From Longimicrobiales bacterium (GTDB lineage: Bacteria > Gemmatimonadota > Gemmatimonadetes > Longimicrobiales > Gaopeijiaceae), in contig OZ242008.1 of NCBI GenBank assembly GCA_965204735.1, positions 192,001 through 256,000 on the forward strand: 64,000 bases of DNA. The letters are read 5' to 3'. This document shows positions 1 to 64,000 of this stretch, one piece after another. The notes beneath the pieces are model-generated. The model saw only the letters and a program-made list of their open reading frames with translations, made no database searches and was not told the DNA's origin. Each line of letters opens with the position of its first letter. The first letter of the stretch is position 1. The translations under genes and the position numbers were made by a program.

Positions 1-185
1 CCCGGCGGATGAGGGATGCCCAGGATGTGGCCGGTGGCGATGTACTCGCTGGCGTCCCAGAACGCCGTAGTGGGCGCCAAGGTGGCCGCGTAGAGGGCCG
101 CGACCGACGCCGCGGCGATTGCCGCCCAGCCGTAGGGGGGCCGCGGGTCGCCGGCGCCGACGGGGGAAGGACTCCCGTTCCTCAT
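1..185 (-). CDS. DUF2723/TMEM260-like membrane glycosyltransferase, 5' end only (runs off the window)
   Basis: Own translation from ATG at 185: [62 protein letters not shown]. The WD..EYI...LGIPHPPG motif is typical of DUF2723. ATGA overlap with the upstream stop. Confidence 0.8.
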
Positions 186-2248
186 GGCGCGGACGTCCCC
201 GCGACGCTCCGGGCCGACCCGACGGGCCGCTCCAGCAGCAAGCTTCCTGTTTCCATCACGGTGCACTCCCAGCTCTCGGGGACCCAGGTCGTTCCCGAAT
301 ACTCTGCGACGATCGCCGGCCCTGCGAATCTAGCCCCGGCGCCCAGGGCGTCGCGGACGTGGCTTTCCGCCACAATGGACCCGTCGGCGGTCAGAACGGT
401 TGCCGGCTCCGCCTTCGGGGCCGTTCCGGGACCGGGGCCCGGAAGCCGCACCTCCGCCGGCGGCGCCTGGGCCACCGCACGCAACGTAACGGCTTCCACC
501 GGGCTCTCGCGCCGGGCGTAGCCGTAGCGCTCTTCGTGGGCGGAGTGGAACGCCTCCGCCCAGTCTTCGGCCGGCACGCGAAGCTCGAAGCTCTGGCCGG
601 CGTAGCGGGCGTCCACCGAGCAGCGGACGGTCACGCCTTCGCCTTCGAAGCCCTCGTCGCGGAGGGCGCCGGCCGCTGCCGCCCGGAGCTCGGCGAAGGC
701 GTCCTCGCACTCCTGGGGGTCGTCGCCCGCGCGCTGCAGGACCGTCCGGGACACCTCGCGGGTCACCGGGGCCACCAGCATTCCGAAGGCGGAAAGGAGA
801 CCGGGCGACGGGGGCACCAGCGCGCGCTCGACGCCGATCCTCCCCGCCAGCTCCGCCACGTGAAGTCCGCCCGCCCCGCCGAACGCGACCAGGCAGAACT
901 CCCGGGGATCGTAGCCCCGCTCCACCGAGATCACCCGCAGCGCGCGCTCCATGGCGCTGTCGGCCACCGCCAGCACTCCCTCGGCCGCCGCCTCCAGGCT
1001 GGCCCCCATCCCCTCGGCCACGCCCCGCAGCACGGGCTCCACCGCCTCCCGGTCCAGCGACGCGGTTCCGCCCAGGAACCCTCCGACGGGCAGCCGCCCG
1101 AGCCACACGTGGGCGTCGGTCACGGCCAGAGAACGACCGCCGCGCCCGTAGCACGCCGGCCCCGGCTCGGCCCCGGTGCTCTCGGGCCCCACCTTGAGGG
1201 CGCCTCCGGCGTCCAGCCGCGCGATGCTGCCGCCCCCTGCGCCCACCGTGTGGATGTCCAGCACCGGGACCGCCACCGGCTGCCCGTCGACGGCGAACTC
1301 CCGGGTGCGGAGCGGCCGTCCCGGGCACAGGGACACGTCGGTGGACGTGCCCCCCATGTCGAAGGCGACCACCTTGTCGAAGCCGGCGGCGCGTCCCCAG
1401 TGCAGCGCCCCCACCACGCCGCCGGCCGGACCGGACAGCACGGTGTGCACTGGTTCCCTCGTCGCCCGCCTCACCGGCACGGTTCCCCCGTTGGAGCCCA
1501 TGATCGCGACCCGCTCCGCGCCGGCCCGCTCCTCCAGCCGGGCCAAGTAGCCCGACACCATCGGCGCGACGAAGGCGTTCACCACCGTGGTCGAGGTTCG
1601 CTCGTACTCGCGAAACTCGGGAAGCAGCCGCGACGACACCGACACCGGCACGCCGCTCCCCTCCAGCGCCGTCGCCACCGCTTCCTCGTGGACCGGATTC
1701 GCGTACGAGTGCAGCAGGCACACCGCCACCGAGTCCCGCTCCCGCGCCCACTCCGCCAGCTTGGCCAGCTCCTCGGCGTCCACCGGCTCGAGCTCCGCGC
1801 CCTGGGGGTCCAGCCGCCCCGCCACGCCCAGCCGGTCCTCCCGTCCCGCCAGCGGCGGCTTGCGCCAGCCGACCAGCGCATAGAGCTGGGGACGGTTCTG
1901 ACGCCCGATCTCCAGCACGTCCTCGAAGCCCCGGTTGGTGACAAGTCCCACCCGCGCGCCCTTGCGCTCCAGAAGCGCGTTGGTCGCCACCGTGGTTCCG
2001 TGGAGAAGGACGAAGGGCCGGCGTTCGGGGCGCCCGCGTTCGGTCGAGCTTTCGCCCAGCCCCAGCGCCCGGAGCCCGTCGAGCACCGCCCGGCTGGGGT
2101 CCGCCGGCGTCGAGGGCACCTTGAGGCTCCGCAGCCCGCCGTCGGCGAGGATCAGCAGGTCGGTGAAGGTGCCGCCCGTGTCCACGGCCACCAGGAGGGG
2201 CTCGGCGCCCGCCTCCGTCGGCTTCGGCTTTCGCGTCGCTTCCGTCAA
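182..2248 (-). CDS. Hydantoinase/oxoprolinase family protein (N-methylhydantoinase A-like)
   Basis: Motifs [64 protein letters not shown] start. Confidence 0.93.
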
Positions 2249-2255
2249 AGCTGTT
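2228..2255 (+). repeat. 28-bp direct repeat, copy 1 (left boundary of accessory block)
   Basis: ctttcgcgtcgcttccgtcaaagctgtt matches 8541-8568 at 27/28 positions. Confidence 0.9.
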
Positions 2256-2443
2256 CCGCCTCCGTGCTCCGTTTCCTGCGTGTCTCCGGCAATGCAAGCT
2301 AAAGGTGGACCTGGAGCGGCGCTTGGCCGACGCCCTGCCCCGACGACGCCTGCAAGCCCAGGTCGTCAGGTCGGCTCGGGGCCTCACGCGCTGCTGGGTG
2401 CGACAGCTTGCAGCTCCGCAATGCAGCCGATAATGTGCGCGAC

Positions 2444-3013
2444 ATGTCGGACCTGCCCGAAGTCGAAATCGACTTGGAGCGCCTGCGCGCCAGGGACCAG
2501 GAAGAAGTGACGAAGGTCGTAATGACGTACGGCCCCGTGCTCAAGTCGGTGTTTTGGGGAGTCGCGGTCGATCGGCATGACCTTGCCGACATCGTGAACG
2601 ACTTCTGGATACATATCGTGCCGAGACTGGACCGCTACTCCGGCAAGTCTCCGTTCGGGCCGTGGCTCGTGCGCTGCGCCAAGAACTTCCGCAACTCCAG
2701 GGCGCGCAAGAACAGCGCCTGGGCTGCTCGGACGGCAACCTTCAAGGAGCGCCGGGAGCTGGTGGTCGACGGTTCGGCCCTCGACGAGGAAGTCCAGCGG
2801 CAGTTGCTGAAGCAAGCCGTCTTCAAGGCAGTGGACGAGCTGCCGGGGCTGGAGGGCCAGGCGGTGACGCTGACGATGCTGGAGGGCCGGAGCAAGGCGG
2901 ACGCCGCGAAGATGCTGAACGTCAGCCAGGCGACGGTTGCGAACTTGGTGCGACGGGGGCTGTTCAAGCTGCAGGAGAACGAGCTTCTCCAAAGCTTTCA
3001 CGACGACATGTAG
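2444..3013 (+). CDS. ECF-type RNA polymerase sigma-70 factor
   Basis: Region 2 (DLADIVNDFWIHIVPRLDRYSGKSPFGPWLVRCAKN) and region 4 (AVDELPGLEGQAVTLTMLEGRSKADAAKMLNVSQATVANLVRRG). ATG 2444 preferred over TTG 2408. Confidence 0.88.
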   Translation: MSDLPEVEIDLERLRARDQEEVTKVVMTYGPVLKSVFWGVAVDRHDLADIVNDFWIHIVPRLDRYSGKSPFGPWLVRCAKNFRNSRARKNSAWAARTATFKERRELVVDGSALDEEVQRQLLKQAVFKAVDELPGLEGQAVTLTMLEGRSKADAAKMLNVSQATVANLVRRGLFKLQENELLQSFHDDM

Positions 3014-3019
3014 GGACCC

Positions 3020-3754
3020 ATGCCGCCGCCGTTGCTCGCCCTGTCCGCCAGTTCGAGGTTGCGCCGGAAGCTCCGCATGGTCGCCGAGGCCGGCCCGGTG
3101 TCGCCGATCGTCGGACCCGTCGCCTTTGCTCGCAGCTGGAGCGGGCTGGCCGAGCTTGCCGCAGCTCACCCCGCGTCGCCGACGGTCGTCGATGCCGCGT
3201 TCCCCGAGGGTTCGCCCCCGCCGTCCACATTCGCGACGGCGCCGGGGATCGGTGGGAGCGACTCGCTTGGCGTCATTCGGCACGCCGTTCTTGGGGCCAT
3301 CGATCCCGAACGACCTCGTCGCTTGCTGGCCCGGATCCGCGAGCAAGGCGCCACCGAAGCCTGCCGGATCATGGACCACGTGCTGACCCGGTCCTTCGGT
3401 CCGTGCACGGTACCGGACTTGGCGGCGAGCCTGGGGCTGTCCCACTGGTCGCTGCTCCGCCGTTGCGCCGCCCTCGGCATTCCCACGCCCAAGAAGCTGA
3501 CCGACCTGGGACGCGTCTACACCGTCGAGCGACTGGCCGAGTGGAGCGAGCAACCGTCGGGCGTCGCGGCAACGGCCGTGGGGTACCCGGAGCCCGCCAA
3601 CTACCGACGAACGGCTCGCCGTGCCCTGGGCGAGCCGCCGACGGCGATCCGTCGCAGCGGCGGCGCCGCCTACGTGGGCCGCGTCATTCTGCGGAGGCTG
3701 GCGCCGCCGCCGACAGGTCCCGTCGGCCTCGCGCAACACGGCGCCAAAAACTGA
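3020..3754 (+). CDS. AraC-like HTH transcriptional regulator (same frame as the upstream sigma)
   Basis: Double HTH: TVPDLAASLGLSHWSLLRRCAALGIPTPKK ... AATAVGYPEPANYRRTARRALGEPPTAIR. Confidence 0.78.
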   Translation: MPPPLLALSASSRLRRKLRMVAEAGPVSPIVGPVAFARSWSGLAELAAAHPASPTVVDAAFPEGSPPPSTFATAPGIGGSDSLGVIRHAVLGAIDPERPRRLLARIREQGATEACRIMDHVLTRSFGPCTVPDLAASLGLSHWSLLRRCAALGIPTPKKLTDLGRVYTVERLAEWSEQPSGVAATAVGYPEPANYRRTARRALGEPPTAIRRSGGAAYVGRVILRRLAPPPTGPVGLAQHGAKN

Positions 3755-3794
3755 CCTGCATGTTCAGGGTTTCGAGAGCGTTCAACAGGTACGC
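3743..3794 (+). promoter_or_regulatory. Conserved promoter box A, copy 1 (ECF-like)
   Basis: gccaaaaactgacctgcat...gcgttca...gtacgc. 19 bp identical to 10274-10292. TGCATG-N16-CGTT spacing. Confidence 0.7.
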
Positions 3795-3827
3795 ACAGCG
3801 GTCTCACATCCAACTGGGGGTGGCAGG

Positions 3828-4883
3828 ATGAAGGTGCGGCGCGTGTTCGCCCAAGTGGTCGCTACCACCACCTTGGCAAGTTGTGGCAGCGATCCGGTCC
3901 CGTATCGGCCCTTGTTCTCGTTGGCGGACACGGTCTCCAGAGTGAAGTCGGCCGCGGTCTTCGACACGCTGTGGGCGTTCGGTGGCCCGGACGACACGCT
4001 TCTCGCCTTGCCGGCAATGCCCCGTCCCGATGGTTCCGGCGGGGTGGTCTTCGTCGACGTGCAGAGCATGAAGGTTCATCGCATCGGGGGCGAGGGGACG
4101 TTGCTGTGGTCGTGGGGCCGCAAGGGCGAAGGCCCAGGCGAGATCAAGAACGTTCGGGCCATGGACGTTCGCGACGACGGCTCCGTGGTTCTCGTCGACT
4201 CGGGGAACCGGCGGATCGTGACGCTGGACTCTGGCGGCAAGCAGATCGGCGAAACGGGCTTTTTCGGGAGGACGGTGCACTCCGTGGCGTCTCTCTTGGA
4301 GGACAAGCTCGCAGTCCACTCGACCAGCCCGTTGTGGGGCGTCTTGGAGGGCGGCAAAGTGCAGGAAGCGGAGTCTCCTCCTGGAACGGGTCCCTCTCCG
4401 TCGGTGGTGCAGCACCAAGGCCACGTCGTGAGGTGGCGAGGGGACAAGTGGGTGTTCGGCTACGGAGTGGGGAACGGCTGGATGGTCTTTGCCGATGACG
4501 CGCTTGTCGGCGTGCATCCATATGTGGAGCACACGGAGGTCCCGGCAGTGCGGGAGGCAGACCGGGTGCGCCGGACCTCTGGCTTCGTCTCCCGGCCTGT
4601 GACGTCCGGCCGTTCCCTTGCAGTGATCGGCGACACTCTGCATGTGCTTTTCGGCGGCGTCAAGGGCCTGGCTGGCCACAAGATCGACAGATACAACCTT
4701 CGGACGGGCGAGTACTTGAACACCGATCTGCTGCCGCACTACGCAAACCGAGCGGCCATGGCCGAAGGAAGAGTGGTCACCGTCTATTCGGCGGGTCTGT
4801 TCCCGCGTATCGTGGCGCTGGCGCGCAGGTCCCCTGACGACGTAGAAGCTGGTGTCAGCCTCGACAAAGGAGTTGAAAGATGA
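3828..4883 (+). CDS. 6-bladed beta-propeller lipoprotein
   Basis: Lipobox LASC; WGRKGEGPGEIKNVRAM motif; VLVDSGNRRIVTLD blade. Confidence 0.8.
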   Translation: MKVRRVFAQVVATTTLASCGSDPVPYRPLFSLADTVSRVKSAAVFDTLWAFGGPDDTLLALPAMPRPDGSGGVVFVDVQSMKVHRIGGEGTLLWSWGRKGEGPGEIKNVRAMDVRDDGSVVLVDSGNRRIVTLDSGGKQIGETGFFGRTVHSVASLLEDKLAVHSTSPLWGVLEGGKVQEAESPPGTGPSPSVVQHQGHVVRWRGDKWVFGYGVGNGWMVFADDALVGVHPYVEHTEVPAVREADRVRRTSGFVSRPVTSGRSLAVIGDTLHVLFGGVKGLAGHKIDRYNLRTGEYLNTDLLPHYANRAAMAEGRVVTVYSAGLFPRIVALARRSPDDVEAGVSLDKGVER

Positions 4884-6073
4884 TCAAGCCGGTTCGCTTG
4901 ATCTCCGTCTCGCGCCTGCTGGCGCGCACGGTGGCCGCTGCCCTGCTGCTGAGCTTCCTCGCTTGTTCCGACGCCCCGGGCGCGCACGACGCAGTCGCGA
5001 ACGACGGCTCCCGCCCCTGGGCTTCGCGGGATTCCTGGCTGGAGGCTCGGCTTGAGGCCGTTTCAGACGCAAGCCTGAACCTGGGCGAGGTCTTGGGCTT
5101 GGCAGTCGGGCATCAGGACATGGTCTACGTGCTGGACGCACTTAGTCCAGGCGTGGTCGTCTTGGACTCGCTTCTGTCGCCGGTCACGACGGTCGGCCGA
5201 CGAGGCGAAGGACCCGGCGAGTTCATGTTCATCCGCAACGTCCAGGTCCTGCCCGGAGACAGCCTGATGGTGTTCGACGGACAGCTGAAGCGCGTCACCG
5301 TCTTGTCAGAAGCGCCGGAAGCGCCGGAAGCGCAGTACGACTCGATGCGCTTCGCGGTGGTGCCCGCCGACGTCTCGCAACTCTGGAGAATGCTCGGACC
5401 CGTTGGGAACTACTTGGCCTACGACCGGCGAACGTTCTACGCAGGTGACATTCCAGAGGCAGACGCAGCACGCAACGACGTGTTCTTCGTCCTCGGCGAC
5501 GACGGCCTGACCAAGCGGCATGATTCCGTTCTGGTTGCCCCATCGTTGGAGACCTTGGTCGCGCGGAGTTCCGGGGCCGTGGCGCTCGGCCGGCACCCGT
5601 ACGGCCGCGAAGGATTCGTGGGAATGCTGACCAACGGGGGCTTCGCATACGTCAACTCGGACGCACTGTCGGTTGCGATCTTCGACGACGAAGGGCAACA
5701 AACCCGGTCGTTCTCGTATCCTACCGTCCCGTTGCCGGTGTCGTCCCAGGACCTTGCTGCCGAACTCGACAAGCTTCGACCGGCCCTTGCGAGAGTGCTG
5801 AGGGAAGGGGCTCCCTACACGCGGCCTCCGTTGGTTGGCATGGTCGTGGACGACCAGGATCGGATCTGGCTGGGGCTGCGCGGACCTGCCGAAGAGATGC
5901 CATGGGAATGGGCCGCGTTCGAGCTCGACGGTCGCCATGTGGGCTCGGTGCGCCTGCCTGCCGGTCTCTTGCTTCGCGCAGCCACAGGGGGCAAGCTGCT
6001 GGGAGTGGCCGTCGACGACCTCGAGGTGCCGAGGATTCACCTCTATCGGACCGTTGGGACGGCCGCATCATGA
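4880..6073 (+). CDS. 6-bladed beta-propeller lipoprotein
   Basis: Lipobox FLAC; VGRRGEGPGEF; GDSLMVFDGQLKRVTVL; C-terminal G.AVDDLEVPRIHLYR. ATGA overlap with the upstream gene. Confidence 0.82.
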   Translation: MIKPVRLISVSRLLARTVAAALLLSFLACSDAPGAHDAVANDGSRPWASRDSWLEARLEAVSDASLNLGEVLGLAVGHQDMVYVLDALSPGVVVLDSLLSPVTTVGRRGEGPGEFMFIRNVQVLPGDSLMVFDGQLKRVTVLSEAPEAPEAQYDSMRFAVVPADVSQLWRMLGPVGNYLAYDRRTFYAGDIPEADAARNDVFFVLGDDGLTKRHDSVLVAPSLETLVARSSGAVALGRHPYGREGFVGMLTNGGFAYVNSDALSVAIFDDEGQQTRSFSYPTVPLPVSSQDLAAELDKLRPALARVLREGAPYTRPPLVGMVVDDQDRIWLGLRGPAEEMPWEWAAFELDGRHVGSVRLPAGLLLRAATGGKLLGVAVDDLEVPRIHLYRTVGTAAS

Positions 6074-6131
6074 GGGCAGGCGTGGCTCGAAACGGCGACT
6101 CCGGCCAGCGGCGGCCGCCTGCTGTCGTGTG

Positions 6132-7298
6132 ATGGCGGACCTTCCCCCGTCCAGTGCGGTCGAGGGCCGATTCCCGGCCATGACGGGCCGCATCTTCGGC
6201 AAGCTGGCCGCGCTCTTTTCGCTGTACGCAGGATGGCTCCTTTTCGACGACCTCGATGGCGTGCCCTATCTGGAGCGCCTCGTCATGATCGGCGGCATCG
6301 CCTCGTTTGCCCTGGCGCTGCTGGTGGCTCCTGCCGTCTTTGCGGCCGGCAGCGAGTTCGACGTCTTCGGCGAAAGGGGGCCAGGAGAACGGCGACGCGG
6401 CTGGCGGTGGCTCGGTCTGGCGGCCCTCGGGGCTTGCCTAATGGCCGAGACGGGAGTTCCCCTGTCGGAGTACCTGCTCGACGTTGTCGCCCCGAACCGA
6501 ACACGCGGGGTGCCGGAACCGGGAGTCAGGTACTACAACCGCCTCCTGGTGCCAATCGCAGTGGGGATCTTCATCGTGACCTCGGGCGTGGCCGGTGCCG
6601 TGGTCCACTGCATGACTCGGGACTCGAGTCCGGGCCGCCGCAGTCTGGTGCGGTTTCTGACGTGCGTGGGCTTGGTCGCGTTGTTCTGGGCGTCTCTCCT
6701 GATCTGCAGCGAGCTGGTGAGGTCCACCACCACTATGCCCGTCGTCCTGATCGTCCTTGGCCCGCAGCTGATCCCCCTCCTGCTGACGTGGCGCCTTGTG
6801 CGCTCCCAGGGCTACGGCGTCCTCGAAGTCGTCGGGTTGGACAGAAGGATGGACCGTTGGCTGGACGCCGATGCCGTGGACCGACTTGTGCATGCCGTAA
6901 GCCGACAGGACGCGCCGAACGCCCCCGTCGTCGAAGATGTAGCGCGGAACCGGACCGAAGCGGAAGCCGCTCGGTTCATGCTGGCAATGAGGCGCGCAGC
7001 GGCCCCTGCGATCCGGGTGAGTGAAGCGGAAGCGCGGGCGACCGCAGCTCGCGCCCTGGCGGCGGCGCCGGCTCAAGCTGCAACATCAGGCGCCACGAGT
7101 CTCCGGCGGCTCGTCTCGGGTCGGGTCGGCGATTTCGGCGTGTCGTGGGCATCCCTGTCGGCAGGGTTGGTTCTCTTCGGCCTCATGGCTGCCGTGCCCC
7201 CCAACGCCTTGGCGGCTCTGACCGTGGCGTTGATCGGGACCGCAGTCCAGACTCGTTGGCTCCGGCCTGCTCGCGCAACCGCGCCGACACCGGCCTGA
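6132..7298 (+). CDS. Multi-pass membrane protein of unknown function (start 6132 or 6180)
   Basis: About 8 hydrophobic segments; sits in operon context between propeller genes. Confidence 0.65.
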   Translation: MADLPPSSAVEGRFPAMTGRIFGKLAALFSLYAGWLLFDDLDGVPYLERLVMIGGIASFALALLVAPAVFAAGSEFDVFGERGPGERRRGWRWLGLAALGACLMAETGVPLSEYLLDVVAPNRTRGVPEPGVRYYNRLLVPIAVGIFIVTSGVAGAVVHCMTRDSSPGRRSLVRFLTCVGLVALFWASLLICSELVRSTTTMPVVLIVLGPQLIPLLLTWRLVRSQGYGVLEVVGLDRRMDRWLDADAVDRLVHAVSRQDAPNAPVVEDVARNRTEAEAARFMLAMRRAAAPAIRVSEAEARATAARALAAAPAQAATSGATSLRRLVSGRVGDFGVSWASLSAGLVLFGLMAAVPPNALAALTVALIGTAVQTRWLRPARATAPTPA

Positions 7299-7305
7299 CG
7301 AGCGG

Positions 7306-8514
7306 ATGAACGACACGTTTTCCAAGACCGTCGCCGGGGTGCTGGTCGCCTGCGCGCTGGTGGTTGCGGTTGCCGTCGTGCGGCAAGCCTTCTGGACGCC
7401 TGCGCCGCCCCCGCCTCCCAGCAGCGAGCCCCGCACGGAGAACGGCGAGTACGTGCAACGGACTTCGGCCGCCGGCGAGTCGCGATCGTGGGCAACGGGC
7501 CCTTGGCTGGAGCTCGACTCGAAGAACACGAGAACGGCGACCGGTTACGGCCTGGACGACTTCGACAACGTCGCGCTCGACTTGAAGGGCCGAGCGCATG
7601 TGGTGGATCGATCCAGCAAGAAGGTCGTCGTGTTCGATCCCGACTTGCAGTTCATCCACGCCGTCGCCCTCTCCCCCGCCGACCAGGAGATCGGAATCGA
7701 CATGCTGGGGACGGACAGCATCGCAGTCCTCGATTGGCGAACAGGACTGGCGTCGGTCAGGTCCACCAGAACTGGTGAAGTGGCATCCCACTTTCTTGTC
7801 TCCGGCGCCGGAACCTACTACCCCTACGCGATATGGGCCTTTGGGCAAGGCGCCGGCTTCCTGACGGCCTACACAAGCTCCTACACCCCCGACAACGCGT
7901 TGCAGAAGAACCGGCAAAACTTCATTCGCCTCTTCGACCGCGGCGGAGGCGTTGCCCGCGATTCGGTGTTCCTGTTTCCGGCCACGGAGAAGCTGGTTGC
8001 TGGAGCCGGGCTCGGCGTTTCGGTCGGCCCGCACCCCTTCGGCGCCACCTCCTACGTGCGCGTCCTGGCGGGCACGACGGTGGTCCAGGCGTCCTCGGAC
8101 CGCTTTGCCGTCAGCCTCGTAGACGTCGAGGAGGACGCGGCCACCTCCTTCTCGTACCCCACGGATCCGGCGTGGGTGTCCGACGCTGAGCTGACGGCCG
8201 CCGCGGCTCGGGAGTCGGAGGAGCGCGCCGCCGCTCTGCTCGCCGAAGGGCGTCGCGCCCGCCAAGTGCTGGCCGGGCTCGCAGTGGACAACCTGCGCAG
8301 CACAATCTGGGTAGGCGTCTGGGCGCCGCCCGGGTCCGACAGGGAGTGGGCCGCCTTCGACACGTCGGGCACGCATCTGGCTTCGGTTGCCCTGCCCGCC
8401 GCCTTTGTCCTGCACAGCGTAGTGGATGGCCGCTTGGTTGGCATCGACTACTCCGAAGGCAAGCGTGCTCCGGCGCTCCAATCGTTTCGAGTGCTTCGCG
8501 ACGACGAGCCCTGA
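7306..8514 (+). CDS. Membrane-anchored beta-propeller protein, paralog of 4880-6073
   Basis: N-terminal TM + poly-Pro linker. Shares G.HP[FY]G, SFSYPT.P and WAAF...G.H..SV.LPA with the 4880 protein. Confidence 0.75.
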   Translation: MNDTFSKTVAGVLVACALVVAVAVVRQAFWTPAPPPPPSSEPRTENGEYVQRTSAAGESRSWATGPWLELDSKNTRTATGYGLDDFDNVALDLKGRAHVVDRSSKKVVVFDPDLQFIHAVALSPADQEIGIDMLGTDSIAVLDWRTGLASVRSTRTGEVASHFLVSGAGTYYPYAIWAFGQGAGFLTAYTSSYTPDNALQKNRQNFIRLFDRGGGVARDSVFLFPATEKLVAGAGLGVSVGPHPFGATSYVRVLAGTTVVQASSDRFAVSLVDVEEDAATSFSYPTDPAWVSDAELTAAAARESEERAAALLAEGRRARQVLAGLAVDNLRSTIWVGVWAPPGSDREWAAFDTSGTHLASVALPAAFVLHSVVDGRLVGIDYSEGKRAPALQSFRVLRDDEP

Positions 8515-8540
8515 GGCCCGACCCCGACTGACGGTGTTGA

Positions 8541-8568
8541 CTTTCCCGTCGCTTCCGTCAAAGCTGTT
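8541..8568 (+). repeat. 28-bp direct repeat, copy 2 (right boundary of accessory block)
   Basis: ctttcccgtcgcttccgtcaaagctgtt; see 2228-2255. Confidence 0.9.
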
Positions 8569-8619
8569 TCCCGTCCCCGCTTTCCGTACTCCAGCGCGCT
8601 TGGCCCTTCGCTTCTCCCG

Positions 8620-10182
8620 TTGAACGTCCGTCCGTCCCTCGATTCCTTCCTGAAGAACGCCGCGCCCAACTCCCGCGTTCCCGTCTGGTGCGAGTTCCTC
8701 TTCGACTCCGACACCGCGGTCACGGCATACCACAAGCTGAAGGACGGACCCTTCGGCTTTCTGCTGGAGTCGGTGGTAGGTGGTGAGCAGTGGGCCCGCT
8801 ACAGCTTCCTGGGAAGCCGCCCTCGGGGCGCCTGGAAGCTGGAGGGCGACGCGCTTTCGCTCTGGAGCCCGTCCGACGGCTGGCGGCTGGTGCAAGCTCG
8901 CGACCCCATGGCGGACCTGGAGCGGCGCCTGACCGGGTCCGCTCCCCAGGCCGACCCTCGGCTGCCGCGGTTCTGGGGCGGCGCCGTCGGCTACTTCGGA
9001 TACGACCTGGTGCGCCGCTTCGAGCGGCTGGGTCCGGGACCCGCCGACGACCGGGGCTTTCCCACCGCGCTGGTCCTCTTCACCGACGTGGTGGTGGCGG
9101 TGGACAACCTCAACGGCCGAGCGAAGGCCGTCGCCACCGTCGAAACGGGGTCGAACTCGAGTCGGGCCGGCCTTGAACGGGCCTACCGAGACGCCGTCGC
9201 GCGCCTGGAGGACACGGTGGGACGGCTGCTGTCCCGCTCGGCGCCCGCGCCCCTCGACTTGGCGTTCGGCGACGGCACGCTCCGCGCGGGCGCCCCCGGC
9301 GCCACGGAGTCCGACCAACCCGTCGCCACGCCTCCGTTGCCGCCCATCGAGTACGTCAGCAACATGAAGAAGGACGCCTTCTTGGCCTGCGTCCGGCGGA
9401 TCAAGGAATACATTGCGGCCGGCGACGCCTTCCAGGTGGTCCTCAGTCAGCGCCTCGCCACCCCGTTCCGCGGTCCCCCCTTCCACCTCTACCGGGCGAT
9501 TCGGACCCTCAACCCGTCGCCCTACCTCTACCACCTGGACCTGGACGACTTCAGCATCGTAGGCTCCTCGCCGGAGGTCATGGTGCGGCTCGAAGATGGG
9601 ATCGTCACCGTCCGGCCCATCGCGGGGACCCGGCGACGGGGACGTTCGGTGGCGGAGGACCGAGCGCTGGCCGTCGAGCTTGCCCGCGACGAGAAGGAGC
9701 TTGCCGAGCACCGGATGCTGGTGGACCTGGGACGCAACGACGTGGGCCGAGTGTCCGAGTACGGGTCGGTGACGGTCCCCGAGCTGATGAAGATCGAGCG
9801 CTACTCCCACGTCATGCACTTGTGCAGCCAGGTGGAAGGGCGCGTGCGCCGTGGGGTCTCGGCCCTGGACGTGCTTCGGGCGTGCTTCCCCGCCGGGACC
9901 GTCTCGGGCGCTCCCAAGGTCCGCGCAATGGAGATCGTGGACGAGCTGGAGCCCACGGCCCGGGGGCCATACGCCGGTGCTGTGGGGCACGTCGGCTGGG
10001 GCGGCGCGCAGATGGACACCGCCATCGCGATCCGCACGATGGTGGTGAAGGACGGAACGGCCAGCGTCCAGGCCGGGGCGGGCGTGGTGGCCGACTCCGA
10101 CCCCGCGTCCGAGCACAAGGAGACCCTCAACAAGGCCCGGGCCCTCCTGCGGGCCGCTGCGATGGCCGAGGGCGCTTCCTAG
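8620..10182 (+). CDS. trpE: Anthranilate synthase component I
   Basis: FLLESVVGGEQWARYSF, GDAFQVVLSQR, NPSPYLY, GSSPEVMV, PIAGTRRRG, KELAEHRMLVDLGRND, FPAGTVSGAPKVRAM, QAGAGVVADS. Confidence 0.9.
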   Translation: MNVRPSLDSFLKNAAPNSRVPVWCEFLFDSDTAVTAYHKLKDGPFGFLLESVVGGEQWARYSFLGSRPRGAWKLEGDALSLWSPSDGWRLVQARDPMADLERRLTGSAPQADPRLPRFWGGAVGYFGYDLVRRFERLGPGPADDRGFPTALVLFTDVVVAVDNLNGRAKAVATVETGSNSSRAGLERAYRDAVARLEDTVGRLLSRSAPAPLDLAFGDGTLRAGAPGATESDQPVATPPLPPIEYVSNMKKDAFLACVRRIKEYIAAGDAFQVVLSQRLATPFRGPPFHLYRAIRTLNPSPYLYHLDLDDFSIVGSSPEVMVRLEDGIVTVRPIAGTRRRGRSVAEDRALAVELARDEKELAEHRMLVDLGRNDVGRVSEYGSVTVPELMKIERYSHVMHLCSQVEGRVRRGVSALDVLRACFPAGTVSGAPKVRAMEIVDELEPTARGPYAGAVGHVGWGGAQMDTAIAIRTMVVKDGTASVQAGAGVVADSDPASEHKETLNKARALLRAAAMAEGAS

Positions 10183-10273
10183 CAGCCTCCGCTCCATGGG
10201 GGACAGCTCCATCGCCCACAGGGTCGCGGGCCGCCGAAAAGCGCCTGTCCGGGGAGGGCCGGGTCCGGGATCT

Positions 10274-10325
10274 GCCAAAAACTGACCTGCATTTTCGAGG
10301 GGCTGGGGGCGTTCAGAAAGTACGC
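10274..10325 (+). promoter_or_regulatory. Conserved promoter box A, copy 2
   Basis: gccaaaaactgacctgcat...gcgttca...gtacgc with the same spacing as 3743-3794; about 35 bp upstream of a propeller gene with a GGAGG RBS. Confidence 0.7.
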
Positions 10326-10359
10326 GGCGGCTTCCACGCCCAATCGCAAGGAGGATCGA

Positions 10360-11403
10360 ATGAGCCGCTTTGTCCGGAAGGACCGGGCCAAGGCCCTGGT
10401 CGCAGTCGTCCGTACGTTGCTCGTGGGCCTGTTGTTGGGCCCAGCCGCGGCCTTGGACGCTCAGCGCCAATGGTTGCCGCCCCCCGTGGAAGTTGTTGCG
10501 TGGGAGGATGTCGACGGGAATGTCCTTGGGGGGCGTCCGCTGCAGATCGAGGGCAGTCCGCGAGGAGGGTTGGTCGTGGCCGACTGGGGAGACTTCTCCA
10601 TTCGCGAGTTGTCTGCTTCCGGCGAACTCGTCTGGAAGTTCGGACGAAGCGGCCCGGGACCTGGCGAGTTTCTCGCCATTCTGGACTTGCACTTTGCCGA
10701 CGACGGAAACCTGCACGTCCTCGACCCACGGAATCGCCGGGTGACGGTCGTCAGCGCGACAGGCGATCTTGTCGAGAGTGTGCCCGTCCCGGGTGGGGAG
10801 CCGGCAGCGCTGTTGCCCGCGTCCTTCGACCCCGGGTACTTCGCCGTCGTGCCGCACACCAACAAGAAGGACACCTTGTGGAGGTCGTTCTCAAAAACCG
10901 GCGTTCGGCATCGGACCGTGCTCATGCCGTCGGAAGTGGCGTTCGATCATGACTTGGCAGGCGAGGGTTGGGCCGCGGAGATACCGGGCGGTCGCGCGGT
11001 AGTCTTTTTTCGATGGTCCAGCCGGATGATCATCTTGGACGCCGACGGCAATGCAAGCGTTGTTGCGGACGGAATAGAGGCGATCCCTTTTCCCGAACTC
11101 GTCGCAGTCGAACGATCGGGGCCCGGCTGGACCGTTAGTGGATTCAAGGTCGATCCCAAAGCCGTGAAGGCAGCGCGGGGAGCGACGGCCACTGCGTCCC
11201 GCATCTTTGTGCTGTACTTGGGAACCACTGGCCATGCAGGGCGTGTGGTGGACACCTATTCGACGCATGACGGCGAGTACCTTGGATCCTACCTGTTCCC
11301 ACGCAGCGTGGACGCGATTGCCGTTCTCGCAGACGGTCGGCTTGCGACTCTTGAGAACCGACTGGTTCCGACCCTTCGCCTGTGGGACCTGTCTGTCGAC
11401 TAA
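10360..11403 (+). CDS. Secreted 6-bladed beta-propeller protein
   Basis: Signal peptide (..ALDA|Q); FGRSGPGPGEF; LHVLDPRNRRVTVV. Confidence 0.82.
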   Translation: MSRFVRKDRAKALVAVVRTLLVGLLLGPAAALDAQRQWLPPPVEVVAWEDVDGNVLGGRPLQIEGSPRGGLVVADWGDFSIRELSASGELVWKFGRSGPGPGEFLAILDLHFADDGNLHVLDPRNRRVTVVSATGDLVESVPVPGGEPAALLPASFDPGYFAVVPHTNKKDTLWRSFSKTGVRHRTVLMPSEVAFDHDLAGEGWAAEIPGGRAVVFFRWSSRMIILDADGNASVVADGIEAIPFPELVAVERSGPGWTVSGFKVDPKAVKAARGATATASRIFVLYLGTTGHAGRVVDTYSTHDGEYLGSYLFPRSVDAIAVLADGRLATLENRLVPTLRLWDLSVD

Positions 11404-12770
11404 GGCTCCGCCGCCAGCTCGTCGTACAGGCGCGCTAGCGTCTCGATCCCCTTCTCGAAGCACTCGGTGGCGAACCACTCGTTGGGGGCGTGCATGTTGC
11501 ATCCGGGGAGCGCGAAGCCCAGCAGCAACGTCTCCGCGCCGAGGATCTCCTCCAGCTCCACCACGATGGGGATGCTGCCGCCTTCCCCCGCCAGCACGGG
11601 CGGCGCGCCGAACGCCTGCTGCAGCGCACGCGACGCCGCGTCGAAGAGAGGACCGCCCACCGTCGCCCTCCACGGCCGCCCGCCGTGGAGCTCCACCACT
11701 TCCAGCGCGATCCCCGGCGGCGCGACCTGCCGCAGGTGCGCCTCCAGCAGCTCCCGCACCCGCTCCGGCGTCTGGTCGGGCACCAGCCGGAAGCTGACCT
11801 TCGCGGTCGCCGAAGCCGGCAACACGGTCTTGGCCCCCTCGCCCGTGTAGCCCGAGAGGATTCCGTTCACGTCGCAGCAAGGGCGGGTCCACACTCGCTC
11901 CAGCAACGAGCGGCCGGCCTCGCCGCCCGCCGGCGTCGTGCCGACTTCCGCAGCGTACTCGTCCTCGTCGAAGGGCAGCCGACGAATCCCCTCCAGCGCC
12001 TCGGGCGGCGGATCGACCACGTCGTCGTAGAAGCCGGGGACGGCGATCCGCCCCGCGTCGTCGTGCAGGCCGGCCACGATCCGGGCCAGGGCGTTGGCCG
12101 GATTGGCCACTGCGCCCCCGTACGCCCCCGAGTGCAGGTCGCTCGACGGCCCCTTGGCGTGCAGCTCGAAGTAGGCCAGCCCCCGCAGCGAGAAGAGGAG
12201 CGAAGGCACGCCCGGCGCGAACATCGCCGAATCCGAGATCACCACGGCGTCCGCCCGCAGCCGCTCCCGACGTTCCTTCACGAAGGGGACCAGGTTCGGC
12301 GAGCCCACCTCCTCTTCGCCCTCTGCCAGCACCACCACGTTGACCGGCAGCGCCCCCTTGGTCGCCAGGTGCGCCTCCAGAGCCTTCAGGTGCAGGAAGA
12401 GCTGGCCCTTGTCGTCGGCGGACCCTCTGGCGTAGATGCGGCCGTCCCGCACTTCGGGCTCGAACGGGGGCGACTCCCACAGGTCGAGGGGTTCGGGCGG
12501 CTGCACGTCGTAGTGACCGTAGATCAGCACCGTGGCCGCGTCGGCGCCTGCCCCTCGCCACTCTCCCACCACCACCGGGTGGCCCGGCGTCGCGTGCACC
12601 TGCGCTTCCAGGCCCGCTCCCGAAAGCTGGTCCCGCACCCAGTGGGCCGCCCGCGCCACGTCGCCGTCGTGCTCCGACTTGGCCGAGACCGACGGGATGC
12701 GCAGAAACTCCCACAGCTCGTCGTAGAAGCGGGAGCGCTCGGCCCGGACGAACTCGAGGGGTCCGGTCAT
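11400..12770 (-). CDS. M20 family dipeptidase (ArgE/DapE/CNDP-like)
   Basis: YGHYDVQP, YARGSADDKGQ, EGEEEVGS, DLHSG, GGSIP, HAPNE. Confidence 0.93.
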   Translation of the reverse strand: MTGPLEFVRAERSRFYDELWEFLRIPSVSAKSEHDGDVARAAHWVRDQLSGAGLEAQVHATPGHPVVVGEWRGAGADAATVLIYGHYDVQPPEPLDLWESPPFEPEVRDGRIYARGSADDKGQLFLHLKALEAHLATKGALPVNVVVLAEGEEEVGSPNLVPFVKERRERLRADAVVISDSAMFAPGVPSLLFSLRGLAYFELHAKGPSSDLHSGAYGGAVANPANALARIVAGLHDDAGRIAVPGFYDDVVDPPPEALEGIRRLPFDEDEYAAEVGTTPAGGEAGRSLLERVWTRPCCDVNGILSGYTGEGAKTVLPASATAKVSFRLVPDQTPERVRELLEAHLRQVAPPGIALEVVELHGGRPWRATVGGPLFDAASRALQQAFGAPPVLAGEGGSIPIVVELEEILGAETLLLGFALPGCNMHAPNEWFATECFEKGIETLARLYDELAAEP

Positions 12771-12786
12771 GGCCGACGGGAGCCGG

Positions 12787-13065
12787 TCAAGTCAGCCCCT
12801 TGACCCCCCAGCGGTAGAGCCAGCCCATCATCGCCGAGAAGACGAACGCGCCGGCCATCCCGCCCAGGCTCAGCGCCCTCGGGTCGTCGAACTCGAAGAT
12901 GCCGACGCCGAGCATCCCGCCGATGGCGGCCGCGAAGGCGCCCAGCAGGAAGAGGAGCGTCGAGTGTCCAGGGGTCTCGCGCGGGTTCTTCACGAGGAGC
13001 TTCATGGAGAGCCCCACGACCCCGCCCATCACGACCCAGACCGCAACACCGATCCAGTTTTCCAT
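12787..13065 (-). CDS. Small 3-TM membrane protein (GlsB/YeaQ/YmgE-like)
   Basis: Three Gly-rich hydrophobic helices; co-oriented with its neighbours. Confidence 0.7.
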   Translation of the reverse strand: MENWIGVAVWVVMGGVVGLSMKLLVKNPRETPGHSTLLFLLGAFAAAIGGMLGVGIFEFDDPRALSLGGMAGAFVFSAMMGWLYRWGVKGLT

Positions 13066-13074
13066 GTCCGAAAG

Positions 13075-13713
13075 CTACTTCCTTCCCATGCGTCGCTTCA
13101 ACTCGTCGAGGCGCGTGTCCGCACTCCGCTGCCGGCGGGAGGCGCCGAGCTCGCGGTCGAAGCCGGCGGCGTCGCGGACCCCTTCGGCCGTCGCGTCCTC
13201 GCCGCCGACCTTCTCGGCCATCCGGTCGAACTCCCCGAAGAGGTCGTCCGGGTCGCTCAGGGAGGAGCGCGCCCGAGTTCGCCCCGCGGTGGCGGCCATG
13301 GCGCTGCGCTTGGCCTGGGCCTCCTTGATCTGCTTCAGCATCTCCCGGTACTCGGAGTCCCTAAGGCGAATCTCGGCCTCGATCGCGTCGGCCTTCTCCG
13401 ACAGCACCCGCCGGCGCTCCGCGTGCCTTGCCCCGAACTCCGCGGCGACCTCGGCCGTCTCCTGGTCGCCGATCTCCCGGGCCATCGCCTCGCGCCGGCC
13501 GCACGTCTCGACCTCGCGACTCTCGGCCGCCGCGGCCTTCCGAGCCCGCTCCAGCTCCCGCTTCAGGCCGTCCAGCGCCGCCTTGGCGTCCACGGCCTCC
13601 CGCTCCATGCCCCTGACCAGGGAGTCCACCATCTCGGGGACCTGATCCCGGCCCACTTCTTGGTGGAAGTTCTCCACGGCCTCTCTGAACGCCCTGCGAA
13701 GGTTGTCGAACAT
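13075..13713 (-). CDS. PspA/IM30-like coiled-coil protein
   Basis: From MFDNLRRAFREAVENF; long charged helices; FGEFDRMAEKV and LDELKRRMG C-terminus. Confidence 0.7.
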   Translation of the reverse strand: MFDNLRRAFREAVENFHQEVGRDQVPEMVDSLVRGMEREAVDAKAALDGLKRELERARKAAAAESREVETCGRREAMAREIGDQETAEVAAEFGARHAERRRVLSEKADAIEAEIRLRDSEYREMLKQIKEAQAKRSAMAATAGRTRARSSLSDPDDLFGEFDRMAEKVGGEDATAEGVRDAAGFDRELGASRRQRSADTRLDELKRRMGRK

Positions 13714-13745
13714 GGCGGGGATTATAGACGGATCAGCGGCCGTCG

Positions 13746-14969
13746 TCACCCCGGGTCGGCGGTTGGCGAGCCGACCCCGCCTCCCGGCCGAGCCGAGGCT
13801 CCAGGCGCCGGCGAGTCCGAAACCCCAGGTCCCGGCCCGTTCGCGCCCGGTGCTTCCTGCCGGCGAGCCATCCAGTGCAGCACGCCGCCCTCCGAGACCC
13901 CCGCATAGAGGGCGCGCTCCGGCTCCGGGGGCCGGTCGAGGGACGCCAGCGCGCGCTCCGCCGCCTCCGACACCGCTCGGAGCGCTTCCGCCTCCACTTC
14001 CTCCAGCGTTCCGGCCGACACCCCCTCGTCGGCCAAGTACGCCTCCAGGAGCCCCACCGGGTCTCGCCGCCCCCACTCCCGAAAGCGCTCCTCCGAGAAC
14101 GTCTGCCGCGCCTCGCGCTCGTCGTGGGTTGCGTGCCCCCCCATCCGGAAGGTCTCGGCCACGACCACCGCCGGGCCGCGGCCGGCGAGGCACCGCTCCC
14201 GGGCCAGGGCCGTGGCCGCGTAGACGTCCAGCACGTTGTTGCCGTCGCAGGTCCATGCCGCGATTCCGTAGGCCGCCGGCATCGCCTCAAGCTTGCCGGG
14301 CAGGTGGCGGTCGGTTCGCGTGCCCAGGGCGACCTGGTTGTTCTGGACCACGAAGATCGCCGGAACCCGCAGGCGCGCCGCGAAGACGAGCCCCTCGTGA
14401 CACGCCGCCGTCCGCGTGGCGCCGTCGCCCGCCCACGTCAGGGCCACCCGCGCTTCGCCCCGGCTGCGGAACGCGAAGGCGAGCCCGGCAACGACGGCGA
14501 CGCTGGTGCCCATGTGGCTGATCGGCTGGACGACTCCACGGCGCAGGTCGCCCATGTGCAGGTCCCGTCCCCCGCTGGGACTGTCCGCGGTGGCCAGGTA
14601 GCCGGTGAAGCCGTGCTCCAGCGGCATCCCCATCATGTGGCAGGCCCCGGCGTTGCGGATCATGGGCGACACCACGTCCGCGCCCCGGTCCAGCGCGGCC
14701 ACGGCGCCCACCGTGACCGCCTCCTCGCCGGTGCCCAGCCACGCCTTGCTGATCTTCCCGTGGCGCACCCAGCGCTTCAGCTCGACGTCCTGGAGGCGCG
14801 TAAGGAGCAGGTCCCGGTAGAGCCCCAGAAGGCCGGCCTGCCCGAGTCCCTCCACGCGAGCGCGCCGGGCCGGGTCGTCGGCGACGCGAAGCCGGTACTC
14901 CCGGACCAGGTCGGGGGCCGGGGTCCACGTCACGTACTCGGGAGGATCGAGGGACGGGTAGCGCTTCAA
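13746..14969 (-). CDS. TPP-dependent dehydrogenase E1 alpha subunit
   Basis: GTGEEAV, GDGATRTAACHEG...VVQNNQVA (GDG-x24-NN TPP motif), FRMGGHATHD. TTG start inferred. Confidence 0.88.
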   Translation of the reverse strand: MKRYPSLDPPEYVTWTPAPDLVREYRLRVADDPARRARVEGLGQAGLLGLYRDLLLTRLQDVELKRWVRHGKISKAWLGTGEEAVTVGAVAALDRGADVVSPMIRNAGACHMMGMPLEHGFTGYLATADSPSGGRDLHMGDLRRGVVQPISHMGTSVAVVAGLAFAFRSRGEARVALTWAGDGATRTAACHEGLVFAARLRVPAIFVVQNNQVALGTRTDRHLPGKLEAMPAAYGIAAWTCDGNNVLDVYAATALARERCLAGRGPAVVVAETFRMGGHATHDEREARQTFSEERFREWGRRDPVGLLEAYLADEGVSAGTLEEVEAEALRAVSEAAERALASLDRPPEPERALYAGVSEGGVLHWMARRQEAPGANGPGPGVSDSPAPGASARPGGGVGSPTADPG

Positions 14970-15095
14970 GGGAGGACCGAGGGGCAAGGGGGTCGAGGAG
15001 CGCGCGGGGACCGGCGCAACCCGGGTACGGCGACGCCAAGCACGATCGAGGGGTCGAGGCGCACGCGGGGACCGGCGGTCCGACGCGGGGAACTT

Positions 15096-15150
15096 ACTTC
15101 GGCCTCGCCGGGGGACCAACGACACTTCAGCCTCGCCGGGGGACCAACGA
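15096..15150 (+). repeat. Tandem 27-bp direct repeat (period 28) in divergent intergenic region
   Basis: acttc[g/a]gcctcgccgggggaccaacga x2. Confidence 0.85.
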
Positions 15151-15348
15151 ACAGCGGGTTCGCGAGCGAACGGGACTCCGACGGACGGCGGGACCTCCGC
15201 GAGCGTCTTGCCTTCGGCGGGCTGGTCTGCCTTCGGCGGGTTGCCCAGGGCGCCGGCACCCCCGACATTTGCAGGGAGGCGCCGTGCCGGGGGGACGCGC
15301 CACGGGGGATCGGAGGGCACCGACCACGCACCGACGGGAGCAACCACG

Positions 15349-15954
15349 CTGAGTTCCCAAAAGGCACAGATCGCCGCCGACGTGGCGCTGGCCATGTTCG
15401 AGGCCCTCCAGCACAAGGACCGTCCCGACGAAGTGCTTGAAGACGAGGACGTCTCGCGAACGATGCCCCGCCGCCTGGGGTTGAGCGACGTGATCGACCG
15501 CCAAGTCCGCTTCCAGCGCGAGAACGTGCGGCAGGGGAACAAGTTCACCGTGGACGAGCTCGCCGAGTTCATGCGGCTCACGCTCCGCCGCCCCGACTCG
15601 CGGGAGATCTTCTTCGACACTGGCGCGCGGCTGTCGGCCAAGGGCGCCGGGCTGACGCGACTCCTTCCGCGCCGCCTGCGCTTCGTCGCCGCCAAGCGCC
15701 GGATCCGGAAGTGCCTGGGCCAGCTCTTCGCTCGTCGGCTGGGCGGGTTCCTCTCGGGTCCCTTCGCCTTCGAGACGTCGGCGTCTCCCTTCGTGCAGGT
15801 GGACGAGACGGGCGAAGCGTGCCACCTGCTGTCCGGGCTCTGCCAGCAGGCGCTGCGGGACGTGGTGGACAGCGGGCTGACGGTGGCGAAGGTCGCCTGC
15901 GAGACCAAGGGCGACCCGTCGTGCCGGTGGGTGCTGACGGACGACGCCGAGTAG
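15349..15954 (+). CDS. V4R-like domain protein (start uncertain)
   Basis: ACHLLSG ... ACETKGDPSCRW C-terminus resembles V4R Cys motifs. Confidence 0.6.
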   Translation: MSSQKAQIAADVALAMFEALQHKDRPDEVLEDEDVSRTMPRRLGLSDVIDRQVRFQRENVRQGNKFTVDELAEFMRLTLRRPDSREIFFDTGARLSAKGAGLTRLLPRRLRFVAAKRRIRKCLGQLFARRLGGFLSGPFAFETSASPFVQVDETGEACHLLSGLCQQALRDVVDSGLTVAKVACETKGDPSCRWVLTDDAE

Positions 15955-16010
15955 CTTCCCGACGTTTCTTCGGGGCCCCGCCGGGTCCCTCGGGCTCGAA
16001 CCCCGCTCGC

Positions 16011-16445
16011 CTATTCCCCGCCCACGTGGTACAGCATCACGTACACGATCAGGCCGGTGACGGAGACGTAGAGCCACAAGGGGAAGGTCCAGCGCGCCAG
16101 CTTGGCGTGGGCCTTGAACCGCCGCCGGCGGACCAGGAGCAGCAGGCGCGCCACCATGGGGACGATCGCCGCCGCCAGCGCCATGTGGCTGAAGAGGATC
16201 GACAGGTAGACGGCGCGGAGCGGCGCCGGTCCCTCGAAGCGGTGAGTCCCCGTCAGCGAGAAGCGCACCACGTAGAAGACCAGAAAGAGCGCCGCCGCCG
16301 TCACCGCGCCGATCATGCACTTGCGGTGCCGCGCCAGGTCCCGGCGGCGCACGAAGCGAAGCCCGGCGACCAGGAGCACCGCGCTGGAAAGGTTCAGGAA
16401 GGCGTTCACCGTCGCCAATCCGGCCCCGAACGCCTCGACCGTCAC
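16011..16445 (-). CDS. DUF420 family membrane protein (cytochrome oxidase assembly-associated)
   Basis: VNAFLNLSSAVLL, HRKCM, YLSILFSH, HAKLARWTFPLWLYVSVTGLIVYVML. Confidence 0.9.
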   Translation of the reverse strand: MTVEAFGAGLATVNAFLNLSSAVLLVAGLRFVRRRDLARHRKCMIGAVTAAALFLVFYVVRFSLTGTHRFEGPAPLRAVYLSILFSHMALAAAIVPMVARLLLLVRRRRFKAHAKLARWTFPLWLYVSVTGLIVYVMLYHVGGE

Positions 16446-17377
16446 GGGGCGCCGGCGGCGGGTGCCGGTTCCGGCCGCTCGTCGACCCCGCCGGCCCCGC
16501 CGGCCCGAGCACGCCCGGCGGCCGTCGCCGCCAGCGTCAGGAGCACGGCGGCCAGCAGCGTGTGGGCCGACACCCAGGGAGCGCCCAGCCGCTGGGCCAC
16601 CGAGACGAACCCCAGCAGCATCTGGGAGACGACGACGACGGCCATGCCCGCCGCCAGCCGACGAGCCGCGGGTTCCCGCACCCGACGCAGCACCCGCCAA
16701 GCGTGCCAGAGCACCATCCCGACGACCAGCACGCCCAGCGCCCTGTGCTGGAAGTGGATCGCCACGAGGGGATGGTCGAGCGGGGGCGCCAGCCGGCCCA
16801 GGCAGAGGGGCACATCGGGACACGCGACCCCGGCGTCGGTGTGGCGCACCACTGCTCCGCCCACCGACTGGAGGAAGACCGCCCACGTTCCCGCCACCCC
16901 CGTCCGTCGCGTCGCTCGCCGGTCGCGCTCCGTGCCCGTCCACCCCGGCCCGGTGCGCTCCAGCATCGCCACGACCACAACGAGAAAGGCGAAGGCCATG
17001 GCCAGGTGGGCCGTGGACACCGCGTCCGGCAGCTTGTAGATCACCGTCGCGCCCCCCAGCAGCGACTGCACCACCAGCTGTGCCAGCCCGACCGCGCCCA
17101 GCCAAAGGAGGTCGCCGCGCCCGGGATGCGCGCGCCGCACCAAGACCACCGCCGCCGCGAAGAGGAGCACGAGGGCGCCGGCCCAGAGGCGGTGCAGGTG
17201 CTCCCAGAAGACGCCGCCGGTCATCTCGGGCATCATCGAGCCGAAGCAGGTGGGCCAGTCGGGGCAGGCCAAGCTGGACTCGGTGGCGTGCACCACGCTG
17301 CCCAGAAGCAGCAGCGCCAGCGTCCACAGCAGGACGAAGAAGAGGAACCTTCGCGCGCCCCGCGCCCTGCCCGTCAA
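16442..17377 (-). CDS. ctaA: Heme A synthase COX15/CtaA
   Basis: SSLACPDWPTCFG, WEHLHR, Q.LLGG, AH; repeated in the second half (ACPDVPLC, HFQHR). Confidence 0.88.
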   Translation of the reverse strand: MTGRARGARRFLFFVLLWTLALLLLGSVVHATESSLACPDWPTCFGSMMPEMTGGVFWEHLHRLWAGALVLLFAAAVVLVRRAHPGRGDLLWLGAVGLAQLVVQSLLGGATVIYKLPDAVSTAHLAMAFAFLVVVVAMLERTGPGWTGTERDRRATRRTGVAGTWAVFLQSVGGAVVRHTDAGVACPDVPLCLGRLAPPLDHPLVAIHFQHRALGVLVVGMVLWHAWRVLRRVREPAARRLAAGMAVVVVSQMLLGFVSVAQRLGAPWVSAHTLLAAVLLTLAATAAGRARAGGAGGVDERPEPAPAAGAP

Positions 17378-17378
17378 C

Positions 17379-19214
17379 TCAGAGCTCCTCCTCCAGCCAG
17401 GCGTAGCGCCCGTCCATGGCGGCCCGAGCCGTGCGGTAGGTGCTGGCGTCGTCGTTGCGGAAGACCTGGCGGAACCGGGCCGCGATCCGTCGCCGAGCCA
17501 GCGCGCACGCCTGGTCCGCCAGCTCGAACGGGGCCGGGTCGTCGGGCCGCTCGTCGGCCAGCTTCATCGCCCTGGCGCAGCAGGACGCCATGACGAAGAG
17601 GTCGCAGCCGATGTCCACGAGGCGCCCCAGGACCGCTTGGCGGCGCTCGAGCTTGGGACCGAAGCGGACCATGCAGTGGAAGATCGTCCGGGCCAGCCGA
17701 CGGGAGGCCCGGTCGGCGTAGCGCATGTGGCCGGCCAGCGCGCCGAAGCTCCGGTAGCGGGGCCAGCGGCCCCATCCCAGCCAACGGGAGGGGTACCAGG
17801 CGGCGTAGTGGACCGCCGCCCGAAGCGCCGAGGCCGCCCGCCGCCCCGCCGGCGCGCGGGGGTCGATCATCTCGCCCGCCACCGCCAAGTGCTGGTCCAC
17901 GGCCTCTCGGGCGATGAAGAGCCGCATGATCTCGCTGGACCCCTCGAAGATCATGTTGATCCGCGAGTCCCGCAGGGCGCGCTCAAGGGGCGCCGGGTCC
18001 TCGCCCCGCTGCCGCAGCGAGTCCGCCGTCTCGTACCCTCTGCCGCCCCGGATCTGCACGGCGTCGTTCACCAGCTCCCACGCCTTCTCGCTGTGCCAGA
18101 GCTTGGCCGACGCCGCCTCGAGCCGGATGTCCAGCTTCTTGCCGTCGGAGATCGCGGCCGCCAGCTCCACCGCTGCCGCCATGGCGTAGGTCTCGGCCGC
18201 CATCCGCCCCAGCATCTGGGCGACGGCGTCGTGCTTCCCCACGGGCCGCCCCCACTGGACCCGCTCCGCCGCCCACCGCCGGCACGTGGCCAGGTACGAC
18301 TTGGCCGCCGCCGCGCAGAAGGCCGGCAGGGCCAGCCGTCCGGTGTTGAGGGTGATCAGCGCCAGCTTCAGGCCCAGTCCCTCGCCCCACAGCAGGTTCT
18401 CCCGGGGCACCTTCACGTCCTGGAAGCGGAGCACGCCGTTGGAGATGCCGTTCAGCCCCATGAAGCGGCACTGGTGGCCGTTCTCGACGCCCGGCCACGC
18501 CGTCTCCACGATGAAGGCGCTGATCGGGCGCTTGCCGCGCACCCCCTCCCGCGCCGGAGTCCGCGCCATCACCACGAGAAGCTCGGCCCGGGGACCGTTG
18601 GTCGTCCACAGCTTCTCCCCGTTGAGCACGTAGTGGCTCCCGTCCTCCGACGGCTGGGCGAAGGTGGACATGTTGGCCGGGTCCGATCCCACCATCGGCT
18701 CCGTGAGGGCGAAGGCCGAGAGCGCGCCCGCCGCCGCCCGGGGCAGGTACTCGCGCTTCTGCTCCTCGGTTCCGAAGAGCGCCAAGGGCGTGGGCACGCC
18801 TATGGACTGATGGGCCGAGAGGAAGGCCGCCGTGGAGCCGCACCGCGAGGCCACGATGCCCAGCGCCCGGTTGTAGGAGGTCTGGGAGAGCCCCAGTCCG
18901 CCGTACTCGGTGGGAATCTTGATCCCGTACGCGCCGATCTCGGCCAAGCCCTTCAGCACCGAGTCCGGCACCCACTGCTCCCGGTCCACCGCGTCGCCGT
19001 CCACGTGCTCCTCGACGAACGCCGCCAGCCGCTTCAGGAAGGGCGCGGCCCGGGCCGCCTCCTCCGGGTCCTGCTCCGGGTGCGGATGGATCAGGTCCAG
19101 CGAGAGCCGCCCCCCGAAGAGCTCCTTCATGAAGCTGCGCTTCCGCCACCCTTCCTCGCGCGCGCCCTCGGCGACCGCCCTGGACTCGTCGGCCCCTGCG
19201 GGTCTGCTGCTCAT
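17379..19214 (-). CDS. Acyl-CoA dehydrogenase
   Basis: AFALTEPMVGSDPA, LNGEKLWTTNG, LNTGR, RVQWGRPVG, QIRGGRGYE, IFEGSSEI. Confidence 0.93.
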   Translation of the reverse strand: MSSRPAGADESRAVAEGAREEGWRKRSFMKELFGGRLSLDLIHPHPEQDPEEAARAAPFLKRLAAFVEEHVDGDAVDREQWVPDSVLKGLAEIGAYGIKIPTEYGGLGLSQTSYNRALGIVASRCGSTAAFLSAHQSIGVPTPLALFGTEEQKREYLPRAAAGALSAFALTEPMVGSDPANMSTFAQPSEDGSHYVLNGEKLWTTNGPRAELLVVMARTPAREGVRGKRPISAFIVETAWPGVENGHQCRFMGLNGISNGVLRFQDVKVPRENLLWGEGLGLKLALITLNTGRLALPAFCAAAAKSYLATCRRWAAERVQWGRPVGKHDAVAQMLGRMAAETYAMAAAVELAAAISDGKKLDIRLEAASAKLWHSEKAWELVNDAVQIRGGRGYETADSLRQRGEDPAPLERALRDSRINMIFEGSSEIMRLFIAREAVDQHLAVAGEMIDPRAPAGRRAASALRAAVHYAAWYPSRWLGWGRWPRYRSFGALAGHMRYADRASRRLARTIFHCMVRFGPKLERRQAVLGRLVDIGCDLFVMASCCARAMKLADERPDDPAPFELADQACALARRRIAARFRQVFRNDDASTYRTARAAMDGRYAWLEEEL

Positions 19215-20440
19215 CGGCTTCCTGCTCCTTCCTCGGCGGGCGCCGGCGGAGGCCCGACCAAGGCTGCCAGCTCCTCGTGGCGAGCCTCGGCGTCGGCCTC
19301 GCCCACCCGGATCAGCTCCGCCACGTAGTCGGGCTGAAACATGATCATACTAAGGAAGTCCGGCGCCTCCGTCTGCCGGGTCCCCAGCCCCCGCGTCATG
19401 AAGCGCAGCCCCTTGGGCAGGTCGGGCTCGTAGCGGCTCGCCAGCCGGCCCAGGTCCACCGACGGCCGGATCGTCACCAGCTTCACCACCCGCAGCCCCA
19501 GCCTGCGCTCCGGCGGCAGCTGGGCGACCAGGGCGTTGATCCGGTCCAGCAGGTGCCCGTCCTGGTCCAGCACGTCGAGGAAGACCGAGTTGAGGAGGAT
19601 GCCTGCGACTTGGGCCGGCGGGGGGTAGCCCGTGACCGAGGGCGCGTCCGCCTCCGACGCCGTGCGCTCCCGCCGCGTGCTGACCGCCAGGATGCGGGAG
19701 GCGCCCAGGTGAAGCGCGGGCGCGAGAGGGGCCGTGAGGCGGATGCCGCCGTCGCCGAACCAGTGGGCGCCGAGCCGCACCGCGGGGAAGACCAGCGGCA
19801 GCGCGGCCGAGGCCATGACGTGGTCGACCGAGAGGGTCGTCACTCGGGAGCGCCGGTTCGGCTTCTGCCACTCCTCGATGTCGTGGCCCTGGGTCCAGGT
19901 GACCGACTGGCCCGTGGAGTAGTTGGTCGTGCTCAGCGCCACCGCCTTCAGCCTTCCTGTGCGCAAGTTGTAGTTGATCCCCGTCAGCTCGCCGCGCACC
20001 GCGTGGAGCGCCTCGACCAAGTAGGCCCGCAGCGGGTCGGTGTCCAGCAGCCCCACCGCCCGCGGCGGACGCTTCCCGCCCCCGGACACGAGCTGCCGGC
20101 CCCAGCGCGCGACGTGGCGCGCCAGCGACCACGGGTCGGTGCGGAAGACCTTCTCGGTGCTCAACTCGGACCAGAGGTGGTGCAGCTCCTCGGCGGCCTG
20201 CTCGAAGGTGCCGTGGTGGGCGGCGAAGTGCGCCGCGTTGATCGCCCCCGCGCTCACGCCGGTGATGATCGGCGCCTCGAGCCGGGGGAAGCGGCGCGCC
20301 AGGGAGCGGAGCACCCCCACCTGGTACGCGGCCCTCGCCCCGCCGCCGCTCATGACGAACGCCAGGTCGCCGCCGGGCGCCGCGACGCCCTCGCCCCGCT
20401 TCGCCTGTTCCTCGCCCCGCGCTGGGTCCTTGCTCCGCAT
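19211..20440 (-). CDS. Patatin-like phospholipase
   Basis: SGGGARAAYQVG, GVSAG nucleophile motif, DGG. Confidence 0.92.
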   Translation of the reverse strand: MRSKDPARGEEQAKRGEGVAAPGGDLAFVMSGGGARAAYQVGVLRSLARRFPRLEAPIITGVSAGAINAAHFAAHHGTFEQAAEELHHLWSELSTEKVFRTDPWSLARHVARWGRQLVSGGGKRPPRAVGLLDTDPLRAYLVEALHAVRGELTGINYNLRTGRLKAVALSTTNYSTGQSVTWTQGHDIEEWQKPNRRSRVTTLSVDHVMASAALPLVFPAVRLGAHWFGDGGIRLTAPLAPALHLGASRILAVSTRRERTASEADAPSVTGYPPPAQVAGILLNSVFLDVLDQDGHLLDRINALVAQLPPERRLGLRVVKLVTIRPSVDLGRLASRYEPDLPKGLRFMTRGLGTRQTEAPDFLSMIMFQPDYVAELIRVGEADAEARHEELAALVGPPPAPAEEGAGSR

Positions 20441-20511
20441 TGCCGGCTCCGTTGAAGGGGGAGGCGTCCGGTCAAGATACCCTTGCTTGACGCATCGGCG
20501 CATGGTCCCAA

Positions 20512-23124
20512 ATGTCCAGCGTGGCCAAGGGACTTCTCGCCGGGGGATCGCTGGCCGCCGCGCTGCTGGCGACGCTGGCGGTTCAGGCGGCGGACAGGGG
20601 GCCGCGCCGTTCCGCCCCTCGCGCCGCCGTCCCGGCCGGCGCCCAGGCGGCCTCCGACTACGCGGGCGCCGAAGCCTGCCGAAGCTGCCACGCGGACCAC
20701 TTTGACGCCTGGGCGTCGTCCACCCACGGAACCGCCGGCGGCCCCCCGGGACCGGAGACGGTGATCGCCCCCTTCGGCGGTCCCCCGATCCGCTTTGCCG
20801 ACGCCGTGGTGTCGCCCCGGGTGGACGCCGACCGGTACCTCTTCGTCGTGGAGCGTCGGGGCCGTCCGCCGCTTCGCTACCAAGTCTCGGGCGTCGTCGG
20901 CCGGGGCCACATGGTGGGCGGAGGGACCCAAGGCTTCCTCTCCGCCTTTCCCGACGGCACCGAGCGCTTCCTTCCCTTCGACTGGTCCGCGGACGCCGAA
21001 GCGTGGTTCTGCAACACGGCCTTCGTGGGCGGCTTCTGGGTTCCGGGCGCGGACCGGGCGGCGCTCCGTGCCGACGCGGGATGGCTCCCGATCACCCCGG
21101 AGACGCGCCTGACCGAGTGCGGCGACTGGCCGCCCGTCCGGGTCATGGGCTCCACCCGCCGCTTCGCCAACTGCCAGAACTGCCACGGCAGCGGCGTCGA
21201 GGTCGCCTACCTTCCCGACGATCGCCGCTACGAGACCGCGATCGCGACCCTCCGGATCGACTGCGAATCGTGCCACGGTCCCGCCGCCGACCACGTGGAG
21301 CGCGCCCGCTCCGGCCTCCTCGCCTCTTCGCCCGACCTGGGCCTTCCCGCCCTGGACACCCTGGACGTCGACCAGTCCCTGGCGGTCTGCTTCCAATGCC
21401 ACGCCCTGAAGCGGTCGCTGGAGGACTCGCCGCCCCCGGACCCGTCGCCGAGCGGCCGGCCGCGCCGCCCCCCTGCGCGGTACAGCCTGGGGCTGCCCCT
21501 CGTGGGCGACTCGCCCTACCTCCCCGACGGCCGCATCCGCACCTTCGGCTACCAGCAGACCCACCGCAGCAGCGCCTGCTACCTCTCGGGCGCCATGACC
21601 TGCGTGGATTGCCACGACCCTCACTCCCAGTCCTACCGAGACCCCTTCGGCGCGCCCCTGGCCGGCCGCTGGGACGACGGCCAGTGCACCGCCTGCCACG
21701 CCAGCAAGGCCGCGGACCCGGAGTCCCACACCTTCCACCCGACCGCCTCCGACGGCGCCCGATGCGTCTCGTGCCACATGCCCTACGTCCAGCACCCGGA
21801 GCTGTCGGACGCGATCCCCTACGCCCGCTCCGACCACACGATTCCCGTCCCGCGCCCCGGCTTCGACGAGGCGGCGGGGCTGCCGTCGGCGTGCGCGGGC
21901 TGCCACCAGGACCGGACGCCGGCGGCCCTCGCCGAGCAGGTTGCGGAGTGGTGGGGGGAGCTGAGGCCGCACCGCCCGGAGGTCGCCGCGCTCTTCTCGG
22001 CGGCCTTTCCGGGCGCGGCAACTCCCGCCCGACCGCCCTCCGGCGCCCCGCCCCAGCCGACCCGCCCGGAAGACTTGGCCGCCCCCGCCCGTCCCCACGC
22101 CCCCGGCGCTTACGGCGCCCCCGCCGCCCCACCCGCCCCCTCGGCCCAGGCAACTTCCTCGGCCCAGGCAACTTCCTCGGCCCATGCCGCCCTCGCGGCT
22201 CCAGCCGCCTCCTCGGCCCAAGCCACCCTCGCGGCCCTGACCGAGGCCGCCGCCCTTGGCGAGCGCTACGCCCTTGCCAAGCTCATGGCGCTGAACGCCT
22301 GGGTCCTGGGCGCGGCCGCCTCGCCGGACCGCGTGGTCGTCCCGGCGGCCACCGCAGCGCTGACCGTCCTGGCCGGCGATCCCGACGTCGACGTCCGCGC
22401 CGTCGCCGCGGCCGCGCTTCACGCCACCCACGACGACGACCACCCGGCCCTTCACGCCCTCCTCGTCGCGCCGACGGCCCCTCCGTCCTCGACCCCCTCT
22501 CTGCCGCCCTCCACCGCTCAGTCCCGCGCCGCAGGCGTCCGCGTCCGCTGGGCCGCCGCTCTCTCCCAGTGGGCGGCGGCGCTCTCCCGCTCTCACGGCC
22601 CGGCGGCGGCCCTCCCCTTCCTGCAACGAGCGCGGCAACTCCGCCCGACCGATCCGGAGGCGCTGATCGGCCTCGCCGCAGGGCTGGCGGCGGTCGGCAA
22701 CCACGCCCAGGCCGTGGGAGTCTACCAGGACGCCCTTGGCCTCGATCCCGACCACCCGGTCGCCCTGGTCAACCTCGGGCTGGGCCTCGAGGCCCTGGGC
22801 CGCGACGCCGAAGCCGAGGCCGCCTACGACCGGGCCGCGACGGCAAGACCGAGCGAGGCTCTGGCGCACTTCAACCTGGGCAACGCCCGCTTCCGCCGCG
22901 GCGACCTGCTGGGCGCGGGCGTCGCGTACCGCGCCGCCGTCGAATCCGATCCGGGCTTGGCCCGCGCCCACTTCTACCTCGCCGTCGTCCTCGTCAACGG
23001 CGGTGGCGATCTGGAGGAAGCCCTTTCGGCCCTGTACAGCGCCGCCGAGTTCGCCCCCGACGACGAAAAGGTCCGTCGCGTTCTCCAGCAGGTGGAAGCG
23101 GCGGTGAACAGGCCGGGCGGCTAA
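20512..23124 (+). CDS. Secreted multiheme c-type cytochrome with C-terminal TPR repeats
   Basis: Eight CxxCH motifs (CRSCH, CQNCH, CESCH, CFQCH, CVDCH, CTACH, CVSCH, CAGCH); Ala/Pro linker; TPRs (ALVNLGLGLEALGR, AHFNLGNA, AHFYLA). Confidence 0.88.
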   Translation: MSSVAKGLLAGGSLAAALLATLAVQAADRGPRRSAPRAAVPAGAQAASDYAGAEACRSCHADHFDAWASSTHGTAGGPPGPETVIAPFGGPPIRFADAVVSPRVDADRYLFVVERRGRPPLRYQVSGVVGRGHMVGGGTQGFLSAFPDGTERFLPFDWSADAEAWFCNTAFVGGFWVPGADRAALRADAGWLPITPETRLTECGDWPPVRVMGSTRRFANCQNCHGSGVEVAYLPDDRRYETAIATLRIDCESCHGPAADHVERARSGLLASSPDLGLPALDTLDVDQSLAVCFQCHALKRSLEDSPPPDPSPSGRPRRPPARYSLGLPLVGDSPYLPDGRIRTFGYQQTHRSSACYLSGAMTCVDCHDPHSQSYRDPFGAPLAGRWDDGQCTACHASKAADPESHTFHPTASDGARCVSCHMPYVQHPELSDAIPYARSDHTIPVPRPGFDEAAGLPSACAGCHQDRTPAALAEQVAEWWGELRPHRPEVAALFSAAFPGAATPARPPSGAPPQPTRPEDLAAPARPHAPGAYGAPAAPPAPSAQATSSAQATSSAHAALAAPAASSAQATLAALTEAAALGERYALAKLMALNAWVLGAAASPDRVVVPAATAALTVLAGDPDVDVRAVAAAALHATHDDDHPALHALLVAPTAPPSSTPSLPPSTAQSRAAGVRVRWAAALSQWAAALSRSHGPAAALPFLQRARQLRPTDPEALIGLAAGLAAVGNHAQAVGVYQDALGLDPDHPVALVNLGLGLEALGRDAEAEAAYDRAATARPSEALAHFNLGNARFRRGDLLGAGVAYRAAVESDPGLARAHFYLAVVLVNGGGDLEEALSALYSAAEFAPDDEKVRRVLQQVEAAVNRPGG

Positions 23125-23361
23125 GGAGCGGCGCGCAGGCCTCTGCGGGCGGTGTGCCAATTTTGATATACCACGGGAGCGGCTTGCGGCGTCTCCATAT
23201 ATGTCGGCAGGAACCGACAGGCTCACGGGGGAGGACTCGCACCTTCCCGGAATTCAGAATCTCTACCAGGAGACAGCAGCATGACTTACCTCCGCAAGCT
23301 CGCCCGGCTCTTCCGTCGCGCCGTCGCGACGGTCGCCTTCGGCCAGGGCACTCCCCAGTCG
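22115..23361 (+). repeat. Duplicated segment, copy 1 (TPR 3' end + promoter box B + leader)
   Basis: Near-identical to about 25355-26467. Confidence 0.9.
23154..23201 (+). promoter_or_regulatory. Conserved promoter box B, copy 1 (ECF-like)
   Basis: gtgccaattttgatataccacg-N10-gcggcgtctccatata; also at 26255 and 31687. Confidence 0.72.
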
Positions 23362-23817
23362 GTCACGCTGAAGAGCAGGGTGGCCACGACATTCCCGACT
23401 CCGACAAACCGCTCCAACTCCCCCAGGTCACGGGTCAGAACCTTCCGGCACGGTCGTGGGCAAGACCCCGGATCACTCTGGGACAAGACCGGGCAAAGCC
23501 GCTGCTACATGGCCAACACCGGAGTCAGCGTTCTCGTAGCTGGGCTGGCATTCCTGCAACTTGGTTGTGACGCGACATCGCCGTCGCACGATTCACAACC
23601 GATAGTTGTCGAAGCCCGACCGGCTGTAACCGAGCGCGGAACACTACAGGTTCGGCTGACCAGCAGCAGAAACGCCGTTGCCGGTGTTCCAGTCGTTCTT
23701 CGCGTCTACGACCTGGCAGGAAACGTCGTGGACGAACGGAAGTTTGCTTCTCTGCAGGACGTCGCGGCAGGCGCCGTATTCACGGACGACAGCACTGAGA
23801 CGGAGGGCGAACGATGA
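23281..23817 (+). CDS. Hypothetical exported/lipoprotein (alternative start 23509), cassette 1 partner protein
   Basis: AGGAG RBS; leader MTYLRKLARLFRRAVATVAFGQG; internal lipobox LQLGC; PVVLRVYDLAGNVVDERKFASL resembles paralogs at 24711 and 26387. Confidence 0.6.
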   Translation: MTYLRKLARLFRRAVATVAFGQGTPQSVTLKSRVATTFPTPTNRSNSPRSRVRTFRHGRGQDPGSLWDKTGQSRCYMANTGVSVLVAGLAFLQLGCDATSPSHDSQPIVVEARPAVTERGTLQVRLTSSRNAVAGVPVVLRVYDLAGNVVDERKFASLQDVAAGAVFTDDSTETEGER

Positions 23818-24407
23818 AGCCATGGGCCAGGGCCGTATCCGCCGTTCTGTTGATCACTACGGCAACCCTCCCCGCATCGTTGGTCGCTGTAGAATCCGCT
23901 TCCCTCAATCGTCCTCTGGACGTAACTGTCGAGCTGTCGGCTCTGGAATGCCGCGCAGACGGCAACGTTGTCTTCAGCGCAACAGGCTCCTCTGGAGGCT
24001 TCGCGGCCGAAGCGGTTCGTGACGCCATCCCTTCCTGCGAGGTGGACTGGACGGCGGCCGTAACGGGTTGTACGACGTGCTTCACATCCGTCATGTTCCT
24101 CGTGGGCGGCGCATGGGCTGTTCGAGCTGCACACTTGGGCATGAGGCTCGCCATTGCCATGACCAGAGGCCAAGCCCGGGCAGCGATGTTCGCTGCCGGG
24201 TTCACCTTCGCTGGCGTCTTGTCCCAGCTCTTGCCTGGATGTCGCGGGTGCTTTTCTGCAACGTGCGTGCGTGAGTTGGCTCGAGGCGTGATGGAGGCGA
24301 TTGAGCAGTTGTTCACGTCTCCCCTCTGGTCGTGCGCGAACGCGGACGTCAATGCCGAGTTGGAGTGCCTGATTGGGATCAACGACGATGGCGAGATCGA
24401 ATACTAG
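23814..24407 (+). CDS. Secreted Cys-rich protein with CxxC-hydrophobic hairpin-CxxC (bacteriocin-like candidate)
   Basis: Signal peptide; CTTC...long Ala/Gly-rich hydrophobic stretch...CRGC; GGAGGG RBS; ATGA coupling. Confidence 0.6.
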   Translation: MKPWARAVSAVLLITTATLPASLVAVESASLNRPLDVTVELSALECRADGNVVFSATGSSGGFAAEAVRDAIPSCEVDWTAAVTGCTTCFTSVMFLVGGAWAVRAAHLGMRLAIAMTRGQARAAMFAAGFTFAGVLSQLLPGCRGCFSATCVRELARGVMEAIEQLFTSPLWSCANADVNAELECLIGINDDGEIEY

Positions 24408-24627
24408 CACTGGCACCGTCGAGAAGGTCGCTAGGTATCGGCGCCGAGCTCGATGCGCGGTGATCGTTGCGGTAGCGATGGCGACGGTGGGACCGGTCGT
24501 GGACCCGTCCCTGGAAGCGATAGTGTCGGCGGTGACGGCGTGGGCCGCCGGCACTATCATCTGGCTGATCGCGGACATCTCCAAGGCGGTCGTTGACTGC
24601 GCCGACGGGCAGGACTGCGAGGACTAG
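24373..24627 (+). CDS. Small putative secreted amphipathic peptide (start uncertain)
   Basis: RYRRRAR + hydrophobic core + LEA, then IVSAVTAWAAGTIIWLIADISKAVVDCADGQDCED. Confidence 0.45.
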   Translation: MGSTTMARSNTSTGTVEKVARYRRRARCAVIVAVAMATVGPVVDPSLEAIVSAVTAWAAGTIIWLIADISKAVVDCADGQDCED

Positions 24628-24710
24628 GTTGGCAACCGCCAAATGGGAAGTGGACGGGACCACCGTCACGGAAAAATGGCTCGAATGCTTTGAACCGGAG
24701 TGGTAGAGAA

Positions 24711-25271
24711 ATGATGAAGCTACTTGAGCGTCAAGTCCCGCTCTGGCTGATCTTGGTCTGCTTCGTCACCATGGCGACGACACTCGTGGTGGCGGCTTGG
24801 TTGTCTTCACGACCGGCCGACGAACCGACCGTCGTGAACGTCGTGGACGTCGTCTGGACGGACGGACGGCTGGAGATGCCCAACCCGGAAGCGTTCACGG
24901 AAGGGCACGACGGCCCTGTCGCTTTTCGCATCATTGAGGACGGAGAGGTCGTCATGGAGTTCGCAGGGGCGAACTTGGCGGAAGCACGCCAGAAGCTCGA
25001 GCAAGCATCCATGGAATACCTCGAGGAGATGGCCGGCCGACCGGATGCGTCTCAGGCGCTGCGGGCTCTTGTAGAGCTGAGAGAAAGCCTCCCGTCCGAT
25101 TCTTCCATCAGGCTTATGACGGCCGACCAACTGACTCGTTTGCTGGAGACGATGGAACCGCTGTTGGCGGCTGGTTATGCCGACATGCCGGCGGAGGAGC
25201 AGGCCAAGGTGCTCTCGGGCGTGAAGGAAGCCGTGAACGCCGTGAAGTCGGAGGTGGCGAAGGACTCCTGA
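24711..25271 (+). CDS. Membrane-anchored hypothetical protein, paralog of 26387-27061
   Basis: N-terminal TM; DEPTVV..DVVW..GR.E, DGPV..R.I, ESLP..S.I.LMT, RLLE..EPLLAA shared with the paralog. Confidence 0.75.
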   Translation: MMKLLERQVPLWLILVCFVTMATTLVVAAWLSSRPADEPTVVNVVDVVWTDGRLEMPNPEAFTEGHDGPVAFRIIEDGEVVMEFAGANLAEARQKLEQASMEYLEEMAGRPDASQALRALVELRESLPSDSSIRLMTADQLTRLLETMEPLLAAGYADMPAEEQAKVLSGVKEAVNAVKSEVAKDS

Positions 25272-25345
25272 CTCCGGGACCGACGGACCGGCCTGGCGAG
25301 CAGGCGGTCACGCTCCCGAGGGCTGGTCCAGTTCGTTATCCACGC
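25223..25345 (+). repeat. Cassette right-end repeat, copy 1 (gene 3' end KEAVNAVKSEVAKDS* + downstream)
   Basis: Closely matches 28967-29086. Confidence 0.88.
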
Positions 25346-25354
25346 ACGCGCGCA

Positions 25355-26225
25355 GCGCCCCTGCCGCCCCACCCGCCCTCGCGGTCCAGGCAATGCCTTC
25401 GGCCCAGGGCGGCCCTCTCGGCCCAAAGCCACCCTCGCCGCCCCGACCGAGGCCGCCGCCCTTGGCGAGCGCCACGCCCTTGCCAAGCTCATGGCGCCTG
25501 AACGCCTGGGTCCTGGGCACGGCCGCCTCGCCGGACCGGGCGGTCGTCCCGGCGGCCACCGCAGTGCCCTGACCGTCCTGACCGGCGATCCCGACATCGA
25601 CGTCCGCGCGGTCGCCGCGGCTGCGCTTCACGCCACCCACGACGACGACCACCCGGCCCTTCGCCCCCTCCTAGCCGCGCCAGCGGCCCCTCCGTCCTCG
25701 GCCCCCTCTCCGCTGCCCTCCACCGCAACGAGCGCGGCAACTCCGCCCGACCGATCCGGAGGTGCTGATCGGCCTCGCCGCAGGGCTGGCGGCGGCCGGC
25801 AACCATGCCCAGGCCGTGGGAGTCTACAGGACGCCCTTGGCCTCGATCCCGACCACCCGGTCGCCCTGGTCAACCTCGGGCTGGGCCTCGAGGCCCTGGG
25901 CCGCGACGCCGAAGCCGAGGCCGCCTACGATCGGGCCGCGACGGCAAGACCGAGCGAGGCTCTGGCGCACTTCAACCTGGGCAACGCCCGCTTCCGCCGC
26001 GGCGACCTGCTGGGCGCGGGCGTCGCGTACCGGGCCGCCGTCGAATCCGATCCGGGCTTGGCCCGCGCCCACTTCTACCTCGCCGTCGTCCTCGTCAACG
26101 GCGGCGGCGATCTGGAGGAAGCCCTTTCGGCCCTCTACAGCGCCGCCGAGTTCGCCCCCGACGACGAAGAGGTCCGTCGCGTTCTCCAGCAGGTGGAAGC
26201 GGCGGTGAACAGGCCGGGCGGCTAA
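25355..26225 (+). pseudogene. Degenerate duplicate of the 3' part of the multiheme-TPR gene
   Basis: No heme domain; an internal deletion and frameshifts in the 5' half; last about 130 codons almost identical to 22730-23124. Confidence 0.88.
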
Positions 26226-26254
26226 GGAGCGGCGCGCAGGCCTCTGCGGGCGGT

Positions 26255-26302
26255 GTGCCAATTTTGATATACCACGGGAGCGGCTTGCGGCGTCTCCATA
26301 TA
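26255..26302 (+). promoter_or_regulatory. Conserved promoter box B, copy 2
   Basis: Identical to 23154-23201 (part of the duplication). Confidence 0.7.
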
Positions 26303-26386
26303 TGTCGGCAGGAACCGACAGGCTCGCGTCGCGAGGAGGCTCGCACCCTTCCCGGAATTCAGAATCCTCTACCAGGAGACAGCAGC

Positions 26387-27061
26387 ATGACTTACCTTCG
26401 CAAGCTCGCCCGGCTCTTCCGTCGCGCCGTCGCGACGGTCGCCTTCGGCCAGGGCGCTCCCCAGTCGCAAGTCCGGCCGAACCAAGCCCCGGTCCGCCGC
26501 GGCTTCTCCCACCGCGGCCTCGCCCTGGTGCCGCTGCTCAGGTTCAGGCATGGACTGACGGTGGGCGTCATAGCGATCGCGATGTCCGCCAGCGGCTGCA
26601 CGGACGCGTTTTCGCGGCCGGTCGATGAGCCGACCGTCGTTGACGTCGTCTGGAGGAACGGCCGTGTGGAACTCGCCGATCCAGAAGTCGCGCTGGAGCG
26701 GCCCGACGGCCCTGTCAGGGTTCGCTTCATCAAGGACGACGAGGTAGTCAAGGAATACGCCGCCGGAAGCTTGGCGCAGGCACGGGCGGAAATGGAGCGT
26801 GACGTCCGGAACAAGTGGAAGGATATGGCCAGGCGCCCGGGCGCATTGCCCGAAACCAGGGCGTGGGCAGAGCTGATGGAGAGCCTCCCTACCGAGTCTG
26901 CCATCATGCTCATGACGGACGAAGAACGGACGCGCCTGTTGGAGGCGGTGGAGCCGTTGCTGGCGGCTAGTCGCCGCGACATGAGGGCGGAGGAGCGTGC
27001 CAGGATGCTGTCCGACGTTAGAGAAACCGTGAACGCCTTGATGTCGGAGGTGGCAAAATGA
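26387..27061 (+). CDS. Hypothetical lipoprotein, cassette 2 partner protein
   Basis: Same leader MTYLRKLARLFRRAVATVAFGQG; hydrophobic stretch ending ASGC; paralog of 24711-25271. Confidence 0.72.
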   Translation: MTYLRKLARLFRRAVATVAFGQGAPQSQVRPNQAPVRRGFSHRGLALVPLLRFRHGLTVGVIAIAMSASGCTDAFSRPVDEPTVVDVVWRNGRVELADPEVALERPDGPVRVRFIKDDEVVKEYAAGSLAQARAEMERDVRNKWKDMARRPGALPETRAWAELMESLPTESAIMLMTDEERTRLLEAVEPLLAASRRDMRAEERARMLSDVRETVNALMSEVAK

Positions 27062-27534
27062 TGATGGCACGTGGCTTGGTCTTCATCCTTCTCCTCCTCG
27101 GCGCGGCCTTCGCTGCCGAGCCAGCGGAAGCCGCCGTAGCCCCGGACGCCGAAGTCACTTCGGTCAACACCTGTCCGATCCCCCAACGCAACTGCTCGAG
27201 GTCGGAGGCATGGGAAATGGGCATCAACTGCGGGGCATGCTTCGTCGAAGTGTTCCTGTGCCCGTTCGCGATCGGGGCCGTCTACATAGCTCCGGACCCT
27301 GCGTCAAAAGCGGCTGCGATCCTTGCCGCGCTCATCACGTGTCTGGGTCCATTCCAGTCGTGCACGCAGTGTGTCAGGGCGGCCCACCGCTGCGGCGACG
27401 AAGCCAAGGAGCGGGCGGCGCGAGAGCACCTGCGGGCGACCATGGAACGCATTCGTCGTCTGGAGGAGATGCTGATCCCAGGCAATGGTAACGAGTGCGA
27501 AGAGAGCGCTCCTGATTGCCATACTCCCCACTGA
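27058..27534 (+). CDS. Secreted Cys-rich protein with CxxC-hydrophobic hairpin-CxxC (bacteriocin-like candidate)
   Basis: Clear signal peptide; 11 Cys; CGAC..LC..hydrophobic..TC..CTQC; GGAGG RBS; ATGA coupling. Confidence 0.68.
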   Translation: MMMARGLVFILLLLGAAFAAEPAEAAVAPDAEVTSVNTCPIPQRNCSRSEAWEMGINCGACFVEVFLCPFAIGAVYIAPDPASKAAAILAALITCLGPFQSCTQCVRAAHRCGDEAKERAAREHLRATMERIRRLEEMLIPGNGNECEESAPDCHTPH

Positions 27535-27548
27535 GCGGAGAGGCTAAC

Positions 27549-27794
27549 GTGATAAACTTTCTGGTCACTTTTGGCCGATGGTGGCTTGGGTTTGGATGCG
27601 GCTGGTGTTTCGCCATGACCTACGGCCCCTGGACGGTCTTGGTCGCTGTTCCAATGACGGTGTTGGTAGTGTGCACCGCGTTGTGGTTCTGCGGCTTTCG
27701 CGGGGCCGTGTTTGCCCTCTTCGGGGGCGATACGCCGACGCTTGTTCGTCCGGTTCCGGCCTGGCTCCTGCGAATCGCCCCATGGCTCCGATAG
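27549..27794 (+). CDS. Small membrane protein (immunity-like candidate)
   Basis: GGAGAGG RBS + GTG; 81 aa, Trp-rich, about 2 TM segments. Confidence 0.55.
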   Translation: MINFLVTFGRWWLGFGCGWCFAMTYGPWTVLVAVPMTVLVVCTALWFCGFRGAVFALFGGDTPTLVRPVPAWLLRIAPWLR

Positions 27795-27804
27795 GTCCCG
27801 GCCC

Positions 27805-28980
27805 GTGAGTCGCGACTGTCCAGGTCCGTGCGTCGGTTTCGTGCCGATCTGGGCAGTCGCGACCATCGCAGCAACCCTGCTCGCTTCTTCCGCAGAGGCC
27901 CAATGGCGGCTGGGTCCGCCGGACTTGGTGATCGGCGAGGAAGCAGGGACGCTGTTCGACGACATAGCGGATGTGTTCGTCCGCGACGCTCGCATCTACG
28001 TGACGGACCGAGGCGCCCGCACGATTCGAGCGTTCGCTCGGGCGACCGGGCGCTTGGTCGCAACGGCGGGGCGTGAAGGCGAGGGCCCTGGCGAGTTTCG
28101 GTTTGTGGGCTGGGTAGACGACTGCGGTACCGACGCAATCGTCGCGTCGGACCACGGCTTGGACCGTGTGTCCGTCTTTACCCTGGATCTGGACCATGTT
28201 CGGACGTTCGCTCTGGGCGCCACGCGACTCGCTGCGATCCAGTGCGTTGGTTCGCGCGGATTCGTAGGAATCAAACGAAACCCCGATCCCCTGCTCCACC
28301 TTCGGGGGGAAATCCCAATGGAGCCGTACGTCGGTACGGTCGATCTCGTCCTGTTGGGGCCAGACGGTTCCCTCCAGCGGACGATCGGAAGATTCCCTGC
28401 TGAAGACCGATTCCGTGTGGCCATGCCCGACGGCCGGGGCTACAGCATACTCCCCCTCGTGTGGGGTCTGCGGCCGGTCTTCGAGTCCTTCCAGCAGGGG
28501 TTTGTCTTCGGAACAGGAGACTCGTGGTCGCTGGCCCGCTACGACGCGGAGGGCAACGTCTTGGACACGCTGGCGCTGGACCAGAGCCGTCTCGCCGTTG
28601 CGCGTGCCCATGTCGACGAGCATGCCCGGCGAGCGGTCGCGGCCAGCCGCAACCCCGAACGCGATCGACGGTTCTACGCGGACTACCCGTTCCCTTCCCA
28701 CTTCCCCGCATACACCGATGTCGTCGCGTCGAAGAGCGGCTTCACCTGGGTAGAACAGTTCTCCGCACCTTACCCGGAAGCTGACCCTCACTGGAAGGTC
28801 TTCGCACCCGACCGCGCCTTGGCGGCTACTGCGGACTTGCCGAGAGGCTTCGAACTCATGTGGGTTGGGGACACGCAAGTCGCGGGAGTCGTGAGAGACG
28901 AACTGGGCGTCCAGAGCATGGAGCTGCGCCCCATCGTGCGCGTGGCGGAAAACGACCTATCGGCTCGAAGGAAGCCGTGA
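27805..28980 (+). CDS. Secreted 6-bladed beta-propeller protein (start approximate)
   Basis: Signal ..SAEA|Q; AGREGEGPGEF; GVVRDELGVQSMELRPI C-terminus. Confidence 0.82.
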   Translation: MSRDCPGPCVGFVPIWAVATIAATLLASSAEAQWRLGPPDLVIGEEAGTLFDDIADVFVRDARIYVTDRGARTIRAFARATGRLVATAGREGEGPGEFRFVGWVDDCGTDAIVASDHGLDRVSVFTLDLDHVRTFALGATRLAAIQCVGSRGFVGIKRNPDPLLHLRGEIPMEPYVGTVDLVLLGPDGSLQRTIGRFPAEDRFRVAMPDGRGYSILPLVWGLRPVFESFQQGFVFGTGDSWSLARYDAEGNVLDTLALDQSRLAVARAHVDEHARRAVAASRNPERDRRFYADYPFPSHFPAYTDVVASKSGFTWVEQFSAPYPEADPHWKVFAPDRALAATADLPRGFELMWVGDTQVAGVVRDELGVQSMELRPIVRVAENDLSARRKP

Positions 28981-29086
28981 ACGCCGTGAAGTCGGAGGCG
29001 GCGAAGGACTCCTGACTCCGGGCCGAGGGACCGGCCGGCGAGCAGGCGGTCGCGCTTCCGAGGGCTGGTCCAGTTCGTTTCCACGC
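28967..29086 (+). repeat. Cassette right-end repeat, copy 2
   Basis: gaaggaagccgtgaacgccgtgaagtcggagg.ggcgaaggactcctgactccggg...gggctggtccagttcgtt; see 25223-25345. Confidence 0.88.
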
Positions 29087-29111
29087 GCCGAAGCAGTAGA
29101 TTGCAGGTGCC

Positions 29112-29588
29112 ATGACCCGAATCCGCGTCGCCGTCGCCCTGGTACCGCTCCTGTGCGGGGCGTGCCACGCCTACGCGCCGGCGTCTCCTTCCGCCGTCGG
29201 ACCCGGCGACCAGGTCCGCGCCCTCCTCACCGCCGAGCAGCTCGACCGCTTCCGGGGGGTGCTGCCGACCGACGCCCGGAGCGTGGAAGGCACAGTGCTC
29301 GAAGCGGTCCCGGGCGAGCTGCTGCTGGAAGTCCCCCTTCTCGTCCAAGCCGAAGGGCTGCGCGTCGAGTCGCTCCGGCAGCGGCTTCGCATCCCCGAGA
29401 CGGGATTGGCCGACTTGGAGTTCCGCACCCTCGCCCGGGGCCGAACCTGGGCCCTGGCCGGCGCTGCTGCCGCGCTGGTGGGGTACGTGACCTGGGACCA
29501 ATGGTTCTCCGACGCCAAGCGCGACCCCCAAGTGCTGCCCGGCCCGGTCAACGAGTTCTGGCGGGTCGTGGTCCCGGTTCCGCCGTGA
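29112..29588 (+). CDS. Hypothetical lipoprotein
   Basis: Lipobox LCGAC; C-terminal TM. Confidence 0.65.
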   Translation: MTRIRVAVALVPLLCGACHAYAPASPSAVGPGDQVRALLTAEQLDRFRGVLPTDARSVEGTVLEAVPGELLLEVPLLVQAEGLRVESLRQRLRIPETGLADLEFRTLARGRTWALAGAAAALVGYVTWDQWFSDAKRDPQVLPGPVNEFWRVVVPVPP

Positions 29589-30010
29589 CCTCCATGCATC
29601 CGGCCGCAAGGCGCGCCGGCAGAACCCCGTCGCCCGTGGTCGGCCTGCCCCTGGGCGCCTTTCCGGCCCTGCTGGCGTTGATGGCGGCCGCCGTCGCGAC
29701 CGCCTGCGACGAGGACCCCATCGGCTCGCCCCTCTCGATTGAGCTGGCGGGTCCCGGCGCCGGCGTCGTCGGCGAAGAGCTGGCGGTGCAGTACCAAGTG
29801 CGCGGCCGCCAGCTCCTGGGCGTCGTCTTCACCTGGGGCGACGGCGCCGCCGACACCCTCGCCACCGAGGGCGCCCAGAGCGCCGCCGGCACGCGACGCC
29901 ACACCTACCGCTCTGCTGGCGTCTACACCGTCCAGGCCCGGGCCCAGGACGCGGTGGAAGGCGTCGCGACCGCCGAAGCGTCGATTCGGGTGGAGGACGC
30001 CGGTTCCTGA
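29585..30010 (+). CDS. PKD/Ig-like domain lipoprotein
   Basis: ATAC lipobox; FTWGDG...HTYRSAGVYTV PKD signature. Confidence 0.7.
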   Translation: MTSMHPAARRAGRTPSPVVGLPLGAFPALLALMAAAVATACDEDPIGSPLSIELAGPGAGVVGEELAVQYQVRGRQLLGVVFTWGDGAADTLATEGAQSAAGTRRHTYRSAGVYTVQARAQDAVEGVATAEASIRVEDAGS

Positions 30011-30229
30011 CCGGCGGCGTCTTCGCCGCCCGGCCACGACAGGCGCTCGCCCCGCCATGACAGGCTGAGCACGGCGCGCCACGGGGCCGATCCTGGCGGA
30101 AAGTGACCTATCGAGGGAACGGCTCTCCAGCGTTCTCGAAGTGTTCGCGGGCTGGACCGGAACACGTCCGGGAACCTTTGGCGGTTTGCGGAGTATCACT
30201 GTCAGTAACCGCCAACAGGGGGCCGCCCA

Positions 30230-31633
30230 ATGGACGCTGCTTCGCCAATCGACTCGACCGCCGACACGCCGAAGGCAACCGAGAGACCACCCACGCTCGC
30301 CGAGCTGGAACGCTTCCGAGCCGCCGACCCCGCCCTCCTGCGGGAGTGGCTCGCGGAGGTGGAGCCACGCCTGATCGGGACGATAGCGGGCTGGGCCGCC
30401 GATCCCGCCCACGCGGACGACCTGCTGCAGGAGGTCCAGGTCCGCATCTACCGGCGGCGGGCAGGCTTTTCCGGCTCCGGCACGTTCGCGCGGTGGGCGG
30501 ACAAGGTCTGCCTGAACATCTGTCGCACCGATCAGCGCATGAGGGCGCGCAATCGGGCGGTGCCGATCGACCAGTGCCCGGAGATCGCGGACGACGCGCC
30601 CGGTCCCGCGGAGCAGTTCCAGAGCCGCCTGCGGGCCGCGACGGTTCGCGAGGCCGTCGAACGGCTGGACGAGAGGGAGCGGGAAGCGGTCGTCGCCTGT
30701 CACCTCGAGGAGCTGCCGACGGCCGAGGTCGCCCGAACGATGAAGACGACCGAACAGGTCGTCAGAACCCTGGTCCACCGGGGCTTCCGGAAGCTCAGGA
30801 GCATGGACGACGTGACGGAGTTCATGATCGGCTCCAACAGCCGCGCGCCACAAGCGTCCTCCGTTCTCGCGCTCCAATCGGACTGCCGGCTTCGGACTCG
30901 GTTGCGGACGGGCGTGCGGGCCGGGGCCGTCCACGGCTTGGTGGAAGGCGTCCACTTCGCCTCCGGCTGGAGCGACCTGCGGGAGTTGGCGCTCCGCTTC
31001 AGTGGTTCGCCCGCGTTCGTGGACCCCTCGCATCCCTCGGCGGAGGAACGACGAGACCCAGCGGCGTGGTTGCAGCAGGCGGTGCCGGAGTGTCCTCTGA
31101 TCCGCTACGGGAAGGGCGGCGCCAAGTCGCCGGCCACGGACGCCGAGTTCGTCGCGCGTCTGACGCCCGGCGACAACGACAGCCTCGTGGCGATCGGCAC
31201 TGCGGTGCTTCTGGCCGCCAACTACGACTTGGTGCGCAACCTGCTGGCGAACCTCGGGAAGGTCGCTCCCGTCGAAGCTCGAGAGCTTCTGGGGAGCGTC
31301 GTTCGCCGCACGGTGTTCCCGTGCACGGTCGGGGCACTGGCGACGAGCTGGGGAACCAGCGTGGCGATGGTAGGGCGGCGGTGCCGGGCGTGGGGACTGC
31401 CGAAGCCCAAGAGACTCGTCTTGCTGGCACGCCTCTTTCACGTGCAGAGGCTGGCCGAATGGAGCGGTCGGCCGCCGGGCGCGATCGCCCTCGCCCTGGG
31501 CTACTCGGCCTACTCCAACTACGCGCGGTGCGTGCGAAGGGAGATGGAGTGCACGTCGTCGGAGGTCGCCCAACGCGGCGGAGCGGCCTACGTGGCCGCG
31601 AGACTGATCGACGAGGTTGGGGACTCCCGATGA
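30230..31633 (+). CDS. ECF sigma factor fused to a C-terminal AraC-like HTH module
   Basis: ADDLLQEVQVRIYRRRAGFSGSGTFARWADKVCLN; region 4 LDEREREAVVACHLEELPTAEVARTM; then PCTVGALATSWG...GLPKPK...IALALGYSAYSNYARCVRR. Confidence 0.85.
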   Translation: MDAASPIDSTADTPKATERPPTLAELERFRAADPALLREWLAEVEPRLIGTIAGWAADPAHADDLLQEVQVRIYRRRAGFSGSGTFARWADKVCLNICRTDQRMRARNRAVPIDQCPEIADDAPGPAEQFQSRLRAATVREAVERLDEREREAVVACHLEELPTAEVARTMKTTEQVVRTLVHRGFRKLRSMDDVTEFMIGSNSRAPQASSVLALQSDCRLRTRLRTGVRAGAVHGLVEGVHFASGWSDLRELALRFSGSPAFVDPSHPSAEERRDPAAWLQQAVPECPLIRYGKGGAKSPATDAEFVARLTPGDNDSLVAIGTAVLLAANYDLVRNLLANLGKVAPVEARELLGSVVRRTVFPCTVGALATSWGTSVAMVGRRCRAWGLPKPKRLVLLARLFHVQRLAEWSGRPPGAIALALGYSAYSNYARCVRREMECTSSEVAQRGGAAYVAARLIDEVGDSR

Positions 31634-31686
31634 GGCGGTCCAGCGCGAGCCGGTTCGCGCCCCTCGAGATCGAGGAATTCGCAGAG

Positions 31687-31734
31687 GTGCCAATTCTGAT
31701 ATACCACGCAGCGGGCGGGCGGCGTCTCCATCTA
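31687..31734 (+). promoter_or_regulatory. Conserved promoter box B, copy 3 (independent context)
   Basis: gtgccaattctgatataccacg-N10-gcggcgtctccatcta; spacer diverged, flanks conserved. Confidence 0.75.
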
Positions 31735-31794
31735 CAAGACCCAATGCCCCCGTTTGGAAGTACGCGTTCCCCGCAACAAGGATCCCTGACTGAC

Positions 31795-32457
31795 ATGAAG
31801 ATGGAGCCCCGCCGCGCGACGCTTCTGGTCGCGGCGTTCGTCGCGTTGCCGTTGGCCACCGAACCGCTCTCGGCCCAGACCGTGCTGGCCGCTCGGGCCG
31901 GCATGTCCTTCGCAACCCTCGCCTACAGCTCCAACCCGGGCGTCGACATCGGCTACCGCCGAGGCGTGTCGGTCGACCTGTCGGCCACGTGGTACCCGGC
32001 GGAGAAGGTCGGCGTCAGGGTCGGCGGCGCATTCGTCTCGAAGGGCGCCGAGGCCGACCTGGACGGAAACGTCACGGCGACCATGAAGATCAACTACGTC
32101 GAGCTGTCGCCCTTGCTCGACGTTCGAGCGCCGATCGGCGAAGGCGGCGCCTCGCTGCACCTGCTCGCGGGACCCACGCTGTCCTTCAAGCGGTTCTGCG
32201 AAGTCGAAGGCGGCCCTCCGGACGAAAGATTCAAGGGCCGCTGCGAGAACATCGATCTCGACGTTCGGACCGTGGACTTCGGCGCCACGGTGGGCGCGGG
32301 AATCACGCTTCCCGTGATCCAAGATCCGGCTGCGGCGTTGTCGCTGGAAGCCCTGTACACGCTCGGGCTGACGGAGTTCGAGAACTTCGTCGCGGACAAC
32401 CCCGCCAGGAGCCGGGCGCTCGTCGTTCAAGCCGGCTTGAGCTTCCCCGTCGGGTAG
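31795..32457 (+). CDS. Outer-membrane beta-barrel (porin/PorT-like) protein
   Basis: Signal ..LSA|Q; alternating beta strands; FVSKGA, INYVELSPLL, YTLGL, terminal AGLSFP. Confidence 0.8.
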   Translation: MKMEPRRATLLVAAFVALPLATEPLSAQTVLAARAGMSFATLAYSSNPGVDIGYRRGVSVDLSATWYPAEKVGVRVGGAFVSKGAEADLDGNVTATMKINYVELSPLLDVRAPIGEGGASLHLLAGPTLSFKRFCEVEGGPPDERFKGRCENIDLDVRTVDFGATVGAGITLPVIQDPAAALSLEALYTLGLTEFENFVADNPARSRALVVQAGLSFPVG

Positions 32458-32476
32458 CCGCGAACGGAATCGCCTC

Positions 32477-34819
32477 GTGACCGTGCTCGCTCCCGTGGCC
32501 CGCCCGGCGCTCGTGCTGGCCGTTTCCCTCGTCGCCCTCTGGCCTCCCGCGGCGTCGAACGCCCAGCAGGCGTCTGTTGCGGGTCGGGCAAGGGACCAAG
32601 ACGGCGTGCCGGTCGCCGACGCCACGGTCCGCCTTCGTCTGGCGGCCGACTCGAGCGTCGCGCGGCTCACGGGAACGGACCGTCTGGGATTCTTCGTCTT
32701 CCGCCGCGTGACCCCCGGCGACTACGTGCTGACCGTCGCCCGCATCGGCTTCGGGCCGCGAACCGAGGAAGTCGCGGTGTCGGCGGGCGCCGAGTCGCGC
32801 GTCAACGTGGTGTTGTCCGTCCAGGCGGTGGAGCTGGAGGGGCTGGTGGTCGAGACCCGCCGGAGCCGGCGTCGGGAGTGGTTCGAAGAGTCCGCCGGCG
32901 TCACGGTCGAGGAGCTGAACCGGGCCGAGATCAAGTCGATACCGGGCATCGCCGAAGCGGACCCGATGCGGGCCGTCGAAGTGCTTCCCGGCGTCGTCAC
33001 GGTGTCGGACTTCTCGGCGGCGTTCAACGTGCGCGGAGGCTCGGCCGACCAGAACCTCATCCTCCTCGACGGCGTTCCGATCATCAACCCCTTCCACCTG
33101 GCCGGGTTCTTCTCGGTGTTCAACGCGGACATGGTCGAGCGCGCCGAGCTTCAGTCCGGGGGCTTTCCGGCCGAGTACGGCGGCAGGGTGTCTTCGGTCC
33201 TGTCGGTCGAGACGGACCTGGGCGACGGCGAGTTCGGCGTCGATTCGGGGTGGAGCCTGCTGGCGGCCCGAGCGGCCGTCGGCGGCGACCTGCCGGCTGG
33301 CACGAAGGCGGCCGCCGGGCTCACCAGCGCGCGGTGGAAGGTGTCGGGACGGCGCAGCTACTTCGACCTCCTGCTGCCCGACATGCCCTACTACCTGATG
33401 GACTTCCAGGGCGCCTTCGAGGGATGGACGAACGGTGGCGACCGGTTCAAGCTCACGGCCTACTCGGGTCGGGACGTGCTGAACGTGCCCGGCAGCGACG
33501 AGGACTTCATGGGACTGGACTCCCGCTGGGGCAACGATGCCGTCGGCGGCTCGTGGACCCGCCCCATGGACGGCGGCGGCGCCTTGGACCTGCGCGCGTC
33601 GTTCTCACGGTTCCGAATGGACTTCGACTTCCTCGGGCAGTCCGACACCGACGCCGACAACGGCGTGACCGAGTCCGTGTTCGGGTTGAACCTGGAGCGC
33701 CGCCCGACTCCCCGCACGCGCTGGAAGTCGGGGTTGTCGACAAAGCGGACGACGGCGGACAACCTTACGAAGGCGAGCGGAGTGATCCTTCGCGCACAAC
33801 GCTTCGCCGGCTGGGAGTCCGCGGCGTACACGCAAATGCGATGGAACCCGAGCGCCCGCTGGCTGATCGAAGTCGGCGCGCGGGTGGACTACTGGGCGCC
33901 CAGCGAGGCCGACGGGATCGTTGCCGTGTCGCCCCGAGCCGCGGTGAAGCGCTTCGTCCGCGACGGAGATTGGGCCGTCCGCGTGGCCGGGGGCCGCTTC
34001 ACCCAGTTCCTGCACTCGCGCCGAGACGAGCGGCTGCCCTTCGGCATCGACGTCTGGATGTTGGCGAGCGAGGGCATCACCCACGTCGTTTCGGACCAGG
34101 TCCAGGCTGGCGTCGAGGGCTACTTCGGCGCAGACGACGAGTGGTCCGCGTTGCTGGAGGGCTACTACCGCACCTTCGACGGCGTGATCTCGCAGAACTT
34201 CGCCGACGACCCCAACGATCCGCTGGACGACATGACGCCCGGCGACGGCTTCTCGTACGGAGCGGACCTGATGCTGCGCAAGTCCGAGGGCGAGACCACG
34301 GGCTGGGTCTCGATCTCCGCCGTGAAGGCGATTCGGAGGTTCCCCGACACCTACGCCGGAGCCTTTCCGCCGCCGATAGTGGAGCATCCGCCGGTGTTCG
34401 ATCGGCGCCTCGAGGTGGACTTGGTGCTGCGGCGACCGCTGGGATGGGGCGTGGAGGGCGGTCTTCGCTGGAACTTCGGCACGGGCCTTCCGTACACCCT
34501 CTATCTGACTTCCTACGACTTGTACGACCAGCGAATGGCCGATCTGCTCGTGGAGCCGGGGTGCTGCCAGAAGGGCGTGCTTCTGGGACCGATCAACGGA
34601 GAACGCTACCCGGCCCGCCACAGGCTGGACGTCAGCCTTCGCAAGCCCATGGCCAAGCGGTGGGGCCGGATCGTTCCCTATCTGAGCGTGATCAACGTCT
34701 ACAACCGCGACAACATCCTCTTCTACGTCTTCGACTACAGCCGAGCGGGCTCCGTGGGCCGAAGGGGCATCTCCATGATCCCCATCCTGCCGACGGCGGG
34801 CGTGGAGGTGTCGTTTTGA
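32477..34819 (+). CDS. TonB-dependent receptor with carboxypeptidase-regulatory-like N-domain
   Basis: LPGV..FNVRGGSADQNLILLDG, GGFPAEYGGRVSSVL plug; C-terminal Phe. Confidence 0.9.
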   Translation: MTVLAPVARPALVLAVSLVALWPPAASNAQQASVAGRARDQDGVPVADATVRLRLAADSSVARLTGTDRLGFFVFRRVTPGDYVLTVARIGFGPRTEEVAVSAGAESRVNVVLSVQAVELEGLVVETRRSRRREWFEESAGVTVEELNRAEIKSIPGIAEADPMRAVEVLPGVVTVSDFSAAFNVRGGSADQNLILLDGVPIINPFHLAGFFSVFNADMVERAELQSGGFPAEYGGRVSSVLSVETDLGDGEFGVDSGWSLLAARAAVGGDLPAGTKAAAGLTSARWKVSGRRSYFDLLLPDMPYYLMDFQGAFEGWTNGGDRFKLTAYSGRDVLNVPGSDEDFMGLDSRWGNDAVGGSWTRPMDGGGALDLRASFSRFRMDFDFLGQSDTDADNGVTESVFGLNLERRPTPRTRWKSGLSTKRTTADNLTKASGVILRAQRFAGWESAAYTQMRWNPSARWLIEVGARVDYWAPSEADGIVAVSPRAAVKRFVRDGDWAVRVAGGRFTQFLHSRRDERLPFGIDVWMLASEGITHVVSDQVQAGVEGYFGADDEWSALLEGYYRTFDGVISQNFADDPNDPLDDMTPGDGFSYGADLMLRKSEGETTGWVSISAVKAIRRFPDTYAGAFPPPIVEHPPVFDRRLEVDLVLRRPLGWGVEGGLRWNFGTGLPYTLYLTSYDLYDQRMADLLVEPGCCQKGVLLGPINGERYPARHRLDVSLRKPMAKRWGRIVPYLSVINVYNRDNILFYVFDYSRAGSVGRRGISMIPILPTAGVEVSF

Positions 34820-35835
34820 GCCGGGCGGCCGGGCGCTTCGTCGCCGCGACGACGGTCGGCGCGTCGCTGATCTTGACCGGCTGCGACCCGACGGGCACGG
34901 AGGTCGCGCCGGAGGATGTGGTCGTAGCGGGCGTGTGGGTCGTAGTCACCATCGATCCCGACGACGCGGCCCGGACGGAGCTGCTCGCCACGGGCTGGCT
35001 CGACTGGACCCGCACGGGACGCGCGACGAGCGAAGTCTCCGGCGCCACGCTCCGCATCGCAGGCGAATCGGGCGCGTCGGTGGACCTGGTGGAGCAGCCG
35101 AACCAGGAGTCGTGCTTCAAGCTGGAACCGCTCCCGACCGGACACCATCCGCCCGTCTTCGGAACGTGCTACTTGGCGACCGCCTCGCCTTCGCCGTTCG
35201 CGCCGGGCGAGGGACTCTCGCTGACGATCGGGTCGCCGGAAGGCGGCACGGCGACGGGAATCAGCCGCTTGCCGGAGACCTTCGCCCCGTCCGGCGGCCT
35301 GGCGAGCGGGAACGGTCGCTGCCTGACGGAGCCCGATCAGAACCACCGCTTCTCGTGGAGCGCGGCGGAAGGGGCTTGGGCGTACCTCGGCGGCGCCCTG
35401 GTGGAAGGACTCGACCCGGCGCTGTGGCCGGGGGACGCGTCGCGCTACGCCGGCGAAGCCCTGCACCTGACGGGGTTGCCCTTTCGCCGCGACTCCACTG
35501 AAATGGTCTTCCCCCGGAACCTGGCGACCCTGACCGGCACCCAGCCCGTCGGCGTCGAGCTGAGCCGCGTCCTTCACGCGGGTCTCCCCGGCGGCGCGAC
35601 GGCCCAGGTGGCCGTGGGCGCGATCGACCGCAACTGGTACAATTGGATACGGCTGCCGACGTTCGAGACGGTCTTCGTGAACTCGGCCTTCGACACCGGC
35701 GAGATTCGCGTCCCCTCCATCTTCGGCCACGGCGTCGGCGTCTTCGGCGCCAGCGTGCGATGGACGGCCGAGGTGGAGTCCCGGGCGCGAACCGGCGCCG
35801 GCGACCCGCCACCGTGCGGACCCGTCGTGGGATAG
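34816..35835 (+). CDS. Lipoprotein partner of the TBDR (DUF4249-like)
   Basis: TTG overlapping the TBDR stop; lipobox LTGC; AIDRNWYNWIR...SIFGHGVGVFGA. Confidence 0.68.
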   Translation: MSRAAGRFVAATTVGASLILTGCDPTGTEVAPEDVVVAGVWVVVTIDPDDAARTELLATGWLDWTRTGRATSEVSGATLRIAGESGASVDLVEQPNQESCFKLEPLPTGHHPPVFGTCYLATASPSPFAPGEGLSLTIGSPEGGTATGISRLPETFAPSGGLASGNGRCLTEPDQNHRFSWSAAEGAWAYLGGALVEGLDPALWPGDASRYAGEALHLTGLPFRRDSTEMVFPRNLATLTGTQPVGVELSRVLHAGLPGGATAQVAVGAIDRNWYNWIRLPTFETVFVNSAFDTGEIRVPSIFGHGVGVFGASVRWTAEVESRARTGAGDPPPCGPVVG

Positions 35836-35848
35836 GGCTCCCCAACCG

Positions 35849-36922
35849 GCGTTCTACGGCGACAAGCGGATCACGGCGGAGTTCTTGGCCACGAAAGTCC
35901 TGGGCAAGGTCATCCCCGAAGAGATCGCTGCCCGTCTCGACCTGGACGGACTCTCGAAGGGACAGACGGAGTACGTGGACATGGAGTTCAGGAAGGTTCG
36001 CCACGCGGACTTGGTTTGGCGGGCGCCGTTTCGCGACTCGTGGCTGTACGTGGTGTTCCTGTTCGAGGCGCAGTCCACGCCGGACTGGCGGATGCCGGCA
36101 CGGATCTTGCTGGAGACGGCGTTGATCTACGACGATCTTCTGGCGCGGGACCCGGAGGTACAGAAGCGGCGCAAGCTGCCGCCGGTGCTGCCGATCGTGG
36201 TGTATGTGGGCGAGCAGCCGTGGCCCGGGGCGACACGGATGGAGGACCTGCTGGCGGGCGACGCGAGGGGGTTCCTGCCGTTCGCGTTGGGTCAGGAGTT
36301 CATGCTGGTATGGGAGATGGACGAGGCGAAGGCGCTGGCGTCGGCGGACACGCCGTGGGCGGCGGGGTTGAGGTTGCGCTACACGCGGGATCGTGCCGAG
36401 TTTGGGGAGGCGTACGCGAAGTTGCGGGAGCTGTTGCCGGAGGACGGTGCGGCGAGCCGTGCGCTGGCGACATGGGTTCGGAGCGCATTGATCGACGACG
36501 GAGCAAAGGAGGAGGAAGTGAAGCGTCTGCAGAAGTTGGGCGACCTGGAGCCGGTCGTACACACGTTCTGGGGAGCCGAGCGCTTGGCGGAGCGTCGGAA
36601 GGGCCGAGCGGAGGGTCGCAAGGAGGGTCGCAAGGAGGGTCGCAAGGAGGGTCGCAAGGAGGGTCGCCGGGAGGGTCGCCGAGAGGCGGCGCGGGCGCGA
36701 CGCGAACAGCGGGTCACGCTGGTGCGCCTAGCCGGGCGGAAGTTCGGTTCGGAGACGGCGGACGGGCTGGCGTCGCTGCTGGAGGGTGTTTCGGACCCGG
36801 AGCGGGTCGCCGAGATCGCGGACCTGATCATCGACTGCACGAGCGGCCGCGACTTCTTGGCGCAGGCGGCGAGGCGCGGGCAGTCGGAAGACGGCTCCAC
36901 GCCCAGCGTCATCAAGCCGTAG
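35849..36922 (+). CDS. Rpn/YhgA-like recombination-promoting nuclease (PD-(D/E)XK), probably 5'-truncated
   Basis: RHADLVWR, YVVFLFEAQSTPDWRMPAR, LPPVLPIVVYVGEQPW; EGRK repeats; RLAGRKFG tail. The frame continues upstream of TTG 35885 (AFYGDKRITAEFL) without a start. Confidence 0.85.
   Translation, partial: AFYGDKRITAEFLATKVLGKVIPEEIAARLDLDGLSKGQTEYVDMEFRKVRHADLVWRAPFRDSWLYVVFLFEAQSTPDWRMPARILLETALIYDDLLARDPEVQKRRKLPPVLPIVVYVGEQPWPGATRMEDLLAGDARGFLPFALGQEFMLVWEMDEAKALASADTPWAAGLRLRYTRDRAEFGEAYAKLRELLPEDGAASRALATWVRSALIDDGAKEEEVKRLQKLGDLEPVVHTFWGAERLAERRKGRAEGRKEGRKEGRKEGRKEGRREGRREAARARREQRVTLVRLAGRKFGSETADGLASLLEGVSDPERVAEIADLIIDCTSGRDFLAQAARRGQSEDGSTPSVIKP
36611..36682 (+). repeat. 12-bp tandem repeat x6 (EGRK/EGRR)
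   Basis: gagggtcgcaag x4, gagggtcgccgg, gagggtcgccga. Confidence 0.95.
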
Positions 36923-37089
36923 CGGATTGGCTCGCGAGTCGTCTCGCTCGGTAAAGAGGCGCTGCGGTCCAGAGGACTCCGGCTGACCCGCACTTGCCCC
37001 GCTCCCCCGCCGCAGGAACCTCGCGCAGTTCTGCCCGCAAGACTTTGAGAAGCGCCCGTAGTAGAACGACAGAGACGGACGGAGCTTCG

Positions 37090-38403
37090 GTGGCAAGAAC
37101 AAGGCACGGCAGGCTCTTTCACCGCACGTTGGCGCCGCTGTTCTTGCTGACCTGCTGTCCCCCGACGGCCTTGTTGGTGTGGGAGATCAACGTAGAACAC
37201 GGAGGATCGCTGGCGTCCTTTGTGGAACAGGTCCTCGCCGTCGGCTTCTTTAGTGAACTGGTGTCGATATGGAGGCCGGTGTTCTGGGGCACGGCGGCTG
37301 GCTGGAAGATCATTGGCGTGTTTGCCGCGGTGCAGTTGCTGCTGATGCGCTTGGTGCCGGGGCAATCGTTCAGCGGGCCGACCACGCCGAAGGGTCATGT
37401 GCCGGTGTACCGCGCCAACGGCGTGGCGTGCTTCTTGATTTCGTTGGGCTTGTTCGTCCTGGGCGGCTTTGTGTTCGACTGGTTCGCTCCGACCATCGTC
37501 TACGACAACTTCGCCGGCATCATCGGCGCCTTGAACATCTCCGGCTTGGCGTTCTGCTTGCTGCTGTACTTCAAGGGCCGGTTCTTCCCGTCTGGGCCGG
37601 ACGGAGGACTGAGCGGCAACTTCATCTCCGACTATTTCTGGGGAACGGAGCTGTACCCGCGCATATTGGGCTGGGACGTCAAGATGTTCACCAACTGCCG
37701 CTTCGGCTTGATGGGGTGGGCGATCATCGTGTTGTCGTTTGCGGCGAAGCAGGCCGAGCTGGGCGGCCTGAGCGATTCGATGGTGGTGGCCCTGGTCGTC
37801 ATGATGGCCTACCTGCTGAAGTTCTTCATCTGGGAAACCGGCTACCTCTGCTCAATCGACATCATGCACGACCGAGCCGGATTCATGATCTGCTGGGGCT
37901 GCTTGGTATGGGTGCCGGCGGTCTATACGTCGCCGATACTGTACCTGGTGCATCACCCGCATCATCTGGGCATGGCGTGGTCGGCGGTGATCGCGGTCGC
38001 GGGCGTGGCTGCGGTGACGATCAACTACCTTGCCGACCGGCAACGTCAGGTCGTCCGAGCAACGGGCGGCGAGTGCACGATCTGGGGCAAGAAGCCGCGA
38101 CTTGTCGTCGCCAAGTATCGCACCGAAGACGGCAAGAAGAAGGAGGCCGTCTTGCTGGCGTCTGGTTGGTGGGGAGTGGCGCGCCACTTTCATTACGTGC
38201 CGGAGATCGCGGCGGCCTTCCTTTGGACGACGCCGGCCCTGTTCTCGCACTTCTTGCCTTGGTTCTACGTGATCTGCTTGACGACCTTTCTGGTACATCG
38301 CGCCGGACGCGACGAGAAGCGCTGCCGGCAGAAGTACGGCGCGTACTGGGACGAGTATTGCCGCCTCGTCCCCGCCCGCATCCTTCCCGGACTGAAGCGC
38401 TAG
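37090..38403 (+). CDS. ERG4/ERG24-family sterol reductase (7-dehydrocholesterol reductase/DWF5-like)
   Basis: PVYRANG, DYFWGTELYPRILGWDVKMFTNCRFG, DIMHDRAGFMICWGCLVWVP, LLASGWWGVARHFHY, HRAGRDEKRCRQKYG. GGAG + GTG start. Confidence 0.92.
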   Translation: MARTRHGRLFHRTLAPLFLLTCCPPTALLVWEINVEHGGSLASFVEQVLAVGFFSELVSIWRPVFWGTAAGWKIIGVFAAVQLLLMRLVPGQSFSGPTTPKGHVPVYRANGVACFLISLGLFVLGGFVFDWFAPTIVYDNFAGIIGALNISGLAFCLLLYFKGRFFPSGPDGGLSGNFISDYFWGTELYPRILGWDVKMFTNCRFGLMGWAIIVLSFAAKQAELGGLSDSMVVALVVMMAYLLKFFIWETGYLCSIDIMHDRAGFMICWGCLVWVPAVYTSPILYLVHHPHHLGMAWSAVIAVAGVAAVTINYLADRQRQVVRATGGECTIWGKKPRLVVAKYRTEDGKKKEAVLLASGWWGVARHFHYVPEIAAAFLWTTPALFSHFLPWFYVICLTTFLVHRAGRDEKRCRQKYGAYWDEYCRLVPARILPGLKR

Positions 38404-40370
38404 CCCGAAGTTCCGCAGGAATTCGCCAGTTCTAGCGTCACAAGTCGTTGCAGTTGAAGGACTTGCGGGCTTTCTGCCTGCGTCATATGTACCCATGTAA
38501 TGATCTTGATTGGAGTTGACATGATTTCGTTCCGACGCTACGTTCATGTCCATGTACATCGAACGCGTGCCCAACCGGACCTCGCCGCCCGCCGTCTTGC
38601 TGCGGCGCTCCTACCGCGAAGGCGGCAAGGTGCGCAAGCAGACGCTGGCCAACCTTTCCCGCTGGCCCGACGAACTCGTCGAGGGGCTCCGCGTCCTGCT
38701 CAAGGGCGGCGTCGCGCTGCCGTCGATCGACGACGCCTTCCGCATCGAGCGCTCGCGTCCCCACGGCCACGTCGCAGCCGTCGTCGGCACCGCCCGCAAG
38801 CTGGGCTTCGAGCGGCTGCTGGACCGCAAGCCCTCGAGGAACCGGTCGCTGGCCGCCGCCATGGCGCTGGCGCGCATCCTGGACCCCGGCTCGAAGCTGG
38901 CGACGGCTCGGGGCTTGGGCCGCGAGACGCTGACCAGCACGCTGGCCGAGGAGTTGGATGTCGAGGACGCGGACGCCGACGAGCTGTACCGGGCGATGGA
39001 CTGGCTGCTGGCAAGGCAGGAGGGGATCGAGCGCGGACTGGCACGGAGGCACCTGCAGGACGGCTCGCTGGTGCTGTGCGACGTGACATCGTCGTACTTC
39101 GAGGGCCGTCGCTGTCCGCTGGCGAAGCGAGGGTATTCGCGCGACGGCAAGCGGGGCTCGCTGCAGATCGTCTTCGCGCTGCTGTGCGCGGTCGACGGCT
39201 GTCCGGTGGCGGTCGAGGTGTTCGAGGGGAACACGGCGGACCCGGGCGTGCTGGGCAGTCAGCTGAAGAAGCTGTGCGGTCGCTTCGGACTGACGAAGGT
39301 CGTGGTGGTGGGCGACCGCGGACTGCTGACGAGCGCCCGCATCCGAGAAGAGGTCAAGCCGGCCGGGCTGGACTGGATCACGGCGTTGCGAGCGCCCGAG
39401 GTGCAGAAGCTGGCAGCCGAGGGCTGCTTGCAGATGTCGCTGTTCGACGAGCAGGACCTGGCGGAGATCGAAGCGCCGGCGCTGTATCCGGGCGAGCGGC
39501 TGGTGGTGTGCAGGAACCCGTTGCTGGCCGAGGAGCGAGCGCGCAAGCGCAAGGAGCTGCTGGCCGACACGGAGGCGAAGCTCGCGCAGGTGGCGCAAGC
39601 CGTGCGGCGGGAGCGGCGGCCGCTGCGCGGCGAGGCGCAGATCGCCGTGCGGGCGGACCGCGCGCTGCGGTCGCGCAAGGTGGGCAAGCACTTCGAGGTG
39701 CGCGTGACGCACGACTCGTTCTCGTATGCCCGCAACGAAGCGCGGATCGCCCGGGAAGCAGCGCTGGACGGCGTGTACGTGCTGCGCACCAACGTGGCGA
39801 AGCGGAAGCTGGGCGCCGCCGACGCCGTGCGCGCCTACAAGGGCCTGGGGCGGATCGAGCGGGCGTTCCGCAGCTTCAAGACGGTGGACTTGAAGGTGCG
39901 ACCCGTCCACCACCGGCTCGCCGACCGCGTGCGCGCCCACGTGTTCCTGTGCATGCTCGCCTACTACGTCGAGTGGCACATGCGCCGCGCGCTGGCTCCC
40001 ATGCTCTTCGACGACCACGAAGCGGCGACCGCCGCCGAGGCGCGACCGTCTCCGGTGGCACTCGCGCGGTCGTCGCCCGCGGCCCGGGCCAAGGCCAGCG
40101 GTCGGAAGCGCACCTCCGACGGCTTGCCCGTCCACAGCTTCCAGACCCTGCTCAAGGACTTGGGCACGCTGGCCCGCAACCGCGTCCAGCCCAAGGGAGC
40201 CGTGGCCGTGGACGTGCTCACCGTTCCCACGCCGGTCCAGGACCGCGCCTTCCGCCTCCTCGGCGTCAAGCCATGAGCCGACGTACCCAGTAGCGTACAA
40301 CCGCCAGCATGATCTATCTCGCTACCACGCAACGACTTACGGCGTTATCGATTCCAGAACTTCGGGCTAG
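38400..40370 (+). mobile_element. IS1634-family insertion sequence
   Basis: Terminal inverted repeats CTAGCCCGAAGTTC (38400-38413) / GAACTTCGGGCTAG (40357-40370), plus subterminal AAGTCGTTGC / GCAACGACTT. Confidence 0.88.
38546..40276 (+). CDS. IS1634-family DDE transposase
   Basis: LLRRSYREGGKVRKQTLANLS, DVTSSYFEG, GYSRDGK, VGDRG, IERAFRSFK, RVRAHVFLCMLAYY. Confidence 0.93.
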   Translation: MSMYIERVPNRTSPPAVLLRRSYREGGKVRKQTLANLSRWPDELVEGLRVLLKGGVALPSIDDAFRIERSRPHGHVAAVVGTARKLGFERLLDRKPSRNRSLAAAMALARILDPGSKLATARGLGRETLTSTLAEELDVEDADADELYRAMDWLLARQEGIERGLARRHLQDGSLVLCDVTSSYFEGRRCPLAKRGYSRDGKRGSLQIVFALLCAVDGCPVAVEVFEGNTADPGVLGSQLKKLCGRFGLTKVVVVGDRGLLTSARIREEVKPAGLDWITALRAPEVQKLAAEGCLQMSLFDEQDLAEIEAPALYPGERLVVCRNPLLAEERARKRKELLADTEAKLAQVAQAVRRERRPLRGEAQIAVRADRALRSRKVGKHFEVRVTHDSFSYARNEARIAREAALDGVYVLRTNVAKRKLGAADAVRAYKGLGRIERAFRSFKTVDLKVRPVHHRLADRVRAHVFLCMLAYYVEWHMRRALAPMLFDDHEAATAAEARPSPVALARSSPAARAKASGRKRTSDGLPVHSFQTLLKDLGTLARNRVQPKGAVAVDVLTVPTPVQDRAFRLLGVKP

Positions 40371-40432
40371 CCCGAAGCGGGCCGTCCCGTCGGCCGTTCG
40401 CCGGCACGCCTCACTCGTCCGAGTGGTCGACC

Positions 40433-40467
40433 TTGAGGGTCGCGTGTCGTCGTGTTATCATTTGATA
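40433..40467 (+). promoter_or_regulatory. sigma70-like promoter overlapped by a palindromic operator
   Basis: TTGAGG-N17-TATCAT with extended TG; TATCA-tt-TGATA inverted repeat at 40456-40467. Confidence 0.5.
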
Positions 40468-43400
40468 TGTGCCCCGTTCCTCTTCCCCGACCCGCCGCCG
40501 CTCGACCTGACCCAGGAGCAGCTTGCGGCACGGCTGCTGGTCACGCCGCTGACCGTCCACCGCTGGGAGGCCGGCCACTCCAAGCCCCGGCGGCTGGCCC
40601 TGGATCGCCTCCGCCAACTGGAAGAGGAGGTCTCCACGGCGCAGGCCGCTGCCGCTTCGGCCGACGCCCCTTGGTCCGGCGATTCGCCACTTCCCGGCCC
40701 GGACGGCCCCGGCGCCGCTCCGCCCCTCGACTTCAACGGGGACCCCGACGCCGTCTCGGCCGTGGCCGAAGCGCTGCGACTGGAGTACGGACACCAGTTC
40801 AACCCGGCGTTCGCCAGCGAGATCTCGCGGATCGACCCGTTGCCGCACCAGCGGATCGCGGTCTACGAGCACATGCTGCCGCAGGACCCGCTCCGCTTTC
40901 TTCTTGCCGACGACGCGGGGGCGGGGAAGACAATCATGACCGGACTGGTCGTGCGCGACATGCTCTCGCGCGGCCGCATCCGTCGCGTGCTGATCTCGCC
41001 CCCGGCAGGGCTGGTCGGCAACTGGGAGCGAGAGTTGCGGTCGCTCTTTCGCCTGCCGTTCAGGATCGTGAGCGGGCCGGACGTGACGGCGGCGACCCGG
41101 ACCGGCGCTGGCCGTCAACCCGGCAGCCCGTTCCAGGGAAGAGCGGGCGACTTGGCGATCGTCTCGATCGACACGCTGGCGGGCGAAGGCGTCTTCGCCG
41201 CGCTCCGCGACCCCGAAGTGGAACCCTACGACCTGATCGTCTTCGACGAAGCGCACAAGCTGGCGGCGTCCACCGACAACCGGCGCACGCGCAAGACATG
41301 GCGGTACCGGCTGGCGGAGGCGCTGGCCGGCTGCCCGTCCCCGCACGCCCGGTACTCGGGACTCGGCTGGTCCGCCCGCCATCTGTTGCTGCTCACGGCC
41401 ACGCCCCACATGGGCAAGGACTCGCCCTACCATCATCTGTGGCGGCTGCTGGACCCCCACGTCTTCGCGACCGGCGAAGCGTTCCGGCGCTTCCCGCAAC
41501 GCGAGCGGGGCCGCCACTTCCTCCGGCGAACCAAAGAGGAGACGCGCGACCTGGAGGGCCGCCCGCTCTACCGCAAGCGCTCCTGCGACACCTTCAGCTA
41601 CGAGCTCGCCCCCGGCCCCGACGGCGAGCAGGCCCTCTACGACGCCACGACCGACTACCTCCGTCACGTCTACGGCCAAGCGCCGGGCGGCGGCGCGGTC
41701 CGCTTGGCGATGGGCGTCTTTCAACGGCGGTTGGCCAGCTCGTCGTGGGCGCTGCTGCGCTCCTTCGAGCGACGGGCGGCCAAGCTGGCGGAGACGGCCG
41801 AGGGCCTGCGATCCGGCGTGCTCGCCCCCTCCGACGTGAACCGCAGCCGACGATACCTCGACCGCCGGTACCCGACCGACTACTTCGACGCCCACGGTGC
41901 CGACGAAGACGTGGCGGACGACGCCTCGGGCTCGACGGCGCTCGGCGGTCCCGCAGAAGGCCACGAGGACTTCGAGGCGGCCGTGCTGGGCGCGGTCGTC
42001 TCCGCCGACATCGAGGACCTGGAGCGCGAGATCGAGGTCGTGAACGAACTGGCCGCCCGGGCCAAGGCGGTCGTCGATTCCGGCCGCGAATCCAAGTTCG
42101 AGAAGTTGCGCGAGGTGCTGGAGGACCCCGCCCACGCCTCGGAGAAGTGGCTGATCTTCACCGAGCACCGGGACACGATGGACTACCTTGTGCGCCGCCT
42201 CGAAGGGCTGGGCCACGCGGGCCGGGTCGCGTGCGTCCACGGCGGCATGGCCTGGCCCGAGCGAGAGCGTCAAGTCGAGCACTTCCGCGACCCCGCGGGC
42301 GCCCGCTACCTGGTCGCCACCGACGCCGCCGGCGAGGGGATGAACCTCCAGTTCTGCGCCTTCATGGCGAACTACGACATCCCGTGGAACCCGGCGCGGC
42401 TGGAGCAGCGCATGGGCCGCATCCATCGCTACGGCCAGAAGCGCGACGTGCGCATCGTCAACTTGGTGGCGGGCAGCACGCGCGAAGGCCGGGTCCTGCA
42501 GGTGCTGCTCGAAAAGCTCGAAGCCGTGCGGCGGGAGCTGGCCTCCGAAAAGGTGTTCGACGTGATCGGGCGGCTCTTCGAGGACGCTTCGCTCAAGGAC
42601 TACATGATGGAGGCGATCGCCGACGCCGACGCCGACGCCGAGCAACAGGTGATCGAGCGGGTCGGCGCCGCCCTGGACGGCGGGCGGGTGCGGGCGGTGG
42701 CGGAGGCGGACGCGCGCACCTACGGTCCGCCGGGAGACGTGGCCGGCCGACTCGACGGCCTTCGGGACGACATGGAGCGGGAGCATTACCTGCGGCGGCT
42801 GCCCGCCTACGTCCGGTGCTTCGTGGAGAAGAGCGCGGCCCTGCTGGGCCTGGACGTGCAGGGCGACCTGGACGGCTGGTTCAGCTTGGCGCCCAAGCGT
42901 CCCGGGGCGCTCGATCCGCTGTTGCCGGCGCTGGACGGCTATCCGGTGGAGGCGCGCGCGCGGTTGAGCGTGCGTCGCGCAAAGTCCGACGCCGAGGACG
43001 GCATCTGGCTGCACCCCGGCGAGCCTGTCTTCGACGCCCTGCGCGAGCACGTCTTGCGCACCTTTGCCCCGGACGCCCTGCGCGGCGGCATCTTCATCGA
43101 CCCCCACGCGAAGGAGCCCTATCTATCTGGTCCATCTGGCCCTCGCGTCGGTGCAACTGGAGTCGCGTGGGAACGGCGACGGCTGTCCGTCCGATTCGCC
43201 GGTGCTCGAACGCCGCCTGCTGGCGGTGCGGCAAGAGGCGGACGGCCCGCCCATGGCAAGCGACGTCGACCAGCTCCTGCTGTTTCAGAGCGCCGGACAC
43301 GTGCCACCGGGATCTGTGCCTCTGGCGGCTCGCGGAATCGGAATGCGGGCCAACGCGGCGACCTACCTGGAGCATCTGACCCGGGACCGCTTGGTCGGCG

Positions 43401-44098
43401 ACCGACGGAAAGCCCTGGAGGGCGAGCTTCCCGAGCGCCGTCGTCGGGTGCGGGTGGGGTTCGACCTCCGCGCGGCCGACCTGGCGTCCCGCCGCATTCA
43501 GCTGGCCGCCAAGGAAGGCGCCGCCGACGATGTTGCGGCGGTCAAGCTCGCCCAGCGCGATCTCGTGGCGGAGAAGACGGAGGCGCTGGCGGAGCTCGAG
43601 GCCGCGCCAAGCCGGATCGCGGCCGGGGAGGTCCAGTTCGTCGTCCACGCGCTGGCCGTGCCCGCCACCAGCAGCGACGAGATCGACCAGTACGACGAGC
43701 GCGTCGAGCAGATCGCCGTGCGGACCGCTGTCGCGTGGGAGGAGGAGCGGGGCTCGGTCGTGCAGGACGTGAGCAAGCCCGCCCTTGCCCGCGCAGCCGG
43801 TCTTCCCGACTCCCCCGGCTTCGACCTCCTCGCCAGGATGCCGAACGGAGGGGCCCGACGCATCGAAGTGAAGGGCCGCCGGGACCGGGGCGGCGTGCAC
43901 GTAACCGGCAACGAATGGACCCAGGCGTGCCATCTGGCCGACAGCTACTGGCTCTATGTAGTTTGGAACTGCGCGACGCCCGAGCCGACCATGGTCCGCA
44001 TCCAGGACCCCTTCGCCAAGCTGCTCGCCAGCGAGCGTGCCTCGACCACCTACACGATCTCCCCCAAGTCCCTGCTGGACGCGGCGGAGCCAACCTGA
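40467..44098 (+). pseudogene. Xre-HTH + SNF2-like helicase + DUF3883 nuclease domain, frameshifted
   Basis: LTQEQLAARLLVTPLTVHRWE; LLADDAGAGKT; DEAH; TATP; EGMNLQ; PWNPARLEQRMGRIHR. The C-terminus (GFDLL...IEVKGR...NEW...YWLYVV) is in another frame after a 4-bp duplication at 43119-43128. Confidence 0.85.
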
Positions 44099-44117
44099 AC
44101 AGGGAAGGAGAGGAAGC

Positions 44118-44534
44118 GTGGGAGCCGTTCATGTGGACGTGACGATCCGGAACCCAGCCGATCCGTCGAGGAGTTGGCGGAGCCGGTTCCTGGCGGGCAC
44201 GGGAGCGACGAACACGATGGTCCCTCCCGAGTGCATTGAGGCAGTCGGCCTAGCGTCCGACGGGCGGCGCGTGCATCTGCTGGCCGACGGTCGCCGGGTG
44301 GAAGCGGACGTCGCCGTGGCCAAGATCGAATTCCTGGACGAGTTCGTCGGCGGAACGGTCGTTACCGGCGAACCGGATTCGGAGCCCCTTCTCGGCCTAA
44401 CCGCCCTGCGATCCATGGGCGTGGAAGTGGACGCTGCCCGCCAGGAGTTGCGGAAGCTCCCGGCTGTGCCGTTGAAGCCCGTCCGTCGTCTACCGCGGAT
44501 CGCGGGCCCGGCTGGCTGTTCGCCGAAAAGGTAA
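44118..44534 (+). CDS. Clan AA aspartyl-protease-like protein, catalytic Asp substituted
   Basis: HVDVTIRNP, FLAGTGAT (usually LVDTGA), LADGR, EPLLGLTAL. Confidence 0.78.
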   Translation: MGAVHVDVTIRNPADPSRSWRSRFLAGTGATNTMVPPECIEAVGLASDGRRVHLLADGRRVEADVAVAKIEFLDEFVGGTVVTGEPDSEPLLGLTALRSMGVEVDAARQELRKLPAVPLKPVRRLPRIAGPAGCSPKR

Positions 44535-44538
44535 TCGC

Positions 44539-46650
44539 ATGGCCATCCACTACACTATGCCCATCTCCGCCTTCGTTGTGGACAAGCTTGGGGTGAAGCT
44601 CTACGACAAGGCCTCCGCGGTGATCGCCGAGTTGATCTCGAATTCATACGATGCCGACGCCCGCTCAGTCGTCGTCCGCGCGCCGATGGGCCAATACTTG
44701 GCATCACGTGCGGGGGGCGTTCTGACTGATAAAGGCTTCACCATCGAGGTTGATGACAATGGCACGGGGATGACGCCCGATCAGATGCAAGCCTTTTTCC
44801 TCCCCGTAGGCACCGAACGCCGAGATGATCCGCACCGTGGATCCACTTCTCCGATTTTCAAGAGAATGGTCATGGGTCGCAAGGGCGTTGGCAAGCTTGC
44901 CCCCTTCGGCATATGCAAGATTATTGAAGTGATCAGTGCCGGCGGCGAGGAGCGTAGCCGCAAGCTGCCCGACGGTACAGAATCAAGCGGCTACCTCACT
45001 TCGCATGTAATTTTGGACTATGATGAGATCAAGGCGTTAGGTATGCACCCGGAGCGTACCTATGAACCAACCCCCGGTGACCGGGACGGGACACTCTCTG
45101 ACGAGCCGGGCACCACAGTACGGCTTCGCAACTTCAGCTTCCGGCGAGTCCCGACCATTGACGTCCTGGCAAGCCAGATTGCGCAGCGATTTGGCATCCG
45201 CCGCCAGGATTGGCGAATCACGCTCCATGACACTGATGCGGATGTTGCCGAGCCGCAACGGGAAGTCGGCAAATTCGACGTGAAGGTGATGCCGGGCACG
45301 AGGGTGGTCTTTGATCCCAGCTCCACAGCCCGGAGCGCGGTCGGTCCAGACGGCAACGCACTTCCCCGCCTTCAAGCTGGCTTTGACCTTGACGGCGAAT
45401 TTTATGAAATCGATGGGTGGCTTGCCTACTCCAAGGCTCCATACAGAGACGATCTGATGGCTGGCATCCGAATCTACTGCCGTGGGAAGATCGCAGCGCA
45501 GACATCGGTATTCGATAGATCGGCCGGATTCACAGGAGAGCACAACGTACGGTCGTACTTGGTGGGCGAACTTCATGCAGACTGGTTGGACAGGGACGAC
45601 GACCTGATCCAAACCGACCGTCGCGACATTTTGTGGTCGGACCGTCTCGGGGAGAGGTTCCAGAAGTGGGGTCAAGAGGCTGTTGGATGCATGGGAAAGA
45701 TCGCTCGGGATCCTGCGAGAAAAGCGATTCTAGAATTGTTCTGGGCTACTGGCAATGTAGAGGAACACATTCTCAGTCACTTTCCGGGAGACCGTCAGGA
45801 GGCCATCAGGGACAACGCCGAGGAGCTTGCCAAGAGCTTCGGGCGCACGTTCAATCGAGCTGACGCGGAAGATCGAGCTGTAGTCCGGCGGTTCGTGAAC
45901 ATCAGCATCCTTCTTGCTCCTCATATCACCCTCGATCGCATGATGCAGGAGGCTGCGAGCAGAGCAGATGCACCAGTGGATGTCCTCAGTGGATTCTTGC
46001 GTACTGCCCGGATCGCGGAACTCTCCTCGTTTGGTCAAATAGCGGAAAACCGGATCAAGGTAATTCAACAACTTGACGCATCCAGGGCGGACTACGACGA
46101 CCACGAATCGACGTTGCAACAACTGATAGAGAACGCGCCTTGGCTGGTCAGACCTGACTGGGCCCCTGTGACTGCCAATCAGACGCTTGGTCGGCTGAAG
46201 AAGGAATTCGAGCGGTACTACAATGAACAGGAGAAGACGTCCGTAACTTTGCAGGACTTCGAAGAAACCGGCCGGAGACCGGACTTTGTGTTATTTGGCC
46301 AGGACAAGACGATTCAGATCATTGAGATCAAGCGGCCTGGACACGCTTTCACCAACAAGGAGATGGACAGGATTGCATCCTACTACCGCTGCATGCAAGC
46401 GTTCTTGAAGGAGCCCGGCAACGAAGGATTCGCCGATCGGTATGGTGACTTCCACATAACGTTGGTCTGTGACAAGCTGCGAATCGACGGGGTGCACGAA
46501 GACGCATTCGAAAGATATAGGGATCAACAGCGGCTGACACATCTGAATTGGAAGAGCTTTCTGGTGAGAACCGAAGACTTGCATCGCGACTTCCTTGACG
46601 AGGCGGAACGCCAGAAGCGTTTGGCCGTCGCCGATCAGGAGGCCGTATGA
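44539..46650 (+). CDS. GHKL (Hsp90/MORC-like) ATPase with a C-terminal PD-(D/E)XK-like nuclease
   Basis: ELISNSYDADA, DDNGTGM, GRKGVGK, GTTV; C-terminal RRPDFV...IIEIKRP. Confidence 0.85.
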   Translation: MAIHYTMPISAFVVDKLGVKLYDKASAVIAELISNSYDADARSVVVRAPMGQYLASRAGGVLTDKGFTIEVDDNGTGMTPDQMQAFFLPVGTERRDDPHRGSTSPIFKRMVMGRKGVGKLAPFGICKIIEVISAGGEERSRKLPDGTESSGYLTSHVILDYDEIKALGMHPERTYEPTPGDRDGTLSDEPGTTVRLRNFSFRRVPTIDVLASQIAQRFGIRRQDWRITLHDTDADVAEPQREVGKFDVKVMPGTRVVFDPSSTARSAVGPDGNALPRLQAGFDLDGEFYEIDGWLAYSKAPYRDDLMAGIRIYCRGKIAAQTSVFDRSAGFTGEHNVRSYLVGELHADWLDRDDDLIQTDRRDILWSDRLGERFQKWGQEAVGCMGKIARDPARKAILELFWATGNVEEHILSHFPGDRQEAIRDNAEELAKSFGRTFNRADAEDRAVVRRFVNISILLAPHITLDRMMQEAASRADAPVDVLSGFLRTARIAELSSFGQIAENRIKVIQQLDASRADYDDHESTLQQLIENAPWLVRPDWAPVTANQTLGRLKKEFERYYNEQEKTSVTLQDFEETGRRPDFVLFGQDKTIQIIEIKRPGHAFTNKEMDRIASYYRCMQAFLKEPGNEGFADRYGDFHITLVCDKLRIDGVHEDAFERYRDQQRLTHLNWKSFLVRTEDLHRDFLDEAERQKRLAVADQEAV

Positions 46651-47726
46651 GGACGACAGCCGTAGACCTGTTTTCCGGCGGAGGAGGGCTTACGCTTGGA
46701 ATGATGCGCGCAGGGTTCGACGTCGTGGCCGCCGTCGAGGTGGACAAGAGCGCATGTGCGACGTATGGGGCAAATCATCACGACGTATCTGCTTTGCAGG
46801 CCGACATTAGGACTCTAGACCAGCAAGACGTTGTTGGGCGGGTCGATGGAAGGCAGATAGACCTTCTTGCTGGATGTCCGCCGTGTCAGGGTTTCACGAG
46901 CCTTAGTGCTCGATACAAGAAAGACGATCCGCGGAATCAGCTGGTGCTCGAGTTGGCTCGGCTCGCAGAGGAGCTTCGACCTCGGGCGATCATGTTGGAG
47001 AACGTTCCGGGGCTTGCTGGGACTCAGATTTACCGGGAACTCTGGCGGCGACTCCATGCGGCGGGTTATCACCTTGCCGACCAAGTGCTCCAAGTAGCTG
47101 ACTATGGGGTGCCGCAGAGCCGTCGCCGTTTGGTGTTGCTGGGTGGGCGTGGTTTTGGAATCGCGATGCCGCAGCCGACACATTCTCGAAAAGCAGGTTG
47201 TGGAACGGCACATTGGCGAACCGTGAGGGATGCGATTGGTCACATGCCGCGGAATCCACCGACGCTGATTGAGGCGAGAAGTAGTGGAGGCGTTCGAGGG
47301 GCGAACTGGCACGTCGTGCGCTCGCTGTCACGGGCTAACGTTGCCAGAGTTCGAGCGGCGCGGCCGGGGAGGACGTGGCCGCACTTGCCGGAACAGTTGC
47401 GGCCGAAGTGTCATCGCGGGGACTATACGGGATACACGAACGTGTACGGTCGCATGGAGTGGGATCGGCCGTCGCCCACGATCACTGGCGGTTGCACCAC
47501 GCTGAGCAAGGGGAGGTTCGGGCATCCAGAGGAGGACCGCACGATTTCCGTCCGCGAGGCGGCGCTGCTTCAGACCTTTCCCGAGGACTACGTTTTTGAT
47601 ACGCCGTACATGGAACATGTCTGCAGCATTATTGGCAATGCGCTACCGTGCGACTTCGCCGAGGTGGTGGCACGACAGTGCTATGAAGCGTTGGACAGGC
47701 GCAGCGGCGGCAGCGTGGAGGCGTAA
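46647..47726 (+). CDS. dcm: DNA (cytosine-5)-methyltransferase
   Basis: DLFSGGGG, PPCQGF, ENVPG, YGVPQSRRR, SVREAALLQTFP, IGNA. Confidence 0.95.
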   Translation: MRTTAVDLFSGGGGLTLGMMRAGFDVVAAVEVDKSACATYGANHHDVSALQADIRTLDQQDVVGRVDGRQIDLLAGCPPCQGFTSLSARYKKDDPRNQLVLELARLAEELRPRAIMLENVPGLAGTQIYRELWRRLHAAGYHLADQVLQVADYGVPQSRRRLVLLGGRGFGIAMPQPTHSRKAGCGTAHWRTVRDAIGHMPRNPPTLIEARSSGGVRGANWHVVRSLSRANVARVRAARPGRTWPHLPEQLRPKCHRGDYTGYTNVYGRMEWDRPSPTITGGCTTLSKGRFGHPEEDRTISVREAALLQTFPEDYVFDTPYMEHVCSIIGNALPCDFAEVVARQCYEALDRRSGGSVEA

Positions 47727-47736
47727 GAGGTAGTGG

Positions 47737-50700
47737 ATGCCGCCTGACCGCCGCCTGATCGAGGCTGCCTTCCCCGTCAAGCAGGTATCCCTCGACTCGG
47801 TTCACGAGAAGAACGTTCGGCACGGGCACATCTCGACGCTTCACATTTGGCCGGCGCGGCGGCCGCTGGCAGCCAGCCGGGCGGCGTTGCTGGCAACGTT
47901 GTTGCCGGAGCCGAAGGGGCGGAAGACAAGGTACGAGTTGCTCCGCCACATGGCAGGGACAGTTGTCGAGGTCACAAACTCGTCGGGGGAGGTGACGCGG
48001 GAGGAGACCAGGGACGGCATCTTTCGATGGGGAAGGGAGGGGCGCGTCCAGGCCGACGACAAGACGCTCGGGCGGATCGAGGCGTACCGGCGCGATGTGG
48101 AGGATGTCTTCGAAGGGCGGGCGCCTCGGGTGCTCGATCCGTTTGCCGGCGGCGGCGCGATCCCGCTGGAGGCGATGCGGCTGGGGTGCGATGCGGTGGC
48201 GGCGGACCTCAGCCCGGTGGCTTGGTTCATCTTGCGCTGCACGCTCCACTACCCGCGGTTGGTTGGCGGAGAGCAGCGGCCGTTTCCGGCGTTTGCGCTT
48301 CGCGACCGGGACTTTGCGGAGAAGTTCTTGAAGGCTCGGGGGCTGAAGAGCCGTGCAGCCCTCAAGGAAGGGCTCGCGACGCTCGGCGATGTCGAGGACC
48401 AGCCGGCAGAGTTGCTGGCGTCCGCAACCGACGTTTCGCCCGACATGCCGGCCAGCTTTGCTTGGCACCTCCGGGCATGGGGCGGCTGGGTGCTCGCCCG
48501 GGCGCGGAAGCGGCTTGCGTCCCGCTATCACACGTACGCGGAGTTCGAGCCCGTGCGTCGGAAGGGCAGGCGACGTGCCAACGCCGGACCGGAGAAGCGC
48601 TACAAGGCAAGGCCGGCGCAGCTGCTCAATCCCGACCATGAAGGCCGAGTGTCGCCCGATGCGCTCAACGCCGAGTTCGACTCGTACTACCTGAAGGACG
48701 AGGACAATCCGCGGTGGGTCGCCAAGCCGACGGTCGCGTACCTCTGGGCGCGGACGACGCGCTGCGCCTCTTGCCGGGCTGAGGTGCCGCTGCTCAAGAC
48801 GCGCTGGCTGTGCAAGAAGGCAAGAAAGCGCGTTCGGCTGACGATGACGGCGGGCGAAGACGGCGTGGTCTTCGGCGTTGAGAACGACGTCCCGGTCGGC
48901 CCCGGCACTCCGGCGCAGAAGCGTGCGCATGATCGGAACTTGGGCGCGGGAACGATGTCCAGCAGTGGCGTCACGTGTCCGTGCTGCGGCGTCATCGCGA
49001 CGATGTCCGACCTTCGGGTCGCCGGGCGTTCTGGACTGCTGGGCGAGCGCTTGACCGCCGTCGTCGTGGACGGCCAGCAGGGCAAGGAGTACCGAGCGCC
49101 AGCCGCCGACGAACTGCGAGCAGCGCATGTTGACGAGGCGGTGCTGGAATCGGCGTTTGCGGGCGTCCCGTTCGGCTTGCCGGACGAGCCGACGCCAAGC
49201 GAAGGCAGCTTGGGCATCCGAACTACCCGCTACGGCTTCGACACTTGGCGGAAGCTCTTCACGAACCGCCAGTTGCTGGCGTTGGGCACGCTGGTCCAGG
49301 AGATCCGCCGTTGCTCCGACGAGATGGCGGATCACTACCCGCTGGAATGGCGCGAAGCCCTGACCGCCTTCCTCGGCCTTACCCTGAGCAAGTTTACCGA
49401 CTACAGCAGCTCTTTATGTTCCTGGCACAATAGTGGCGAGAAACTAAGGAGCACCTTTGCCCGCTTTGCATTGCCGATGGTTTGGGACTACTGCGAAGTC
49501 AATCCCTTATCCAAGACAACCGGGGGCGTCAGTGCCATGACCGAGTGGGTCGCCCGCGTCGCCGAGCACCTGGACGACGCGACCGCTGGCGCGCCCATGC
49601 CCCAAGTGCTGTGCCAGTCCGCCATGGGGCCGCTCCCCGATTCCTTCGACGTCATCTGCACCGACCCGCCGTACTACGACGCCATCCCGTACTCGGACCT
49701 GATGGACTTCTTCCACGTGTGGCTGCGGCGGACGCTGCACGGACTCTCGCCCGAGACCGACGAAGCCTTCGCTGATCCGCTGGGTCCGAAGTGGGACGCG
49801 GAAGCGCAAGACGGCGAGCTGATTGACGATGCGGCCCGCTTCGGCGGCGACAAGAAGGCGTCCAAGCAGAACTACGAAGACGGCATGGCGAGGGCCTTCA
49901 AGAGGTTCTGGGAGGCTCTCCGGGATGACGGCAGATTGGTGATCGTCTTCGCCAACAAGCAGCCCGACGCCTGGGAGACGCTGGTGTCGGCGCTGATCCG
50001 CGCCGGGTTCGTGGTCGTCGGTTCGTGGCCAATCCAGACCGAAATGCAGAACCGCCAGCGGTCGCTTTCGTCGGCGGCCTTGTCGTCGTCGATATGGCTG
50101 GTGTGCAGGAAGCGCCTGCGAACCGCCCGCCCCGGCTGGGACGGCCCGGTGCTCAGCGAGATGAAGCAGAAGATCACGACCCGCCTCCGCGACTTCTGGG
50201 ACGCCGGCATCCGGGGTCCCGACTTCGTCTGGGCCGCCACTGGTCCCGCGTTGGAGGCGTTCAGCAAGCACCCCGTCATCAAGAAAACGGACACGCCCAA
50301 TGAGTTCTTGGCCGTCGCCGACTTCCTCCGGCATGTTCGCCGCATGGTCGTGGGCTTCGTGGTCAGCCGGCTGTTCGGCGAGGACGACGCCCCCGTGCAG
50401 GACCTGGACGACCCGACCACCTACTACCTCTTGCACCGCAGCGACTTCGGCATGGAACCGGCGCCGGCGGGCGCGTGCATCCTCTACGCCCTCTCTTGCA
50501 ACGTCTCCGACACGGACTTGGCCGGCCGCCACGACATCCTGCTCCGAGGCGGCGACCGCCGGAGCGCGCAGACCGAAGCCGACACCCCGGACTCACCCGC
50601 CGCCGGTTCCCCGGCCGTCTCCGGCAACCAAGCTCGGCTCAAGCCCTGGAACTGCCGCCGCTCCAAGACCCTGGGCGAACCGTCGTCCACGGGCACGCCC

Positions 50701-50943
50701 CCGCCCCTGATCGACTGCCTGCACAAGCTCATGCAGCTGTGGAAGACCGGCGAGCAGTCCCGCGTCGACGCCTACTTGGACATCCGCGGCCTCTGGCGTC
50801 ACGACCTCTTCGCCAAGCTCGTGCAGGCCCTCATCGAACTGGCCCCCGCCAACTCCGAGGAGCGTGCGACCATGGAGTACATCCAGAACCACCTCCGCAT
50901 GCGGGGTCCCGTCCCCGGCGCGTACCAACCGTCCCTCCTGTAG
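47737..50943 (+). CDS. DUF1156-containing adenine-specific DNA methyltransferase
   Basis: LHIWPARRPLAASRA, DPFAGGGAIPLEA, Zn ribbon CASC/CPCC, TDPPYYD. Confidence 0.92.
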   Translation: MPPDRRLIEAAFPVKQVSLDSVHEKNVRHGHISTLHIWPARRPLAASRAALLATLLPEPKGRKTRYELLRHMAGTVVEVTNSSGEVTREETRDGIFRWGREGRVQADDKTLGRIEAYRRDVEDVFEGRAPRVLDPFAGGGAIPLEAMRLGCDAVAADLSPVAWFILRCTLHYPRLVGGEQRPFPAFALRDRDFAEKFLKARGLKSRAALKEGLATLGDVEDQPAELLASATDVSPDMPASFAWHLRAWGGWVLARARKRLASRYHTYAEFEPVRRKGRRRANAGPEKRYKARPAQLLNPDHEGRVSPDALNAEFDSYYLKDEDNPRWVAKPTVAYLWARTTRCASCRAEVPLLKTRWLCKKARKRVRLTMTAGEDGVVFGVENDVPVGPGTPAQKRAHDRNLGAGTMSSSGVTCPCCGVIATMSDLRVAGRSGLLGERLTAVVVDGQQGKEYRAPAADELRAAHVDEAVLESAFAGVPFGLPDEPTPSEGSLGIRTTRYGFDTWRKLFTNRQLLALGTLVQEIRRCSDEMADHYPLEWREALTAFLGLTLSKFTDYSSSLCSWHNSGEKLRSTFARFALPMVWDYCEVNPLSKTTGGVSAMTEWVARVAEHLDDATAGAPMPQVLCQSAMGPLPDSFDVICTDPPYYDAIPYSDLMDFFHVWLRRTLHGLSPETDEAFADPLGPKWDAEAQDGELIDDAARFGGDKKASKQNYEDGMARAFKRFWEALRDDGRLVIVFANKQPDAWETLVSALIRAGFVVVGSWPIQTEMQNRQRSLSSAALSSSIWLVCRKRLRTARPGWDGPVLSEMKQKITTRLRDFWDAGIRGPDFVWAATGPALEAFSKHPVIKKTDTPNEFLAVADFLRHVRRMVVGFVVSRLFGEDDAPVQDLDDPTTYYLLHRSDFGMEPAPAGACILYALSCNVSDTDLAGRHDILLRGGDRRSAQTEADTPDSPAAGSPAVSGNQARLKPWNCRRSKTLGEPSSTGTPPPLIDCLHKLMQLWKTGEQSRVDAYLDIRGLWRHDLFAKLVQALIELAPANSEERATMEYIQNHLRMRGPVPGAYQPSLL

Positions 50944-50949
50944 GTCTCC

Positions 50950-51127
50950 TTGACATGCCCCGAACCCGATCGACATATTCTGGTCACAGAGCTTGTTCGT
51001 GAGCGTGCTGACGATGGGCGAGCTTCGCAGGGGCGCCGAGCACCTGAGCGGGCGGAGACGCCGCAACGTCGAGGACTTCGAACCGACGGGCCTCGACCTG
51101 CTGAACCCTTGGGTCCCGTCGTGCTAG
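50950..51127 (+). pseudogene. Internally deleted PIN-domain (VapC-like) toxin remnant
   Basis: Own translation 50990-51127: SLFVSVLTMGELRRGAEHLSGRR|RRNVEDFEPTGLDLLNPW*; mid and C-terminal VapC motifs joined directly. Confidence 0.7.
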
Positions 51128-51176
51128 CCCGTCGTCACGCCGCCCCGGCCTGCGAGCATGGGGAGAGGGGCGGGCC

Positions 51177-52466
51177 ATGATCACTCGGATCCAAGCGCTA
51201 AACTACCGCTGTCTCCGTTATGTGGACGTGACGCTCGACCGCTTCCACGTTCTGGTCGGCCCCAATGCCAGCGGCAAGAGCACTCTGTTCGACGTCGTGT
51301 CGTTCATGAGCGACTTCGTTCGGGATGGGCTGGAAAAGGCGATCTCGAACCGCACGTACAACTTCCAGGACCTCGTGTGGGGCAGGCCGACGGAAGAGCT
51401 GAGCTTTGAGCTTGCCCTGGAAATCGCAGTTCCTGCAGACTTGCGAGGCCATGTTCCCACCAACCAGGAGTTCAATACGTATCGCTACGAGATCGCGGTT
51501 GGAGAGGTCGCCGAAAACATTCAGCACATCTACGACGAACGGGGAATACTGATCTCCAACCAATCGCCGCTGGCCGCGTCGCAAACTCCCCGACGCTCCT
51601 TCCCCGGGCCATCGCAGCCCCCCAAGACGATCTTGTCCGGAGTCCGGCACGACCACTCACTAGTGGTACTTGAGCGTGGTTTTGGTCAACTCACCTTCAG
51701 AGCCGAAGATCAGATTCCAGCAAGACTGAAGGACGAGGTGCCAGCCAGCACGGTACTTGGGCAACTGCCGACTGACCCCCTAATGTCCCATCTTCGACTC
51801 CTCGACGAGACTCGCTCTCCGGTCTCCAGGTACTTCTATTCCCTACTCTCTGCTGGCATAAACTCAGTATTCTTGGACAGCGGTACAATGCGAGCACCAA
51901 GCGGTTTCGCGTCCGGTCGAAACCCGTTGGCCTTGCGCGGTGCAAGACTGCCATGGACGGTGAAGGATGTTCTGGAGAATGACAGGGAGCTCTACAATGC
52001 TTGGATGAATCATGTCCAAGTAGAGATGGAAGACCTGGTCGGCGTCCGTGTCGTCCATCGCCCCGAAGATCGCACACATTACCTGATGCTGGAGTACAGC
52101 ACCGGCGTCGAGATTCCGTCGTGGATGGCATCCGATGGCACCTTGCGGTTCCTCGCCCTCATGTTGGCCGCGTACATGGCCGACAAGGATCAAGTGTACC
52201 TGCTGGACGAGCCAGAGAACGGCGTTCACCTCTCGGCGCTCGACGCCATCTATGACGCTACTTCCTCTGCCGGCGCCTCCCAGATTCTCGTTGCAACCCA
52301 TTCTCCCGCGTTTCTGTCCAAGGCCAGTCCCGAAGACGTAATTTGCTGTGCCAAAGACGCGGAAGGTGCCACGGACGTCGTCAGAGGCGACTGCCACCCC
52401 ATAGTCCATGAGTGGCAGGGGGCTGTAAACATGGACGTGTTCTTTGCCAAAGGAGTCGTCGAATGA
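51177..52466 (+). CDS. ABC/AAA_21-type ATPase (MAD3-like)
   Basis: NYRCLR, GPNASGKS, SDGTLRFL, LLDEPENG, ATHSP. Confidence 0.88.
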   Translation: MITRIQALNYRCLRYVDVTLDRFHVLVGPNASGKSTLFDVVSFMSDFVRDGLEKAISNRTYNFQDLVWGRPTEELSFELALEIAVPADLRGHVPTNQEFNTYRYEIAVGEVAENIQHIYDERGILISNQSPLAASQTPRRSFPGPSQPPKTILSGVRHDHSLVVLERGFGQLTFRAEDQIPARLKDEVPASTVLGQLPTDPLMSHLRLLDETRSPVSRYFYSLLSAGINSVFLDSGTMRAPSGFASGRNPLALRGARLPWTVKDVLENDRELYNAWMNHVQVEMEDLVGVRVVHRPEDRTHYLMLEYSTGVEIPSWMASDGTLRFLALMLAAYMADKDQVYLLDEPENGVHLSALDAIYDATSSAGASQILVATHSPAFLSKASPEDVICCAKDAEGATDVVRGDCHPIVHEWQGAVNMDVFFAKGVVE

Positions 52467-53116
52467 AGCCGACGCTTGGTATCGGCGATCTGATCGTACT
52501 GGTTGCCGACACCGACATGATGTGGACGATGAGAACATTGCTGACCCGCACGGAAGCACTCGGCGCAGCGTGTTTCGGATTCACCGTGGAGAAGCACCCC
52601 GGCCGAGATCCCGGGTGCCGAACCGACGCCGTGGAGTTCTTGCGTCGGCACTTGGGCAAGTACAGTCACTGTCTCGTGATCTTTGACCACCACGGTTGCG
52701 GAAGCAGGGATTCGAGAGATCGAATTCGGGCACGACTTGAAGCCGAACTCGCCCGCAATGGATGGAACAACCGGGCGGACGTGATTGTAATTCAACCAGA
52801 ACTCGAAGCATGGTTCTGGGGCGACCTGGCGGCATCCGCCAACATTCTCGGCTGGGCCGGAGACGCTCAGGAAATGCGTGCTTGTTTGGCGGCAAAGGGA
52901 TTGTGGCCAGATGGCCATGCCAAACCGCCGACGCCGAAGAAGGCGATGACAGAGGCCATACGCCGCGCTCCTTCCGGCCGGCCGCTCCGACGGAACGCTC
53001 GCATGTTTGAAGACATGGCGGCGGTTGCCGAAGTGGGCGAATGCCGGGATCCCGCCTTCCAGGAACTCCTCGCTACGCTGCGCCGCTGGTTCCCCAAACC
53101 CGAAACGCACCCATGA
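52463..53116 (+). CDS. TOPRIM-like partner protein (MAD4/DUF4276-like)
   Basis: DLIVLVAD.DM, HPGRDPGC, LVIFDHHGCG, PELEAWFW, C.DPAF; ATGA-coupled to the ATPase. Confidence 0.7.
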   Translation: MKPTLGIGDLIVLVADTDMMWTMRTLLTRTEALGAACFGFTVEKHPGRDPGCRTDAVEFLRRHLGKYSHCLVIFDHHGCGSRDSRDRIRARLEAELARNGWNNRADVIVIQPELEAWFWGDLAASANILGWAGDAQEMRACLAAKGLWPDGHAKPPTPKKAMTEAIRRAPSGRPLRRNARMFEDMAAVAEVGECRDPAFQELLATLRRWFPKPETHP

Positions 53117-56100
53117 AGCCCAAGCCCTGGACCGTCCTCGTCAGCCTCAAGGACGAACTCCGCAGCGGGGAACTCACGCTGGCCCAGTTCGCCGCCGATC
53201 TTCACGAGGTCGCGCTGGCGCGGGGAAAGCGTCCCATCTACGAGAACCCGGCCCAGTTCTTCGACCTCACCTTCCCGACGCCGCCGCTCCGCGAGCTGGT
53301 CAAGGACGTGGCGCTTCGCCTCTCCGGCAAGACCGACCGGGCGATCCGGCAGCTGGAGCTCACCTACGGCGGAGGCAAGACCCACACGCTGATCACGCTG
53401 TACCACCTCTTCCGCGACCCCGGGGCGTTGCCGGAGTCGCCCACGGCGACGGCGTTCCGCGAGCATGTGGGCGAGGACCTGCCGCAGGCGTTCGTCGCCA
53501 CGCTGTGCTTCGACAAGATCGACGCCGAGAAGGGCATCGAAGACGTGCGCGCACCGGACGGCGAGCGGCGCACCCTCAAGCATCCGTGGAGCGTGCTGGC
53601 CTTTCAGCTTGCAGGCGCCGACGGACTGCGCGCCGTCCACGCGGACGACAAGGACGAAGAACGAGAGACGCCGCCGGCCGAGCCGCTCCTCGTCAAGTTG
53701 CTCGAAGTTCCCGGCCGCGACGGCCTGGGCACGTTGATTTTGGTGGACGAAGTGCTGATGTACGCTCGCGAGAAGGCTGGACTCGATCCGGTCTGGCGCG
53801 ACCGCATCCGCGACTTCTTCCAGTACCTGAACCAGGCCGTCGCCAAGGTGGACCGGGCGGCGATCGTGGCGTCTCTTCTCGCCACCGACCCGTCGAAGGA
53901 ACAGGGCGACATGGGCGGCCTTCTCAAGAGCGACTTGTTCGCGGTCTTCCGGCGGCAGCGCGAGGAAGGCGTCCAGCCCGTGCGCAAGGAAGATGTGGCG
54001 GAGGTGCTGCGGCGACGCTTCTTCCAGGAGATGCCCGACGACGACGCGCGGCGCAACCAAGCCATCGCGGTCGTTCGCGGCTTGGCCAAGCTCGACGAGA
54101 CGATCGCGAAGGACAAGGCCGGGGCAGAGGACCGCTTCGTCCAGAGCTTCCCCTTCCACCCCGACATGACCGACGTCTTCTACAGCCGCTGGACCCAGCT
54201 GGACGACTTCCAGCGGACCCGCGGCATCCTGCGCACACTTGCGACGGCGCTCCGGGAGGCCGAGAAGTGGGACCGCAGCCCCGTCGTGGGAGCGTCGGCC
54301 CTCTTGGCGGCGCCCGGCGAGGAAAGCGTCTCGATGGCTCTGAGCGAGCTCGCCAACACCGCGAACTCGGCCACGGCGGGGAAGACCGCCGACTGGGGCA
54401 AGCTGCTGCAGGCCGAGTTCGACAAGGCGCGCCTGGTTCAGAGCGACCATCGGGACCTGGAGCGGAACCGCGAAGTCGAGCAGGCCGTCGTCTCGGTGTT
54501 CCTGCACTCGCCGCGCGGCGGCAAGGTCACGACGTTCGAGCTGCAACGGTTGGCGGGAACCTCGGGACCCGACGCCATCGAGTTCGAGAAGGGACTGCTC
54601 CGCTGGCGCGACGTCTCGTGGTTCCTGGACGACGAGGACTCGAACGACGACGAGCAGAGCCTCCCCAAGGAGTGGCGGTTGGGCACGCGCCCCAACCTGC
54701 GCAACATGCACGACGAAGCTTGTGCGCGGCGCGTCACCGACGCCGATGTGACGGAGCGCCTGCTGCAAACCGTGCGCAAGTGCCGGAGCAAGCTGGACGG
54801 GGGCGCGGCCGCGGCGGGCGCGAAGTGCCATCTGCTCCCCGCTTCGCCCGCCGATGTGGCCGACGACGGGGACTTTCACTACGTGATCCTCGGCCCCGAA
54901 GCGACATCGGATTCGGGGCGTCCCAGCGCCGCGGCCAAGCGCTGCATCGACGTCAAGTCCGACCGGGGCCAGCCGCGAGTCGCCCGTAACTCGCTCGTCT
55001 TGGCCGTCCCTTCGCGAAACGGGTTGGAAGCGGCCCGCATGCAAGTGCGTTCGCTGCTGGGTTGGGAGCATGTGGACGCCCAGCTGCGCAACACGAACGT
55101 GGACCCGCTGCGCGCCGAGCGTCTGCGCCGCCAACTTCGCGAAGCGCGCAACCGCGTTCCGGACGTCGTGCGCCAAGCGTACGGGGTCGTCGTGACGGTC
55201 AACGAGGAAAACGCGGTCCACGCCTTCAAGCTGCCGGCAAGCGCGGAGCCTCTGTTCCCCCAAATCAAGAACGACGAGCGCTCCCGCATCAAGGAAACGG
55301 CGGTGGACGCCGAAGCGCTGTTGCCCGGCGGACCCTACAACCTCTGGCGAGAAGACGAAGAGGCCAGGTTCGTGAAGGACTTGGCGGCCCCGTTCGCCCG
55401 CGACCCGCGCCTGCCCAAGCTCCTCGACACGCGGATACTGCTGAGCACGGTCCTGCAGGGCGTCGAGCGGGGGCTGCTTGTCGCTCGGCTGGTGCGGCCC
55501 GACGGGACTCGACGCACATGGTGGCGCGAACCCGTGGAATCGTCGGCGGCAGCGGACCCGGCGCTGGAAGCCGTCCTGCCGGAGAAGGCGCAACTGGAGA
55601 GCCTGCACGTGCATCTCCTGGCCCCCGGCCGCTTGCCCGGCCTCTGGCCTTCCGACGCCGAGTCGGCCGCCGAGCGGCGTCTTCCCGTCCGCGACCTGCT
55701 CGCCTGCTTCGCCGGCGGACACGTTGTCCAAGTGGCCAAGCAAGGCTACGACGACGTGCTCGCGGTTCCCGCTTGCTCTCCCGACATCGTTCTCGAAGCG
55801 GTCCGCGAAGCCGTGGAGGCGGGCGCGCTCTGGCTCGTCAACGGCCCGAGTTCCTGCTGGAAGGACGACATACCCGTGGGCGTGCTGGACAAGGACGCGG
55901 TGCTCCGGCCCCCGCCCGCCCTGGTCCCCGTGCAGGAGTTCACCGAAGAGGCGCTGCCCGGCGCATGGAAGGACGGCGAGACGAACGGCGCCGCCATCGG
56001 GCGCGCCCTGTCCCACCAGCGCGGCGAGCCCGTGCCCTGGGGTCTTGTGCGCGAGAGCATCTCGGAGGCGGTCAACAGCCGGTGGCTGGACGTGGTGAGC

Positions 56101-56412
56101 GGGGGAGCGGCAGGCGGCTACGTGACCGCCGGTGCATGGCGGTTGACGCAGCCGAAGGCCCGGCCCTCGTCCTCTGGGGCCGGCCCGGCGCCGGAGTCGC
56201 CCGCGACGCCGACCACAGCCATGGACGTATCGCAGCTCCTCGACCTGGCCCAGGTCGCCCCGAAGCTTCTGGAGGCCAGCGCGGGCCACGGCCTTTGCTT
56301 CCACGTGGGCGTCTCGCTGGACGCCGACGCGCCCGCCGGCCCGCGCAAGGCGGTGGACGGCCTGCTGGAAGAGGTGGCGCCCGGCTTCAGGAGCGGCTCG
56401 GAACCGGCCTAG
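53113..56412 (+). CDS. DUF499 AAA+ ATPase
   Basis: QFAADL, FFDLTFPT, YGGGKTH Walker A, LILVDE Walker B, FPFHP, FQRTRGILR. Confidence 0.9.
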   Translation: MKPKPWTVLVSLKDELRSGELTLAQFAADLHEVALARGKRPIYENPAQFFDLTFPTPPLRELVKDVALRLSGKTDRAIRQLELTYGGGKTHTLITLYHLFRDPGALPESPTATAFREHVGEDLPQAFVATLCFDKIDAEKGIEDVRAPDGERRTLKHPWSVLAFQLAGADGLRAVHADDKDEERETPPAEPLLVKLLEVPGRDGLGTLILVDEVLMYAREKAGLDPVWRDRIRDFFQYLNQAVAKVDRAAIVASLLATDPSKEQGDMGGLLKSDLFAVFRRQREEGVQPVRKEDVAEVLRRRFFQEMPDDDARRNQAIAVVRGLAKLDETIAKDKAGAEDRFVQSFPFHPDMTDVFYSRWTQLDDFQRTRGILRTLATALREAEKWDRSPVVGASALLAAPGEESVSMALSELANTANSATAGKTADWGKLLQAEFDKARLVQSDHRDLERNREVEQAVVSVFLHSPRGGKVTTFELQRLAGTSGPDAIEFEKGLLRWRDVSWFLDDEDSNDDEQSLPKEWRLGTRPNLRNMHDEACARRVTDADVTERLLQTVRKCRSKLDGGAAAAGAKCHLLPASPADVADDGDFHYVILGPEATSDSGRPSAAAKRCIDVKSDRGQPRVARNSLVLAVPSRNGLEAARMQVRSLLGWEHVDAQLRNTNVDPLRAERLRRQLREARNRVPDVVRQAYGVVVTVNEENAVHAFKLPASAEPLFPQIKNDERSRIKETAVDAEALLPGGPYNLWREDEEARFVKDLAAPFARDPRLPKLLDTRILLSTVLQGVERGLLVARLVRPDGTRRTWWREPVESSAAADPALEAVLPEKAQLESLHVHLLAPGRLPGLWPSDAESAAERRLPVRDLLACFAGGHVVQVAKQGYDDVLAVPACSPDIVLEAVREAVEAGALWLVNGPSSCWKDDIPVGVLDKDAVLRPPPALVPVQEFTEEALPGAWKDGETNGAAIGRALSHQRGEPVPWGLVRESISEAVNSRWLDVVSGGAAGGYVTAGAWRLTQPKARPSSSGAGPAPESPATPTTAMDVSQLLDLAQVAPKLLEASAGHGLCFHVGVSLDADAPAGPRKAVDGLLEEVAPGFRSGSEPA

Positions 56413-56655
56413 CGGAGCGGACTGGGGGCCGGCACGAGCGCGGGCGCAACGCTCGCGTGGCCGGTCCCGCTGCCGGGGCCGGGTTGCCCTCGCCGTCCGG
56501 GACGCTGTTATATTCCGAGCTTGCGGAGATTCACCGAGCCGCAAGACCACGCCGACCGACTTGCTCCGGGGCGCGCGCCGCGCCGGAGGCGGGGCAGCGG
56601 GGATCCTCCCGGCGCCCGCCGGATCGGCTGTCCACCAGGGTACAGGAGCCCCGAG

Positions 56656-59600
56656 ATGACCCCACACTTCGTCAGAAGCCGCCTTCCACTTGAGACGAGG
56701 GGCCGAACCGCCGCCCTTCTTCTCGCAGCCGCCTTGGCCCTGCCCGGCGGCGTCCAAGCCCAGACCGGTACGATCACCGGCACGGTGACCGACGCCGCCA
56801 GCCAGCGGCCCATGAGCTCGGTCCAGGTCCACGTGGTGGGCACCGGACTTGGCACCATCACTCGGGACAACGGCCGCTACATCATCCTCAACGTCCCGGC
56901 GGGCGCCCACGTCGTTCGCGCCGTGAGCATCGGCTACGGCCAGACCGACCTCGAGGTCACCGTGTCCGCGGACGGCACGGTCCAGCAGGACTTCGCCCTC
57001 CGCGCCCAGGCCCTCGGCCTCGACGAGATCGTCGTGACCGGCACCGCCGGCGCAGCCCGTCGGCGCGAGGTGGGCAACACCGTGTCGCAGCTCAACGTGG
57101 CCCAGGACGTGGTGGAGCCCCCGACCAACGTGGACGCCCTCCTCCAGGCCAGGGTGCCCGGGATGTCGATCACCCAGAGCTCGGCCAGCGCCGGAGGCGG
57201 CGCCATGATTCGCCTGCGGGGCAACGTCTCTATGACCCAGTCGAACCAGCCCCTGATCTACGTGGACGGGGTTCGGGTCCGAAGCGAAGGCTTCGCCAAG
57301 AACGTGCCGCCGGTCGGGTACTCGGGACGCAGCAACAACGACGTGTCCAGCCCCCTCAACAGCATCAACCCGCAGGACATCGAGCGGGTCGAGGTCATCA
57401 AGGGCGCGGCGGCCACCACCCTCTACGGCACCGAAGCCTCGGCCGGGGTCATCCAGATCTTCACAAGGCGCGGCGCCGTCGGCGATGCGCGGTGGAACGC
57501 CCAGATCGAGCAGGGCGTGGCCCGCAACCTCACCTTCGGCCCCGACCCGTCGCTTCGCCCGCCGTCGGAGAACCCGACCTCGCTCTCGGGCGGACGCTCC
57601 GACTTCCTCTTCATCAACCCGTGGCTCCGCGGCCACCGGCCCAAGTGCGACGACGCCGTCGTCGTGGACGGCCAGCCCTGCGACTCCGGGCTCTTCAGCG
57701 ACATCGGCGCCCACCAGCAGAAGTACGCCGTCAACGTGGGCGGCGGCGCCGAGAACATTCAGTACTTCGTCTCCGGTTCCTACGAGAACGACGACGGCGT
57801 GCTGGTCAACGACAACGAAAAGAAGGTCATCCTCCGGGGCAACTTCACCTTCAGCCCTAGGGACAACCTGCAGTTCCAGTGGAACACGTCGTACACCAAC
57901 GACCAGCTTGCCCACACCGCGGCCGGGAACAACGCCCACGGCATGACGCTCAACACCTTCCGGCGCGACAGAAACTACCTCAACGACGAGTCGTTCAACG
58001 CCATCAACCCCTTCCTCAACCAAGAGATCACGACCCAGATCGACCACTTGATCACTGGGTTTACGGCCACTTGGTCGCCCTTCGCGAACTTCAACAACCG
58101 CATCAGCTTCGGCTACGACCTGGCCCAGCAGGACAACCGCAACTTGCGTCCCTTCGGCTTCATTCGGGCGCCCGGCGGCATTCTTTCCACGTCGCGCTAC
58201 GAGTTCAACACCCTCACGGTGGACTACGTGGCCTCGCTGGACCTGGAGCTGACCAGCGACATCCGCTCGGCCCTCTCCTTCGGCGGCCAGAGCGTCACCA
58301 CCCGCCGCGAAGTCACCACCGCGTACGGCGAGAACTTCCCGGGCCCCGGCGAGCCGGACGTGGACAACGCAGGGAGCACGCTGGGCTTCGAGGACCGGGA
58401 GAGGATCGTCAACGCCGGCTTCTTCGTTCAGAACATCTTCGACCTGTACAACAAGTACTTCATCACCGCCGGCGTGCGCGTGGACGGCAACTCGGCGTTC
58501 GGCTCCGACTTCGGCCTTCAGGCGTACCCGAAAGTGTCCGCTTCCTACGTGATCTCCGACGAAGATTTCTGGAACGCCGGCTGGGGCACGATGAAGCTCC
58601 GCACGGCCTGGGGCCAGGCCGGCCGGGCGCCGGGCGCCTTCGACGCGGTGCGGACCTTCTCGGCGGCGGGCTTCGGCAACTCCCCGGCGTTCCTGCCCAG
58701 CAACGTCGGGAACCCGGACATCGGTCCAGAGACCACCTCCGAGCTGGAGTTCGGCATGGAAGGCTCGTTCGTCGACGACCGTTTGTCGATGGACGTGACC
58801 TACTTCATGCAGAATACGTCCCAGGCCCTCTTCAGCGTCCGGCAGATACCGTCTCTCGGCTTCACCGCTTCGCAGCTGGCCAACGTGGGCGAGCTCAAGA
58901 ACAACGGGCTGGAGATGGGCGTCAACTACACCATCGTGCGCAACGACCGGTGGACGTGGGACGTGGGCACCAACCTCTCCCTCACCGACTCCGAGATCGT
59001 GTCGTTGGGAGGCAGCCCCGCGTTCAGCATCGGCGGCTCCGGATGGGTCATTGAAGGCCATCCGGCGCCCGTCATTCGGTCGGACCGCATCGCCAACCCG
59101 AACGAGCGCGCCGAGCCGATCATCGTGCAGGACAGCGTCCACGGACCCAACCAGCCCACGACGATCGCTGGGTTCAGCACCAGCGTCGGACTGCCCGGCG
59201 GCCTTCTGGTCACGGCCCGGGGCGAGTACCAGGGCGGCGCCTACATGCGCAACGGTCCCCAGGCGGCAGCGACTCGGCGCTCGGTGCGCTGGGCCGGCTG
59301 CTTCGAGGCGTACAACACGTGGGAGACCCAGGGATACGAGGCCCTCACAGCCGAAGAGCGGGGGCGTTGCGACATCAGGCTGTACCAGTCGGACTTCGCC
59401 GTGCAGCCGGCCGACTTCTTCAAGATTCGGGAGCTGAGCTTGCAAGCGCCCTTGCCCGACGGCTGGGCGAGCACAATGGGCGCTTCCCGAGCCACGGTGA
59501 CCCTCTCCGGCCGGAACTTCTTCCGGTGGGTGAGTCCCCTCATGCGGACGCTGGACCCAGAGGTCGGAGGCAACGTCGGCTTCAACACGCGCGTGCGCAG

Positions 59601-59661
59601 CATGACCGAGCACGTGCCGCCGCCGGCGTACTACACCATGTCCCTCCAGGTCGTCTTCTAG
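56656..59661 (+). CDS. SusC/RagA-family TonB-linked outer membrane protein
   Basis: Signal ..VQA|Q; LDEIVVTG; QPLIYVDG; INPQDIERVEVIKGAAATTLYG...GVIQIFT; C-terminal Phe. Confidence 0.93.
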   Translation: MTPHFVRSRLPLETRGRTAALLLAAALALPGGVQAQTGTITGTVTDAASQRPMSSVQVHVVGTGLGTITRDNGRYIILNVPAGAHVVRAVSIGYGQTDLEVTVSADGTVQQDFALRAQALGLDEIVVTGTAGAARRREVGNTVSQLNVAQDVVEPPTNVDALLQARVPGMSITQSSASAGGGAMIRLRGNVSMTQSNQPLIYVDGVRVRSEGFAKNVPPVGYSGRSNNDVSSPLNSINPQDIERVEVIKGAAATTLYGTEASAGVIQIFTRRGAVGDARWNAQIEQGVARNLTFGPDPSLRPPSENPTSLSGGRSDFLFINPWLRGHRPKCDDAVVVDGQPCDSGLFSDIGAHQQKYAVNVGGGAENIQYFVSGSYENDDGVLVNDNEKKVILRGNFTFSPRDNLQFQWNTSYTNDQLAHTAAGNNAHGMTLNTFRRDRNYLNDESFNAINPFLNQEITTQIDHLITGFTATWSPFANFNNRISFGYDLAQQDNRNLRPFGFIRAPGGILSTSRYEFNTLTVDYVASLDLELTSDIRSALSFGGQSVTTRREVTTAYGENFPGPGEPDVDNAGSTLGFEDRERIVNAGFFVQNIFDLYNKYFITAGVRVDGNSAFGSDFGLQAYPKVSASYVISDEDFWNAGWGTMKLRTAWGQAGRAPGAFDAVRTFSAAGFGNSPAFLPSNVGNPDIGPETTSELEFGMEGSFVDDRLSMDVTYFMQNTSQALFSVRQIPSLGFTASQLANVGELKNNGLEMGVNYTIVRNDRWTWDVGTNLSLTDSEIVSLGGSPAFSIGGSGWVIEGHPAPVIRSDRIANPNERAEPIIVQDSVHGPNQPTTIAGFSTSVGLPGGLLVTARGEYQGGAYMRNGPQAAATRRSVRWAGCFEAYNTWETQGYEALTAEERGRCDIRLYQSDFAVQPADFFKIRELSLQAPLPDGWASTMGASRATVTLSGRNFFRWVSPLMRTLDPEVGGNVGFNTRVRSMTEHVPPPAYYTMSLQVVF

Positions 59662-59689
59662 GAGGCCGCGACGAATGAAAGGAAGAGCG

Positions 59690-60970
59690 ATGCACACGAC
59701 TTCGGGACGGCTGGCCGGCGTCCTCGCCGTGGTCGCCGGCGGCCTGCTGGCGGCCTGCGACACCGAGGTGATCAACCCCGGACGGGTCCAGGAGCCGTTC
59801 CTCTTGGAGACGGAGGCTCAAGACGCCATCGTCAAGGGGATGGCGCGGGGCGTGGCCGAGGCCCACAACTGGATCGGCTACACCGGGGCCGCCATCACCA
59901 GGGAAATCCACCCCTCCGGCTCCACCGGCAGCTTCGGCATCCAGGTGGAGTGGCAGAACGGAGAGCTGGACTACGAGACGGTCAACACCCACTGGAACCT
60001 TGCCCAGCAGGCGCGCTGGTGGGGCAACGACGGAATCGCGAAGATCCAGGAGACCGGCCCCGAGAGCCAGGCCCTGCTGGCGGAGGCCTACCTTTGGGCC
60101 GGTTACGCCCACCGGCTGAACGGCGAGAACTTCTGTCTGTCGGTGATCGACGGCGGCTCGGCGGGGTCCCGCGGCGTCTACCTGGAGGGAGCCTTGGCCC
60201 ACTTCGACCAGGCGGCCTCACAGGGCACAGGAGACATGGCAATGGCGGCTCGCGCGGCCCGGGCGTCGGTGAAGGCGTTCCTCAACGACTGGGACGGCGC
60301 GGTTGCCGACGCCGCAGGCGTGCCGGACGACTTCGTCTGGATGCTGCCCTACTACCCGGACAAGGGCGACGCCACCAAGAACCGCATTCAGTGGGCCAGC
60401 CAAGCCGAGCCCTACAAGGCTCACACTCTGAAGTTCACCAAGTACGAAGAGACGGGCTTGAGCGAGAACAACCCGGACGGCGACCCCAGGGTGCCGTTCC
60501 GGGTTACCGACGAGACCGGCGATGCCGCCGTCCAGTGCTGCGGCCAAGTTCCGTGGTGGCCCCAGACCAAGTACGACGAGCCGGGCGCCGACATCCCGCT
60601 GTCGAAGGGCGCGGAGATGCGGCTGATCGAAGCCGAGGCCATGCTGAACAGCGGCGACTGGCAAGGAGCGCTGGCCAAGATCAACGCCGTGCGGACCGCT
60701 GCCGGCGTAGCGCCCAAGGACTTGGACAACATCACGGACGTGTGGACGGCGCTGAAGCACGAACGGGGCGTGGCCCTGTGGCTGGAAGGCCGTCGCCTGG
60801 GCGATTTCTTCCGATGGGACGCGGGCGGCACGCCGGGCGAGCTTCACGCCCTCGAAACACCTTCGGGCGACGCGAACATGGGTTCCCACCTGATCCAGCA
60901 GGACCTGTGCTTCCCCATCGCGAGAAGCGAGGTCGACACGAACCCCAACATCAGCGGGGCGACGGGCTGA
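59690..60970 (+). CDS. RagB/SusD-family lipoprotein (start 59675 or 59690)
   Basis: LAAC lipobox; EMRLIEAEA; INAVR; ERGVALWLEGRRLGD; FPIARSEVDTNPN. Confidence 0.9.
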   Translation: MHTTSGRLAGVLAVVAGGLLAACDTEVINPGRVQEPFLLETEAQDAIVKGMARGVAEAHNWIGYTGAAITREIHPSGSTGSFGIQVEWQNGELDYETVNTHWNLAQQARWWGNDGIAKIQETGPESQALLAEAYLWAGYAHRLNGENFCLSVIDGGSAGSRGVYLEGALAHFDQAASQGTGDMAMAARAARASVKAFLNDWDGAVADAAGVPDDFVWMLPYYPDKGDATKNRIQWASQAEPYKAHTLKFTKYEETGLSENNPDGDPRVPFRVTDETGDAAVQCCGQVPWWPQTKYDEPGADIPLSKGAEMRLIEAEAMLNSGDWQGALAKINAVRTAAGVAPKDLDNITDVWTALKHERGVALWLEGRRLGDFFRWDAGGTPGELHALETPSGDANMGSHLIQQDLCFPIARSEVDTNPNISGATG

Positions 60971-60995
60971 TCCAGGGTCCCCTTCGGCAGCAGAC

Positions 60996-61043
60996 CACGA
61001 GCCCGGGTCGGTCGCGAGAGGCCGACCCGGGCTCGTGCGCTTT
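60996..61043 (+). terminator. Probable intrinsic terminator
   Basis: Stem cacgagcccgggtcgg / ccgacccgggctcgtg after the susD-like gene; short T tract. Confidence 0.7.
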
Positions 61044-61111
61044 CCGGGTGCTCGGCCCGATTACGGTAATCGCATTTGCCATTTGGTCGTCCATATGTAA
61101 AAAATGCAGCT

Positions 61112-61760
61112 ATGATTCCGCGCCCTCTTTGGCTTGACCGCATCCAGCGCGCCTGGTCGGCCGGAAGGCGTCGGTTCACCTGTGTCCCGTCTTGTGGGAG
61201 GAGTGCGCCGGAGGCTTCGGCGCCGGTCGAGGGGGCGCAGGCGAGGAAGGCCGCGCGACCGCCGCCGACAACTCCCCGTCGGTGGTCGCCCTCGACCGAC
61301 GCCTCCTCCACGGCGGGCTGCCCGAAGTGCTCTTGGCCGAGCACCGTCCTTCGAGTCCTTCAGCGAGTGGATCGACAGCTTCTACGCACGCGACATCCTG
61401 GAGCTCTTCGCCATCCGCAACCGGCAAGGCTTCCTCGCCCTCCTTCGACTGCTTCTGCGTCGCAGCGGCGGCCAGCTCAGCTACGGTCACTTGGCCAGCC
61501 TGACGAAGACGAGCCGCCCCACGATCAAGTCCTACCTCGACGCGCTGGAAGTTGCCCACGCGGTGCACCGCCTGCGCCCCTTCAGCGGCGGAGGCTCCCG
61601 GGAAATCGTTCGGCGCCCCAAGTGCTACGCCTTCGACACCGGATTCGTCGCCTTCGAACGGGGCTGGCGCAACATCCGTCCCGACGACCGGGGCGTGCTG
61701 TGGGAGCATCTGGTCCTGGACACGCTTCGAGTCCGCCACTTGGACGAGAACGTTTGCTGC
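61112..61760 (+). pseudogene. AAA_14/DUF4143 ATP-binding protein remnant
   Basis: Fragments in three frames: MIPRPLWLDRIQRAW; LLHGGLPEVLL; EWIDSFYARDI...RPKCYAFDTG...LWEHLV. Walker A region absent. Confidence 0.8.
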
Positions 61761-61932
61761 CGAACCCTACCAGCTGCGCCGAGGCGGCCTCGTCTTCACG
61801 GCGTGCGTCCCCAGCGCCGTCCCCGGCGACCCGTCGGTGGTGGCGAGCCCTGCCGCGTCCCGGGTTCTCCAGGGCGAATGACGGGGGCGCGCGTCCGACG
61901 AGCGGCGCCGCCGCGGCCGCCGCCGGCGCCGG

Positions 61933-62325
61933 TCACACGGTGCTCTGGAACACTCCTCGACCAATCGCCAAGATTCCCATCGCCATGAACGCCAGCGCCA
62001 AGAGCGCCCCGACCAAGTGGGGTCCGTAGCTCTTGGCCTCCGGCGGGCGCCGCTTGACCACCGAGCTGGTGACCTGGGCCACCGCCGCCGCGGCCAGCAT
62101 CGCGAAGAAGTGGCCCACGAGCTGGGTGTGGAACGGCCGGGTGAAGAGGACGGCCGCGCCGATCAGAATCTGCAGGTGGATCAGCCCCGCAAAGACGGAG
62201 GCCAGCCGGGCCACCGCCTGGGAGTACTCCCGCTTGCCCAGCACTCCGACGGCGGCGTAGAGAACCACGAAGAGCCCTCCCGCGAGGACCAGGAAGCGGA
62301 GGCCGGAGTGGGCTGCGAAGAGCAT
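61933..62325 (-). CDS. Small 4-TM hypothetical membrane protein
   Basis: HSGLRFLVL, HLQILIG, four hydrophobic helices. Confidence 0.72.
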   Translation of the reverse strand: MLFAAHSGLRFLVLAGGLFVVLYAAVGVLGKREYSQAVARLASVFAGLIHLQILIGAAVLFTRPFHTQLVGHFFAMLAAAAVAQVTSSVVKRRPPEAKSYGPHLVGALLALAFMAMGILAIGRGVFQSTV

Positions 62326-62374
62326 GGCGGATGGATTCCGATGAAGGCGAGGGACCGACGGGGCCGCCCCAAAG

Positions 62375-63697
62375 CTAACCCCTGTCGCATACCTCCCGGC
62401 GACTTCCGATGTGCTCGATCAGGGCTTCCGCCGCCCAGCGGTGGCCGTCGGCGTTCCAATGCCCGTCGTGAGCCCACTGGGCGTCCTCGAGCGCGGCCCC
62501 CTGCCGAAGGACGTAGTCGGCTTGGTCCACCACCGGGACGTCGACCGCCGCGGCGATCTCGCTCACCCGCGCGAACACCTTGCCGCCCATCTGCCGAACC
62601 GCGTGCGAGGCCAGGAGAACCAGCTCGGTGCCGTCCCGGTCGGCCCGCGCCTTGAACTCCTCCAGCGCGAACGACGTGTACTCCAAGGCGTCCAGGAAGA
62701 CCTCCGGCAACTCCTCCTGGGCGAACGTCTTCTCGATCTCCAGCCATCCCGTGGGGCGCCATCCTGCGAGCAGCTCGGCGTAGCGAGGGTCCTCCCGCAG
62801 CAGCTCGCCGCGCGCCTGGGAGCCTGGGAACCACTCGGAGGGTCCGGCGAAGTGCTCCGACGGCGGACGCCACGGATTCCTTCGGGCAAGCCAGCGCGCC
62901 GAGTACGAGAACCGACCAGCTTGCCAAGCGCGACCGATCCAAGAACTCGACGCGGAAGGCACGCGCAGCCGGCGTCGCCTGTGATCGGAACTCGGCGGCC
63001 GCAGCGTCAGTTCTCCGTCCGGTGTTCTCGTCGCGCCCAAGTCCCGAAGGTGTTCCGGGTCGTCCGCCGTGCGCATCGACCGGAAGAGTGGGTAGTTGTT
63101 CGAGAAGTCGTTGGGCACGAACACCAGCACCACCAGCTTGGGCCGCAAGTGCCGAGCGTACTCGTCGTAGTAGGCCAGCTGCTGGAGTTGGCCGGTAGCC
63201 GAGTACCCGAACGCCGAGGTGGTGATCCCCAGGCGGGGCAGCGCATGGGACGCCATTTCCTCCAAGCGGACCTGCAGCTTGTCGGCGATGGCCACCTCTC
63301 GGGCTTCCACGAAGGAATCGCCGATCACCGCGACGTGGCAGGCGGTGGAAGCGGCCGCCGGGCTCGGGGGCTCGCGGTCGATGAACCCGAGGCTGTTGGT
63401 GCGGGAAACGACCCAGTAGTCGAAGCCGTTCGTGTAGCGAACCTCTTCGCTGGGAACGTAGAGCGGCCCCACCCCCGGAACGTGGCGCCGTGGCGGCAAG
63501 ACGGATTCCAGGAACGGCGCTCGCGCCCGCAGGACCACTTCTGCCGCCGCCGCCGTCAGCGCCGCTCCCGCGACGACAAGCACACCGTTCCACGCCAGCA
63601 CGCGGGCCCACGTCAGCGCGCGCCGCCGACGCAAAGAAGGCTCTTCCGCCCCGCGAGGGCGGCGGCGGAAGCGGAGACCCGACCGAGCGAAGGGCAT
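62375..63697 (-). CDS. Membrane-anchored SGNH/GDSL hydrolase-like protein
   Basis: N-terminal TM; TNSLGF; IGDSFVEA; PNDF; DGHWNADGH. Confidence 0.82.
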   Translation of the reverse strand: MPFARSGLRFRRRPRGAEEPSLRRRRALTWARVLAWNGVLVVAGAALTAAAAEVVLRARAPFLESVLPPRRHVPGVGPLYVPSEEVRYTNGFDYWVVSRTNSLGFIDREPPSPAAASTACHVAVIGDSFVEAREVAIADKLQVRLEEMASHALPRLGITTSAFGYSATGQLQQLAYYDEYARHLRPKLVVLVFVPNDFSNNYPLFRSMRTADDPEHLRDLGATRTPDGELTLRPPSSDHRRRRLRVPSASSSWIGRAWQAGRFSYSARWLARRNPWRPPSEHFAGPSEWFPGSQARGELLREDPRYAELLAGWRPTGWLEIEKTFAQEELPEVFLDALEYTSFALEEFKARADRDGTELVLLASHAVRQMGGKVFARVSEIAAAVDVPVVDQADYVLRQGAALEDAQWAHDGHWNADGHRWAAEALIEHIGSRREVCDRG

Positions 63698-63969
63698 GGG
63701 CGTAAGGGGGTTCGCGAGCGACGCGGTAAACGAGGCAGAGGCACGCAACGGCTGCTGCCCGTTAGCTTGCGGCTCCTGGAAAGCTGGGGCAAATCGTTCG
63801 CGGACGCCGGCGGCTCGGGACATTCTTACCGAGATCGAGCCGCTGTAAGGGCGTCGGCGGCGGGCCGGGGCCCCTCCTCGGGAAGGCCGTTCGCGCTCTC
63901 GGCCGGCTGCGACGCGGCCCAAGGTCCTTCGCCTTGCTCCCCCTCGGCCCTCCGCCGTACCCTCTTGCC

Positions 63970-64000
63970 ATGTTCAAGACCGGCTACATCCTCAGCCCCA
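63970..64000 (+). CDS. Possible 5' end of a gene (MFKTGYILSP...)
   Basis: ATG followed by GC3-rich codons at the window edge; too short to identify. Confidence 0.3.
   Translation, partial: MFKTGYILSP

What the first reader, a model, noticed from the sequence alone, without database searches (positions are those of the whole stretch)
2444..31734. Candidate new system: ECF-sigma/AraC hybrid regulators, each with its own promoter box, driving dispersed exported-effector cassettes
Seen: two paralogous sigma+AraC-like modules (2444-3754 and 30230-31633), neither with a recognisable anti-sigma gene. Each is followed immediately by a distinct conserved box. Box A (3743) recurs at 10274; box B (31687) recurs at 23154 and 26255. 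Every copy precedes genes for exported proteins: beta-propellers, partner lipoproteins, Cys-rich peptides, or an OM barrel + TBDR. Both boxes have a GCCAA-N3/4-TGA upstream part and a CGT(T/C) -10-like element. Inference: the AraC-like domain binds the upstream part and the sigma domain reads the core promoter, giving two parallel regulons for secreted peptides and surface proteins inserted among housekeeping genes. I know of no described ECF group with this architecture.
Basis: partly seen in the sequence, partly recalled or inferred. Interest (0 to 1): 0.85.

Follow-up and report, generated by a model that had tools for sequence, protein, structure and literature searches.

The report
Sigma factor steered by AraC partner
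In these uncultured Gemmatimonadota bacteria, a family of stress-type sigma factors nearly always sits beside, or is fused to, an AraC-type DNA-binding protein, and the two likely read one shared promoter signal that stands in front of inserted genes for predicted exported proteins; I found no description of such a pairing.

Summary
The boxes and regulators are real, but the picture needs correcting. Module B (30230-31633) is one fused protein: sigma, receiver-fold domain, AraC helix-turn-helix pair. Module A is two genes separated by an in-frame stop. Boxes A and B are subtypes of one motif: a 16-bp upstream element, a 19-20-bp spacer and an ECF-type -10 hexamer. A matrix trained on 8 sites from other genomes finds 9 sites above 21 bits in this genome, 0 in controls. 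11 of 12 sites precede a same-strand ORF, against 14% of random non-coding positions. The motif recurs in 40 of 57 related loci, and 51 of 57 carry the family sigma. These sigmas lack several usual -35-reading residues, and fused forms are not one clade. Best model (0.6): the AraC partner binds at about -50 to -35 and recruits its sigma, which reads -10. Two B copies are one duplication. A third subtype precedes module B, so the regulons look cross-wired, not parallel. 'Effector' is unsupported. Binding, start sites and sign of control are untested. The scan noted this family before on other DNA (e1-9595312).

The parts
2444..3013 (+). ECF-type sigma A (189 aa), separate ORF ending in TAG
   Evidence: Sigma70_r2, Sigma70_r4_2, TIGR02937 62.9 bits; stop seen directly
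3020..3754 (+). AraC-like partner A (244 aa): shortened receiver-like domain plus two HTH; in frame with sigma A
   Evidence: HTH_18 34.8 bits; internal deletion against family alignment; frame
3742..3783 (+). Box, subtype A: 16-bp element 3742-3757, 20-bp spacer, -10-like hexamer 3778-3783; overlaps the partner's stop codon
3828..4883 (+). Predicted lipoprotein, propeller family
   Evidence: lipobox; family HMM E 1.7e-23; weak NHL-type hit
4880..6073 (+). Propeller-family protein with hydrophobic N-terminus
   Evidence: family HMM E 6e-76; sequence
6180..7298 (+). Conserved multi-pass membrane protein with a helical soluble insert; candidate sensor or regulator
   Evidence: homologues in 28 of 57 loci; weak LptF_LptG hit E 0.004, below cut-off; no anti-sigma likeness
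7306..8514 (+). Propeller-family protein
   Evidence: family HMM E 2.6e-49
2206..2268 (+). Left copy of the direct repeat flanking islet A
   Evidence: 75% identical to 8519-8581; present once at the empty site in G001
8519..8581 (+). Right copy of the direct repeat flanking islet A
10273..10314 (+). Box, subtype A, heading a one-gene insertion between trpE and an M20 peptidase
   Evidence: insertion absent in G001
10360..11403 (+). Propeller-family protein with hydrophobic N-terminus
23154..23194 (+). Box, subtype B (inside the duplicated segment)
23281..25271 (+). Cassette 1: 178-aa ORF, 197-aa Cys-rich ORF (23814-24407), 49-aa ORF (24478-24627), 193-aa ORF (24690-25271); no Pfam family
   Evidence: absent in G001 and G003 at this site
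25355..26467 (+). Second copy of 22115-23361: 3' part of the cytochrome-c/TPR gene, box B and first 27 codons of the next gene
   Evidence: 85-99% identical pieces
26255..26295 (+). Box, subtype B, identical over 48 bp to 23154
26387..28980 (+). Cassette 2: 224-aa predicted lipoprotein, 158-aa Cys-rich ORF (27058-27534), propeller (27712-28980)
   Evidence: (DUF5128 E 8e-4, below cut-off)
30094..30135 (+).
   Evidence: 18.8 bits with a matrix from other genomes; 17-18 of 22 positions shared with module-5 sites
30171..30196 (+). Classical ECF-type promoter (GGAAC, 16-bp spacer, GTA) upstream of module B
   Evidence: seen before 17 of 37 family sigmas examined and many unrelated G000 genes
30230..31633 (+). 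Fused regulator B (467 aa): sigma2-sigma4, receiver fold, AraC HTH pair
   Evidence: pLDDT 90; receiver fold Z 12.9, rmsd 2.8, 111 aligned
31687..31727 (+). Box, subtype B, downstream of regulator B
31795..34819 (+). OM beta-barrel (31795-32457) and TonB-dependent-receptor-like gene (32477-34819)
   Evidence: OMP_b-brl_2; CarboxypepD_reg and Plug; same genes follow the orthologous module in G003 at another site

Best explanation
This is a family of ECF-type sigma factors paired with a receiver-fold/AraC protein (adjacent, a few genes apart, or fused) that likely act together as a two-part promoter reader. The AraC HTH pair would bind the 16-bp element at about -50 to -35. It would recruit RNA polymerase carrying the partner sigma, whose -35-reading helix is altered and which would mainly read and melt the -10 hexamer. 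The targets are inserted islets of predicted exported proteins. Subtypes of the upstream element likely give partial specificity among paralogues. Some modules are probably switched on from above by a core ECF promoter or by another module's box. Shown: motif, geometry relative to genes, co-occurrence, folds, residue changes, insertions. Inferred: start sites, who binds what, and activation rather than repression.
For: Motif beyond chance with held-out training. 70 hits above 13 bits in 57 loci, 13 of them training sites, against 2 in controls. 11 of 12 G000 sites have a same-strand ORF of 150+ aa starting 80-140 bp on, against 3 of 12 on the other strand and 14% of 1500 random non-coding positions; 9 of 12 with a hydrophobic N-terminus, against 4.7%. 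Of 57 boxes of 15+ bits, 14 directly follow the sigma gene, 12 directly follow the AraC gene, 9 point away upstream of the sigma, 22 lie elsewhere. Family sigma within the locus in 51 of 57; 2 of the 6 misses have short flanks. Fused forms are rejected as one clade (p-AU 0.001, 31 rows). Conservation is strong in the 16-bp element and the -10, weak (0.83 bits or less) at the -35 position. In 50 family sigmas the E. coli sigmaE R173 position is aliphatic or Gly in 46 and basic in 2, against polar in 11 of 11 ordinary G000 ECFs; S/T172 is kept in 16 of 50 and F/H175 in 6 of 50 (contacts from PMC1540707 and PMC6713349). The 3' half of the element tracks AraC similarity more than sigma similarity (rho 0.56 vs 0.36); the next 6 bp track sigma4 (0.30), not AraC (0.03) (37 loci). 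A strict pattern hit 5 of 201 genomes, 4 of them among the 22 with a family AraC match. Precedent: Rob displaces sigma70 region 4 at class II promoters (PMC9178005).
Against: No binding, start-site or expression data. R176 (44 of 50) and R171 (30 of 50) are mostly kept, so sigma4 may still read DNA. The element tracks the whole AraC protein better than either HTH (0.23-0.35), as shared descent of whole islets would also give; loci are kin, so the correlations are not independent tests. 17 of 57 loci have no box of 15+ bits within the flanks. G124 (80 contigs, 97% complete) has two good boxes but no family AraC found. G056 has a family-like sigma with no AraC or box within 7 kb. A looser pattern also hit genomes without modules (23 hits against 7 control hits in the 37 genomes outside genus g1). 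The element is partly palindromic (mean 3.3 of 7 pairs), which would also suit a dimer. Only 13 of 67 propeller-family ORFs in G000 lie behind a box.
Confidence: 0.6

Rival explanations
1. The AraC partner binds the same element but represses. The sigma reads the promoter alone and the partner, often encoded downstream of a box, gives negative feedback.
For: The element abuts or overlaps the -35 position. In spaced modules a box follows the sigma and precedes the AraC gene. R171 and R176 are mostly kept.
Against: The -35 position is barely conserved and R173/F175 equivalents are lost. Fusing a sigma to its own repressor in separate lineages is hard to explain.
Confidence: 0.13
2. The sigma alone reads the whole motif with an altered region 4 and an unusually long spacer; the AraC protein acts elsewhere or only by protein contact.
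For: The upstream element also tracks sigma similarity (rho 0.41). Boxes follow sigma genes as often as AraC genes (14 vs 12).
Against: A 16-bp element is far longer than the 7-bp span sigmaE region 4 contacts (PMC1540707). Its nearest conserved triplet lies about 22-23 bp from the -10 triplet, against 16 in this genome's GGAAC promoters.
Confidence: 0.1
3. The AraC protein recruits a housekeeping ECF sigma; the family sigma is a decoy (PhyR-like mimic) that titrates an inhibitor.
For: Sigma-then-receiver order resembles PhyR, and PhyR chains appear in the fold search. One clade's -10 ends like the core promoter's -10. The -10 does not track the family sigma.
Against: Region 2 residues (Q, W, N, R) are nearly invariant. 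The receiver lacks the Lys and Ser/Thr needed for phospho-switching. The -35-position bases track family sigma4 (rho 0.30).
Confidence: 0.1
4. The boxes are not promoters but recombination or insertion-sequence end sites, or passengers copied with islet DNA.
For: Three window boxes sit at the left edge of insertions. Two are one duplication. The element is partly palindromic; box A recalls IS21-type end repeats (recalled, not from a call).
Against: No box at the empty sites in G001 or at right ends. Boxes also lie inside islets. Fixed 19-20-bp spacing with a free spacer, strand bias and fixed distance to start codons. IS-end-like repeats in G000 do not pass the matrix.
Confidence: 0.05

Closest known systems
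sigmaVreI with PhoB, Pseudomonas aeruginosa (PMC4971064; abstract and passages read)
   Same: An ECF sigma that needs a separate DNA-binding factor bound just upstream of -35; targets include secreted proteins.
   Different: PhoB is a global OmpR-type regulator, phosphorylated and encoded elsewhere; VreI has an anti-sigma (VreR) and a required -35. Here the partner is a dedicated AraC-type protein with a degenerate receiver, co-encoded or fused.
Class II activation by monomeric AraC/XylS proteins, e.g. Rob (PMC9178005; passages read)
   Same: A single AraC-type protein bound over the -35 region replaces sigma region 4 reading.
   Different: Described with sigma70, not with a private ECF sigma; no fusion; no receiver fold.
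dCas12f-sigmaE of Flagellimonas (10.1101/2025.06.10.658880; abstract and section 11 read)
   Same: A co-encoded partner largely supplants -35 recognition by an ECF sigma.
   Different: RNA-guided, and the -10 is read without sequence specificity; here the partner is a protein HTH pair and the -10 is conserved.
PhyR / ECF15 (PMC7826278 supplement passage; fold hits)
   Same: Sigma-like domain followed by a receiver fold in one chain.
   Different: PhyR is a phosphorylated anti-anti-sigma with no AraC domain; here the receiver lacks switching residues and is followed by two HTH motifs.
ECF groups with C-terminal extensions or without anti-sigma, e.g. ECF41, ECF42, ECF228 SigP-PorX, ECF130, ECF201 (PMC7826278; passages read)
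   Same: No anti-sigma; control by a fused extension or by a neighbouring regulator.
   Different: The extensions named in the passages read are SnoaL, TPR, Cys-rich, DUF1835 or membrane domains. 'AraC' occurs 0 times in the main text and in the stored (cut) supplement.

Membership tests
ECF (group 4) sigma factors | sigma2 and sigma4 domains, no sigma3 | tested here: met
   Pfam r2 and r4, no r3; TIGR02937 above cut-off for both; fold matches SigH, RpoE, AlgU, SigW
ECF (group 4) sigma factors | Usual -35-reading residues of helix 4.2 (R171, S/T172, R173, F/H175, R176 in sigmaE numbering) | tested here: not met
   Of 50 family sigmas: R171 30, S/T172 16, R/K173 2, H175 6 and F 0, R176 44 (reference contacts). 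Partly lost, not wholly.
A described ECF group (Casas-Pastor 2021) | Score against group HMMs | not testable with these tools
   ECF Hub models are not held; all named NCBIfam subfamily models shown are below cut-off
A described ECF group (Casas-Pastor 2021) | Adjacent anti-sigma factor | tested here: inconclusive
   None recognised; the conserved membrane protein gave no anti-sigma hit in PDB sequences, Pfam or profile comparison
AraC/XylS family | About 100-residue domain with two HTH motifs (HTH_18) | tested here: met
   A 34.8 bits (cut-off 33.6); B 33.4, just under; full-length profile coverage; helices in model
AraC/XylS class II activators | Binds a site overlapping -35 and activates | not testable with these tools
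   Geometry inferred by placing the -10 triplet at -13 to -11; no start site or binding data
Response regulators (REC-AraC type) | Receiver fold | tested here: met
   Z 12.9, rmsd 2.8 A, 111 aligned; the top rows are nearly all receiver domains
Response regulators (REC-AraC type) | Phospho-acceptor Asp plus acidic pocket, Ser/Thr and Lys | tested here: not met
   Asp kept in 51 of 57; beta4 position Tyr in 41; no conserved Lys; acidic pocket variable (canonical positions recalled)
PhyR anti-anti-sigma factors | Sigma-like plus functional receiver, no DNA-binding output domain | tested here: not met
   C-terminal AraC domain present; receiver degenerate; PhyR_sigma-like hit below cut-off
PhyR anti-anti-sigma factors | NepR/EcfG and histidine-kinase context | not tested
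   Only looked over my own gene calls near the five G000 modules; no systematic scan

The most novel reading that the evidence does not exclude
A new class of composite sigma factor: an ECF sigma has handed upstream promoter recognition to a dedicated AraC-type subunit, at times fused into one chain. Paralogous pairs with diverged boxes form a cross-wired, expandable regulatory layer. The layer travels as promoter-plus-leader units and brings newly inserted exported-protein genes under control.
Probability: 0.45. Interest if true: 0.8.

Novelty: new variant of a known kind. Interest (0 to 1): 0.66.

Why it matters
ECF sigma factors are usually controlled by anti-sigma factors and read both promoter elements themselves; activator-dependent ECFs are rare (VreI-PhoB, dCas12f-sigmaE). 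A family built around a private AraC partner, with natural one-chain fusions and a promoter readable from sequence, would add a regulatory mode that the 2021 ECF classification does not name in the text I could search. It would offer ready-made one-gene sigma-activator switches with paralogous specificities. It also gives a handle on how a little-studied phylum controls its many inserted genes for exported proteins.

Tried and rejected
Complex prediction of sigma A with partner A: no verdict, score 0.00 in two runs, no evidence either way. RNA evidence: no RNA holder listed; only contigs could be laid, so no start sites. Search for longer fused relatives (497-2000 aa): none among 7994 candidates, weak evidence. 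ESM Atlas: only generic ECF clusters at 0.80 or lower for the fusion, no usable hit for the membrane protein. Anti-sigma reading of the membrane protein's soluble insert: resemblance by eye only; PDB best E 0.39, no consistent Pfam family, profile scores within the random range. Programmed readthrough of the sigma stop: 4 of the 11 intact adjacent pairs are in frame, with three different stop codons, about what chance gives. sigma70-type promoter scan of 22900-32000: 1 weak site against 0.3 expected, not at a box. sigma54 reading of the reverse strand of box B: no -12 element (seen; consensus recalled). BLAST with the box B region in five genomes found only the window's own copies as significant. 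A comparison of looser patterns across genomes was not carried out, so presence/absence rests on one loose and one strict pattern. Literature: searches (listings only) found no paper on an ECF-AraC pair or fusion or on these sigmas in Gemmatimonadota. The ECF classification supplement was cut when stored, its group tables were not seen, and most subscription journals are not held.
Full report
1. Observation. The window lies in a single 4.14-Mb contig. Relatives of its regulators come almost all from records titled Longimicrobiales, Gemmatimonadota or Ca. Palauibacter; habitat was not established. Module B is one 467-aa ORF with sigma2, sigma4 and HTH_18 hits. Module A is two ORFs, sigma 2444-3013 and partner 3020-3754, in frame across a TAG. 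Contigs from a second study span 2000-11500 in one piece and list no change at the stop among the 40 variants shown, so the split is unlikely to be an error. All five boxes are present. The two B copies at 23154 and 26255 belong to one duplication that also copies the end of the upstream TPR gene and the first 27 codons of the next gene.

2. One motif, not two. G000 holds five such modules: one fused, two adjacent, one adjacent with a frameshifted sigma, one with a membrane gene in between. I gathered 63 loci (5 from G000, 2) and dropped 6 near-duplicates, leaving 57. Their downstream DNA gave a shared two-part motif: a 16-bp element, 19 or 20 free bases and a hexamer with the CGT/CAT triplet. 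A matrix from 8 sites outside G000 found 9 G000 sites above 21 bits and 16 above 17. The reversed and complemented genome gave 0 above 17; four wrong spacer pairs gave 0 above 21. Retrained, it gave 13 sites above 18 bits. I set aside one (140931, poor -10, no nearby ORF) and kept 12, all in essentially non-coding DNA. They fall into about five subtypes, each matching the box beside one module. Across the 57 loci it gave 70 hits above 13 bits (13 are training sites) against 2 in controls; 40 of 57 loci have a box of 15+ bits.

3. The motif behaves like a promoter. 11 of 12 G000 sites have a same-strand ORF of 150+ aa starting 80-140 bp on, against 3 of 12 on the other strand and 14% of 1500 random non-coding positions; 9 of 12 have a hydrophobic N-terminus, against 4.7%. 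If the T of the triplet is -11, as in ECF promoters (inference), the 16-bp element spans about -50 to -35. Information is high in the element and the -10 and low at the -35 position. In a related strain, six listed variants fall in 3700-3800 and none in the conserved 28 bases; this is weak on its own.

4. The proteins. The partner's N-terminal part folds as a receiver domain (pLDDT 90; Z 12.9). It keeps the acceptor Asp (51 of 57) but lacks the Lys, Ser/Thr and acidic pocket (canonical positions recalled), and in module A's clade it is internally shortened, so phospho-control is unlikely. A family sigma is in the same locus in 51 of 57 cases, in varied order and distance. Fused forms occur in a deep clade, in module B within an otherwise split clade, and in P0049; one origin is rejected (p-AU 0.001; 31 rows picked from 57 plus P0049). 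Region 2 is conserved. Helix 4.2 is altered: R173-equivalent aliphatic or Gly in 46 of 50, S/T172 in 16, F/H175 in 6, while R176 (44) and R171 (30) persist; 11 ordinary G000 ECFs are all polar at 173. The reference contacts are from passages of PMC1540707 and PMC6713349. The family is small: 45 representatives at E below 1e-30 among 1.8 billion, and 22 of 201 genomes of the order, 19 of them in the window's own family.

5. Who reads what. Over 37 loci, similarity of the upstream element follows AraC similarity (rho 0.48; 3' half 0.56) somewhat more than sigma similarity (0.41; 0.36). The six bases after it follow sigma4 (0.30) and not AraC (0.03). The -10 follows neither. This fits a partner on the element, weak sigma4 contact at -35 and a shared -10. 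The loci are kin and whole islets are inherited together, so this is suggestive only. A strict pattern hit 5 of 201 genomes, 4 with modules; G124 has two boxes and no module found, and G056 has a sigma without partner or box. A loose pattern was too noisy to separate groups.

6. Targets and context. G001, of the same genus and without a module, has hydantoinase-trpE-M20 ... TPR-lipoprotein-PKD-SusC contiguous and no box there. All four cargo stretches in the window are therefore insertions, and islet A is flanked by a ~57-bp duplication of its target. In G003 the orthologue of module B, with the same barrel and receptor genes, sits at a different nearby site. Propeller-family genes occur in 46-47 of 57 loci and the membrane protein in 28. 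Only 13 of 67 G000 propeller-family ORFs lie behind a box. Nothing shows that the cargo are effectors. Module B is preceded by a module-5-type box (30094) and by a GGAAC...GTA promoter (30171) that also precedes 17 of 37 family sigmas examined and many other genes. The modules are thus probably wired to each other and to a core ECF.

7. Comparison with what is known. It works most like class II activation by Rob (PMC9178005, passages; paper suggested by note e1-9595312) transplanted to a private ECF sigma. Activator-dependent ECFs are known: VreI-PhoB (PMC4971064, abstract and passages) and dCas12f-sigmaE (10.1101/2025.06.10.658880, abstract and one section). It is not a PhyR and not a canonical response regulator. 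The ECF reclassification (PMC7826278; passages of the main text and of a supplement cut when stored) has no occurrence of 'AraC' in the text held; its group HMMs and tables were not available. Six searches (listings only) found no description. The scan reached the same reading on another genome (e1-9595312, unreviewed). My reading was recorded before I saw it, and it is not counted as evidence.

8. Verdict. A real, previously undescribed variant of activator-dependent ECF transcription. Confidence in joint reading with activation is 0.6; rivals are repression by the partner (0.13), sigma alone (0.10), decoy sigma (0.10) and non-promoter (0.05). Interest 0.66.

Noticed in passing
window 25218-25290 and 28962-29060: The last ~15 codons and downstream DNA of the 193-aa gene recur at 95% after cassette 2, so the two cassettes share both ends but differ in the middle, as if cargo were swapped between fixed flanks.
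   Followed up: partly
G000:C1 4018618(-) and 4089905(+); L043 downstream of the AraC gene: Boxes of different subtypes are followed by similar leader DNA and similar first codons, suggesting that promoter, ribosome site and first codons travel as a unit; at 4089905 the ORF stops after 21 codons.
   Followed up: no
G000:C1 3440613-3442040 (-): Third module: the sigma gene is frameshifted in region 4, the AraC gene is intact, and a box points away into three propeller-family genes.
   Followed up: partly
G000:C1 4088581-4089946: Two B-subtype boxes point outward on either side of an S14-like ribosomal protein gene (label recalled) and a neighbouring gene, far from any module.
   Followed up: no
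G000 genome-wide: A GGAAC...GTA promoter stands before dozens of genes, many with lipoprotein-like starts, and before three of the five modules; which sigma reads it was not tested.
   Followed up: partly
window 35885-56412: Beyond the receptor genes lies a ~20-kb stretch absent in G001, with a YhgA-like transposase gene, an IS-like transposase and genes that look like restriction or defence functions (labels partly recalled).
   Followed up: no
L117 (G056:C1:328000-343000): A family-like sigma lies between two halves of the conserved membrane gene, with no AraC partner or box nearby: probably a decaying islet.
   Followed up: partly
window 27058-27534: Cys-rich ORF with a very weak Ssp4 hit (15.7 bits against cut-off 300); not taken as evidence.
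   Followed up: no
G000:C1 3788810-3790830: An IS21-like pair (label recalled) sits directly upstream of the fourth module.
   Followed up: no
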